From Methanobacteriota archaeon (GTDB taxonomy: Archaea > Thermoplasmatota > Thermoplasmata > SG8-5): DNA of 44,660 nucleotides. The stretch lies in NCBI GenBank assembly GCA_030670795.1, contig DAOVAY010000002.1:1-44660 (forward strand), read 5' to 3'. Made by a program: the position numbers and the translations under genes. The first letter of the stretch is position 1. Each line of letters begins with the position of its first letter. Below are positions 1-44,660 of the stretch, one piece after another. Under the pieces are notes generated by a model. That model was not told the origin of the DNA. It was given only the letters and a program-made list of their open reading frames with translations, and made no database searches.

Positions 1-120
1 GATGTTGTGGACTGGACCTATGGAAATCTCATTTTCAACAGTCCCCGCACTAACCACAATCACACTCAAAAGCATCAGTGTTCCCACAATAACTACAGCA
101 CTTTTCTTCATTCGACTCAT
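1..120 (-). CDS. partial CDS: N-terminal signal peptide of a secreted protein; the rest lies beyond the left edge
   Basis: A minus-strand ATG at 120..118 (second ATG at 111..109) opens a frame that stays open to position 1. It reads MSRMKKSAVVIVGTLMLLSVIVVSAGTVENEISIGPVHNI: a basic N-terminus followed by a hydrophobic helix. It is absent from the ORF track only because fewer than 60 aa fall inside the window. Confidence 0.45.
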   Translation of the reverse strand, partial: MSRMKKSAVVIVGTLMLLSVIVVSAGTVENEISIGPVHNI

Positions 121-218
121 CTCCAGAGTTGTACATATCTAATATTTTGAATTATTTAAAGATTCCTCTAAATTGTATCATGTGGTAATGATTTTCATTA
201 TTATTTTGTTAATATCCT

Positions 219-695
219 TTACCAATCCACAACCCAAACAGAATCCGCAGGGACGTGCACCCAGTAGCCTTCACCGGGCTTCATCATGTAAGAATCAGAA
301 AGCTGGGTTAGCCTATATGGATTCATCGCATCGTACCCTACTACTGTATCATAACCTGTTCCAGCAAGGGCGTCGGCGATCGTCTTCTCGGAGAAAGCAG
401 GATAGCTGACAAGGTTCCACCCCGTGTACAGATTGATAATCGTAGAGGTTGGAATAGGCCCAGTGACAGTCAAATTAACATTAGGTTCAGTGATGTTAAT
501 CCAGAATCCAACTTTGTGATTTATTGTATCAAAATCGTTCAGAGAATCTGGTTTGTAGGTGTTGTGCGACTTCCAAGGTTCAGGGCTTAGAGTGTCGTAG
601 GTTTGGATGATGTCCCATTTACCGTTGATTGAGCTGAACACTTGGTCTATTGATTCGTTGGATTGTTCAAGTGGTATGGAAATAAGATTCCAGCC
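219..695 (-). other. shared C-terminal module (CTD), copy 1 (158 aa)
   Basis: GWNLISIPLEQ...KVGFWINITEP...GWNLVSYP...KPGEGYWVHVPADSVWVVDW-stop. It aligns over its full length with the seven other copies. Confidence 0.85.
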
Positions 696-3600
696 CATTT
701 GCAGAGGTATCTCCACTGCAGTGTCGATTACATTTAAATTAACGTAAATGACAACGGAATCTTCGTTCGGATCGTTGCTTTGGATAGTGAAATTAGCCTG
801 GTAGAATCCCAGAGTAAGTGTTGTGGTATTTACGGTGACAGTGTGATTTGCATTCTCAAAGGGAAGGAGAGAGCCAGTTAATGGAGACACAGTTAACCAA
901 TCAGGCCACAATGTATTGTTTCCTATTTGAATGTCATCTATCCACATGTAATCAGGATTGCCGACAGAGCTTATTCCAAATTGGAGAGATTTAATGTCCG
1001 AAGACGGACTCCTAAACCCTCCATCATCTATAATTAATACGCCATTATGCCAACAATCAAAGGTGTTGTTGTTAAAGTCATGTATAATTATCATATCATT
1101 CCATGAGTTGGCAACGTAACTAACTCCAGTATTTATCCAGCTTCCTGCATAATATTTAATAAAGCCGTCATCTCTAAATCCTATATATGCAGCAGTTTGA
1201 CTATCGTCAAAATTACCAACGCTATTCTGAGTGAGAAGATATCCAAATATAGTCGTGCTAGTTGGATATACACTGAAATAATATGGTTCATCAGTAAACC
1301 CTCCGGGGATGTCATGATGGCAGAAACCGAACCATACGGAAGGGCTTAGTAAATACATGCTGTGCGGTCCGGATTTCGAACGCTGGTCATCAACTTCACA
1401 CGCTAGTGGAATATAATTTGACTGTGTGTCAGGCACCCAATTAATCGGTGGACTTGTGCCCTCTACCTCACTATCAAAATTGTCACTAAAGAAAATATTA
1501 GATTGATAATCTCCTATAATATCGTAATAGAGATCTGCCAATCCATCGTTTCCAACAGATAGATCATCTGAATCCGTCATTCCTGTCTGAACAACAAAAT
1601 CAAATCCACTAGGGCTTACCCTGATATCGGGTTGGTCAGTGATGTTGACGGTCATGTTCAACCAGTTGTTCAAGGTGAATGTCTCTCCTGCCACTGGGAC
1701 GGCGTACAGGGTCAACGTGTATTGGGCTGCTAGGGGCGGTACCCACCCAAAGGATACTGTATCTTGGCTTCCTGAGAGAATGCTCGATATCACAGTAGAA
1801 TTCTCCAGCCCGAAGTCCACGAGCAGCCTGACTTCAACGTTTGTCTCCTCATTCAATCCCAGGTTCAGAATTGTACCATTCACCCATTGTTTCTTTCCTG
1901 TATCCAAATTGCCTTCTATGGTCATGTCATGGATACAGATATCATGGGGCGCAGAAACGACTGTCAGGTTGACAGGTACTATTGTAGGGTCCTCCTCAGG
2001 ATCATTGTTCAAGATTGTGATATTGGCGTGGTAAAGGCCCGGTGTTAGGGTCGTGGTGTTCACCATCACTGTGTGGTTGACAACTCCAAAAGGAGCAATT
2101 GAGCCTTTAAGGGGAGTCACAGATAGCCAATCAGGCCAAATGGGAGTTTTATTTGCTATTTGAATGTCATCTATCCACATGTAATCAGGATTGCCGACAG
2201 AGCTTATTCCAAATTGGAGAGATTTAATGTCCGAAGACGGACTCCTAAACCCTCCATCATCTATAATTAATACACCATTATGCCAACAATCAAAAGTATT
2301 GTTGTTAAAGTCATGTATAATTATCATATCATTCCATGAGTTGGCAACGTAACTAACTCCAGTATTTATCCAGCTTCCTGCATAATATTTAATATTGCCG
2401 TCATTTCTAAATCCGATATATGCAGCAGTTTGACTATCGTCAAAATTACCAACGCTATTCTGGGTGAGAAGATATCCATATATAGTCGTGCTAGTTGGAT
2501 ATACACTGAAATAATATGGTTCATCAGTAAACCCTCCGGGGATGTCATGATGGCAGAATCCGAACCATGTTGAAGGGCTTCGTAAATACAAGCTGTGCGG
2601 TCCGGATTTCGACTGCTGATCATCAACTTCACACGCTAGTGGATTATAATTTGTCTGTGTGTCAGGCACCCAATTAATCGGTGGACTTGTGCCCTCTACC
2701 TCACTATCAAAATTGTCACTAAAGAAAATATTAGTCTGATAATCTTCAATAATGTTATAATTAAGGTCTGCCAATCCATCGTTCCCAATAGACAGATTAT
2801 CTGAATCCGTCATTCCTGTCTGAACTACAAAATCAAATCCACTAGGGCTTACCCAAATATCAGGTTGGCCAGTGATATTGACTGTCATGTTCCGCCAGTT
2901 GTTCAAGGTGAATGTCTCTCCTGCCACTGGGACGGCGTAAAGGGTCAACGTGTATTGGGCAGCTAGGGGCGGTACCCACCCAAAGGATACTGTGTCTTGG
3001 CTTCCTGAGAGAATGCTCGATATCACAGTGGAATTCTCCAGCCCGAAGTCCACGAGCAGTCTGACTTCAATATTTGTCTCATTGTTCAATCCTTGGTTCA
3101 GAATTGTACCATTCACCCATTGTTTCTTTCCTGCTTCCAAATTGCCTGCTATGGTCATGTTATAAATACAGATATCGTGGAATGTGGAAAGGACTGTTAG
3201 GTTGACTGGCACAATCGTGGGATCCTCGTCAGGGTCATTGTTCAAGATTGTGATATTGGCCGTGAAATAGCCGGGAGTCAGAGTGGTGGTGTTCACCATC
3301 ACCGAGTGATTGACAGCCCCAGAAGGTGCGATTGAACCGCTACCAGGCGATACAGTGAGCCACTCAGGAAGACCAAAGCTAGCATTTTTAGTCAACCAAT
3401 TTGCGGAGTTCAACATCAGCTTTAACAAGTTAGGGTCGGTCCAAGCGTTAAAAAAGCTATCTTTGCCAACGGTAGCGAAATGGACAGCCATGCCAGAGCC
3501 GTAACTCCTGAAGCCCACTTCATCGTTGGCCATGCTACCGTCAACAACGACAGTGGTGCTAGCGTTGGCGGTCATCACACCGAAAGAATGTGGAACGGTC

Positions 3601-4229
3601 GTAAAGGGCGAGGGAACTCCATCGGTTATAGGATGTGACATCACGATCGTGCATGTCTCATCACCGTTGTTGCCACCACCCCTGGACATTGGAAGCATGG
3701 GAGCGATGGTGGAATATCTGCCATTTTGGACATGATAACCTATCCATTCGGTCATTATTATGCCGCCGCCGTTGTTGACGTAATTTTCTATTGAGGTCTG
3801 GCCAGCAGCGGGCATGTCATCGTTATAATCATCACCCAAGAACAATATCACAAGGTTGAAGTTAGAAGGATCAGGTGAGCCGGTATAGGTGGAAGGTACA
3901 CCAGCCTCCGTTACATTGAAGCCGTTTGCGACAAGGGCGTTGATGGCCTCTGTGGACCCGGAGGGCGCTCCATCCAGTAAGAGCACTTTATTTGCCCCCC
4001 CTGCCCCTAATATTAAATAATTCAAATCAGTGGTTCCATTATTTCCTATGGTCAGAATGTCGGTATCTGTTTGCCCTAATTCGACTGCGAAATCGAAACC
4101 ACCAGGATTTACCCAAATATCCGGTTCTGCATTCTGGGCTATTTGTATTAATTCACCTGAGCCAATCGCTGGTGTAGCCATGCTGATAAGCATAACCGTA
4201 CAAACTATGAAAGGGCTAATCTTTCTCAT
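219..4229 (-). CDS. large secreted modular surface protein: suspected class-I GATase/ThuA-like N-domain, 2 x 411-aa tandem repeat of Ig-like + CARDB-like + jelly-roll (LamG-like) modules, and the shared C-terminal module (CTD)
   Basis: The track ORF is 219..4268. I prefer the ATG at 4229 (M14): it is preceded by GTTGAGGAGGAAGAG (a GAGGAGG RBS) and gives the signal peptide MRKISPFIVCTVMLISMATPAIGSGE. The protein is rich in N-x-S/T sequons and ends ...MKPGEGYWVHVPADSVWVVDW-stop. Confidence 0.85.
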   Translation of the reverse strand: MRKISPFIVCTVMLISMATPAIGSGELIQIAQNAEPDIWVNPGGFDFAVELGQTDTDILTIGNNGTTDLNYLILGAGGANKVLLLDGAPSGSTEAINALVANGFNVTEAGVPSTYTGSPDPSNFNLVILFLGDDYNDDMPAAGQTSIENYVNNGGGIIMTEWIGYHVQNGRYSTIAPMLPMSRGGGNNGDETCTIVMSHPITDGVPSPFTTVPHSFGVMTANASTTVVVDGSMANDEVGFRSYGSGMAVHFATVGKDSFFNAWTDPNLLKLMLNSANWLTKNASFGLPEWLTVSPGSGSIAPSGAVNHSVMVNTTTLTPGYFTANITILNNDPDEDPTIVPVNLTVLSTFHDICIYNMTIAGNLEAGKKQWVNGTILNQGLNNETNIEVRLLVDFGLENSTVISSILSGSQDTVSFGWVPPLAAQYTLTLYAVPVAGETFTLNNWRNMTVNITGQPDIWVSPSGFDFVVQTGMTDSDNLSIGNDGLADLNYNIIEDYQTNIFFSDNFDSEVEGTSPPINWVPDTQTNYNPLACEVDDQQSKSGPHSLYLRSPSTWFGFCHHDIPGGFTDEPYYFSVYPTSTTIYGYLLTQNSVGNFDDSQTAAYIGFRNDGNIKYYAGSWINTGVSYVANSWNDMIIIHDFNNNTFDCWHNGVLIIDDGGFRSPSSDIKSLQFGISSVGNPDYMWIDDIQIANKTPIWPDWLSVTPLKGSIAPFGVVNHTVMVNTTTLTPGLYHANITILNNDPEEDPTIVPVNLTVVSAPHDICIHDMTIEGNLDTGKKQWVNGTILNLGLNEETNVEVRLLVDFGLENSTVISSILSGSQDTVSFGWVPPLAAQYTLTLYAVPVAGETFTLNNWLNMTVNITDQPDIRVSPSGFDFVVQTGMTDSDDLSVGNDGLADLYYDIIGDYQSNIFFSDNFDSEVEGTSPPINWVPDTQSNYIPLACEVDDQRSKSGPHSMYLLSPSVWFGFCHHDIPGGFTDEPYYFSVYPTSTTIFGYLLTQNSVGNFDDSQTAAYIGFRDDGFIKYYAGSWINTGVSYVANSWNDMIIIHDFNNNTFDCWHNGVLIIDDGGFRSPSSDIKSLQFGISSVGNPDYMWIDDIQIGNNTLWPDWLTVSPLTGSLLPFENANHTVTVNTTTLTLGFYQANFTIQSNDPNEDSVVIYVNLNVIDTAVEIPLQMGWNLISIPLEQSNESIDQVFSSINGKWDIIQTYDTLSPEPWKSHNTYKPDSLNDFDTINHKVGFWINITEPNVNLTVTGPIPTSTIINLYTGWNLVSYPAFSEKTIADALAGTGYDTVVGYDAMNPYRLTQLSDSYMMKPGEGYWVHVPADSVWVVDW
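730..3372 (-). repeat. in-frame tandem duplication with a 1233-nt (411-aa) period: two full units plus a diverged partial third
   Basis: The string tgaatgtcatctatccacatgtaatcaggattgccgacagagc... occurs at 928 and again at 2161, an offset of 1233 nt. Long stretches such as 1621-2100 vs 2854-3333 are roughly 90% identical by eye. The Ig-like unit WL(T/S)V(S/T)P...NDP(D/E/N)ED...VNL(T/N)V appears three times in the protein. Confidence 0.85.
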
Positions 4230-4282
4230 CTCTTCCTCCTCAACTAAAGAATATATGTATAATCTCATTCTTTAGTCTTTCG

Positions 4283-4759
4283 CTACCAATCCACAACCCA
4301 AACAGTATCCGCGGGAACGTGCACCCAGTAGCCCTCGCCGGGCTTCATCATGTATGAATCCGACAAGGGACTGATATGATACGGTGCACTTGCATTGAAG
4401 CCCTCCACGGCATCGTATCCTGTACCTGCCAGGGAGTCGGAAATGCTTTTTTCAACGAGAGAGGGATAACCTATAAAGTCCCAACCTGCCGTCAACGGTA
4501 TTGAAAGAGTTGAATTGAATTTATCTCCCTTAACGGTAAGCGTTACTCCTGGCTCGGTGATGTTTATCCAGTAAGCCCGCAGATGGTTCATCTCCTCTAA
4601 ATCGTTCAATGATGCAGGTCGGTTTATGTTATTTGATATCCAAGTTGAATCAGTGGAATTATATGTCTGGATGTAGTCCCATTTTCCCGCGATACTTACA
4701 AGGACCGAATCTATTGACCAGTTAAGTTGGCGGACTGGTAAGGAAATCAGGTTCCAGCC
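4283..4759 (-). other. shared C-terminal module (CTD), copy 2 (158 aa)
   Basis: GWNLISLPVRQ...LRAYWINITEP...GWDFIGYPSLVEKSISDSLAGTGYD...KPGEGYWVHVPADTVWVVDW-stop. Confidence 0.85.
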
Positions 4760-6103
4760 TTCTTGGAGTGGGATGTCATGTTCGGTATATTCGAATGGAG
4801 CCATCAGAGGGTATTCATCAACGTTAGAACCACCCTGGATATTCGCGTATTTCGTGTCGCCAATGCCGTCGCTGCCTGGTTGATCCTGGTCAGGACCGTG
4901 ATATAAGTCAATACCGGTGTAATCGGACCAATAGTTACCGCCGGAGGGGTAGCTGTCATCCCAGAAGTTGTTACCTAAATCCCATCCTTGGTCAGTGTTG
5001 GTGATGAGGTTGTTGTGATAGATCCTGTTGTTGCTGGAGGGTTCGAGATAGATGCCATTGTCGTTGTTTGAGACAGTGTTGTTTCGGATGGTGTTGTTGC
5101 TGGAGGATTCGAGATAGATGCCATTGTCGTTGTTCGAGACAGTGTTGTTCTGGATGGTGTTGTTACTGGAGGGGGAGTCGAGATGGAAGCCATACCAGTT
5201 GTACGAGGCACTGTTGTTCTGAATGGTGTTTCTGATGGAGGATTCGAGATAGATGCCATTGATGTTGTTTCTGTTTGCAGTGTTGTTCTGGAGGGTGTTG
5301 TTGTTAGAGGAGGAGAGGTAGATGCCATGCGAATTGTTAGTGGCATTGTTGTTTGCTATGATGTTATTATTGGAGTCGACAAGGAAGATGCCATTGACGA
5401 AGAAGTTTGTGTGTGCGGTGTTGTTCAGGAGGGTGTTGTTGTTTGAGAAGAAGAGATAGATGCCCTCCCAGCTGTTCCAAAAGACGGTGTTGTTTGCGAC
5501 TGTGTTGTTGCTGGATACAAGGAGGAAGATACCGAATCTGCTGTTCACAGAAACGATGTTGTCCTTCACTGTGTTGTTATATGATTGAAAGCCGAGGTAG
5601 ATTCCATGCCAGTTGTTCCAAGAGAACGTGTTGTTCAGGATGGTGATGTTGCTGGAGGGACCGAGATAAATACCATGTCGGTTGTTCGAGTTTGCCGTGT
5701 TGTTGGCGATTGTACCATTCTGGGTATTGTATAATATCAATCCAGTGTCCCAAAAATATTCTCCTGAATTACCGTTCGCATCATGTAAATAACAGTTCCT
5801 CACTACAAAATAATCTGTTGTATTCCCAATGTAAATACAATAGCCAAAACCATTACCGTTTATATCCCAATCATCAATTATCCAGGGATTCCAAATTGTA
5901 CCATTGCCAGTAGCCCAATTGACAACCCCATGGGCTGCATCAAATTCTGAATTGGAGTCAATTCTGATCGGAGCATGTGGAATATACGTCACTCCATTGT
6001 ATATAATCGCCTTTCCTTCAGTATCTTCACCCACATCTATTAAAATGAATGCAGAGCCGAACGTCAGCATGATGGAAAGCCAGATTACACAAATCCGTTT
6101 CAT
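4283..6103 (-). CDS. secreted right-handed parallel beta-helix (PbH1/NosD-like) protein with the shared CTD
   Basis: ATG at 6103 is preceded by an AGGAGG RBS. Signal peptide: MKRICVIWLSIMLTFGSAFILIDVG. About 12 coils of 22 aa follow the pattern NNTxxNNTxSxNxxxGIYLxxSS. A NosD-type end module follows (NFWDDSYPSGGNYWSDYTGIDL...GSDGIGD). The protein ends ...KPGEGYWVHVPADTVWVVDW-stop. Confidence 0.9.
   Translation of the reverse strand: MKRICVIWLSIMLTFGSAFILIDVGEDTEGKAIIYNGVTYIPHAPIRIDSNSEFDAAHGVVNWATGNGTIWNPWIIDDWDINGNGFGYCIYIGNTTDYFVVRNCYLHDANGNSGEYFWDTGLILYNTQNGTIANNTANSNNRHGIYLGPSSNITILNNTFSWNNWHGIYLGFQSYNNTVKDNIVSVNSRFGIFLLVSSNNTVANNTVFWNSWEGIYLFFSNNNTLLNNTAHTNFFVNGIFLVDSNNNIIANNNATNNSHGIYLSSSNNNTLQNNTANRNNINGIYLESSIRNTIQNNSASYNWYGFHLDSPSSNNTIQNNTVSNNDNGIYLESSSNNTIRNNTVSNNDNGIYLEPSSNNRIYHNNLITNTDQGWDLGNNFWDDSYPSGGNYWSDYTGIDLYHGPDQDQPGSDGIGDTKYANIQGGSNVDEYPLMAPFEYTEHDIPLQEGWNLISLPVRQLNWSIDSVLVSIAGKWDYIQTYNSTDSTWISNNINRPASLNDLEEMNHLRAYWINITEPGVTLTVKGDKFNSTLSIPLTAGWDFIGYPSLVEKSISDSLAGTGYDAVEGFNASAPYHISPLSDSYMMKPGEGYWVHVPADTVWVVDW
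5010..5780 (-). repeat. coding beta-helix coil repeats with a 66-nt (22-aa) period
   Basis: The periodic protein motif is x-N-N-T-x-x-N-N-x-x-x-x-N-x-x-x-G-I-[YF]-L. Two adjacent units, 5042-5107 and 5108-5173, match at 61 of 66 nt by my count. Confidence 0.8.
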
Positions 6104-6185
6104 CTGTTCCTCCTATTCTTGGAACCTATCGTTTTCTTATCTAATATAATTATCTCTATTTTGTATCATTCAAGAATCCTCTATT

Positions 6186-6216
6186 TTACCAATCCACAAC
6201 CCAAATGGTGTCCGCG
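6186..6216 (-). pseudogene. orphan 3'-terminal fragment of a CTD-family gene (encodes ...ADTIWVVDW-stop) with no gene body
   Basis: The plus strand reads ttaccaatccacaacccaaatggtgtccgcg. Its reverse complement translates as A-D-T-I-W-V-V-D-W-stop. The first 20 nt are identical to the 3' ends of the genes at 219 and 9512. Similarity is lost above 6216 and no ORF is attached. Confidence 0.6.
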
Positions 6217-6413
6217 ATTACTTGAAAAAAAGAAGAAAGAGGGTCGATTTTCTCGTAATTAAAAAAAAGGACATACCAGTATTTTATTTCTAATTTCCAT
6301 TATAACGTTAAAAAGTTGAAGCCACTGGAGGGCTTACATCCTGTCAGACTAAAGGAATGGAGTCTAAGCGCTTTCCGACACATTTTTAATGATAAATTGG
6401 CCCTTTACGGAAT

Positions 6414-6677
6414 TCATAACTGACCATGATGCTCTTTAATTATCCTGAGCCTGTATTCTATATCTGTTCTCAATATACCAATACGTAGATTCTTCATTAA
6501 TTTCATCTTGAAATTGTTAAAGTCAGTAATGGACACTCTCAATCCTACTAGTTTGTCCTGATAGCAAAAGACAACAACTGGTAAATCATCAATGATTACA
6601 GTGGAGTGAAATGTCCCTATATACTCCTGCCACGGTTCGAGTTGTTTAATCTCAATATTCATCTTTAATTCATTCAT
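6414..6677 (-). CDS. hypothetical small protein (87 aa)
   Basis: The ORF has a GGAGGTG RBS 5 nt upstream of the ATG at 6677. I recognise no motif. Confidence 0.5.
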   Translation of the reverse strand: MNELKMNIEIKQLEPWQEYIGTFHSTVIIDDLPVVVFCYQDKLVGLRVSITDFNNFKMKLMKNLRIGILRTDIEYRLRIIKEHHGQL

Positions 6678-6789
6678 TCTAACACCTCCGTCCCAAAAAT
6701 GGTAATAAAATGAAAAAGGGAGTGCGGGTGCTTACCCGCACCATTTTTAAGAGATTTTACACCGTCGTAGAAGTAAGTTGTTAGTACTT

Positions 6790-7401
6790 TTATGTTTCTT
6801 CTAGGATTATATTAATCTGGCTAATTAGTTCATTTTTTTGACTATCTTCAAAATAACCACAGATTTTTCCTATGTAATTCCCGTCTTTAAAAAACAACAA
6901 GGCGGGAAGTTCATCTAAATTATATTTTACAGCGATTGAATCATCAGTTAGTAATATTTTTCTGTATTTAATGTCCATTCCTTCAAATAACTCTTTAATA
7001 GGAATAGAATATAACAAGCACATAATAGAATCATCATTAAAAAACTCCACCGCAGCTAGTTTAGAGCACTCAAGGATTTGTATATTAAATTTATCCTGTG
7101 AGATCAAGAATCCTGGATGAACTGGTTGGGCGCCATACCTATCAATAAATAAATCTGAAATTATTCTAGAATCCTCTTCAATTTCCTTTTTGAATTTTAA
7201 AAATTCTTCATCTGTTTTTGCTACTTTAATTGCGTCAACAGGACATTCCTTTACACACAATTCACAATTTGTGCATTTCTCGTTATCTATCGCTATTGAT
7301 GACATCTCATCATCCCAGTAGAAAGCATGAGTTGGACATATCTCAATACCGCCACAGTCTTTCGAATTATCACATATTTTGAAATTTATAAGTACGGACA
7401 T
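6790..7401 (-). CDS. 2x[4Fe-4S] ferredoxin domain fused to a thioredoxin-fold domain that lacks CxxC
   Basis: Cluster motifs are CDNSKDCGGIEICP and CTNCELCVKECP. The C-terminal half has a thioredoxin-like LPALLFFKDG strand. The track start at 7425 is GTG. I prefer the ATG at 7401, which lies 24 nt downstream of an ATTTATAA box and so suggests a leaderless mRNA. Confidence 0.75.
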   Translation of the reverse strand: MSVLINFKICDNSKDCGGIEICPTHAFYWDDEMSSIAIDNEKCTNCELCVKECPVDAIKVAKTDEEFLKFKKEIEEDSRIISDLFIDRYGAQPVHPGFLISQDKFNIQILECSKLAAVEFFNDDSIMCLLYSIPIKELFEGMDIKYRKILLTDDSIAVKYNLDELPALLFFKDGNYIGKICGYFEDSQKNELISQINIILEET

Positions 7402-7425
7402 GTGAAGTTCTATTGGTTTATTCAC

Positions 7426-7530
7426 TTATAAATCTTTCTAGATGAAAACTAATATAACAGAAACTATTTATAAAGTAAATACCATTTCCTAGTATAAAAA
7501 TTTGAAAGGCAGGGGAATTGGAGGTAAAGG
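7426..7530. promoter_or_regulatory. divergent promoter region with TATA-like boxes for the 6790..7401 (-) and 7531.. (+) genes
   Basis: ATTTATAA lies on the minus strand at 7433..7426. On the plus strand, TTTATAAAG lies at about 7467-7475 and TATAAAAA at 7493-7500. A GGAGGT RBS sits at 7520-7525. The background is AT-rich, so the boxes are weak evidence. Confidence 0.3.
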
Positions 7531-8223
7531 ATGGCTTTACTTACTCAACCAAAAGAAGTAAAATATAAAATAATATTGACAGTAGTTCTCTCTGTAATTT
7601 TTACAACTATATTTATCTTGATGATTTTTCCAATATTAACAGAATATTTGGGAAGTCTTTCAGTTACAGAATTAGTTGCATTTATCGCGGTTTTGGTTTC
7701 TATTGTAGGTATAACATGGCAAATTATACTATATAAAATAAAAAATGTTCCAAGTGTTAATATTGAATTGATTGTTGAAATATCAACTCAAAAAAGGGTA
7801 ATTATTACAACAAAAATAATCAATGTTGGAGGTTCTGTTGTACAACCTAAACATATATATTTATTAATCGATGAAGGACTTCAAAAAGAAAAGAGAATCG
7901 AATTCCCAAAATTGACTGAGCATATAAAAGGAAAATCTGGAGTATTGGATGAATATTGTCAGTTAGTTAAATTTTGTCAGGATGCTGGAGTATCATATCC
8001 TAATCATTTAATCGCAGATGAATTCAAAGATTTGTATCATGACTGCCTCCGATTAAACCATTTATCAGATTCGATATTATATATTGCTCCAGGAGAATAT
8101 TTTTCAGAAGATGTTGTCTTTGCGATGCCAAAAAAAGGAGTATATAGAGTTATTGTCATATTAATTCCGAAAAATGCTGATTGCGTATGCACCAACAAAC
8201 AATTGATTATTGTGGACGATTAA
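7531..8223 (+). CDS. hypothetical membrane protein: two N-terminal TM helices plus a ~150-aa soluble domain
   Basis: A GGAGGT RBS precedes the start. Hydrophobic segments are IILTVVLSVIFTTIFILMIFPIL and LVAFIAVLVSIVGITWQIIL. The gene ends 13 nt before the radical SAM start. Confidence 0.7.
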   Translation: MALLTQPKEVKYKIILTVVLSVIFTTIFILMIFPILTEYLGSLSVTELVAFIAVLVSIVGITWQIILYKIKNVPSVNIELIVEISTQKRVIITTKIINVGGSVVQPKHIYLLIDEGLQKEKRIEFPKLTEHIKGKSGVLDEYCQLVKFCQDAGVSYPNHLIADEFKDLYHDCLRLNHLSDSILYIAPGEYFSEDVVFAMPKKGVYRVIVILIPKNADCVCTNKQLIIVDD

Positions 8224-8236
8224 GGGTGGTAGAGTG

Positions 8237-9274
8237 ATGATTGAATACTATCCTTGGTCAATTAAGGAATTAAATAAGTCCATTGAATTGTATAAACAAG
8301 GAAAATTATCAATTCTAGACATTGAAATTGGTGGAAAATGTGAATATACATGTCTATATTGCGATTCTCCAAAAACAGATCCTTCAAGTATCAAGTATAA
8401 GGATGTTGAGAGAATAGTAAATAACACCGAACTTAATTGGATTTTTATTTGCGGATTAGGTGAACCTTTACATCAAAATAATAGACGATTCCTTCATAAG
8501 ATATTGGATTTATGTTATAATAATAATGTTAAGTGCTCTATGTTTACTAATGCTTTTAATCTAGATGATATGATTTTAGATTACTTAGAAAATGATACCT
8601 TATTTCTGATGTATAAGTTAGACACCCTGAAACCAGAAAAAATGCAACAGATATATAACACCATTAAATCCGACAAGATACTATTAAATTTAGCTTTATT
8701 GGAGAAATATCAGCATGATACTAATAACATGACAAATCTTGCAGCATCAATTGTTCCAACGAAATTAAATATAACCGAAATACCAGAAATTGTGAAAAAT
8801 TGCGTAGAAAATAATATTTTTCCTTTAATCGGTCAATTAGAATATGCGGGATCAGCTATTGTGAATTTTAAACAATTACAATTATCAGATTCAGAATTAG
8901 AAGATTTAAAGGCAAATCTTAAAAATATGCTTGGTGAGGAATACCAGATCCCAATATGCCCATCTACAGTTTGTGGGGTATTAGTTAATTATAATAGTAA
9001 AGTGGTGGTTGATAAATCTACTGGGCTGTCGTGTAGTTGGTTTTGGCTAAGAAACCCCGAATTTATAGGATTACTAGATTTTAAATACGATTCAAATTGG
9101 GAATTGATAACCCAAAGCATCATTGATTATAGAAACTTAAAAATCTCCAATATTCAAGAGCTAATAAAATTTCATAAACCACTTCCTTTTGGTGGCTGTG
9201 GCGGTGATATTATTTATTTATTGTCGACTTATTTAGATATCCATCAACAATTTATTTCTACAAAACATTCTTAA
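8237..9274 (+). CDS. radical SAM enzyme of unassigned subfamily
   Basis: It has the CX3CX2C motif GGKCEYTCLYCDS and a glycine-rich SAM motif ICGLGEPL. C-terminal cysteines (ICPSTVC, LSCSW, FGGCGGD) might bind an auxiliary cluster. The track start at 8210 is TTG; I prefer the ATG at 8237, which follows GGGTGGT. Confidence 0.8.
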   Translation: MIEYYPWSIKELNKSIELYKQGKLSILDIEIGGKCEYTCLYCDSPKTDPSSIKYKDVERIVNNTELNWIFICGLGEPLHQNNRRFLHKILDLCYNNNVKCSMFTNAFNLDDMILDYLENDTLFLMYKLDTLKPEKMQQIYNTIKSDKILLNLALLEKYQHDTNNMTNLAASIVPTKLNITEIPEIVKNCVENNIFPLIGQLEYAGSAIVNFKQLQLSDSELEDLKANLKNMLGEEYQIPICPSTVCGVLVNYNSKVVVDKSTGLSCSWFWLRNPEFIGLLDFKYDSNWELITQSIIDYRNLKISNIQELIKFHKPLPFGGCGGDIIYLLSTYLDIHQQFISTKHS

Positions 9275-9511
9275 TTCCTCTTCCACAGATAATGATTTGC
9301 TAGTCATTTTTGGAACAATCATAAAGCACATCTTTTGGTTAATAATATTACCCCTTTTGTCGTGATAGGATTTCTAAGGGTAGTAAACATGCTTCTGTGC
9401 TCAAAGAAAGGTGCCTTCCTACTTTCCCAGTAATCATTTTTTCTCCAATTAAAACTACACCCAGCCTATTAAAAAGCAAATCCTCTTAACTTTGTAGGGT
9501 AGTTAATCGTT

Positions 9512-9994
9512 TTACCAATCCACAACCCAAACACTATCTTCCACTAAATGCACCCAATACCCCTCACCAGGCTTCATAACATAGGTTGGACCCACTTCTT
9601 TAATCCGATAAGGTTCTCCAAGATCGAATACCTCGACACTATCCGCGGTTGTCCCGAACAGAGCATTCGCTACCGTCATAGTGTCGTTAAGGGTGGGATA
9701 ACCGACGAGGTTCCAGCCTGCGTATAAGGGAATAGTAGTAGAGGTCGGAATATAACCACTTACCGTCAGGTTCACGCCTCCAGGTTCAGTTATGTTAATC
9801 CAGAATCCAACCTTGTGATTTAAGGTATCAAAATCATTCAGGGATTCTGGTTTGTAGGTATTGTTCGTTTTCCAAGGCTCTGGGCTCAGCGGATCGTAGA
9901 TTTGGATGATGTCCCATTTGCCTGTAATCGAACTTAGTACTTGGTCAAGGGATTCGTCAGATTGTTCAAGGGGTAAAGAAACGAGGTTCCAGCC
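9512..9994 (-). other. shared C-terminal module (CTD), copy 3 (160 aa)
   Basis: GWNLVSLPLEQSDESLDQVLSSITGKWDIIQIYDPLSPEPWK...KVGFWINITEP...GWNLVGYP...VWVVDW-stop. The first half is very close to copy 1. Confidence 0.85.
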
Positions 9995-11266
9995 CTCGTT
10001 TAATGTAATGTTGTATGTCGGGTCTGGGAAATCAGGGGAGCGCTTGTACATCACTTGATGGTTAACATTTGTTATTTTGTCCCACCATACAAGATGTTTT
10101 GTATCGTTTTCGACTGAAATTCTGGGCCATAAACTCCACCGAGATAGATTATATGATAGCCTTAAATCTGCACTCCAACTAATTCCACTATCATTAGAGC
10201 ATTTATAATAAACTTCATGATGATCACCATCATCTTGTCTATCATCCCAAACAACATAGACATTATCGCCTTCAACATCAATGCTTGGGGAAGCAATACC
10301 AGGTGTAGGCCCTGTAAGTAATTGAGGTGTATTCCAAGTTGCACCATTATCCGTTGAATTTCTATAAAATAATCTATACTCGGGACCTGGCCATGATTCA
10401 TCCAACCAGATTATATGAATCTGCGATCCATTGACCGCAACTGCTGGCTGTGTACTATCGTTGCTACTATCGGTCAATTTTCTTCCAACATCAGGGGTTC
10501 CAAGTCCATCTTCCCAAGTAAATCCATTATCTTTGGTAATCATCCAGTATATTTCCCAATCGCCATCTCTCTCATCACCCCAAACAACTGATATATTAGA
10601 CTCCTCTCCATCCATATTTATAGAAGTAATTGGAGCAGGTGAGAAGGTAATCCTTCGATCTTCGTCAACTCCTTGTCCATTGTCAAATGTAATTCCTCCG
10701 TCAAGGCTCCTGCGATAATATATTTCACCATCTGCTCCATCTCTTTGATCCATCCAAATGATATGAGCATTAGAGATGTTTACAAAAATGTAAGGGCCAC
10801 CAGCATTAACACCATCAGAACTAATTCTTTTCGTTGGATTCCACGTTTCTCCACCATCCGTTGAATTACGATAGTATACTCCATTCCAACCTTCGTAATC
10901 GTTCCACACAAGATGGATGTTGTCATGATAAAGACTAATGTCAGGAAGTCTTACTAAATCTGGACTGCTGGTGAGTGTTTTATTCTGGTTCCACGTTCTG
11001 CCACCATCATTTGATTTTCTATAAATTAAATCCACAGCGTCCTGAACCCAAACCACATATATGCTTTCATTCTTGGACACAAGTGCACAATCTTGATTAG
11101 TAAAAGTATAGTCGCATAAAGGAATGTCATCGCTCCAACCAGCAGGAGTTCCATTTACTTTCTCCACAGGATTCTGGCTTATGCTAACTGGAACGAACAA
11201 TGCTGAAAGCATGAACATTCCTATTATGAAGGAGAACAATGTGAAGCCATTTGCACGCTTCAACAT
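9512..11266 (-). CDS. secreted BNR/Asp-box beta-propeller (sialidase-like fold) protein with the shared CTD
   Basis: Signal peptide: MLKRANGFTLFSFIIGMFMLSALFVPVSIS. There are six Asp-boxes: SNDGGRTW, STDGGETW, SLDGGITF, TKDNGFTW, STDNGATW, SNDSGISW. The protein ends ...KPGEGYWVHLVEDSVWVVDW-stop. Confidence 0.9.
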   Translation of the reverse strand: MLKRANGFTLFSFIIGMFMLSALFVPVSISQNPVEKVNGTPAGWSDDIPLCDYTFTNQDCALVSKNESIYVVWVQDAVDLIYRKSNDGGRTWNQNKTLTSSPDLVRLPDISLYHDNIHLVWNDYEGWNGVYYRNSTDGGETWNPTKRISSDGVNAGGPYIFVNISNAHIIWMDQRDGADGEIYYRRSLDGGITFDNGQGVDEDRRITFSPAPITSINMDGEESNISVVWGDERDGDWEIYWMITKDNGFTWEDGLGTPDVGRKLTDSSNDSTQPAVAVNGSQIHIIWLDESWPGPEYRLFYRNSTDNGATWNTPQLLTGPTPGIASPSIDVEGDNVYVVWDDRQDDGDHHEVYYKCSNDSGISWSADLRLSYNLSRWSLWPRISVENDTKHLVWWDKITNVNHQVMYKRSPDFPDPTYNITLNEGWNLVSLPLEQSDESLDQVLSSITGKWDIIQIYDPLSPEPWKTNNTYKPESLNDFDTLNHKVGFWINITEPGGVNLTVSGYIPTSTTIPLYAGWNLVGYPTLNDTMTVANALFGTTADSVEVFDLGEPYRIKEVGPTYVMKPGEGYWVHLVEDSVWVVDW

Positions 11267-11508
11267 TGATGAATATATTCAGCTCCTTATAAATAAAGTT
11301 ATTGATGAGATTGTCGAAACTATTCATGTTTAGATGTTAATTTAAAAAGAAAATAATTAACAACCCAGTATTGTTTCATGAGCATACTCACATAAAATAC
11401 AAATAGTAGAAATTACACATAGTTATAGTTACAGCGACCTCTCGTTAAGCCTTAAATAGAACGGAGAGAATTGGTACCTAAAATAAGTACCCAAAGGGGT
11501 GAGGAGAA

Positions 11509-14500
11509 ATGGAGAAATATAATAAGAAACCAAAGAAGAAGTTTTCGAGCTTTGTGATAGGGATGTTTATAATATTTTCAGCACTGGCCGTAATGAATAT
11601 TACAACCATGATTGTACGTGCAGAAACTTGGAATGGGGGGTTAACTATCGAAAATGAAACCGTATGGCGTGAAAATTGTAACATTACCATGCAAAATGGA
11701 GACCTTCTCATCAAAAATAATGGTACTCTGGTTTTTAATAATAGTGTAAATTTCACAATTTTATGTAGTTATGCAGGAGAATACGGCATCACAATAGAAT
11801 CGGGTGGCAAGTTTATAATCAACAGCTCAAGTGCGAATACAAAAATCGTCTCTGACCCAGATAATAAAGACCGCACATACCCCTTCACAAACTCCGGCAC
11901 CATCGACTTACTCGGGGCGACGGTGGAGCGGGTTTATGGGGACCCGAGCAACAAGAGCACGACCGGGGGTATCAGGAATAATCCCGGAAGCGTTTGTAAT
12001 TTAACTAATTGTATTATGAAGGATACTGACACCCATGGGCTATATATTGAGGGTAGTTCAGCTAGTGGAGTTGAACTCAACATTGATGGATATGAATTGA
12101 AAAATACCACTTCCGGAGTCCTTGATGGTTCAGGAATATGGATAAAAGGAAATTCCACAGTTGAAATAAATGGTGCAGTAATCAAGAATCTGACAAATCA
12201 TGGCATATATCTTGCTGATGGCTGTAATGACATAACAATAGTGAATAGCACATTTACTAGTAATGGTTATGGAGTCTATATTGACCCCAATGGCACGGTA
12301 CCTCATGACAATTCGATTTATCATAATAATTTTAAAAGTAATTTAGTTCAAGCTTATGACGGAGGTAATGATAACTTATGGAACAAGAGTTATCCTTGGG
12401 CTGGAAACTACTGGGATAATTACACGGGTGTTGACCTCTATAGAACAGAATATCAGAATGTATCTCCAGCTGATGGAATCGGCGATTCGAGTTATGTATT
12501 AAGCACTTTAACTGATAATTTTCCATGGAGGTATGAAATCATAAATGGTCGTTTTCAAAGACCAGTAGTACGCATTGAATCCGATAATGATTTTCATTTG
12601 TCAGAAGGACGTGGCGTAACTGGAGGAGATGGTTCCGCTTCAAATCCATGGATAATTGAAAGGTTTATTATTAATGGTACTGGAACTGGTCCATGTGTAT
12701 ATGTGAAGGATACAACAGAATATTTTACAGTGAGAAATTGTTATTTACACAATATAACAGGTCAATATTCAGGAATAGAAATAAACAATGTAAGCAATTG
12801 TGTAATCAATAATACCAAGGTAAGCTGGATTGAATATAATGGTATTTATGTTACAAAATCTAACGTAACAATTGAGGGATGCACTATTGTAGACTGTAAT
12901 GGGTGTGGAATTGTTGTGGATGACACATTGGACAAAACGATTCTGATCAAAGATAACATTATTAATAGTAACAATGAAACTGGAATCTATTCTTATAAAT
13001 CAAAAGTAAACGTCACGAGCAATTACATTTCATCAAATGGTCCTGCTACTAGAACCATGATTGATGATATGGAAAGTGGTGAAGATGGATGGAATACGAC
13101 AAATAATAGCTTTTGGCATAGAATAAATTCTCAAGGAGATGCGGCAAAAGATTGGCATATTAGTAAAAGTGGGGCATATAGTTGGTGGTATGGAATCGAT
13201 GAAAATGGAACTTATGACAATAATTCCACAAATAATGGAACTCTAACATATTCATCGATTAACCGAGCTAATGAAACCTCTGCTGGGATATCTTTCTGGA
13301 GCTGGGTCGAGACTGATAATGGGAATAATACCGACTTGAGGAAAGTTACTATCAAGAGTGGTCCTAATGAGACAACACACAATATAAGTGGAGAAGATGA
13401 TGAAACATGGGTACAACACTTTCTAGATGTTTCAGAATTTGTAGGGTCATCTATTGATGTGAAATTTAGTTTTGACACTGTTGATGATTCAAATAATTCA
13501 TTTCAAGGTTGGTATATTGATGACCTTGAACTAATAACTCCATTTTATATTAAAGATCCAGATGCTGACGGGTGTGGAATTTATATGTACAGAAGTACAA
13601 ATTGTAATATTACTGATAATAAAATCCGTTCTCAAAAACGATGGGGAATATTAGTAGATGATTTTTCAGAGGGTAATCAAATTATTAGTAATAATATTAC
13701 TCACGATTCTGTTAGCTATGGAATTTATCTAAAACATTATTCTTCCAACAATTTTGTACAATCCAACGAGATATCATTACCATATATTGCAATGAAGATT
13801 GGAGATTATTCTCAAAATAATACGCTATCCAACAACAATATCATTGGTAATTCAACTTCATTAAGTGAAGGAATCACTTTGCTAAAATATTCGAGTAATA
13901 ATATATTAAAGGATAATACAATCACGAACATATGTAAGCATGGGATAAAACTTGATCGTTCTGGTGGAAATATAATAAAAAGCAACACCATACAGGGTAA
14001 AGATTTAATCAATTCATATGGATGTTACATTAATTATTTATCAATGGGTAATAACATATCAAATAATCACCTTTCAAAAAATTATTATGGTGTATATTTT
14101 AAGGAGGGTTCAAGTGATAATATAATTTCACAAAATACTATTACTACTAATAAAGATGGAATATTCGTTAGTCATTCATTATTTAATCAAATCAACAATA
14201 ATATAATCTCACAAAATAGTAGGGATGGCATCTCCATTGAATATTCATCAGGCACAGTAGCAAATAACACAATCACAATATCTTACAACGATACTGGGAT
14301 TAAATGTAAAAAATCTATGATGTGCATTCTTGATAATACTATAGAATCATTATCTGACAACAGTTTTGGATTGATCATCAACGAAAGCGCTTATGTTGAG
14401 ATAGGTCGAAACATAATTAAAAATAACACATATGGCGTGTTTGTAAGCTTGAGCACCCCAATTATCTATGGCAATGATATATCTGATAATTATTATGGAA

Positions 14501-17500
14501 TATTTATCGATTCTACAACCTATGATTCTAAACAAACGACCACGGAATTCACAAATGGGAGCCAAGATAATGCAACCTTTTATCCAGGTGGTGCAACGTT
14601 AGGGTATGAATTTACGAGAAAAAAGAATATCAACCCCTTCACAGATTACCTTCAGTTACCAAGATTTGGTGTACCCCATTATCAAGCTCTTGGAGCGGTG
14701 CATCCTGACGTGCTGTACTTTGAGGATGGTATAGATGGTTACAAGTACTGGATGTACTACACCCCCTTTCCAGGTGATAGTTCTTATAGTGTAGGAGGAT
14801 ATATAGTAGAGAATCCGTGTTTAGTACGTTCCAATGATGGAATAAACTTTACTGATGCAGGGGTAAATAATCCCTTAATCACACCCGGGGAAAATAATGC
14901 ATGGGATCATTCTTGGTTAGCAGACCCTGATGTCATCAAGGTTGGGAATCAGTGGTATATGTATTATACGGGGGTTAATATGACGGGCGGTCAAAAAAAT
15001 AATATAGGCATAGCAATCTCAGATGATGGCAAAACATGGACCAAATATTCAGGAAATCCCATTTCAGATAGTTCTTGGTATTCACCCGATTCAACAAAAG
15101 CTACGACGCCTTCCGTCTATTATAACTCTACAAATGAAACTTACAAAATGTTATATTCATCTATTGATAACTCAAGTATTGGATTTATTCATATGGCCTA
15201 TTCTACAAATGGCACAAATTGGACTGTATATGGAAGTAACCCAGTGCTATCGCCAACTCCAGGGACATGGAACGAAAAACTAATGGGTCACCCTGATGTC
15301 ATATTCCAGGATAATCAATTTAGAATGTATCATGTAGGATCTAAAGGAGGTCATTATAGTCTTGGAGTAATGAACTCTGACCTTATACAAAATGGGACAT
15401 CGTGGACGAATTATGTAACCAATCCAATTTTGAGCCATGACGTTGCAGAACCTTGGGAAAACAGGTATATATATCGTTCCTCACCAGTAATAGTTGATGG
15501 TACTATGAAACTCTATTACAGCGGGTATGGGGCATACCCAAATATCAGTCTAGCTACGGACAGCTTCCCATTAATAAAATTACCAAAGGGTGCGAAGATT
15601 ATCAATGCTTGTTTTGATCTTAAGGGAAATGAAAGTTATACAAATCCTGGGAGTTATACATCGAATGTGGCATTAGATATAGGAGCAGATGGCGAAATAG
15701 AATGGAATCATATTGGCGATTATGGCACTAATATAACAACTATCGATGACTCTAACACGAACATCACATTCACAGAAGCCATTCAAAATTACCTTGATAG
15801 TGCAGAAACCAGTAATGGTAACGTTGAAGTTCCTCTAATCATTTCATCTGATACACCAGGTTGGGTGAATTTAACAAATTTAAGTATTAATTGGAACGCA
15901 CCCATAAACATATCTGGAAACAATTTTATAAGTAACACCTATGGTCTAGATATCACTGCATCATACAACGCTTCCATATATCATAACAACTTTGTCAATA
16001 CAAATAATGCAGATGATAGCGGAACTAACAATACCTGGGACAATGGCTATCCTTCTGGTGGAAATTACTGGAGCGACTACTATGGTAATGACACGAAATC
16101 GGGCGCCAACCAGAACCTATCCGGGAGCGATGGAATTGGAGACACAAATTATACGAATATCGGCAGCGGATCAAGTGTAGACAGGTACCCATTGATGAGA
16201 AGCTCTGCAAAATATAACGGGAAATACTTTAGAAAATCAATACGCATAAACAATAATGACGAATTCACTTCCACTCGTGGGGTCACCAGCGGAAATGGGT
16301 CTGAATCTAATCCCTGGATAATTGAGGATTATGACATTAATGGCACAGGATATGGATGCTGTATCTATATTGGAAACACCACGGATTATGCAGTCGTGAA
16401 AAATAGTGATTTGTTTGATGCTTCTGGGCAGCCTAGTAACGGTTACTACATGAATGCAGGGATTAATCTTTATAATATAACTAATGGCAGTACTGAATAC
16501 AACAACAATTCTAACAATGCGTGTGGTATCTATCTCTCTACAGCATGTAATAATATTTTATCTACCAACAATGTATCTTCAAATAATGGAGAAGGCTTCA
16601 GATTTGACTGGTACAGTTGTAACAACACAGTCACTAACAACACTATTTCAAACAATAACGATGGTATTTATATTACAACTGGATCAAATGACAACACAAT
16701 TACTGCAAATAATATTTCCTCTAACGATGCTTATGGTATTTTCATTTGTGATGACTCATGTAGCAACAATATTACAGATAATGACATAGCATCAAATGAT
16801 GACCATGGTGTTTCAATATTGTCATCGAGTTGCGAGAATAATACCGTCTATCATAACTGTTTTTACAATAACAACAATAGTAATGTACAAGCATACGACG
16901 TCGGAATTAATAACACATGGGACAACGGGTATCCCTCAGGTGGTAACTACTGGAGCGATTTTAACGGTGTTGATTATTATGGAGGTGCAAATCAGACACT
17001 AAATGGTAGCGATGGCATCGGGGATTGGCCTTATAATTTAACTGGTACATCGAGTTCACAGGACAACTATCCACATATGTATCCTGATATGGTTACTTAC
17101 ACATACTGGGCCAAAACTTACAACACTTCAAATAACGACCGTAAGATTAGATCTAGTGAACCAACTTCTGATGGAGGCCTTATTGTAGGTGGTTATACAT
17201 ATACTGCGTCAAGAAATTGGGATTTTCTAGTTCTAAAGTTGTCTTCAAACGGTACTATTGAATGGGAGCAGACCTACGGAGGACCTTATGCTGACGTAGT
17301 ATATTCCATTATCCAGAGTTCAGATGGCAACTATGTTGTAGCAGGATATACGTGTTCCTATGGAAATAGTTATCAGTTTTGGGTGTTAAAATTAAGTCAA
17401 GACAGTGAGGGGGGAGTCATCTGGAATTATACATATGGTGGGAATGGCTGGGATGTGGCGTGTTCGATTCAAGAAACCTTTGCTGACCCATCTACACAAT

Positions 17501-18420
17501 TAAATTCAACTGGCTACATTATTACAGGATACACCACTTCACCTTCTTTTGGTGGAAATGATTTGTGGATCATAAAACTATTTCCAAATGGTACTGTTGA
17601 CTGGCAGAAAAGATATGGCAGCACCAATCATGAATGTGGTTTATCGATTATACAAACATCTGATGGTGGTTATATTGCATGCGGAAGGACAAAATCATTC
17701 GGTGCAAGTAACTATGATGTATGGGTTTTAAAACTTGATGAAGATGGAATCATTGAATGGGAGAAAAGGTATGGTGGAAGTAATTACGACTATGCGACCT
17801 CGATACAAGAAACTGACGATGGTTATATCATAGCTGCAAGCACACAATCATTCGGTGGAGGTAATTGGGACTTCTGGGTGTTAAAACTCAATACAAACGG
17901 TGCTCTGAGCTGGAGCAAGACATATGGAGGTTCAAATGCAGATATTGCTGAAACAATTAGAGAGACATCAGATGGTGGGTATATAGTAACAGGGAGAACC
18001 AATTCATATGGTAAGGGTGGTTACGACGCCTGGACATTAAAGCTGGAGTCTGATGGTGACATAACCTGGCAGAAAACATATGGAGGAAGTGGTACAGAGA
18101 TAACATATTCAATTTTCGAGACATCGGATAGAGACTACATCATGGTGGGACGCGCCTCCACATTCGGTTCAGACGATGACCTTTGGGTGGTCAAGGTAGG
18201 CGCGAATGGTGGAATCACGTTTGATGCTGGTTCCAATGCATATGTAAACGTTACTCCCGTTTCACCAACGAATGCAATCACAACTATTGATGACACTTCA
18301 GCGAGCGTAGCCAATACAATTGTTGAGCCAGTACCTCCATATTCAACAACAATGACTGACCCTAACTGTATAACAATCACTCAGGCAACACCGAGCTATG
18401 GTTGGTGTCCAGACGACTAG
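11509..18420 (+). CDS. giant (2303 aa) secreted multidomain surface protein with no shared CTD: several PbH1 beta-helix blocks, a jelly-roll/MAM-like domain, a GH43/GH130-like propeller-like region, and a 7-repeat YGG beta-propeller
   Basis: ATG at 11509 follows GGTGAGGAG. N-terminal anchor: FSSFVIGMFIIFSALAVMNITTMIV. There are three NosD-type end modules; the string NTWDNGYPSGGNYWSD occurs twice verbatim. A ...SFQGWYIDDLELI jelly-roll end is present. The assignment of the central region (HPDVLYFEDG...WYMYYTG...) to a glycoside-hydrolase-like propeller is tentative. Confidence 0.9.
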   Translation: MEKYNKKPKKKFSSFVIGMFIIFSALAVMNITTMIVRAETWNGGLTIENETVWRENCNITMQNGDLLIKNNGTLVFNNSVNFTILCSYAGEYGITIESGGKFIINSSSANTKIVSDPDNKDRTYPFTNSGTIDLLGATVERVYGDPSNKSTTGGIRNNPGSVCNLTNCIMKDTDTHGLYIEGSSASGVELNIDGYELKNTTSGVLDGSGIWIKGNSTVEINGAVIKNLTNHGIYLADGCNDITIVNSTFTSNGYGVYIDPNGTVPHDNSIYHNNFKSNLVQAYDGGNDNLWNKSYPWAGNYWDNYTGVDLYRTEYQNVSPADGIGDSSYVLSTLTDNFPWRYEIINGRFQRPVVRIESDNDFHLSEGRGVTGGDGSASNPWIIERFIINGTGTGPCVYVKDTTEYFTVRNCYLHNITGQYSGIEINNVSNCVINNTKVSWIEYNGIYVTKSNVTIEGCTIVDCNGCGIVVDDTLDKTILIKDNIINSNNETGIYSYKSKVNVTSNYISSNGPATRTMIDDMESGEDGWNTTNNSFWHRINSQGDAAKDWHISKSGAYSWWYGIDENGTYDNNSTNNGTLTYSSINRANETSAGISFWSWVETDNGNNTDLRKVTIKSGPNETTHNISGEDDETWVQHFLDVSEFVGSSIDVKFSFDTVDDSNNSFQGWYIDDLELITPFYIKDPDADGCGIYMYRSTNCNITDNKIRSQKRWGILVDDFSEGNQIISNNITHDSVSYGIYLKHYSSNNFVQSNEISLPYIAMKIGDYSQNNTLSNNNIIGNSTSLSEGITLLKYSSNNILKDNTITNICKHGIKLDRSGGNIIKSNTIQGKDLINSYGCYINYLSMGNNISNNHLSKNYYGVYFKEGSSDNIISQNTITTNKDGIFVSHSLFNQINNNIISQNSRDGISIEYSSGTVANNTITISYNDTGIKCKKSMMCILDNTIESLSDNSFGLIINESAYVEIGRNIIKNNTYGVFVSLSTPIIYGNDISDNYYGIFIDSTTYDSKQTTTEFTNGSQDNATFYPGGATLGYEFTRKKNINPFTDYLQLPRFGVPHYQALGAVHPDVLYFEDGIDGYKYWMYYTPFPGDSSYSVGGYIVENPCLVRSNDGINFTDAGVNNPLITPGENNAWDHSWLADPDVIKVGNQWYMYYTGVNMTGGQKNNIGIAISDDGKTWTKYSGNPISDSSWYSPDSTKATTPSVYYNSTNETYKMLYSSIDNSSIGFIHMAYSTNGTNWTVYGSNPVLSPTPGTWNEKLMGHPDVIFQDNQFRMYHVGSKGGHYSLGVMNSDLIQNGTSWTNYVTNPILSHDVAEPWENRYIYRSSPVIVDGTMKLYYSGYGAYPNISLATDSFPLIKLPKGAKIINACFDLKGNESYTNPGSYTSNVALDIGADGEIEWNHIGDYGTNITTIDDSNTNITFTEAIQNYLDSAETSNGNVEVPLIISSDTPGWVNLTNLSINWNAPINISGNNFISNTYGLDITASYNASIYHNNFVNTNNADDSGTNNTWDNGYPSGGNYWSDYYGNDTKSGANQNLSGSDGIGDTNYTNIGSGSSVDRYPLMRSSAKYNGKYFRKSIRINNNDEFTSTRGVTSGNGSESNPWIIEDYDINGTGYGCCIYIGNTTDYAVVKNSDLFDASGQPSNGYYMNAGINLYNITNGSTEYNNNSNNACGIYLSTACNNILSTNNVSSNNGEGFRFDWYSCNNTVTNNTISNNNDGIYITTGSNDNTITANNISSNDAYGIFICDDSCSNNITDNDIASNDDHGVSILSSSCENNTVYHNCFYNNNNSNVQAYDVGINNTWDNGYPSGGNYWSDFNGVDYYGGANQTLNGSDGIGDWPYNLTGTSSSQDNYPHMYPDMVTYTYWAKTYNTSNNDRKIRSSEPTSDGGLIVGGYTYTASRNWDFLVLKLSSNGTIEWEQTYGGPYADVVYSIIQSSDGNYVVAGYTCSYGNSYQFWVLKLSQDSEGGVIWNYTYGGNGWDVACSIQETFADPSTQLNSTGYIITGYTTSPSFGGNDLWIIKLFPNGTVDWQKRYGSTNHECGLSIIQTSDGGYIACGRTKSFGASNYDVWVLKLDEDGIIEWEKRYGGSNYDYATSIQETDDGYIIAASTQSFGGGNWDFWVLKLNTNGALSWSKTYGGSNADIAETIRETSDGGYIVTGRTNSYGKGGYDAWTLKLESDGDITWQKTYGGSGTEITYSIFETSDRDYIMVGRASTFGSDDDLWVVKVGANGGITFDAGSNAYVNVTPVSPTNAITTIDDTSASVANTIVEPVPPYSTTMTDPNCITITQATPSYGWCPDD
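17107..18225 (+). repeat. seven ~50-aa coding repeats, probably a 7-bladed beta-propeller
   Basis: The repeat pattern is W-x-K-T-Y-G-G-x(3)-D-x-[AG]-x-S-I-x-E-T-S-D-G-G-Y-I-x(3)-G-x-T-x-S-[FY]-G-x(4)-D-x-W-V-L-K-L-x(2)-x-G. The seven repeats end in VLKLSSNG, VLKLSQDS, IIKLFPNG, VLKLDEDG, VLKLNTNG, TLKLESDG and VVKVGANG. Confidence 0.8.
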
Positions 18421-18648
18421 ATGAATCTCAGGCTCAACTCTTCCCCAACGGGCGGGGCGACTCCACCAGTCACTAACGTGATAGGCAAACGCTCCGCCCG
18501 ATTTATATTATATTAATATTCACTATCTTCTATGAGTAAAAAAAGAAAAAAGAGGGACAATCTCTGCAATACGAGATTATTAATTCACCCTGAATTAGAT
18601 TTTAGCCAGACCGTCGGAAATCGAATCCCCGTGGGTCCGTTTTATTTT

Positions 18649-18692
18649 TCACCAGTCAACTACCCATACTGTGTCAGCGGGCACGTGCACCC
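18649..18692 (-). pseudogene. orphan copy of the last 13 codons plus stop of the CTD gene at 18790 (VHVPADTVWVVDW-stop), with no gene body
   Basis: tcaccagtcaactacccatactgtgtcagcgggcacgtgcaccc at 18649-18692 matches 18790-18833 at 43 of 44 nt. The one difference is synonymous (GAC vs GAT for Asp). The two are direct repeats separated by 97 nt. Confidence 0.7.
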
Positions 18693-18734
18693 GAGCTTTT
18701 TTATTTTAGGATTTTCTCAGCTGGCTCGGGTTCC

Positions 18735-18765
18735 AAAAGAAAAAACTTCGGAAAATAAGAAAAAT
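18735..18765 (-). terminator. oligo-T tracts downstream of the five-gene operon; candidate archaeal intrinsic terminator
   Basis: After the stop at 18790 the minus strand reads ...gatttttcttattttccgaagttttttcttttgg. T5, T4, T6 and T4 runs fall within about 55 nt of the stop. Confidence 0.3.
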
Positions 18766-18789
18766 CGCCCTCGCCTGCTCGAAAATCAA

Positions 18790-19284
18790 TCACCAATCAA
18801 CTACCCATACTGTGTCAGCGGGCACGTGCACCCAGTATGCCTCTCCCGGCTTCATCATGTACGTGTCTGCAAGTGGGCTAAGCCGATAAGCTGCGGTTGC
18901 GTTGTATCCTTCCACTCCGTCGTAGCCAGTACCTGCCAGTGCGTCTGATATCTGTCTCCCTACCAGGGACGGGTAGCCGACCATATTCCAACCGACCTTG
19001 AGGTTAATGGCCGTACTCGAAGGCACAACACCGCTTACGTTAATGTAGCCGTCACCAAGTGAGCCCGCTTCGACATACAACCAAATGCCCATGGATTCAT
19101 TGACATCGGTGAGATCATTCAACGAGGTCGGTTTGGAAAGCATCCATGATTTCCAGGGGTCAATCGCAACGAATGAGTCGTAATATTCCAATATTGTCCA
19201 GGTAGTATTACTATCTTGATCCAGGAGAACGGTTGGTACGGTTGTGTCACTCGGAATCAACGGAAGGGATATGAAGTTCCAACC
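18790..19284 (-). other. shared C-terminal module (CTD), copy 4 (164 aa), mosaic
   Basis: The first half resembles copy 7 (member D). The second half resembles copies 1 and 2. See findings. Confidence 0.8.
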
Positions 19285-21336
19285 CTCATGAACTGGGATA
19301 AGCGTATCAACAACATCAAGTACAGTCAGATTAACCGGGACAACAACCACCGGTTCCTCGTGGTCCTGGCTGTGTATGCACAGGTAGCTCTGATAGGCTC
19401 CCGGCGAAAGTGTGGAAGTGTTGACCGTCAGGTTAACAATTTCCGTGCTCTCGGGTGCAAGGGCTCCCAAGTCATGCGAGACACTGAGCCAATCAACAGG
19501 ACCGTCGCTGGTGACGACAGCCTGTTTCAAAGCCCCTTGATTGGTGACCGCGTTGGTGATTGTCGGTGTGGGTGGGAAAGCCACGATGGCGATTGCGCTG
19601 GTCTCGAGGGTCCCGAAGGAAACCGGGAAGGGTGGTGCGTCATCGTCCATGCCAAGCGTCACATTGGCAATGTAGGTTATACCTATGTAGTAGTATTTTC
19701 CGGCCTGCAACGGAACGTTCATCGAGCCAGAGGAGAACCAGCCCTCTCCTGTCCCCGAGCTGGCGATGTGATTCTCCTGAATCAGGCTGTAATCTCCGAC
19801 GAGTGCGTCACCTTCGTAGACGACATGATATATCTCAGTCGAGTTGGTTATCTCCAACCATATCTTATTCTCCACCAAGAAAGTGGGCGTCGTAACATTG
19901 TATATGTTGCCCCAACTCAGGTCGGGAATTGTAGCGTTGAAGAGGTCCCAGCTGCCCACCACATCGGTAAGTTCGCCTACGTCGATGTCGTAGTCCAGGT
20001 CTCCGAGACCGTTATTGCCCATCATCATGTTGTCGAGCGCCGTCTGTCCTTCCCAGACCTGGAAATCGAAGCTCTCCGGGCTCACCCAGAGGTCGAGAGG
20101 ACGTTCGACCCACACGGTCTTCTCATGAATGTTATTGGTAACATTGACGTCTCCGGCCACAGGCGTCGCTTGAACAGCGACGGTGCAGTTGCCCACCATT
20201 ATCGGCACCGTCCAGTTGAACGTGACCCTTTGACCGTGGCCGGTCTCCAGGAAAGGAATGTATTGGGTCTGCTCAACGGTACCGTTGACCGTCAGGTTGA
20301 CCTCGATGTTGGTCTCGTTACTCGCGCCCCAGTTTAACACTGTGCCGTTGACCATGATTGTCTTGTTGGCTATTACCCTGTTCGGAGGAGTCATGTTGAT
20401 GTAACATGGATTATCATTCACATGAAGCCCCTTCACTGCAATGTCTTGTACCGGTAACGGCGGGTCCGGATCGAAATCCTCGACCTTGGCCTGTTCGACA
20501 GCAAGGGTGTTGTCGTTCTGTATCCAGACCGTGACGCCGACCTCGTCCGCTATCATGCCCTGGCCCGGGTCTATGAAGAACGACCTGTTGAACCAGGCCT
20601 TGTCCCCGGGGTTTGCGCCGGCCGGGAATATTATCTCGCCGATAGCATTCGGCAGCATGTCCCACATGGCCCAGTGATAGGTCGTGAAATACTGCCCTTT
20701 GAATCCGAATCTGGGGATGACGTCGATATTGTCCTCCCAGAACCCGAACCTGATCGACAGGTTCGCTCCGGGCGGGATGACCTCGTGGGCCTCCACCACC
20801 GCTGATACGGTCTCTGCGGTGAGGTTGCCCGTGGTCCTGATGGAGAACCTGGACAGGTCTCCCAGCGCCTTGTCGAAGTACTCCCTGTAGACGTCGGTTT
20901 CGGTAATCTCATGCTGGACATGGAAACCGTCGCAGGCGCACCAGGGCACGCCGCCCAGCCCCCCGTAATAATTATTCCTCACGAACACGTCGTCAATCGA
21001 ATACATCGATATCGAATCGTTGGCTGCCGGGAACCATGTATGCGGGAACACCGGCGCAACCAATGGATAACCGTATTCCAACAATGCGGGCATAAGGCAG
21101 GCCTCGGTCTTGGGGCACCAACTGCATTTCGAATTCGTGAATTCCTCCCACAACACCGTTCTGGTCACGCCAGTATACGGTACGTTGCTCGGTTGATAGG
21201 CCCCACCCGGGTTCGCGTCTGCGGTTGCCGGTTCCGAAACCCTTGCGCAGCCCAACAATCCTAACCCACCGATTATCATACCGAGAGCGATGAGTAACGT
21301 AAACGCCTTTGTCGCTCTCATTCCCAATTCTGTCAT
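18790..21336 (-). CDS. operon member A: secreted CxxC thioredoxin-like head + CARDB-like/Ig-like modules + shared CTD
   Basis: The track start at 21348 is TTG. I prefer the ATG at 21336, 4 nt after GGTGAT; the ATG at 21321 is also possible. N-terminus: MTELGMRATKAFTLLIALGMIIGGLGLLGC. Head motif: VLWEEFTNSKCSWCP. The protein ends ...KPGEAYWVHVPADTVWVVDW-stop. It is a paralogue of member D. Confidence 0.88.
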   Translation of the reverse strand: MTELGMRATKAFTLLIALGMIIGGLGLLGCARVSEPATADANPGGAYQPSNVPYTGVTRTVLWEEFTNSKCSWCPKTEACLMPALLEYGYPLVAPVFPHTWFPAANDSISMYSIDDVFVRNNYYGGLGGVPWCACDGFHVQHEITETDVYREYFDKALGDLSRFSIRTTGNLTAETVSAVVEAHEVIPPGANLSIRFGFWEDNIDVIPRFGFKGQYFTTYHWAMWDMLPNAIGEIIFPAGANPGDKAWFNRSFFIDPGQGMIADEVGVTVWIQNDNTLAVEQAKVEDFDPDPPLPVQDIAVKGLHVNDNPCYINMTPPNRVIANKTIMVNGTVLNWGASNETNIEVNLTVNGTVEQTQYIPFLETGHGQRVTFNWTVPIMVGNCTVAVQATPVAGDVNVTNNIHEKTVWVERPLDLWVSPESFDFQVWEGQTALDNMMMGNNGLGDLDYDIDVGELTDVVGSWDLFNATIPDLSWGNIYNVTTPTFLVENKIWLEITNSTEIYHVVYEGDALVGDYSLIQENHIASSGTGEGWFSSGSMNVPLQAGKYYYIGITYIANVTLGMDDDAPPFPVSFGTLETSAIAIVAFPPTPTITNAVTNQGALKQAVVTSDGPVDWLSVSHDLGALAPESTEIVNLTVNTSTLSPGAYQSYLCIHSQDHEEPVVVVPVNLTVLDVVDTLIPVHEGWNFISLPLIPSDTTVPTVLLDQDSNTTWTILEYYDSFVAIDPWKSWMLSKPTSLNDLTDVNESMGIWLYVEAGSLGDGYINVSGVVPSSTAINLKVGWNMVGYPSLVGRQISDALAGTGYDGVEGYNATAAYRLSPLADTYMMKPGEAYWVHVPADTVWVVDW

Positions 21337-21341
21337 ATCTA

Positions 21342-21845
21342 TCACCAATTAACATTCCAAATCGTATCGCTATCCACCCTTATCCAGTAGGCCTCGCCAC
21401 GCTTTAACACATAGCTTCCGAGCAATACATCTATACCGTAGGGCGCTCCACTGTTATAACCATCGACTCCCGTGGCTCCAGTATCCGCGATGAGGTCGTC
21501 AACGTCGTAAAACGAGTCATTCCTGGCAGGGTAACCAACCATGTTCCAGCCTGCCTTCAGATTGACGGCCGTACTAGTCGGTTCGGTGCCTGCAACCCTA
21601 ATGATTCCGTCTCCGAGCGCGAGGGCATCGGGAATGAATAGCCAGGCACCCATCGTGTTGTTTACCTCATCGAGGTCGTTCAGAGACGATGGTCTAGACT
21701 CGCCCCATGCCTTCCAATGATCCTGGCCATCTACAGCGTCATAGTATTGGAGACGTGTCCATGTGGTATCACCGTCCAAATCTGTGAACACCTCTGGAAC
21801 CGAGTTGTTATCTGGAATAAGCGGTGTCGAAATGAAGTTCCAGCC
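21342..21845 (-). other. shared C-terminal module (CTD), copy 5 (167 aa)
   Basis: GWNFISTPLIPDNN...MGAWLFIPD...GWNMVGYPARNDSFYDVDDLIADTGAT...WNVNW-stop. Confidence 0.8.
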
Positions 21846-24041
21846 GATGTTTAAAGGTCCGATGGCATACGTAGACCCAAGCGAGGGCGTGACACTCGTT
21901 TGGGTGCTACCATAATCAAATTCCAAAATGAAGTTGGAGAATGGGGTTTCCCAAGTTATTTGTATGTTGTCAAAACCGCCCTGGCAGTCTGTGGTGCTTC
22001 CGGCTCCGGTCACCCATGCCCCTATTTTCAAATAATAAGTGGTTGAGGAATCTACAATGCCGATAACATCAATAGGTCCCTGCGAGGTCCACGAGGTTGT
22101 TCCGGTCACCGACTGGCTCCAGATCTCAGTACCAATCGTGGGCAGTCCTGGTGTTGAATCGATGAATACATAGAATGTCACATCGGTAACGCTTGCATAT
22201 TGACTGCATATCCAGTCAAAACTTAACGTTGCTGAGGTGGGCGCACCCGAAGGGATGAATGCCTGTTCCCAGTAGCCGCCCAGTTCCGTGTTGAATTTGT
22301 CACTGGTGAATTGCACGTCAACCCACCCGCCCGGATTGCCACCGGCAGGTTGCCAGGTTTCATCAACAAGGGATGTGTAAGCTCCCCAATCGTGTCCGGT
22401 CCATCCCGTAGAGCTTGCGTTCAAATTGGGATTTGCAGTCGCTTCAATCGTCGGTCCGCCTCCTCCGGTGATGTTGAGCCACAGCTCTACGATGAGACTG
22501 TCCCCATCGGTTATCGCCCCTGCCAATGTGTCATTCCAGGTGAACGTATGTCTGCTTGTGAAGGCTCCAATATTCTCGTCATCTTTTATCGTGGTGTCCA
22601 ATATTGCCGGGCCGGTGGAGGTGTATAATTTTGCGAAGAGGTATCCGGTGAACGCATTATTTCTCAAATATCCGTTAACCTCGAACGTCCAATCACCGTT
22701 GATGGTCGTGTCGGTGAAGGTCTTTGTCGTTTCCCAGGTGTCGATGAGAATATCCCCTATAGCAGATACAGGCACTTCAATATTGTTGGGTTGCCTGTCC
22801 ATTGGTTTCATGTCCAGGTCCAGGTTTGAGCCGGCCATTTGGGCCTGGAGGAACCATTGGTCATCAATGATATTGTCAATAGAAAAAGGTTGCCTTAAGG
22901 TGCAGACCGTTGTCTGGATAAAAGAGTCAGTGGCACTCACCCTGATGATATAATTCGGGCTGTCTGGCAATGTGGTCGTATCCCATGTGTAGATACCATC
23001 ATTGTTGTCGATTCCACTCTCCAGTGTAAACCAACTAGTTCCGCCGTCCGGGCTGTATTCAACCGTGACATCCAGGGTGGAATTCGCATCCTCATAATCG
23101 CCGGCCGTCCAGATGATGTCATAGGAGCCGGGGAGTATCTGGTCCACAGCACCGGGCGTGAGTATATCCACCGAGGGGGGGTGGTCGCCGAAGTTGCCGA
23201 AGTCCTCAACTGCGGCTTGATCGACTACCATAGTGCCAAGGTTTTGCACCCATATTGTCACGCCGAGCTCATTGGTCAACCATTCCGGCTCAATAGTGAA
23301 GTTTCTGGTTAAGTCTAAAGAATCCCATTGGTCTGCCCCGCTTGGCCATATCGCTTCACCACCAGCATCGGGCAGCATGTCCCACATGGTCCATCTGAAC
23401 TCGGTCTCTCCATTCGAACCTGTGGTGCCGAATCTGTCCACCACATCAATATGGTCCTCCCACAGGGCGAACTGGACGATAAGGTCGGTCGCGGCGATGG
23501 GTTCTACAGCCTCAATGCGAGCCTGAACAGTACCGGTCAAGTTCGCGACATCAAGGCTGCCAGTTGTGGTTATGGTGATGTTGGCAGGAATTGCCAGTCT
23601 TTCGTCGAACCATCCGTTGATCGTCGGTCCGTTCGGGATAGGGTCAAAGGATTTTTTATAAATGCCATCGACCTCGGTCCATGGATTTGTGCTTGCTCCG
23701 TAATACAATTCCCTCTCAAAGTTTTCCAGACCATTGTAAATGAAAACAGGGTCGTTACCAGCGATGGAAGTATGATAATACAACGGAGCCACTTGTGAGT
23801 GGGTGTAGTTTTCCACTGCCGGTTCGAGATAGTTCTTCAAAATCGTGCATTGGCCGCAGTTCCAGTGCGTGAACTCCTCCATTAACACTACCCTTTGGGC
23901 GCCTGCCCTCGGCTCTTCCCCCCAATGTATTGATTCGGGCGTGACATGTGGGTTTGGCCCCATTCCGACTGTTTTTATCGTCAGACAGGTCAGAATCAGC
24001 ATAACCGCCAATGCGGATGCCAAGACCTTTGCCAAGCTCAT
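21342..24041 (-). CDS. operon member B: secreted CxxC thioredoxin-like head + Asp-box Ig-like module + jelly-roll-like regions + shared CTD
   Basis: The track start at 24062 is GTG. I prefer the ATG at 24041, 2 nt after the upstream TGA. N-terminus: MSLAKVLASALAVMLILTC. Head motif: VLMEEFTHWNCGQCT. It contains EYSPDGGTSWF and ends ...RGEAYWIRVDSDTIWNVNW-stop. It is a paralogue of member E. Confidence 0.88.
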   Translation of the reverse strand: MSLAKVLASALAVMLILTCLTIKTVGMGPNPHVTPESIHWGEEPRAGAQRVVLMEEFTHWNCGQCTILKNYLEPAVENYTHSQVAPLYYHTSIAGNDPVFIYNGLENFERELYYGASTNPWTEVDGIYKKSFDPIPNGPTINGWFDERLAIPANITITTTGSLDVANLTGTVQARIEAVEPIAATDLIVQFALWEDHIDVVDRFGTTGSNGETEFRWTMWDMLPDAGGEAIWPSGADQWDSLDLTRNFTIEPEWLTNELGVTIWVQNLGTMVVDQAAVEDFGNFGDHPPSVDILTPGAVDQILPGSYDIIWTAGDYEDANSTLDVTVEYSPDGGTSWFTLESGIDNNDGIYTWDTTTLPDSPNYIIRVSATDSFIQTTVCTLRQPFSIDNIIDDQWFLQAQMAGSNLDLDMKPMDRQPNNIEVPVSAIGDILIDTWETTKTFTDTTINGDWTFEVNGYLRNNAFTGYLFAKLYTSTGPAILDTTIKDDENIGAFTSRHTFTWNDTLAGAITDGDSLIVELWLNITGGGGPTIEATANPNLNASSTGWTGHDWGAYTSLVDETWQPAGGNPGGWVDVQFTSDKFNTELGGYWEQAFIPSGAPTSATLSFDWICSQYASVTDVTFYVFIDSTPGLPTIGTEIWSQSVTGTTSWTSQGPIDVIGIVDSSTTYYLKIGAWVTGAGSTTDCQGGFDNIQITWETPFSNFILEFDYGSTQTSVTPSLGSTYAIGPLNIGWNFISTPLIPDNNSVPEVFTDLDGDTTWTRLQYYDAVDGQDHWKAWGESRPSSLNDLDEVNNTMGAWLFIPDALALGDGIIRVAGTEPTSTAVNLKAGWNMVGYPARNDSFYDVDDLIADTGATGVDGYNSGAPYGIDVLLGSYVLKRGEAYWIRVDSDTIWNVNW

Positions 24042-24043
24042 TT

Positions 24044-24550
24044 TCACCAATCCACTACCCACGTCGTGTCACTGCCCACCTTTATCCAATAGGCTTCGCC
24101 GCGCTTGAGTACGTTGTCCAGGGCCAGGGCCTCGATTCGATATGGTGCCGCCGGATTATACCCCTCGACGTAAGTGGCTCCCGTGTCTGCAATGAGCTGT
24201 GTGACGTCATAGGCGGAGTCATTCTGTGCAGGATAACCCACGAGATTCCAGCCCGAGAAAAGTTGAACCAAGGTTCCTGACGGTTCTGACCCGAGCCCAA
24301 CCGTCAACACCTGATCCCCGGAATTCGATGTCAGATGTATCCAGAATCCCATCGTATTGTTAATGTCGGGCATATCGTTCAGAGCTGCGGGTTTGCCCTT
24401 CATGTATGTCTTCCAGGGGTCAACCGGATTATTGGGGTCGTACCACATGATATAATCCCAGGTAGTGTTCCCATCTCCCCAGAGTGCGTCGTCGAATATC
24501 GATGATGCATTGCCTGTGGCATCGATCGGGAACGAGACAAACCTCCAGTC
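24044..24550 (-). other. shared C-terminal module (CTD), copy 6 (~168 aa)
   Basis: DWRFVSFPID...MGFWIHLTS...GWNLVGYPAQNDSAYDVTQLIADTGAT...TWVVDW-stop. The first GWN is degenerate (DWR). Confidence 0.75.
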
Positions 24551-25411
24551 CGGGGCTCCGGGGTCCACAATGGGCACGTCATAGTCCCAGAATACATCCC
24601 ATTCGTCCACCACGTGGGATTGGTCGATAATCTGGGTGCTGTTGGCTTGTACCCAGATGCTCATCCCAAGCTTGTCAATATCCCATTCCGGTTCAATTAT
24701 GAAATCATAAGTAAGTTCAACCGAAGCTCCGGCGGTCGTTCCGCCCGACCACAGCTCTGTCCCGTTCGCATTTGGTATCATGTCCCACATGGTCCAGTGC
24801 CAGGGGTCCACGCCGTTGGGCGCAGACTGGTTGAACCTCTCGAACACGGGAATATCGTCCTCCCAGAGTGCGAACTGGGCCACAAGGTCGGTTGCAACGA
24901 TGTCCTCCTCTGCCACGAAGTTGGCCGTGACCCTGCCGGTCAGGTTGTTCATGAACAGCGTCCCGGAAGCGTCGATGGAGATGTTCGCCGGTAGCGCAAG
25001 CCGCTCGTCTATCAGGTTCTTGAAGTAGGTCTCGTTGGCCTGGGCAGGGAACCATCTGCCGTCGATTCTCATGTGTGGGAGGAAGGCCACTCCATAATAA
25101 ACACTCCTCGCAAAGTTTTCGAGGGGGTTGTACTCGAACGCCGGGTCGACGGGGAGTACGGTGTGGTGTTTGTAATACAACGGCGCGACGTTGTCATACC
25201 CGTAATAGTTTACCACGATGGGGCAGTAACAGGTTTCCGAGGGCACGCAGAGGCCGCAGTGCCAGTTGGTGAACTGCTCGTACATCACGCACCTCTGAAC
25301 CCCTTTGGGCTCAGGTTCGGGGGTTTCGGTCCCCACAGTCAAACATCCTAACACACTGAATGCCATTAAAACAACAATAAGAATTGCCCAGTGTTTCTTA
25401 CAATTCATCAT
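24044..25411 (-). CDS. operon member C: the minimal family member, with CxxC thioredoxin-like head + shared CTD only
   Basis: I prefer the ATG at 25411 (MMNCKKHWAILIVVLMAFSVLGC), 10 nt after the upstream TAA. Head motif: VMYEQFTNWHCGLCV. The protein ends ...RGEAYWIKVGSDTTWVVDW-stop. Confidence 0.88.
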   Translation of the reverse strand: MMNCKKHWAILIVVLMAFSVLGCLTVGTETPEPEPKGVQRCVMYEQFTNWHCGLCVPSETCYCPIVVNYYGYDNVAPLYYKHHTVLPVDPAFEYNPLENFARSVYYGVAFLPHMRIDGRWFPAQANETYFKNLIDERLALPANISIDASGTLFMNNLTGRVTANFVAEEDIVATDLVAQFALWEDDIPVFERFNQSAPNGVDPWHWTMWDMIPNANGTELWSGGTTAGASVELTYDFIIEPEWDIDKLGMSIWVQANSTQIIDQSHVVDEWDVFWDYDVPIVDPGAPDWRFVSFPIDATGNASSIFDDALWGDGNTTWDYIMWYDPNNPVDPWKTYMKGKPAALNDMPDINNTMGFWIHLTSNSGDQVLTVGLGSEPSGTLVQLFSGWNLVGYPAQNDSAYDVTQLIADTGATYVEGYNPAAPYRIEALALDNVLKRGEAYWIKVGSDTTWVVDW

Positions 25412-25421
25412 ACCCACTCCA

Positions 25422-25910
25422 TTACCAATTGATAGTCCATGTCGTATCACTATTTACATTTAACCAATACGCCTCGCCGTGCTTGAGCACGTAACCGCCG
25501 GCCAGCACTTCAATATTATACTGCGCTGCCGGGTTGAAACCCTCCACATCCGTGGCACCGGTGTCCGCGATCAGGTCGTTCACGTCGTAGGCAGAATCGT
25601 CGGTCGCAGGGTAGCCGACCATGTTCCAGCCTGCTTTGAGGTTAATAACCGTCGTCGTTGGAGCCAGACCACTCACGTTGATGAAACCGTCGCCCAACGA
25701 ACCCACCTCAACGTACAGCCAGACGCCCATTGATTCATTGACCGCGTATAGGTCGTTCAGCGCAGGCGGTTTAAAGCTCGACCACGACATCCACATTCCC
25801 GCATCGTAATATTTCAACCTGGTCCAGGTCGTATCACCGTCTTGGTCGAGAAGTGCTTCCGGTAAGGTCGTATCCAGCGGCATCAACGGCGTCGAAACGT
25901 AATTCCACCC
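25422..25910 (-). other. shared C-terminal module (CTD), copy 7 (162 aa)
   Basis: GWNYVSTPLMPLDTT...MGVWLYVEVGSLGDGFINVSG...GWNMVGYPATDDSAYDVNDLIADTGAT...WTINW-stop. Confidence 0.8.
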
Positions 25911-27959
25911 TTCCTGCACAGGGATGAGCATATTGGCTAACTGGTGCACGGTAAGGTCCACGGGCACATGAAGCGCATAGACGTCCGGGTCGTTGTTCCA
26001 GATGCATAATTGAGTTTGATAATTACCTGGTGCGAGACTGGTGGCATCGGCGGTTAGCATGACGTCCGCCTGCGAAGCCGGGATTATCGTGCCCGAGGTC
26101 GGATTCACCGAGAGCCAGCCTCCGGAACCGTCGTTGGTTATCAGCGCTTGGTGAATCGAACCTCTCGGTCTTCTAGGGTTGCTAATCGTAGCCGCCGGAG
26201 GTAAGCCGATAGTGTTGCCGTAGGTCCCGGACTCCATCGTTCCGAATGATACTGGATAAGGCACAGGGTCATTGGCCGGCTCCTCGAATCCCCATTCCAC
26301 GTTGCCCGAATATTGAAACGCGACAACGTAATAGTTACCCACCGCCAGGGGAACGCTTATCGGCCCGGAGGAATACCATTTTTCACCGGTTCCGGAACTC
26401 GGTATGTAGGTTTCGTGAATCTTATTGTAAGTGCCTCCGATAGTGGCTCCTTCGTAAACCAGGAAGTATAATTCTCTGTTCCCGGTTATGCCCAGATACA
26501 TCTTTATCTCGTTCAAGGTCGTGGACGTCGCCACCGAATAAATGTTGCCGCAATCATAGCTGGTGATAGATAAAGTCCCGTACTTCCAGCTGCCGATGAT
26601 GTCTGCGGTTGACCCGATTTGGATATTGTGGTCGAGGTTAATCAGACCCTGATTGCCCAGTGTCAGGTTGTCGAATCCGACCTCTCCTTCTAAGACGTTG
26701 AAATTAAAGTCACCTGGGTTATATGTCATATCAGGAGTTGTTCGGATCTCACACACTTTCTCGTGTATGTTATTTGTGATATTTGCCTCTCCACCTATTA
26801 TTTCGCACTGGACTCCCACATCATAGAAACCTGCCACCGTGGGCGCGGTCCAATCGAAGGTGACCATCTCACCGTACCCGGGATTAAGAGAGGTAACGTA
26901 TTTTGTTTGTTCCACCGAGCCCTCTATTAACAGGTCAACCTGAATGTTGGTCTCTACGCTGTCCCCGTAGTTGCACACCGTCCCGTTTACTTGAACGGTC
27001 TTCCCTGCCTTGATGTAATTATGTGGTCCCTCGTAAGTGTGCAGTGGGTCGCCGTCGCACTCCAAGCCGTAGGTCGCCAGTTCATGGGCCGGTAAAGGGT
27101 CATCCGGTTGGAAGTTCTCGATAGCGGCCTGCTCAACCCTTTGAGTATTATCGTCCTGGATGAAGACGCTGACTCCCAGATTGGCCAAGACCATGCCGGG
27201 TTCTATTGTGAACGTCCTGTTGAACCAAGCCTTGTCTCCGGGATTTGCACCCGCTGGGAAGACCGGCTCCCCGACCGCGTCCGGCAGCAGGTCCCACATA
27301 GCCCAGTGATAGGTAGAGAAGTATTGGCCCTTGAAGCCGAATCTGGGGATGACGTCGATGTCGGTCTCCCAGAACCCGAACCTTATCACGCGGTTCGGAT
27401 TTGGCTCGATTGCCTCATGGGCCTCGACGACGACCGAGACCTCTGAAAGACCAAGGTCACCGCTGGTGTTGATCGAGAATCTTGTCAGTTGCCCCAATGC
27501 ATGGTTGAAATATGACCAGTAAACTTCCCCGCTGCCGCCGCGATGTCTGATCTTGGCGCCGTCCTGGCGGATGTGCGGTACGCCACTAAACATTCCGTAA
27601 TATTGCCGTCTAGCAAACGCGTCCACCGCGGAATACAGCCAAATTGAATCATTGCTTGCCGGCCACGACATGTGAGGATACAGCGGAGCCACCAATGAAT
27701 CATTGTAATAATGGTCCAGAACAGGTACGGACGCAGCCTCCACGGCAACGCAGGGACCGCATCTCGAATTCGTGTGGTCTTCCCAAAGTACAGTTCTCAA
27801 CAATCCAGTGTACGGAATATTGCTGGTTCCGGAACCACCGGGTGCCAAGGCGATTTCGGTGTTCGCCTGGTCGGATGCGATCGTATTCGTAAAGAACGAA
27901 AGCCCACTAATGATCATAAGCAGGGCCATCGTCACCCCGTGTATCTTACCGTATTTCAT
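25422..27959 (-). CDS. operon member D: secreted CxxC thioredoxin-like head + CARDB-like/Ig-like modules + shared CTD
   Basis: ATG at 27959 lies 6 nt after GAGGAGGT. N-terminus: MKYGKIHGVTMALLMIISGLSFFTNTIAS. Head motif: VLWEDHTNSRCGPCV. The protein ends ...HGEAYWLNVNSDTTWTINW-stop. Confidence 0.9.
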   Translation of the reverse strand: MKYGKIHGVTMALLMIISGLSFFTNTIASDQANTEIALAPGGSGTSNIPYTGLLRTVLWEDHTNSRCGPCVAVEAASVPVLDHYYNDSLVAPLYPHMSWPASNDSIWLYSAVDAFARRQYYGMFSGVPHIRQDGAKIRHRGGSGEVYWSYFNHALGQLTRFSINTSGDLGLSEVSVVVEAHEAIEPNPNRVIRFGFWETDIDVIPRFGFKGQYFSTYHWAMWDLLPDAVGEPVFPAGANPGDKAWFNRTFTIEPGMVLANLGVSVFIQDDNTQRVEQAAIENFQPDDPLPAHELATYGLECDGDPLHTYEGPHNYIKAGKTVQVNGTVCNYGDSVETNIQVDLLIEGSVEQTKYVTSLNPGYGEMVTFDWTAPTVAGFYDVGVQCEIIGGEANITNNIHEKVCEIRTTPDMTYNPGDFNFNVLEGEVGFDNLTLGNQGLINLDHNIQIGSTADIIGSWKYGTLSITSYDCGNIYSVATSTTLNEIKMYLGITGNRELYFLVYEGATIGGTYNKIHETYIPSSGTGEKWYSSGPISVPLAVGNYYVVAFQYSGNVEWGFEEPANDPVPYPVSFGTMESGTYGNTIGLPPAATISNPRRPRGSIHQALITNDGSGGWLSVNPTSGTIIPASQADVMLTADATSLAPGNYQTQLCIWNNDPDVYALHVPVDLTVHQLANMLIPVQEGWNYVSTPLMPLDTTLPEALLDQDGDTTWTRLKYYDAGMWMSWSSFKPPALNDLYAVNESMGVWLYVEVGSLGDGFINVSGLAPTTTVINLKAGWNMVGYPATDDSAYDVNDLIADTGATDVEGFNPAAQYNIEVLAGGYVLKHGEAYWLNVNSDTTWTINW

Positions 27960-27971
27960 ATCAAAACCTCC

Positions 27972-28472
27972 TCACGGATTCACCGTCCAGACGGCATCCG
28001 CTGTAACATGCACCAGATAAGCGTGCCCAGGCTCCATGTCCACCGAGCCCAGATCAGTTTCCTCCCGTATCCTGTACGGCTGGACCGGGTCGAATACCTC
28101 AATCATGTCCGCAACTACCGGCAGGGTGATAATCGCCGCTCTCACGGTGGTCGACGGATACCCCACCATGTTCCACCCGGTCTTCAGGTCGATGTTTGTC
28201 ACGCCAGGATCCGTTCCCGCGACCTTAATGAAACCGTCGCCCAGTGCAATGGCGTCCGGTATGTACAGCCACAGCCCCATCTTATGGTCGGCTGTGTTAA
28301 GGTCGTTAAGCGCTGACGGTCTGAAATCGGCCCAGGTCTTCCAGGGATCCAATACATCGAACGCGTCAAAATGCTGGAGCATGGTCCACGTAGTGTCACC
28401 GTCAAGGTCGAACAGGCCACCCGGGGCCTCCGTATCATCAGGTATCAACGGGGTCGAGATGAAGTTCCAGCC
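27972..28472 (-). other. shared C-terminal module (CTD), copy 8 (166 aa), the most divergent
   Basis: GWNFISTPLIPDD...MGLWLYIPD...GWNMVGYPSTT...PGHAYLVHV...VWTVNP-stop. It ends in P rather than W. Confidence 0.75.
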
Positions 28473-30728
28473 CACGTTCAGCGGTCCGATATCGTATGTC
28501 TGACTGAACGACGGTGTCACACTTGACTGTGTAGCACCGAAGCCCGTCTCCATGATGAAATTCGCTACGGGGGTCTGCCATGAGATGTCGACGTTATCAT
28601 ATCCTGCTATCTCCAGCGTCTGCTTGGAAAGACCGACTTCCAGCACGCCAACCTTCAGGTAATAGGTCGAGGTCGAGGTGACGACTCCGCCAACGTCCAA
28701 GGGTCCGACCGATGCCCAGGAGGTCGCGGAATTCACCATCGCGCTCCATATCTCGGTACCTATCGTCGGCGTCCCTCCTTCAGAATCAATGAACACGTAA
28801 AAGTATAGGTCAGCAAGATTACTCGGTCCCCATTGACTGCAAATCCAGTCGAAGTTCAGCATCACGTTCTGCGGGGTTCCGGTCGGGGTGAAGGCGTACT
28901 CCCAGTACGAACCGCAATCCGGCAAGGGCTCCGGGCCTCCGATCTTATACCAGTAATCGGTGCTCACCCAGCCGCCCGGGTTACCGCCAGCGGGTAGCCA
29001 TTCCAAGTTGTTGAGGTTCTGCCTCATCCAATGATACGGCTGCCAGCCGTCCGGTCCAGCATTGAATTCGCTAAGGAACTGCTCGAACGTTACAGCTTTG
29101 CCCGCGGTCACGTCCAGGCACAGCTCGATTATTAAAGAATCTCCATCAGGTATCACACCGCTGAGGGCTTCGACCCATGTGAACAGGTGGCTGGTCTGGA
29201 AGTTCCCGACGTTCTCGTCATCATAGATGTCTGCGTAAAGCGGTGTCACCTGGTCTGATGATGCAAAAACGTTCGCGTAAAGGTAAGCATCGAAACCGTC
29301 GTTTCTCAGGTACCCGTTGACGTTGAAGGTCCAGTTGCCGTATATGGTCTTATCACTGAAGGTGCTGGTGGTTTCCCACCTGTCAATAACGTATTGGCCA
29401 GTAGCAGTGATTATCGTTGTGATGGTTGTCAGATTCTTCTCGCACGGCATCATGTTAAGGTCAAGGTTTACGGGACCACTAACCTGGAAGTACCATTCGT
29501 CATCGGGAATGTTGTCAACCGAAAACGGCTGCCTGAAGGTCCTCACCGCTGTCTCGCCACCGGAATCGGTGGCGCTCAGCCTCATGATATAGTTCACACC
29601 GTCGGCCAAAGGCGTTGTGTCCCAGGTGAACGTGCCGTCGTTGTTGGCAGTGCCGCTCTCCAGCACGAACCACGTGCTTCCCCCGTCAGGGCTGTATTCC
29701 AGTGTTATGTCCAGCGTGCTGTCGACGTCTTCCAGGTCGGTCGCATCCCAAGTGATGGTCTCGACACCGCCCAATATCTGGTCCTCCCCTGCAGGGTGGG
29801 TCATCTCGACGTATGGTTCATGATTGTAAAAGTTACCGAAGTCCTCAACGTGCGCCTGCTCGACTAGCTGGGAGCTATTAGACTGGACCCATATGGACAT
29901 GCCCACCATATTATCAACGACTTCCCAGGCGGGGTCCAATGTGAAGTTTTGAGTTATTTCCAAGGTGTCCCATTTCTTGGCTCCGTTCGGCCATATCGGT
30001 GTTCCGAACGAATCAGGAATTAATTTCCAACAAGCAAATCTGAACTCACCCGATGGCGGTGACCCAGCTGGAGGATCACCGGGATCATAGAATCTCGGGT
30101 CGATCTGTATGTGGTCCTCCCAGAGAGCGCATTGCAGGATTAGGTCGGTAATATTTATGTCGTTCACGGCCTCCAGCTGGATAGTTACTGTGCCTGAGCC
30201 TCCGGATATGCTGCCAGTAGATGTGATCGAGATGTTTGCGGGTATAGGCAGGCGCTGGTCGAACCACGCGTGTATCTCCGGGTCCTCCGGAACCCCTTCT
30301 TCACTATCTGTTCGCCAGCTGCCGTCTATCCACGTGTAGGGATTGGCCGACGAGCCATAGTAAGTCAAGAATCTCTGCACGCAGGGTTCCCAGTTTCGTT
30401 GGAATATCGGGTCGCTGCCGCCGTTCGTGTGAATCCATAGCGGCGCTATCTGGTCGAACCCGTACGTGTCGACGGTTCCGTAAAGCCCTGTCCCGCCATT
30501 GATTCCCTCTGCCAGCTCATGACAGAAGTGACACGTAACGAAGGTGAACTCCTCCAACATCACGGTTCTAGGCACGCCCGACAGCATTGGTTCTTCTTCG
30601 CCAACATCAGAGCACGGCTCTACCTCTGTAGGATTTGATGCCAATCCAACTGTGAATGTAGCAAATACACAGGATATTATCAACGTAACAATGACAATAA
30701 ATGTCACGCCTCCTCTGATGATTCTCAT
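27972..30728 (-). CDS. operon member E (first gene): secreted CxxC thioredoxin-like head + Asp-box Ig-like module + jelly-roll-like regions + a divergent shared CTD
   Basis: ATG at 30728 follows a GAGGAGG RBS. N-terminus: MRIIRGGVTFIVIVTLIISC. Head motif: VMLEEFTFVTCHFCH. It contains EYSPDGGSTWF and ends ...PGHAYLVHVTADAVWTVNP-stop. Confidence 0.9.
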   Translation of the reverse strand: MRIIRGGVTFIVIVTLIISCVFATFTVGLASNPTEVEPCSDVGEEEPMLSGVPRTVMLEEFTFVTCHFCHELAEGINGGTGLYGTVDTYGFDQIAPLWIHTNGGSDPIFQRNWEPCVQRFLTYYGSSANPYTWIDGSWRTDSEEGVPEDPEIHAWFDQRLPIPANISITSTGSISGGSGTVTIQLEAVNDINITDLILQCALWEDHIQIDPRFYDPGDPPAGSPPSGEFRFACWKLIPDSFGTPIWPNGAKKWDTLEITQNFTLDPAWEVVDNMVGMSIWVQSNSSQLVEQAHVEDFGNFYNHEPYVEMTHPAGEDQILGGVETITWDATDLEDVDSTLDITLEYSPDGGSTWFVLESGTANNDGTFTWDTTPLADGVNYIMRLSATDSGGETAVRTFRQPFSVDNIPDDEWYFQVSGPVNLDLNMMPCEKNLTTITTIITATGQYVIDRWETTSTFSDKTIYGNWTFNVNGYLRNDGFDAYLYANVFASSDQVTPLYADIYDDENVGNFQTSHLFTWVEALSGVIPDGDSLIIELCLDVTAGKAVTFEQFLSEFNAGPDGWQPYHWMRQNLNNLEWLPAGGNPGGWVSTDYWYKIGGPEPLPDCGSYWEYAFTPTGTPQNVMLNFDWICSQWGPSNLADLYFYVFIDSEGGTPTIGTEIWSAMVNSATSWASVGPLDVGGVVTSTSTYYLKVGVLEVGLSKQTLEIAGYDNVDISWQTPVANFIMETGFGATQSSVTPSFSQTYDIGPLNVGWNFISTPLIPDDTEAPGGLFDLDGDTTWTMLQHFDAFDVLDPWKTWADFRPSALNDLNTADHKMGLWLYIPDAIALGDGFIKVAGTDPGVTNIDLKTGWNMVGYPSTTVRAAIITLPVVADMIEVFDPVQPYRIREETDLGSVDMEPGHAYLVHVTADAVWTVNP

Positions 30729-30772
30729 TCTAATCTCTCCTCCTCTGTAAGTGGTAGTAAATGCAATTATTA

Positions 30773-30784
30773 CCTTATAAAAGT
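30773..30784 (-). promoter_or_regulatory. candidate TATA box for the five-gene operon
   Basis: The minus strand reads CTTTTATAAGG about 47 nt upstream of the ATG at 30728. This leaves a ~20-nt leader that contains the GAGGAGG RBS. Confidence 0.35.
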
Positions 30785-30834
30785 TATTAATTCAGAAATT
30801 TTTAATGAGGCCAGACTGGTTAACACCCGGTTCG

Positions 30835-31443
30835 TCATCTCCTTCTAAATATCGTCATAGCTACAAAGGCCAACATTGCAGCCGCCAATAATGTCCAGAG
30901 CCCGAAACCGGGGATTCCGTCTCCTCCACCGTTCGAACCTGTTCCTACAAGTGCATCAATTTCGCTGATCAAAGCCGAGGAGGAGGCTACGCCCACGTTC
31001 CTGTAAGTAATAAACCCGTTTTCATCGAGAATTACTATCGTGGGTATGCCGGCCACATCGTAGCCCGACTGGCTGGAAATGTCCGATGTGTCTCTGACTA
31101 TTGTCCATGTTATGCCATTCTCGGCTGCGTAGGAAGAGAGAAGGGCGTCCGATTCGCTCGGGTCCACATCCACCGACACTATCTCTACCTGAGAATGGCT
31201 ATATCTATTTTGCACTGTTTTAAGGTGCTCTATTTCAGTAGCGCAGGGTCCGCACCAGGTGGCCATGAAGTCCAGTACTACGACCTTTCCCCTTAAGCTG
31301 GAGAGCGTTAGAGAGCCTCCATCAACCACCGGGAGAGTGAAATTATAAGCGAGTTCTTGGCCTTTTGAAGGCGTGTTTGCGAGCATAAAAGCGCTGCTGA
31401 AAATCAGAAGAGCGGAGAGCCAAATAGCCAATAACTTTCTCAT
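30835..31443 (-). CDS. extracytoplasmic TlpA/ResA-like thioredoxin with a PGF-CTERM archaeal sorting signal
   Basis: I prefer the ATG at 31443 (M45 of the track ORF), which gives the signal peptide MRKLLAIWLSALLIFSSAFMLA. The canonical active site is FMATWCGPC. The C-terminus GTGSNGGGDGIPGFGLWTLLAAAMLAFVAMTIFRRR is a Gly/Ser linker, PGF, a TM helix and a basic tail. Confidence 0.85.
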   Translation of the reverse strand: MRKLLAIWLSALLIFSSAFMLANTPSKGQELAYNFTLPVVDGGSLTLSSLRGKVVVLDFMATWCGPCATEIEHLKTVQNRYSHSQVEIVSVDVDPSESDALLSSYAAENGITWTIVRDTSDISSQSGYDVAGIPTIVILDENGFITYRNVGVASSSALISEIDALVGTGSNGGGDGIPGFGLWTLLAAAMLAFVAMTIFRRR

Positions 31444-31522
31444 CCGGTTCACTTTCTGATTACTCCTTAAACGATTGGGCGATAAAAACATTGCGGCTGA
31501 TTTCAATGATTGGTATTTTGCC

Positions 31523-32491
31523 TCAAACCAAGAAGGAAAATAGAATAATGAAATAGAGGGCAAAGGACCCCACATAACGAATGCTCATGCCGAATGTGGC
31601 TCTCCCCTGACCGACCCATAATTTCTCGATTATTCTTCCGTAATTCCTCTCTGTCCTCAGAAGTTTGATAAACGGAGGTATGTAAGTTATGCACAGGATT
31701 AACACAATCGAATAGAACATTGAAATTCCAACATCATATACCTGGTTCGTCACCAATAGAGTCAAGGTTGTAAAGGTCAATATCAGATACAATGTGAAGG
31801 TCAGCCAGACGGCTCTTTTTCGTCCGAGTGCAACAACCGTGTTCCTCTCCACTTTCTTATCCACCTCGTAATCGCGCACCTCCTGAAGTATCTGGGCTAT
31901 TGCACTGCGCATCATTAGCGCCACCAGAAGGAAGAGGGCGCCTATTGAAAAATCAAGCAGAGCCACAAGACAGAACAAATATGGAAAGGTGTTTATGAGG
32001 ACTCCGTGGCTGAGCACGTCCAGGCCAATTTTGCTTTTGAACCTGAGGGGTTTAGCAGTATAGAAATAAAATACAAATAGGCTGAAGGCAGTAAACAGAA
32101 ATGCAAGAAAATTGAAATAGAGAGATAACGCCAGTGGTATTATTCCAGTCATAACGAGTAACCCTCTAACTGCTTGAGGAGTGACACTCCCGTTGCACAC
32201 GGGATTTCTGTGACGTTTCTTCATGTCTAAAGCGTCAATTTGCCTGTCAAAATAATCATTGCTTGCAAAGAGGAATATCTGAGCTGTGAAAACCACTATC
32301 AATGCGACATAAATGGGAGGTGTGCTAAGCATCTGTAAAATATAATCCATTGTCATGACCTCATGTATTCTATAAATATTAGGAACAAATGCGAAGAACA
32401 CAAGGCTAAAGGCAATCATCCACCATTCCTTGACTCTCGATAGGTCGTAAAGGAGAATTCTAGCCCTGTTTCTCGGTTTTTTCTCTCTCAT
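31523..32491 (-). CDS. UbiA-family prenyltransferase (polytopic membrane protein)
   Basis: The first Asp-rich motif is NDYFDRQID. The second acidic motif is RDYEVDKK. There are about 8 hydrophobic helices. A TATA-like AAATTTATAG lies ~30 nt upstream of the ATG with no SD, so the mRNA may be leaderless. Confidence 0.8.
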   Translation of the reverse strand: MREKKPRNRARILLYDLSRVKEWWMIAFSLVFFAFVPNIYRIHEVMTMDYILQMLSTPPIYVALIVVFTAQIFLFASNDYFDRQIDALDMKKRHRNPVCNGSVTPQAVRGLLVMTGIIPLALSLYFNFLAFLFTAFSLFVFYFYTAKPLRFKSKIGLDVLSHGVLINTFPYLFCLVALLDFSIGALFLLVALMMRSAIAQILQEVRDYEVDKKVERNTVVALGRKRAVWLTFTLYLILTFTTLTLLVTNQVYDVGISMFYSIVLILCITYIPPFIKLLRTERNYGRIIEKLWVGQGRATFGMSIRYVGSFALYFIILFSFLV

Positions 32492-32560
32492 TCTAAACCA
32501 TCTGGCAAAAGGTAGTTTAATACTATAAATTTACGGTGTTATGATGAACATAGTTATCCA

Positions 32561-33160
32561 CTAATTTTGCCCATTTTTCTTATACATCCACAATCCAAAA
32601 TAAACAAACCAAACACAAGCTGGAACAACCGATAGTAGCTCCGGAATAGCAACTCCACTCCATCTATCAGATATTGCCCAGCCAACAGTTCCGATAATGG
32701 CAACACTAAATGCCAGTATCCCAATAACCCTCATTTTGGGGACTATGAGCAAGCATGCGCCCGTTATAAGAGCCGCCAGCAATAATAACACGAAGAAGGC
32801 CACTGAAAAGAATATGTGCAAGGACATCGAATGCTCCGTGAAAACGCCTATGCCTATGAGGGCAATGCAGGCGGCAAGGATCAGACTAATGCCGATTTTA
32901 ATAGGCCAGTTCATTCCGATGCGCAAATATAGATGTAAACAAAAAATCGCGCAAAGTATTCCGCAAATTATCAATCCGGAATTGAATATCGGCGCAACCG
33001 GACGCACTCCCAAATCGCTGAGGGCATTACCTTCAAAGCTGAACCAAGGGGAAAGGGCTATAGAAACCGCTATCGACAACATCGCGATTAAAGGGCCTAT
33101 GATGGCCAATAACGCAATCCATCTCGATTCTAACGTCTCTTTCCATGCCATGCCAATCAT
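32561..33160 (-). CDS. integral membrane protein with ~6 TM helices, possibly DUF998-like
   Basis: The protein is hydrophobic throughout and has an ALSDLG motif after the first helix. Its start overlaps the upstream stop (ATGA at 33160..33157). The family assignment is from memory only. Confidence 0.6.
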   Translation of the reverse strand: MIGMAWKETLESRWIALLAIIGPLIAMLSIAVSIALSPWFSFEGNALSDLGVRPVAPIFNSGLIICGILCAIFCLHLYLRIGMNWPIKIGISLILAACIALIGIGVFTEHSMSLHIFFSVAFFVLLLLAALITGACLLIVPKMRVIGILAFSVAIIGTVGWAISDRWSGVAIPELLSVVPACVWFVYFGLWMYKKNGQN

Positions 33161-33642
33161 TTATCGAACTTGGACCTGTGCCATCTGAGCGGAGGAGTTT
33201 CCCGGCCCTTCCAGGCTTCCACAACCTCTCCAAAGACTGCAAAATGGTCGCCCATCTCCACCGCGTCCTTCTTCTTGCAGACGAACGCCGCTAGAGAACC
33301 CGGTATCAAGGGTACATCTTCCTTACCGATGATCGGCTCAATGCCAAGCACGCCGAATTTGTTGGTATCCCTTCCGCTGACAGTACCAAACACCTCCGCG
33401 ATTCTTTCCTGTCCGTCGCCCAATAGTGACACGCCGAAATAATCGGTTTTTTCCAGCATCTCCCAGGTATGCCTAAGGGGGCTAATGGACACGCACATTA
33501 TAGGCGGGTCGATTGATATCTGGCACACCCAGGCCGCGGTCATGCCGTTCATCTTCTCTCCTTTTTTGGTAGTGATAATTGCGACAGGATGAGATATGAT
33601 GGAGAGCACCTGGCTCACTTCAATTGTTTCAAACTCGCTCAT
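33157..33642 (-). CDS. flavin reductase-like FMN-binding domain protein
   Basis: HPVAIITTKKGEKMNGMTAAWVCQISIDPP...GDHFAVFGEVVEAW is typical of the flavin reductase-like fold. I prefer the ATG at 33642, 1 nt after the protease TGA and next to AGGTGAT. Confidence 0.75.
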   Translation of the reverse strand: MSEFETIEVSQVLSIISHPVAIITTKKGEKMNGMTAAWVCQISIDPPIMCVSISPLRHTWEMLEKTDYFGVSLLGDGQERIAEVFGTVSGRDTNKFGVLGIEPIIGKEDVPLIPGSLAAFVCKKKDAVEMGDHFAVFGEVVEAWKGRETPPLRWHRSKFDK

Positions 33643-33643
33643 G

Positions 33644-34108
33644 TCAATCACCTTGATTCATTATCTGTTCCAATAGATTCAGGACAACCTCTGCTAATTC
33701 TGGTAGAGCTGCCTTTACCTCTGGTGACAGCTCGGTGGAGGAGGACAGGCTCGCCGGTTGAATGGCCGTGATGAATAGGATACCGGGGCAGTTGCCCATC
33801 TTCCTGGCCAACTCGATGATGCTCAGGATGTCCACATCGTGAAGAGAATATCCAAGCGTCTTAACGGAATCCACTTCTTCAGGATTGAACGCACGCACCT
33901 CACCGGGTTTTCCCCCGAAATCCACCGCATCCACTATGATGGCCGCGTCAAGTCCCTCAAGGGTATACAGGAGGTTAAGGCCCCCGGTGCCCTGGTCGAT
34001 TATCTGGACATCACTCGGTATAGATTTTTTTAAGATTTCTAAAACCGCTACACCTGCACCATCATCGCCCATCAGAGGGTTGCCTATACATATTACTGCA
34101 ACTTTCAT
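33644..34108 (-). CDS. [NiFe]-hydrogenase maturation endopeptidase (HycI/HybD/FrhD family)
   Basis: The N-terminal motif MKVAVICIGNPLMGDDGAGVAV (GNxxxxDDGxG) is present, with a later H in GYSLHDVD. The gene lies directly downstream of the large subunit. Confidence 0.8.
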   Translation of the reverse strand: MKVAVICIGNPLMGDDGAGVAVLEILKKSIPSDVQIIDQGTGGLNLLYTLEGLDAAIIVDAVDFGGKPGEVRAFNPEEVDSVKTLGYSLHDVDILSIIELARKMGNCPGILFITAIQPASLSSSTELSPEVKAALPELAEVVLNLLEQIMNQGD

Positions 34109-34140
34109 CTGAGACTTGTATTGATTCGTGTCTTAAAGTC

Positions 34141-35439
34141 TTATCTTTTCCACTTCACGTCGAGGTAGTGACACGAACAGGATATGCAGGGGTCATAGGC
34201 TCGGACAAGCATCTCCAGAAGCAGCTCGATTTCCTCCTCTGGCTTGTCCAGTATTGTAGGCGCAAAGGCCTTGAAGTCCTGATTGATGTTGTTGTGATTC
34301 TGGTTTGTTGGGATGACGCAATTGGCCTTCGTGCAGATGCCCTGGTCGTTGAAGGTGTAATCGTGGAAGAGTATTCCACGCGGTACGTCCACCGCGCCCA
34401 TACCACGGCCTGCTTTGACCTCGACCTTCGGTCTTTCGTCGCGGTTCACGCCCTTCTCGAGCAGTTGGTCGAGCCAGGCAATTGATGTTTCCACATCATT
34501 GAAGCACTCGATGAGCTGGGCGACCGAATTCATGAAGGGGTTGTGGCAAACAGGACTGAGTTGAAACTTTGCGGCCCATTGTTTTGCCAAAGGTGATAGC
34601 TTGGTATAGTTCAGATTGAGCCTGGCCAGTGCACCGACCATGTATGATTCGCGATTGTGTTTGGTGAATTTTGCAGTGGAGTACGGTACCACGAATTCGT
34701 TGGTTATGGACTTGTAATCCTCCACGGGCCATCGTCCGCCGTCCGTCGAACCGATATCACCGTCGTAAATCGCATATTCGTCATCGGCCACGAGTGCGAT
34801 GAATTCAGTTTCCCTTGTGAAATCGGGTAGTCCACCGGCATTGTCGAGAACGATTTGTGCCACATCCGTGAACGTGGGCACCGCATCCAAAAGGCTCTGC
34901 TTAAGACCACGGAGTTCTTTCTCGGAAGGTATAGACGTGAAGCCTCCGGGAACCATGTTGGTCGGATGTGTCGTACGCCCGGCCAGAAGGTCGGACATTT
35001 CATTGGCTAACCTGTGTAAACTCACAATTTTTAACACGGCGTCAGGATGGGTTCCGATTAAGGGGAACACACTGCCTACCTTGAAGAGGTCCGGAGCCAC
35101 GAGATACCCCACGTGGAGCACATGGCTTTGCAGGTTCTCGGCTGCCTTGATCAATCGCCTGAGTATCTCGGTCTGCTCTGAAGTCTCGATTCCAAGGGCC
35201 GATTCCGTGGCTTTCAAGGAGGCTTCGGTATGGCCGATGGAACATATGCCACAGATTCTACAAGTTATATGAGCCATCTCGTCCCAGCGTCTTCCTCTTA
35301 CAATAGATTCAAAGAATCTCGGGGCCTCGGAAACCTGCCACTGAATCTTTTCTATTGACCCGTCCTTTGCATTGAGTACGATGTTACCGTGTCCTTCCAC
35401 TCTGGTCAAATGTTCCACGTTAATGTTGATTTCAGCCAT
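34141..35439 (-). CDS. [NiFe]-hydrogenase large (alpha) subunit, group 3, 3b-like by size and gene context
   Basis: Motifs are LTRVEGHG, the N-terminal RICGICSIGH (RxCGxCxxxH) and the C-terminal DPCISCSCH (DPCxxCxxH), followed by a short cleavable tail YLDVKWKR. I prefer the ATG at 35439, which follows GGGAGGTGA and lies 1 nt after the small-subunit TAG. Confidence 0.88.
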   Translation of the reverse strand: MAEININVEHLTRVEGHGNIVLNAKDGSIEKIQWQVSEAPRFFESIVRGRRWDEMAHITCRICGICSIGHTEASLKATESALGIETSEQTEILRRLIKAAENLQSHVLHVGYLVAPDLFKVGSVFPLIGTHPDAVLKIVSLHRLANEMSDLLAGRTTHPTNMVPGGFTSIPSEKELRGLKQSLLDAVPTFTDVAQIVLDNAGGLPDFTRETEFIALVADDEYAIYDGDIGSTDGGRWPVEDYKSITNEFVVPYSTAKFTKHNRESYMVGALARLNLNYTKLSPLAKQWAAKFQLSPVCHNPFMNSVAQLIECFNDVETSIAWLDQLLEKGVNRDERPKVEVKAGRGMGAVDVPRGILFHDYTFNDQGICTKANCVIPTNQNHNNINQDFKAFAPTILDKPEEEIELLLEMLVRAYDPCISCSCHYLDVKWKR

Positions 35440-35440
35440 T

Positions 35441-36223
35441 CTAGTCACCTCCCTTCCCGGCTTCTTCATATCTGTAGGTGAACATGGTTTTTCTCTGCAT
35501 TATTGCATCGGCCGTGAGCCCGTACTTCTCCAGAACATCGCTCTGGGCGTTTGAATGCGGGTGACTCACATAACCGCGGCAAGCCTCGCATTCGTTCCCT
35601 GCAGACGGACATCTGGCATCACAGCCGGCCCTTGCCAACGGCCCCATGCAGAACTTGCCTATTTCAAACATGCACACGTTCTCCTTCTTCTTGCACTCAA
35701 CGCACACAGGGTAGTCCGGGATAGGCGGCTTCTTACCTTGAAGGATAGCAATAAGCACTTTTGCAAACTCCCCTTTGTCAATGGGACATCCTGGTATTAC
35801 ATAATCCACTTCCACGACTTCATCCAGTGCCCTGTGTCTCGGTTTCTCGAAGAATGGATTGGTGTCCGCGATGTCATCCGGGTCAGAAACATAGTCCCCA
35901 TAGACCTCCTGCTTGTTCTCTTCTGAGGTCCATTGATTGCTCAACCGCTGCACTCCGCCCAGATGGGCACAGGCTCCCAGTGCAATGAGTATCTCGGCGT
36001 TCTCACGGATTTTCTTCAACCGCTCTACGTCCATGGGTCGGGTGATAGAGCCTTCTACAAAGGCAATGTCATAGTCGTCCGAATGCTCTTTCATGACCTC
36101 CCTGAAGGCTACTATGTCGATTAGTTTGACAACCTCGACCACCGCTTCCTCCAGGTTTGCAATCTGAAGCTGGCATCCTTCACAGCTCGAAAAGTCGAAA
36201 AACGCTACTCTTGGTTTGTCCAT
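35441..36223 (-). CDS. [NiFe]-hydrogenase small (delta) subunit, group-3 type
   Basis: Motifs are FDFSSCEGCQ, LGACAHLGG and IPGCP, plus distal Cys clusters (CVECKKKENVC, CDARCPSAGNECEAC). The start overlaps the upstream stop as TAATG at 36225..36221. Confidence 0.85.
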   Translation of the reverse strand: MDKPRVAFFDFSSCEGCQLQIANLEEAVVEVVKLIDIVAFREVMKEHSDDYDIAFVEGSITRPMDVERLKKIRENAEILIALGACAHLGGVQRLSNQWTSEENKQEVYGDYVSDPDDIADTNPFFEKPRHRALDEVVEVDYVIPGCPIDKGEFAKVLIAILQGKKPPIPDYPVCVECKKKENVCMFEIGKFCMGPLARAGCDARCPSAGNECEACRGYVSHPHSNAQSDVLEKYGLTADAIMQRKTMFTYRYEEAGKGGD

Positions 36224-37710
36224 TAGAACGCCTCCGGTAAATCCTTGATGTCTTTATAATTAAATACGGGCCCTTCCTTACAGACGTAAATCCCGTTTAT
36301 CTGACAATGCCCGCACTTTCCCACACCGCATTTCATGCGTCTTTCAAGGGATACGATGATGTTTTCCTCCGGCATGCCCAGGTCCAACAGATCCTTATTC
36401 ACAAACCTGTACATTATGGGTGGTCCGACGACAATGGCGATGGTGTTTTGGGGGTCGAATTGCACTTTAGGGATAATGGTCGTTATTACGCCGATTTCGC
36501 CCTCCCAAGACTCGTCCTCGGAGCAAGCGTCAACCGTCAACAAGTACCGTATGTCATCGCGCTGTCCCCAGGCGGTCACCTCGTCGCTGAATAACAGCTC
36601 ACACGGCTCCTTGCATCCATATAGTATAGTAACCTCTCCGTAGTCCCCGCGGTTGTTCAACACGTGATTGAGGAACGACCTCATAGGGACAATGCCCAGG
36701 CCTCCGCCGATGAACAGAAGGTTCTTTCCCTTCAGGCCCTCGGCATCGAAATCGTTACCGAACGGACCGCGGATGCCCACCTTATCTCCGGGTTTCATTG
36801 TGTGGAGCTTATTGGTCACGTCTCCGACCTTTCTCACAACTATCTCGAAGGTGTCTCCGCCAGGGGCAGAGGATACCGAAAGTGGTGCTTCACCGGTTCC
36901 CATCACCGATACCTCGATAAATTGTCCGGGTTGATGTCCCAGTGGTCGACCATCATCCATGGCAATCTCGAAAAGCGTTTCAATATCCGTGAGCTTTTCA
37001 ACCCTTTTCAATGTGGCTTGCCTCGGGATGTATAGGGCTTCTGCCTCAGGGGCAGAGGCAACGTCTGTCTTGACCGCAATAGGTATTTCGGATTCAATTA
37101 CCGGTTCTTTGGTGGCATCGGCAAGCGCGTTGAAAAGGTTTACAGGGTCGGCGATGTCGGGGACACACTGCGAGGAGCAGCGGCCGCAACCCACACATGC
37201 CAGGAATCCCAGGTTGTCCGGGAGGTATCTTCCCTTTCGGTTGAACCTGTGGCGGTAACGGTTTTCGACTTTCTCCCTGAATATCTCGCCGGTTCCCACC
37301 TTTGTGAAATCCCGAAGAAGACAGCCGTCCCATGTTCTTTTTCTCTCGCCGGTCGTAAGGTCCAGGTTGACCTCGTCCGTCACGTCATAACAGAAACAGG
37401 TCGGGCAGACCAACGTGCATGAACCGCATGACAGACACTTCGCTGCCTGCTTTGCCCATACGTTACTGTCGTAATTCTTTTCCAGAAGGTCATACCAACC
37501 CTTGGGGCTGACCTTTAGGTCGCGCACGGCCTTTCCCGCGATTTGCATTTGAAGACTCTGAGCCTCCTCCATCTCTTCCGGCGTGGCATCCCTTAGGTTT
37601 GCAGCCTTGGATAAAAGGTCTGTTCCCGCTTGAGAGCCTGGTGTGACGGCGACTCTGTCGCCCAGGTCTGTCAACATCAGATCGAATGCAATCTCCGGGG
37701 GTCCTCCCAT
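36223..37710 (-). CDS. hydrogenase beta (C-terminal two-thirds, HydB/AsrA-like 2x[4Fe-4S]) fused in frame to gamma (HydG/AsrB/PyrK-like FAD/NAD(P) + [2Fe-2S])
   Basis: The beta part has CLSCGSCTLVCPTCFC and CVGCGRCSSQC. A linker ADATKEPVIESEIPIAVKTDVASAPEAE follows with no stop. The gamma part has RKVGDVTNKLHTMKPGDKVGIRGPFG, LLFIGGGLGIVP and the C-terminal CGVGKCGHCQ. The true N-terminus is uncertain because the frame is open upstream of the ATG at 37710. Confidence 0.8.
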   Translation of the reverse strand: MGGPPEIAFDLMLTDLGDRVAVTPGSQAGTDLLSKAANLRDATPEEMEEAQSLQMQIAGKAVRDLKVSPKGWYDLLEKNYDSNVWAKQAAKCLSCGSCTLVCPTCFCYDVTDEVNLDLTTGERKRTWDGCLLRDFTKVGTGEIFREKVENRYRHRFNRKGRYLPDNLGFLACVGCGRCSSQCVPDIADPVNLFNALADATKEPVIESEIPIAVKTDVASAPEAEALYIPRQATLKRVEKLTDIETLFEIAMDDGRPLGHQPGQFIEVSVMGTGEAPLSVSSAPGGDTFEIVVRKVGDVTNKLHTMKPGDKVGIRGPFGNDFDAEGLKGKNLLFIGGGLGIVPMRSFLNHVLNNRGDYGEVTILYGCKEPCELLFSDEVTAWGQRDDIRYLLTVDACSEDESWEGEIGVITTIIPKVQFDPQNTIAIVVGPPIMYRFVNKDLLDLGMPEENIIVSLERRMKCGVGKCGHCQINGIYVCKEGPVFNYKDIKDLPEAF

Positions 37711-38144
37711 GGCCTGTACAAAATTGCCGAAAAACGCCTTTCCGAAACGTTCACCGGCGTCAAACCGATGAGAAGTGTGTTCTTCCTCTTCTGCAGGTAT
37801 ATGTCGTCTACATTCGTATCCAGGAAATATTTGTCCATCTGCTGTATCGCTGAAAGGTCATACGGGTGCACACCGATGATAACCCTCTTCTTGGCAATAG
37901 CAGAACCCTCCACTCCATCGGGAGATGACAGGTCGAACGTCATCACAGTTTCATACTGGGGCAGGAAGTACTTTTTGGGCGGCAGTATCGTCACGTCATA
38001 GTCCAGACGAAGTTCGGCAGCCGATTCCAACGGTCCGAACGCGAACTTCTCGCCCTTTGATTTCACTCCTTCAACGTCAATCGAATCGTCTTGAATCAAT
38101 GAGTTGACGAACGCTGAGAAATCCTGTTTTGATAAGATTTTCAT
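37677..38144 (-). CDS. N-terminal third of the hydrogenase beta subunit (HydB/AsrA-like), out of frame with the remainder
   Basis: ATG at 38144 follows AGGAGGAGGA. The 155-aa product overlaps the next ORF by 34 nt, and the remainder continues in the -1 frame. This is a frameshift, a split gene or an assembly error (see findings). Confidence 0.65.
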   Translation of the reverse strand: MKILSKQDFSAFVNSLIQDDSIDVEGVKSKGEKFAFGPLESAAELRLDYDVTILPPKKYFLPQYETVMTFDLSSPDGVEGSAIAKKRVIIGVHPYDLSAIQQMDKYFLDTNVDDIYLQKRKNTLLIGLTPVNVSERRFSAILYRPWEDPRRLHSI

Positions 38145-38239
38145 TGAATTTCCTCCTCCTTCAATATCTTTACATTAATTATTTGTTAAGCAGGAGGAAT
38201 AAATTATGATATAAAAACTCATTGTGATATTTTCATGAC

Positions 38240-39670
38240 TTATTCTGGCATGATTTGCTCGTAGAAAAGGAAATGGATTTGTATTGATTCGGCGGCGACT
38301 TTCCCCGCACCCGCCGCAAGAATCACAGTGGCAGAACCGGTCACGATGTCCCCGCCGGCCCAAACCCCTTCCTTACTGGTCCGACCGAACTCATCGACCC
38401 TAATGTATCCCCATTCGTTGAGTTCCAGGTCTGGCATGGTTGATATCAATAATGGATTCGCCGCCGTTCCTATGCCAATGATCACCGTATCCACTTCTAT
38501 TGTGTATTCGGTGCCTTCTATCGGAACTGGCCTTCTTCTGCCGGACTCGTCAGGCTCCCCGAGCTCCATTTTTCTCACTTCCATTGCCTGCACCCAACCG
38601 TTTTCATCGCCAACTATCCTCACAGGATTTCTCAGCAGGTGGAATTCGATTCCTTCCTCTTTTGCGTGATGCACCTCTTCCTTTCTCGCCGGCATCTGCT
38701 CTTCGGCCCTTCTGTAGACGCAGTAGACCCTCTCCGCCCCCAGTCGCATGGCCATCCTCAGGCAATCCATTGCCACGTTCCCTCCGCCAACAACCGCCAC
38801 TTTCCTACCGTGCATTATGGGGGTGTCATACCTCGGATGAAGATAGGACTTCATCAGATTCGCACGAGTGAGGTACTCATTGGCAGAATACACTCCACAG
38901 AGGTTCTCGCCTTCAACCCTGAGAAACTTGGGAAGTCCGGCACCCACACCAATGAACACCGCATCAAAACAATGTTCTGTCAGCAGGTCATCGACCGTTA
39001 TGGCGGTGCCTATCACGCTGTTTAATTCCAACTTAACGCCCTGTTTGAGCAGATAGTCCACTTCGGCCTCCACAATCCTTTTCGGTAAACGGAATTCGGG
39101 GATTCCATACACGAGAACGCCGCCCGGCTTATGGAGGGCTTCGAAAATGGTCACTTCGAATCCCTTCTGAATTAGGTCCCCTGCCACGGTGAGACCGGAC
39201 GGTCCCGTGCCAATGACCGCGATTTTCTTTCCGTTAGACGGGGCTTTCGGGGGAACCTTCACGAGGTTGTTTTCAAGTTCATAGTCAGCACAGAAGCGTT
39301 CCAGTCTGCCAATGGCCACGGGCTCTCCCTTCTTGCCCAGTATGCACGTGGCTTCGCATTGTATCTCCTGAGGGCATACGCGCCCGCAGATTGCCGGAAG
39401 AGAATTGGTCTCCTTGATTTTTCTGGCAGCGGCCACGAAATTACCTTCCATGATGAGTTTGATGAATTCGGGTATTTGGACCTTAACGGGACAACCGCCA
39501 ACGCACAACGGTTTCTTGCATTGAAGACATCTTTCCGCTTCCAGAATTGCGGTTTTCTCGGAATAGCCCAGAGGCACCTCGTCGAAGTTCCTGGCTCGCG
39601 CTTGTGGGGGTTGTTCAGGCATCTTTTGCCTAGGTATCTTCATCCTTTCCTTCTCGTCCATCTCAACCAT
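38240..39670 (-). CDS. NfnB/SudA/GltD-like NAD(P)H-dependent FAD oxidoreductase with 2x[4Fe-4S]
   Basis: Motifs are NFDEVPLGY, CLQCKKPLCVGGCP, VAVIGTGPSGLTVAGDL (FAD) and VAVVGGGNVAMDC (NADPH). I prefer the ATG at 39670, which overlaps the upstream TGA; the ATG at 39661 is also possible. Confidence 0.85.
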   Translation of the reverse strand: MVEMDEKERMKIPRQKMPEQPPQARARNFDEVPLGYSEKTAILEAERCLQCKKPLCVGGCPVKVQIPEFIKLIMEGNFVAAARKIKETNSLPAICGRVCPQEIQCEATCILGKKGEPVAIGRLERFCADYELENNLVKVPPKAPSNGKKIAVIGTGPSGLTVAGDLIQKGFEVTIFEALHKPGGVLVYGIPEFRLPKRIVEAEVDYLLKQGVKLELNSVIGTAITVDDLLTEHCFDAVFIGVGAGLPKFLRVEGENLCGVYSANEYLTRANLMKSYLHPRYDTPIMHGRKVAVVGGGNVAMDCLRMAMRLGAERVYCVYRRAEEQMPARKEEVHHAKEEGIEFHLLRNPVRIVGDENGWVQAMEVRKMELGEPDESGRRRPVPIEGTEYTIEVDTVIIGIGTAANPLLISTMPDLELNEWGYIRVDEFGRTSKEGVWAGGDIVTGSATVILAAGAGKVAAESIQIHFLFYEQIMPE

Positions 39671-40547
39671 CCATGTCCTGTTTACAGCCCTTGTAATTGA
39701 AGAATTGATATGCCAACACTTCGTCATTCAGATAATGGCCACTTCGCTTGAACAACTCCTCCCAATCCACCTCGTGGCCGTCAAACTCCGGTCCGTCCAC
39801 ACACGCATATTTGGTCTCTCCGCCGACCGAGCAACGGCAGCATCCGCACATTCCGGTCCCGTCCACCATCAGGGCGTTTAAAAACACTTTCGTCTTGATG
39901 CCATGGGATTTTGTAGCTTCAGACGACATCATCAGCATGAAGTTGCAGCCCATGAATACGGCTCTATCGATTTTCTCACCTTTATCCAGAAGATGTTGAA
40001 CCGCATCATGGACCTTGCCGGAAATCTCCGTGCTGCCGTCCGAAGTGGTGAGAAATAATTGGTCTGAGACCGCCTTCAACTTATCCAGATTGTATAGAAG
40101 ATATTGGCCTCTGGCTTCTACAACGGTGATTACTCGGTTCCCCGCTTCCTTCATCGCCCTTGCAATCGGGTATATGCCTCCGATACCGTAACAGCCGCCG
40201 CCCAAAAGGACAGTGCCGAAATTGGCTATCTCCGCAGGTTTTCCCAACGGCCCCACCAGGCTTTCCAAGGTATTGCCAACTTCCATCTTTGCCAGCTTCA
40301 TCGTTGAGACGCCCAATTCCTGAAAGAAAATGGTTACCGTGCCCTTTTCAACGTCCCAATCGGAAACCGTGAAGGGCACGCGCTCGCCCATCTCATCAGG
40401 TATGAGAATCACGAACTGACCGGGTTTGACCTTCTCCGCAATTATCGGGGCTTCTATGACCATCTCGTAGATGTTGGGCACCACCGCCTCTTTGCTTACA
40501 ATCTTGAAGGACTGGCCGACTTCTTTGCAGACGTCCTTTTCGTTCAT
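39663..40547 (-). CDS. NfnA/SudB-like subunit (PyrK-type FAD + [2Fe-2S])
   Basis: It has VDGTGMCGCCRCSV...YACVDGPEFDGHEV and a ferredoxin-reductase-like N-half. The start overlaps the upstream stop by 4 nt. Confidence 0.85.
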   Translation of the reverse strand: MNEKDVCKEVGQSFKIVSKEAVVPNIYEMVIEAPIIAEKVKPGQFVILIPDEMGERVPFTVSDWDVEKGTVTIFFQELGVSTMKLAKMEVGNTLESLVGPLGKPAEIANFGTVLLGGGCYGIGGIYPIARAMKEAGNRVITVVEARGQYLLYNLDKLKAVSDQLFLTTSDGSTEISGKVHDAVQHLLDKGEKIDRAVFMGCNFMLMMSSEATKSHGIKTKVFLNALMVDGTGMCGCCRCSVGGETKYACVDGPEFDGHEVDWEELFKRSGHYLNDEVLAYQFFNYKGCKQDMDG

Positions 40548-42202
40548 TGATTTGCCTCCTTCAAAATTCGCAAATCACCAACCTTTTTTGTGAGGTCGGT
40601 TCCGCGGTATGAATATTGCGGGTCCTTGTTCTCTTTCAGAATTCTAGGTAGCCATTTACCATCTAAAAATAATTCCTGCATTTCCGGTAGTGTGACTTTC
40701 TTCAACTCATCTTTAAATGCTGAGCGTACATCTTCAAGGGTGGAAATATTTTCATTTCCAAATCCTTTCAGCACATCATTTGTAATTACCCAATCCGGTC
40801 TGGCTTTCGCGTAAGGCTCGACCGCGGCGTTCAGGCTCCTCAATGTCCCATCGAACGAGAGCACGCTTCCCTCGGTCTCGATGAAGGACAATGCAGGCAG
40901 AACAACACTTGCACATTCCGAGGTTTTTGATGCAAAGACATCCTGGATTATTAGGAACTCTGCTTCCTCGATGCCCGCCAGGTGCTGAGTTGTATAAATT
41001 GCCTTCAGCTTGCTAATCTCATCTGGCTTCATCAACTTTTCTTCCGTAAAGTCAGACATTCGGTAAAGGTGGGTTACTCCAAGGGCATTTCCTCCCCCTT
41101 GGAGCGCTTCCTGAACCACGGAACCCTCTGCCGGCGTACCCACGGCAATATTCGTCGTTCCAAGCACACGTGCCAGTTCGAGCATCATGAAGGCGGCTTC
41201 GTTATTCAGGTCACTAGATATGACAAATCCGATGTCGTTCGGCGAATATTTCTTAAGGCCTTCGACAGCATAGTCTATTGCCTCTTCCCATTCAACAGGA
41301 ATGAGCCAGTCATCTTTCCTGACCAACGGATACTTCAGCCTATCAAAGTGATTTATAATGGGTGCTATGCAAAATCGGCCGAGAACACAAAGCTGGCCGT
41401 TCGTGTAAGAAGTGGGGTCTGGAACCGTGGAAACCACCTTTCCCCATTTCACGCCGACCACAATGCCGCAGTTGATGTTGCAGAGGCCGCAGACCGTCTT
41501 GACCTCGGAATCCAGCTTGCCGTGCCACTTGGTTCCTCTCGCAGACAAAGCTCCTGTCGGGCAAACGTCCACGCAGGCCCCGCAGAACCTGCAGCCGGTT
41601 TCAAGATGGCTCTTTCCGAAGGCGGTGTCTATCCGGGTTTCATGGCCTCGTTTTGTGAAGGCCAGTACGCTCATTTCCCTTATCTCCTCACAAACACGCA
41701 CGCATCGCCCGCACAGGATGCATAGATTGTAGTCCCGGTCAAAGAACGGGTCCTCTCTCTCCAAGTTCAGGTTCTTGTAATTGAATTCATAATCCACCTT
41801 TTCGATCCCAAGGTGTTCTACAATCTCCCTAAGGTCGCAGTCCTCCTTGTTGGGACACAGCTGGCATCCGGTGATCTGACCCGCCTTCATCGGGCATGTG
41901 CGGTATTTTTCACATAGCTCTTTGTCGTCACACACGATGCAACTGTTCGGATGTTCGGATAGAAGAAGCAGGACCACGTTTCTCCTGAGATTGTTCAGTT
42001 CCTCATCATCTGTTATTACGTCCATGTCGTCGGTCGCGGGGGTGCTGCAGGCCGGTGGGAAACCGCGCATACCCTCGATTTTAACGAGGCAGAGGCGGCA
42101 GGCTCCGAAGTTGGGCAGCTGGTCAAGGGTACAGAGGGTGGGAATATAGATTCCGGCGTCTCTTGCGACATCCAGGACAGTCTGGCCTTCTTTGATTTCC
42201 AC
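40544..42202 (-). CDS. NuoG/HoxU-like Fe-S subunit: [2Fe-2S] + His-ligated [4Fe-4S] + 2x[4Fe-4S] + MopB-type [4Fe-4S] with a short (truncated) molybdopterin-oxidoreductase-like domain
   Basis: Motifs are CTLDQLPNFGACRLCLVKIEG, HPNSCIVCDDKELCE, CILCGRCVRVC, CRFCGACVDVCPTGAL and CGLCNINCG. The track start is GTG at 42202, but conserved N-terminal residues lie upstream of it (see findings). Confidence 0.8.
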   Translation of the reverse strand: MEIKEGQTVLDVARDAGIYIPTLCTLDQLPNFGACRLCLVKIEGMRGFPPACSTPATDDMDVITDDEELNNLRRNVVLLLLSEHPNSCIVCDDKELCEKYRTCPMKAGQITGCQLCPNKEDCDLREIVEHLGIEKVDYEFNYKNLNLEREDPFFDRDYNLCILCGRCVRVCEEIREMSVLAFTKRGHETRIDTAFGKSHLETGCRFCGACVDVCPTGALSARGTKWHGKLDSEVKTVCGLCNINCGIVVGVKWGKVVSTVPDPTSYTNGQLCVLGRFCIAPIINHFDRLKYPLVRKDDWLIPVEWEEAIDYAVEGLKKYSPNDIGFVISSDLNNEAAFMMLELARVLGTTNIAVGTPAEGSVVQEALQGGGNALGVTHLYRMSDFTEEKLMKPDEISKLKAIYTTQHLAGIEEAEFLIIQDVFASKTSECASVVLPALSFIETEGSVLSFDGTLRSLNAAVEPYAKARPDWVITNDVLKGFGNENISTLEDVRSAFKDELKKVTLPEMQELFLDGKWLPRILKENKDPQYSYRGTDLTKKVGDLRILKEANQ

Positions 42203-42212
42203 CTCTTTACCG

Positions 42213-44033
42213 TCAATCTTCAGCCCGAATCACCTCTATGTCTATTTTCTCCACCGCCTTAGCCTTGGGCGGGCAGGACTGGAAACAAATCCCACATTTG
42301 ATGCACGTAGCTTCGTCAATAACGTGCAGCTGTTTCTTTTCTCCGGATATCGCTTCGACCGGGCACTTGCTGGCACAAATGCCACAGCCTATGCACTTTT
42401 CCTCGTTGATGTGATATCTTATCAGACCTTTGCAGACCTGTGCCGGACATCTCGTGTTATCTATGTGCTGTAAATACTCGTCACGGAAATACCGGAGCGT
42501 GGTGAGCACGGGGTTTGGTGCCGTGCCTCCCAGAGCACAGAGCGAGCCGTTCTTGACAGTCCAGGCGAGCTGCTCCAGTTTTTCCAGATCCCCAGGTTTG
42601 CCCTCGCCACCCTTGATTTTCTCCAGAATTTCCAGCATCCTTTTTGTACCCACGCGGCAGGGAGTGCATTTGCCGCAGGATTCCTGTTGAGTGAATGATA
42701 AGAAGTAATGGGCGATATCCACCATACAGGTTTCTTCATCCATCACAATCAACCCGCCGGAGCCCATGATTGAGCCGGCAGAGGTGAGAGATTCGTAATC
42801 CACAGGAATATTCTTCTTCTCCGCGGGGATGCAGCCGCCGGACGGTCCGCCTGTTTGCGCGGCCTTCAGTGCTTTTCCGTCCGGTACTCCGCCACCGATG
42901 TCAAAGATTATTTTACCCAGCTCGGTGCCCATCGGCACCTCGACCAGGCCGCTGTTGGCTATATTTCCGGTCAGGGCAAACACCGCTGTACCAGTACTTC
43001 CCTCGGTGCCGATCGATGCAAACCACTCCGCACCCTTGGACATTATTACCGGAATACTGGCCAATGTCTTGACGTTGTTGATGTTCGTGGGTTTTCCCCA
43101 AACGCCAGAAATAGCCGGGAAGGGGGGTCTCGGGCGGGGCATTCCCCTCTCTCCCATTATCGAGGCCATGAGAGCGGTTTCCTCTCCGCAAACAAAGGCC
43201 CCTGCCCCCCGCTTTATCTCGATTTCAAAACTTAATCCCGTTTCCAGTATGTTCTGGCCAATAAAACCGTGCTCTTCAGCCTGCTGGAGCGCGCACTCTA
43301 ATCTCTGAATTGCCAGGGGGTATTCGGCTCTGACATAGACGTATCCCTTGGACGCGCCTATTGCGTATGCGGCGATGATCATGCCCTCCAAGACCGCATG
43401 CGGGTCCGCTTCCAGTATGCTCCGGTCCATGAACGCGCCCGGGTCCCCCTCGTCTGCGTTGCATATCAAATACTTTGGTTCGCCTTTTGCATCGCGGCAA
43501 AGCTTCCATTTCTTTCCCGCGGGGAAGCCGGCACCGCCCCTGCCTCTCAGACTGGACTTCATCACCTCGTCGATTACTCCCTCCTGTGTCTTGTCCAGTG
43601 CTTTTTTCAATCCGGAATAACCGCCTGCAGAAATGTAATCGTCGATGTTCTCCGGGTCAATGTGCCCACAATTACGAAGTATGACTCTTTGTTGGTTCTT
43701 ATAAAATGGAATGTCCCGGTAATGCGGTATGTGCTCGTTGCTTTTCGGGTCGGTGTACAATAGGCGTTCCACAACCTTTCCGTTCTTTATGTGTGATTCT
43801 ACAATCTCTGCTACATCCTCAACCTTAACCTCGCAATAGAAAATGCCTTCCGGCTCGACCACGACAATCGGGCCGCGCTGACAGAATCCGTGACATCCTG
43901 TCTGTTTTACCCCCACCTCATTGCTCAGACCCGCAGCTTTTATCTGTCTCTCCAGTTCTTCCATGATAAGGGGGGACTTGGACGAAACGCAGCCAGTGCC
44001 TCTGCAAACCAGGATGTTGCGGTGTTCAGTCAC
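42213..44033 (-). CDS. nuoF: NuoF/HoxF/HydB-like NAD(P)H- and FMN-binding subunit with an N-terminal thioredoxin-like [2Fe-2S] domain and a C-terminal 2x[4Fe-4S] ferredoxin domain
   Basis: GTG start at 44033 follows AAGGAGGAGGA. Motifs are CRGTGC...CHGFC, GRGGAGFPAGKKW, ESCGKCTPCRVG, CIGCGICASKCP and CIKCGICFQSCP. Confidence 0.88.
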   Translation of the reverse strand: MTEHRNILVCRGTGCVSSKSPLIMEELERQIKAAGLSNEVGVKQTGCHGFCQRGPIVVVEPEGIFYCEVKVEDVAEIVESHIKNGKVVERLLYTDPKSNEHIPHYRDIPFYKNQQRVILRNCGHIDPENIDDYISAGGYSGLKKALDKTQEGVIDEVMKSSLRGRGGAGFPAGKKWKLCRDAKGEPKYLICNADEGDPGAFMDRSILEADPHAVLEGMIIAAYAIGASKGYVYVRAEYPLAIQRLECALQQAEEHGFIGQNILETGLSFEIEIKRGAGAFVCGEETALMASIMGERGMPRPRPPFPAISGVWGKPTNINNVKTLASIPVIMSKGAEWFASIGTEGSTGTAVFALTGNIANSGLVEVPMGTELGKIIFDIGGGVPDGKALKAAQTGGPSGGCIPAEKKNIPVDYESLTSAGSIMGSGGLIVMDEETCMVDIAHYFLSFTQQESCGKCTPCRVGTKRMLEILEKIKGGEGKPGDLEKLEQLAWTVKNGSLCALGGTAPNPVLTTLRYFRDEYLQHIDNTRCPAQVCKGLIRYHINEEKCIGCGICASKCPVEAISGEKKQLHVIDEATCIKCGICFQSCPPKAKAVEKIDIEVIRAED

Positions 44034-44505
44034 GGTCCTCCTCCTTTGACTTCTTCTCCTTCAGGGAGCTCAACATCTCGCTGGTGCTGTCCTGGGTCAT
44101 TTTACCGTGTATTTCATCGTCCAGAACCATCACCGGTGCCAAGGCACAGCAACCCAAACATGCCACTCTCTCCAGACTAACATTGCCATCCGAGGTCGTA
44201 TCCCCCGGTTCAATCTTCAGGTTACTCTTTAAAACGTCTAAAAGGGGATTGGAGCCCTTGACATGACAGGCGGTTCCCTGGCATATCTTAATCTGATGTA
44301 AACCCGGCTTTTTGAATTTAAACTGGGTGTAGAACGTGGCAACTCCGTATATCTTACTCTCAGATATGTCAAGTGCCTCTGCAATTTCATAAATCGTTTC
44401 CTCCGATAGATGGCCCTCTTCGGTTTGAATTTCCTGCAATATCGAAATAAGGCTGGCTGGGTCGTTGTGATGCTTATTTACTATCTCTCTGACTACGTCT
44501 TTCAT
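44026..44505 (-). CDS. nuoE: NuoE/HoxE-like thioredoxin-fold [2Fe-2S] subunit
   Basis: Motifs are CQGTACHVKG and CLGCCALAP. I prefer the ATG at 44505 (MKDVVREIV...), which follows TAGGAGAG. The stop overlaps the NuoF-like GTG start. Confidence 0.85.
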   Translation of the reverse strand: MKDVVREIVNKHHNDPASLISILQEIQTEEGHLSEETIYEIAEALDISESKIYGVATFYTQFKFKKPGLHQIKICQGTACHVKGSNPLLDVLKSNLKIEPGDTTSDGNVSLERVACLGCCALAPVMVLDDEIHGKMTQDSTSEMLSSLKEKKSKEEDRD

Positions 44506-44545
44506 TCGCTCTCCTATCAATGATACTGAATATTGCACCGTCTAT

Positions 44546-44659
44546 TTATGGATTAACCTTGACTCCTGTTCTCCTCTCATGGAATCTTTGCCATTCCTCC
44601 AACCCAAGTTTTCTGAACCTTTCGTAATCTTTAAGTTTGGCAGGATATTTTTCATACAA
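44546..44659 (-). CDS. partial CDS: C-terminal 37 aa of an unidentified protein; the rest lies beyond the right edge
   Basis: The minus-strand frame is open from the window edge to TAA at 44548..44546. It reads LYEKYPAKLKDYERFRKLGLEEWQRFHERRTGVKVNP. No motif is recognised. Confidence 0.3.
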   Translation of the reverse strand: MYEKYPAKLKDYERFRKLGLEEWQRFHERRTGVKVNP

Positions 44660-44660
44660 C

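What the first reader, a model, noticed from the sequence alone, without database searches (positions are those of the whole stretch)
219..30728. Eight neighbouring secreted proteins with unrelated heads share one ~160-aa C-terminal module ending W-V-V-D-W-stop: candidate undescribed archaeal surface-display or adhesin-tip module
Seen in sequence:
- The last 158-168 residues of the minus-strand genes ending at 219, 4283, 9512, 18790, 21342, 24044, 25422 and 27972 align end to end.
- The shared pattern is G-W-N-[LFY]-[IV]-S-x-P ... S-L-N-D ... [MV]-G-x-W-[IL] ... G-W-N-[LM]-V-[GS]-Y-P ... G-E-[GA]-Y-W-[VIL]-x-V ... W-x-[VI]-[DN]-W-stop. The 27972 copy ends TVNP.
- The N-terminal parts are different folds: GATase-like plus jelly-roll repeats, a PbH1 beta-helix, a BNR propeller, and CxxC thioredoxin-like heads.
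- All eight begin with a signal or anchor helix.
- The module has no hydrophobic tail or basic end, so it is not a PGF-CTERM/archaeosortase-type signal. A genuine PGF-CTERM sits in this window at 30835-30925 for comparison.

Inference: this is a portable module. It either tethers diverse exoproteins to the envelope or S-layer, or provides a common ligand-binding tip. I cannot place it in a named domain family from memory, which is the limit of this claim.
Basis: partly seen in the sequence, partly recalled or inferred. Interest (0 to 1): 0.8.

Follow-up and report, generated by a model that had tools for sequence, protein, structure and literature searches.

The report
Shared tail module of secreted proteins
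Eight neighbouring secreted proteins of an uncultured Thermoplasmatota archaeon end in the same ~170-residue, two-lobed beta module. The module belongs to a very large domain family, absent from the curated libraries searched, that occurs in many bacteria and archaea; it most likely tethers or targets surface proteins, but its function is untested.

Summary
Exactly eight minus-strand ORFs end in a homologous ~170-aa module (profile E 1e-72 to 1e-84; most distant pair BLASTP E 7e-21).

**Structure.** The module is an internal tandem duplication of an ~80-aa all-beta unit (hhalign 97.6%). AlphaFold2 predicts it with pLDDT 96 and pTM 0.89. It has no match in Pfam, NCBIfam, PDB sequences or Foldseek-PDB.

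**Distribution.**
- It is not archaea-specific. It is a Thermoplasmatota-expanded subfamily of a wider "GWNLIS…GYW" tandem module.
- That wider family occurs in Cloacimonadota, Bacteroidota, Chloroflexota and several archaeal phyla (profile-profile 99.1%).
- The family has 9,471 clusters at 50% identity. One MAG carries at least 17 copies.

**Position and partners.**
- About 90% of copies end at the protein's last residue.
- Carriers have signal peptides and no other membrane anchor.
- Heads are diverse (beta-helix, BNR, CARDB, PKD, peptidases).
- N-terminal, internal and pre-transmembrane placements also exist.

Five of the eight window genes are paralogs sharing a CxxC Omp28-like head. The halves of the module have been shuffled between copies.

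**Best reading (about 0.4).** A non-covalent surface-retention or docking module. The main rival (about 0.3) is an outward ligand or adhesion module. This is an uncurated domain family of unknown function, not a new kind of system.

The parts
219..722 (-). Module copy 1 (C-terminus of ORF 219-4268; repeat B = 222-455). Head: ThuA-like + CARDB + BACON_2/choice-of-anchor-D-like Ig repeats.
   Evidence: hmmsearch E 7.5e-78; Pfam/NCBIfam heads; AF2 model pLDDT 96.1
4283..4789 (-). Module copy 2 (C-terminus of ORF 4283-6103; repeat B = 4286-4519). Head: NosD/right-handed beta-helix.
   Evidence: hmmsearch E 2.2e-72; Pfam NosD 2e-60
9512..10021 (-). Module copy 3 (C-terminus of ORF 9512-11266; repeat B = 9515-9751). 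Head: BNR propeller.
   Evidence: hmmsearch E 2.4e-76; Pfam BNR_2
18790..19311 (-). Module copy 4 (C-terminus of ORF 18790-21348; repeat B = 18793-19026). Head: CxxC Omp28-like + CARDB + BACON_2. The module is a mosaic: repeat A resembles copy 7, repeat B resembles copies 1 and 2.
   Evidence: hmmsearch E 7.3e-82; per-half identities; head paralogy
21342..21872 (-). Module copy 5 (C-terminus of ORF 21342-24062; repeat B = 21345-21584). Head: CxxC Omp28-like; 48% identical overall to ORF 27972-30728.
   Evidence: hmmsearch E 8.3e-84
24044..24571 (-). Module copy 6 (C-terminus of ORF 24044-25450; repeat B = 24047-24286). Head: CxxC Omp28-like only; lipobox-like VLGC in the signal sequence.
   Evidence: hmmsearch E 1.3e-74
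25422..25937 (-). Module copy 7 (C-terminus of ORF 25422-27959; repeat B = 25425-25664). Head: CxxC Omp28-like + CARDB + BACON_2; 48% identical overall to ORF 18790-21348.
   Evidence: hmmsearch E 3.5e-77
27972..28502 (-). Module copy 8 (C-terminus of ORF 27972-30728; repeat B = 27975-28211). It ends WTVNP. Its repeat B belongs to a different subtype ('TLP..AD..V.D').
   Evidence: hmmsearch E 5.7e-73; per-half identities; alignment A3

Best explanation
The module is an autonomous extracellular binding unit built from two tandem ~80-aa beta domains. In this Thermoplasmatota lineage it has been recruited as a common C-terminal retention (docking) handle. After Sec export and signal-peptide removal, the head domains stay at the cell surface because the module binds non-covalently to a shared envelope component. 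That component could be a surface glycan or glycoprotein, an S-layer-like protein, or a dedicated receptor.

Shown: homology, internal duplication, a confident fold, a strong C-terminal bias, many copies per genome, diverse heads, signal peptides, and absence of any other anchor.

Inferred: that the module binds anything, and that its ligand is on the cell itself.
For: - **Position.** 131 of 144 top cluster representatives and 114 of 130 genomic copies end within 3 residues of the stop. The terminal Trp of W-x-[VI]-[DN]-W was replaced in the internal copies examined.
- **Copy number.** At least 17 and at least 14 distinct copies in single MAGs, both lower bounds. At least 566 loci in GTDB species representatives with one 9-aa pattern.
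- **Heads.** They are those typical of anchored surface proteins and exoenzymes: beta-helix, CARDB, PKD, BNR, FG-GAP, C25 and M14 peptidases.
- **No other anchor.** 81 of 123 complete representatives have an N-terminal hydrophobic signal. Only 3 of 144 have a later genuine transmembrane segment, and only 3 have a lipobox-like motif. All eight window proteins have one N-terminal hydrophobic segment only.
- **Anchor slot.** The module sits where other lineages place an anchor. A choice-of-anchor-D-like domain lies immediately upstream in ORF 219 (42 bits, cut-off 45). Choice-of-anchor V and Q domains lie directly upstream in bacterial relatives. The meaning of the term comes from 10.1101/2023.03.06.531300.
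- **Membrane-proximal cases.** In L024, P0152 and P0237 the module is the last folded domain before a linker and a C-terminal transmembrane helix.
- **Composition.** Rigid two-lobed model (pTM 0.89), aromatic-rich (7-10 Trp) and acidic.
Against: - No binding partner was identified, and no conserved neighbouring gene was found.
- The family also occurs in diderm bacteria and in archaea with unrelated envelopes.
- In Bacteroidota relatives the module is followed by another domain and a T9SS-like tail, so there it is not the anchor.
- Some archaeal proteins carry it at the membrane-distal N-terminus of transmembrane-anchored proteins: L034, and P0105, which is a membrane-bound wHTH regulator.
- A giant PKD protein carries five internal copies.
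- Some window proteins have lipobox-like signals (LLGC, VLGC), which could anchor the N-terminus and leave the module distal.
- The envelope of these uncultured archaea is unknown.
Confidence: 0.4

Rival explanations
1. Outward-facing ligand or adhesion module, similar to a carbohydrate-binding module (CBM) or lectin. The proteins are held by their N-terminal signal anchor or lipid, or are released. The C-terminal module binds an external polymer, particle or partner cell, targeting enzymes and adhesins to substrate.
For: - The module lies at the membrane-distal N-terminus of transmembrane-anchored proteins: L034, and P0105, which has two tandem copies on a membrane-bound wHTH regulator and so resembles a sensor domain.
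- P0126 has five internal copies interspersed with PKD domains and ends in a dockerin.
- The module occurs across phyla with unrelated envelopes.
- In Bacteroidota relatives it is internal to proteins that have their own T9SS-like tail.
- It is aromatic-rich.
- Lipobox-like signals occur in ORFs 18790 and 24044.
Against: - A ~90% placement at the exact C-terminus, with a conserved terminal motif, is unusual for CBMs.
- In the 72 carriers scanned, no glycoside-hydrolase family was among the 25 most frequent of the 36 families matched; beta-helix heads are the largest class (29 of 72), followed by BNR, CARDB, PKD and other repeat domains.
- No CBM or lectin match by HMM or Foldseek.
- Lipobox-like motifs are rare among carriers (3 of 123).
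Confidence: 0.3
2. Homotypic assembly module. The shared tails bind each other, or a membrane-anchored copy such as the L024/P0237 type, so that diverse heads are co-assembled into a surface coat or lattice.
For: - Many co-expressed paralogs form operon-like arrays with overlapping stops and starts.
- A pseudo-symmetric, rigid tandem unit.
- Transmembrane-anchored proteins exist whose last ectodomain is the module.
- Two broad-family members hit the Kustd1514 anammox S-layer family in NCBIfam (E 1.5e-7; the matched region was not determined).
Against: No multimer modelling was possible. There is no evidence of self-interaction. Sequence divergence between subtypes is large (31-40% identity). 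The Kustd1514 hit may lie in the flanks.
Confidence: 0.1
3. Folded C-terminal sorting signal, analogous to the T9SS C-terminal domain. It would be recognised by a dedicated export or attachment machinery and then cleaved.
For: - Strict C-terminal position with a conserved terminus.
- Dozens of cargo-like proteins per genome.
- A size per repeat similar to T9SS C-terminal domains.
- A C25 (gingipain-family) peptidase among the carriers.
Against: - Functional-looking N-terminal and internal copies exist.
- Bacteroidota relatives keep a separate T9SS-like tail after the module.
- No match to the Por_Secre_tail, T9SS type A or type B models.
- No co-occurring candidate machinery was seen.
- A monoderm archaeon does not need a second translocation step.
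Confidence: 0.07
4. Structural cap or stalk domain with no specific ligand. It would stabilise the C-terminus of repetitive beta-rich proteins and spread by gene duplication.
For: Five of the eight window copies are explained by whole-gene duplication. Many carriers are beta-helix or Ig-repeat proteins that often need capping.
Against: The module is combined with at least 20 unrelated head families, including globular enzymes. Its halves are exchanged between copies. Conservation is high across phyla. It occurs at either end of proteins.
Confidence: 0.08

Closest known systems
Listeria GW modules (InlB, Ami): tandem ~80-aa repeats named for a Gly-Trp dipeptide that tether surface proteins non-covalently to lipoteichoic acid (from my own knowledge)
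   Same: Tandem ~80-aa C-terminal repeats, each with a conserved G-W motif, on secreted proteins that lack a covalent or transmembrane anchor. The proposed non-covalent tethering logic is the same.
   Different: No Pfam GW match. No Foldseek match to any solved structure. A six-strand beta unit with one short helix rather than an SH3-like fold. The organism is an archaeon without teichoic acids.
T9SS C-terminal domains of Bacteroidota (Por_Secre_tail / type A and B sorting domains)
   Same: A folded beta domain at the extreme C-terminus of dozens of diverse secreted proteins per genome, including C25 peptidases.
   Different: No HMM match. The module is twice as long, being a tandem. Bacteroidota relatives carry the module and a separate T9SS-like tail. 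The module also works in N-terminal and internal positions.
PGF-CTERM / archaeosortase A signal
   Same: A common C-terminal feature of archaeal surface proteins. A PGF-like tail is present on a neighbouring gene (30835-31575).
   Different: PGF-CTERM is a short tripartite signal (motif, transmembrane helix, basic tail). The module is a 170-aa soluble, acidic beta domain with no hydrophobic tail.
Dockerin-cohesin system and SLH domains
   Same: One shared non-catalytic module appended to many different exoproteins that docks them to a common surface partner.
   Different: No Pfam match to Dockerin_1 or SLH. No partner (cohesin-like) gene was identified. One relative (P0126) carries both this module and a true dockerin.
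Uncurated bacterial and archaeal 'GWNLIS…GxGYW' tandem modules (e.g. MCF7912336.1 of a Cloacimonadota MAG; Ignavibacteriales, Bacteroidales and Chloroflexota MAG proteins)
   Same: Homologous: hhalign probability 99.1%, E 1.3e-18. 116 of 117 are recognised by the window profile. Same two-repeat organisation and GWN / GYW motifs.
   Different: They lack the Thermoplasmatota-specific Trp44/Trp58, the SLND loop and the W-x-V-D-W terminus. They are less strictly C-terminal (49 of 76) and are often followed by a 'YGDDP' domain.

Membership tests
PGF-CTERM (archaeosortase A substrate signal) | Short C-terminal tripartite signal: PGF motif, hydrophobic helix, basic tail | tested here: not met
   The eight tails end in an acidic beta strand (W-x-V-D-W) with no hydrophobic 17-mer outside the N-terminus. 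No NCBIfam hit.
T9SS C-terminal sorting domain (Por_Secre_tail / TIGR04183, TIGR04131) | Match to the family HMMs | tested here: not met
   No Pfam or NCBIfam hit in the module region at E<=0.1 or E<=1 on 70 members.
T9SS C-terminal sorting domain (Por_Secre_tail / TIGR04183, TIGR04131) | Obligatory extreme C-terminal position as the only sorting element | tested here: not met
   N-terminal and internal copies exist. Bacteroidota relatives have a further T9SS-like tail after the module (recognising that tail by its VYPNPA motif rests on my own knowledge).
Listeria-type GW module (Pfam GW) | HMM match and SH3-like fold | tested here: not met
   No Pfam hit. No match with E<=0.001 to any solved structure, for the whole module or for one repeat.
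SLH domain / dockerin type I | HMM match to PF00395 / PF00404 | tested here: not met
   Absent from all Pfam scans of module sequences. A dockerin was found only as a separate domain in P0126.
Carbohydrate-binding modules (any Pfam CBM family) | HMM or fold match to a CBM family | tested here: not met
   No significant match. The only CBM-named hits are CBM_21 at E 0.064 in the head of ORF 18790 and Foldseek CBM16 2zew at E 0.58, TM 0.20.
Carbohydrate-binding modules (any Pfam CBM family) | Demonstrated glycan binding | not testable with these tools
   Requires recombinant protein and glycan arrays.
Broad 'GWN…GYW' tandem beta-module family (uncurated; defined here) | Two tandem ~80-aa repeats, each with an L-x-x-G-W-N-[LMF]-[IV]-[SG] hairpin and a G-x-x-Y-W strand; significant profile-profile similarity | tested here: met
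   Internal repeat hhalign 97.6%, E 3.7e-12. A1 vs A5 99.1%, E 1.3e-18. Reciprocal profile hits for 116 of 117.
DUF1737 (PF08410) | Score above the Pfam gathering threshold | tested here: not met
   Weak hits in 9 of 70 members (best E 0.008). In the two broad-family proteins where the alignment was shown, the hits are below cut-off (14-15.5 bits vs 24) and lie at the GWN hairpin.

The most novel reading that the evidence does not exclude
The module is the docking handle of an undescribed non-covalent surface-display system in wall-less or S-layer-poor Thermoplasmatota. Dozens of exoenzymes and adhesin-like proteins per cell would be retained by binding one common envelope receptor or glycan through a two-lobed beta fold that has no solved relative. 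This would be a functional counterpart of SLH, GW or dockerin systems that evolved from a pan-prokaryotic extracellular domain.
Probability: 0.3. Interest if true: 0.75.

Novelty: new variant of a known kind. Interest (0 to 1): 0.55.

Why it matters
How uncultured sediment and groundwater Thermoplasmatota keep their many exoenzymes and adhesin-like proteins at the cell surface is unknown. These include the protein-degrading 'Ca. Proteinoplasmatales' (SG8-5; PMC9123169).

A module present in at least 9,471 protein clusters, with a confidently predicted fold that has no solved relative and no entry in Pfam or NCBIfam, is a concrete and testable handle:
- It marks the surface proteome of these lineages.
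- It defines a new domain family for annotation across many bacterial and archaeal phyla.
- It gives a small, well-behaved target (78- or 170-aa constructs) for binding and structural studies.

It does not by itself reveal a new mechanism.

Tried and rejected
- **Curated libraries.** Pfam, NCBIfam and PDB-sequence searches with single sequences and with four different profiles (A1, A4, A5, A8) found no family for the module. The designed-repeat hit 7obi (E 6e-4, no aligned stretch) and the Rtt103 hits (E ~0.8) are spurious.
- **Fold searches.** Foldseek of the whole module and of one repeat against the PDB gave nothing at E<=0.001. The best geometric resemblance is to small cupin-like barrels (TM 0.45, E>0.1). 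In BFVD there is one hit, a 587-aa 'putative hemin binding protein' of an uncultured marine phage (E 1.7e-4, TMq 0.62). I could not retrieve that sequence.
- **Viral carriers.** None in IMG/VR for the archaeal pattern. No tblastn hit in INPHARED phages.
- **Source genome.** Exact look-ups of two window proteins and a 40-mer DNA scan of GTDB representatives found nothing.
- **'Choice-of-anchor' test on the CxxC head.** The single-sequence search returned one close relative only, and the genome scan with the head alignment returned none. So I could not see what anchors head homologs use elsewhere.
- **Conserved neighbours.** Clustering of flanking ORFs in 119 loci gave only antisense shadow ORFs and TPR/STAND-like proteins. 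No candidate partner or sorting enzyme emerged.
- **Short 'standalone' module proteins** (P0014, P0020, P0032, P0056, P0057) lack signal peptides and look like truncated gene calls.
- **Literature.** Searches on Proteinoplasmatales, archaeosortase/Thermoplasmata and surface proteins found no description of the module.
Full report
**1. Observation**

The window has eight minus-strand ORFs: 219-4268, 4283-6103, 9512-11266, 18790-21348, 21342-24062, 24044-25450, 25422-27959 and 27972-30728. Their last ~170 residues align without large gaps (alignment A1: 34-66% identity to the first copy, 23 invariant columns).

A profile built from the eight and run on all six reading frames of the window hits exactly these eight C-termini (E 2e-72 to 8e-84). 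Nothing else scores below E 0.6, and the 2303-aa plus-strand beta-helix protein at 11509-18420 has no copy. The most distant pair gives BLASTP E 7e-21. Unrelated metagenomic proteins match at E down to 1e-65. The similarity is therefore real homology.

All eight proteins have one N-terminal hydrophobic segment and no other transmembrane-like stretch. The modules are acidic, contain 7-10 Trp and no Cys.

**2. Anatomy**

The module is itself a tandem duplication. Its first and second halves align at hhalign probability 97.6%, E 3.7e-12. Each half reads: beta-hairpin carrying L-x-x-G-W-N-[LFM]-[IV]-[SG]-x-P, a short helix, two strands, then a hairpin carrying G-[EA]-[GA]-Y-W.

AlphaFold2 with a 70-sequence alignment gives pLDDT 96.1 and pTM 0.89 for the whole module. 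It gives pLDDT 95.1 and pTM 0.81 for repeat B alone. This points to a rigid two-lobed all-beta unit.

Neither model has a Foldseek match in the PDB at E<=0.001. The best superpositions are small cupin-like barrels at TM 0.45 with E>0.1. In BFVD one 587-aa marine-phage protein matches (E 1.7e-4, TMq 0.62).

**3. Heads and local evolution**

Pfam and NCBIfam place the heads as follows:
- ORF 219: ThuA-like plus CARDB and BACON_2 (choice-of-anchor-D-like) repeats.
- ORF 4283: NosD beta-helix.
- ORF 9512: BNR.
- The five consecutive genes 18790-30728: an Omp28-like domain with a CxxC motif.

Those five genes are paralogs. Their heads match at 1e-14 to 1e-67, and two pairs are 48% identical over full length. 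For them the shared tail reflects gene duplication.

Module shuffling is nevertheless evident. ORF 18790 has a repeat A 68% identical to that of ORF 25422, but a repeat B 66-70% identical to those of ORFs 219 and 4283. ORF 27972 shares repeat A with ORF 21342 (64%) but not repeat B (34%).

**4. Family size, spread and position**

An exhaustive HMMER search of 1.84 billion cluster representatives finds 9,471 proteins at E<=1e-3, 4,317 at <=1e-10 and 916 at <=1e-30.

In GTDB species representatives, one 9-residue pattern alone recovers at least 566 confirmed loci. All of the best 80 lie in Thermoplasmatota-type MAGs, among them 'Ca. Proteinoplasmatales' SG8-5, Thermoplasmata RS_9_71, and UBA147, UBA280 and CSMAG_2432. 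At least 17 and at least 14 distinct copies occur in single MAGs.

Of 144 top representatives, 131 end within three residues of the module. The same holds for 114 of 130 genomic copies.

The exceptions look like genuine architectures rather than gene-call artefacts:
- Module followed by CARDB and ThuA-like domains.
- Module, Ser/Thr linker, then a C-terminal transmembrane helix with a basic tail (L024, P0152, P0237).
- Signal peptide, N-terminal module, Ig domains, then a C-terminal transmembrane helix (L034).
- Signal peptide, two tandem modules, PKD, a transmembrane helix, then a cytoplasmic HVO_0163/MarR-type wHTH (P0105).
- Five internal copies in a 3424-aa PKD protein ending in a dockerin (P0126).

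A head census of 72 carriers shows beta-helix/NosD (29), BNR (7), CARDB (5), and FG-GAP, PKD, Big_5, Flg_new_2, Peptidase_C25, M14, arylsulfotransferase, GDSL lipase and others.

**5. It is not archaea-specific**

A profile of the P0126 copies retrieves 148 proteins. They include MAG proteins of Cloacimonadota, Ignavibacteriales, Bacteroidales and Micrarchaeia. The window profile also recognises 116 of 117 of the listed hits, and the two profiles align at 99.1%, E 1.3e-18.

A genome scan with a broad alignment finds at least 468 loci in Cloacimonadota, Bacteroidota, Chloroflexota, Desulfobacterota, Verrucomicrobiota and Proteobacteria. It also finds loci in Aenigm-, Woese- and Altiarchaeota and in Methanosarcinales.

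In those loci 49 of 76 copies are C-terminal. The rest are followed by a ~100-aa 'YGDDP' domain and, in Bacteroidota, by what looks like a T9SS tail.

None of these sequences matches a Pfam or NCBIfam model in the module region. The window module is thus a Thermoplasmatota-expanded subfamily of a pan-prokaryotic, uncurated extracellular domain. The subfamily is marked by extra conserved Trp residues, an SLND loop and the W-x-[VI]-[DN]-W terminus.

**6. Mechanism**

No experiment or characterised relative exists, so function is inferred from architecture.

The reading I favour (about 0.4) is a non-covalent retention or docking handle. The evidence for it:
- Extreme C-terminal bias with a conserved terminus.
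- Dozens of carriers per genome with signal peptides.
- Essentially no other anchor: only 3 of 144 have a later transmembrane segment and 3 of 123 a lipobox-like motif.
- Heads typical of anchored surface proteins.
- Occupation of the slot after 'choice-of-anchor' domains (term explained in 10.1101/2023.03.06.531300).

The main rival (about 0.3) is an outward ligand or adhesion module. It is supported by the distal N-terminal copies on transmembrane-anchored proteins and on a membrane-bound regulator, by internal copies in a PKD giant, and by the spread across organisms with unrelated envelopes.

Homotypic assembly, a cleaved sorting signal and a mere structural cap are less likely. The reasons are given under the rival explanations.

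**7. Comparison and novelty**

The closest functional analogues are Listeria GW modules, SLH domains, dockerins and T9SS C-terminal domains. Membership in each was tested by HMM and fold search and was not met. The module is also clearly not a PGF-CTERM signal.

This is a new, very large domain family with an unmatched predicted fold. It fits a known kind of arrangement: a shared accessory module on secreted proteins. I rate interest at 0.55. The finding is useful and testable, but it is not a demonstrated new mechanism.

Noticed in passing
window 1-18400 vs 18800-44660: Sharp compositional break. GC is 28-48% (mean ~38%) on the left and 50-57% on the right, switching at ~18.4-18.8 kb. No tRNA in the window. 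This could be a genomic island or an assembly chimera. Against a chimera: ORF 18790, on the high-GC side, has a repeat B most similar to the low-GC-side copies.
   Followed up: partly
window 18790-19311 and 27972-28502: Mosaic modules: repeats A and B of one module have different closest relatives among the eight copies. This indicates recombination at the repeat boundary.
   Followed up: yes
window 18790-30728 (-): Five consecutive genes with overlapping stop and start codons form an operon-like array of paralogs. Each has an N-terminal ~290-aa domain with one CxxC motif, weakly similar to the Omp28 lipoprotein family. No relative of this head was found in GTDB representatives with the pattern used.
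   Followed up: partly
window 30835-31575 (-): A ResA/TlpA-like thiol-disulfide oxidoreductase (AhpC/TSA, Redoxin) ending GIPGFG + hydrophobic helix + RRR. It is a PGF-type tail by eye, but NCBIfam gives only a sub-threshold Loki-CTERM hit (18.9 vs 19.9). It lies next to the five CxxC-head genes, which hints at extracellular thiol redox chemistry.
   Followed up: partly
window 11509-18420 (+): A 2303-aa protein with multiple NosD/beta-helix blocks, a GH130-like (beta-mannoside phosphorylase-like) segment and a DUF5122/delta-60 repeat. It lacks the module although module-bearing genes surround it.
   Followed up: no
window 6790-9274: A Fer4 + thioredoxin-like protein (6790-7425, -), a 230-aa ORF with no Pfam hit (7531-8223, +) and a radical SAM protein (8210-9274, +) sit in the lowest-GC stretch between module genes.
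   Followed up: no
window 33644-44538 (-): A block of redox genes: HycI protease, NiFe hydrogenase large and small subunits, an Fer4_22/FAD/NAD protein, GltD-like pyridine nucleotide-disulphide oxidoreductase, a molybdopterin/NuoG-like protein, NuoF-like and NuoE-like proteins. This fits an anaerobic Thermoplasmatota host.
   Followed up: no
P0105 (862 aa, metagenomic; not in window): Signal peptide + two tandem modules + PKD + Ig-like region + transmembrane helix + cytoplasmic HVO_0163-type/MarR wHTH. This is a membrane-bound transcription regulator whose extracellular tip is the module.
   Followed up: partly
L136, L141, L160, L163, L168, L172, L178, L188 and other loci: In bacterial relatives the module is often followed, and in P0259/P0360 preceded, by a conserved ~100-aa domain with a '…GGY/FLMTT.VYGDDP.T…GE.L.F' motif. 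In Bacteroidota a 'VYPNPA'-type tail then follows. The domain was not identified.
   Followed up: no
alignment A7 (broad-family proteins P0253-P0369): Two members hit NCBIfam NF052345 (Kustd1514-family anammox S-layer glycoprotein, E 1.5e-7), three hit choice-of-anchor V and one choice-of-anchor Q. Which region matches the S-layer model was not determined.
   Followed up: no
L015, L026-L029, L050, L062, L072, L080, L092, L110: HTH-ATPase-TPR (STAND-like) or TPR genes recur next to module genes in about 11 loci. This probably reflects TPR similarity and the abundance of such genes rather than a functional link.
   Followed up: partly
BFVD entry A0A8D9C8P8: The only significant fold match of the module (E 1.7e-4, TMq 0.62) is a 587-aa 'putative hemin binding protein' from an uncultured marine phage. 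No sequence-level phage or IMG/VR relatives were found.
   Followed up: partly
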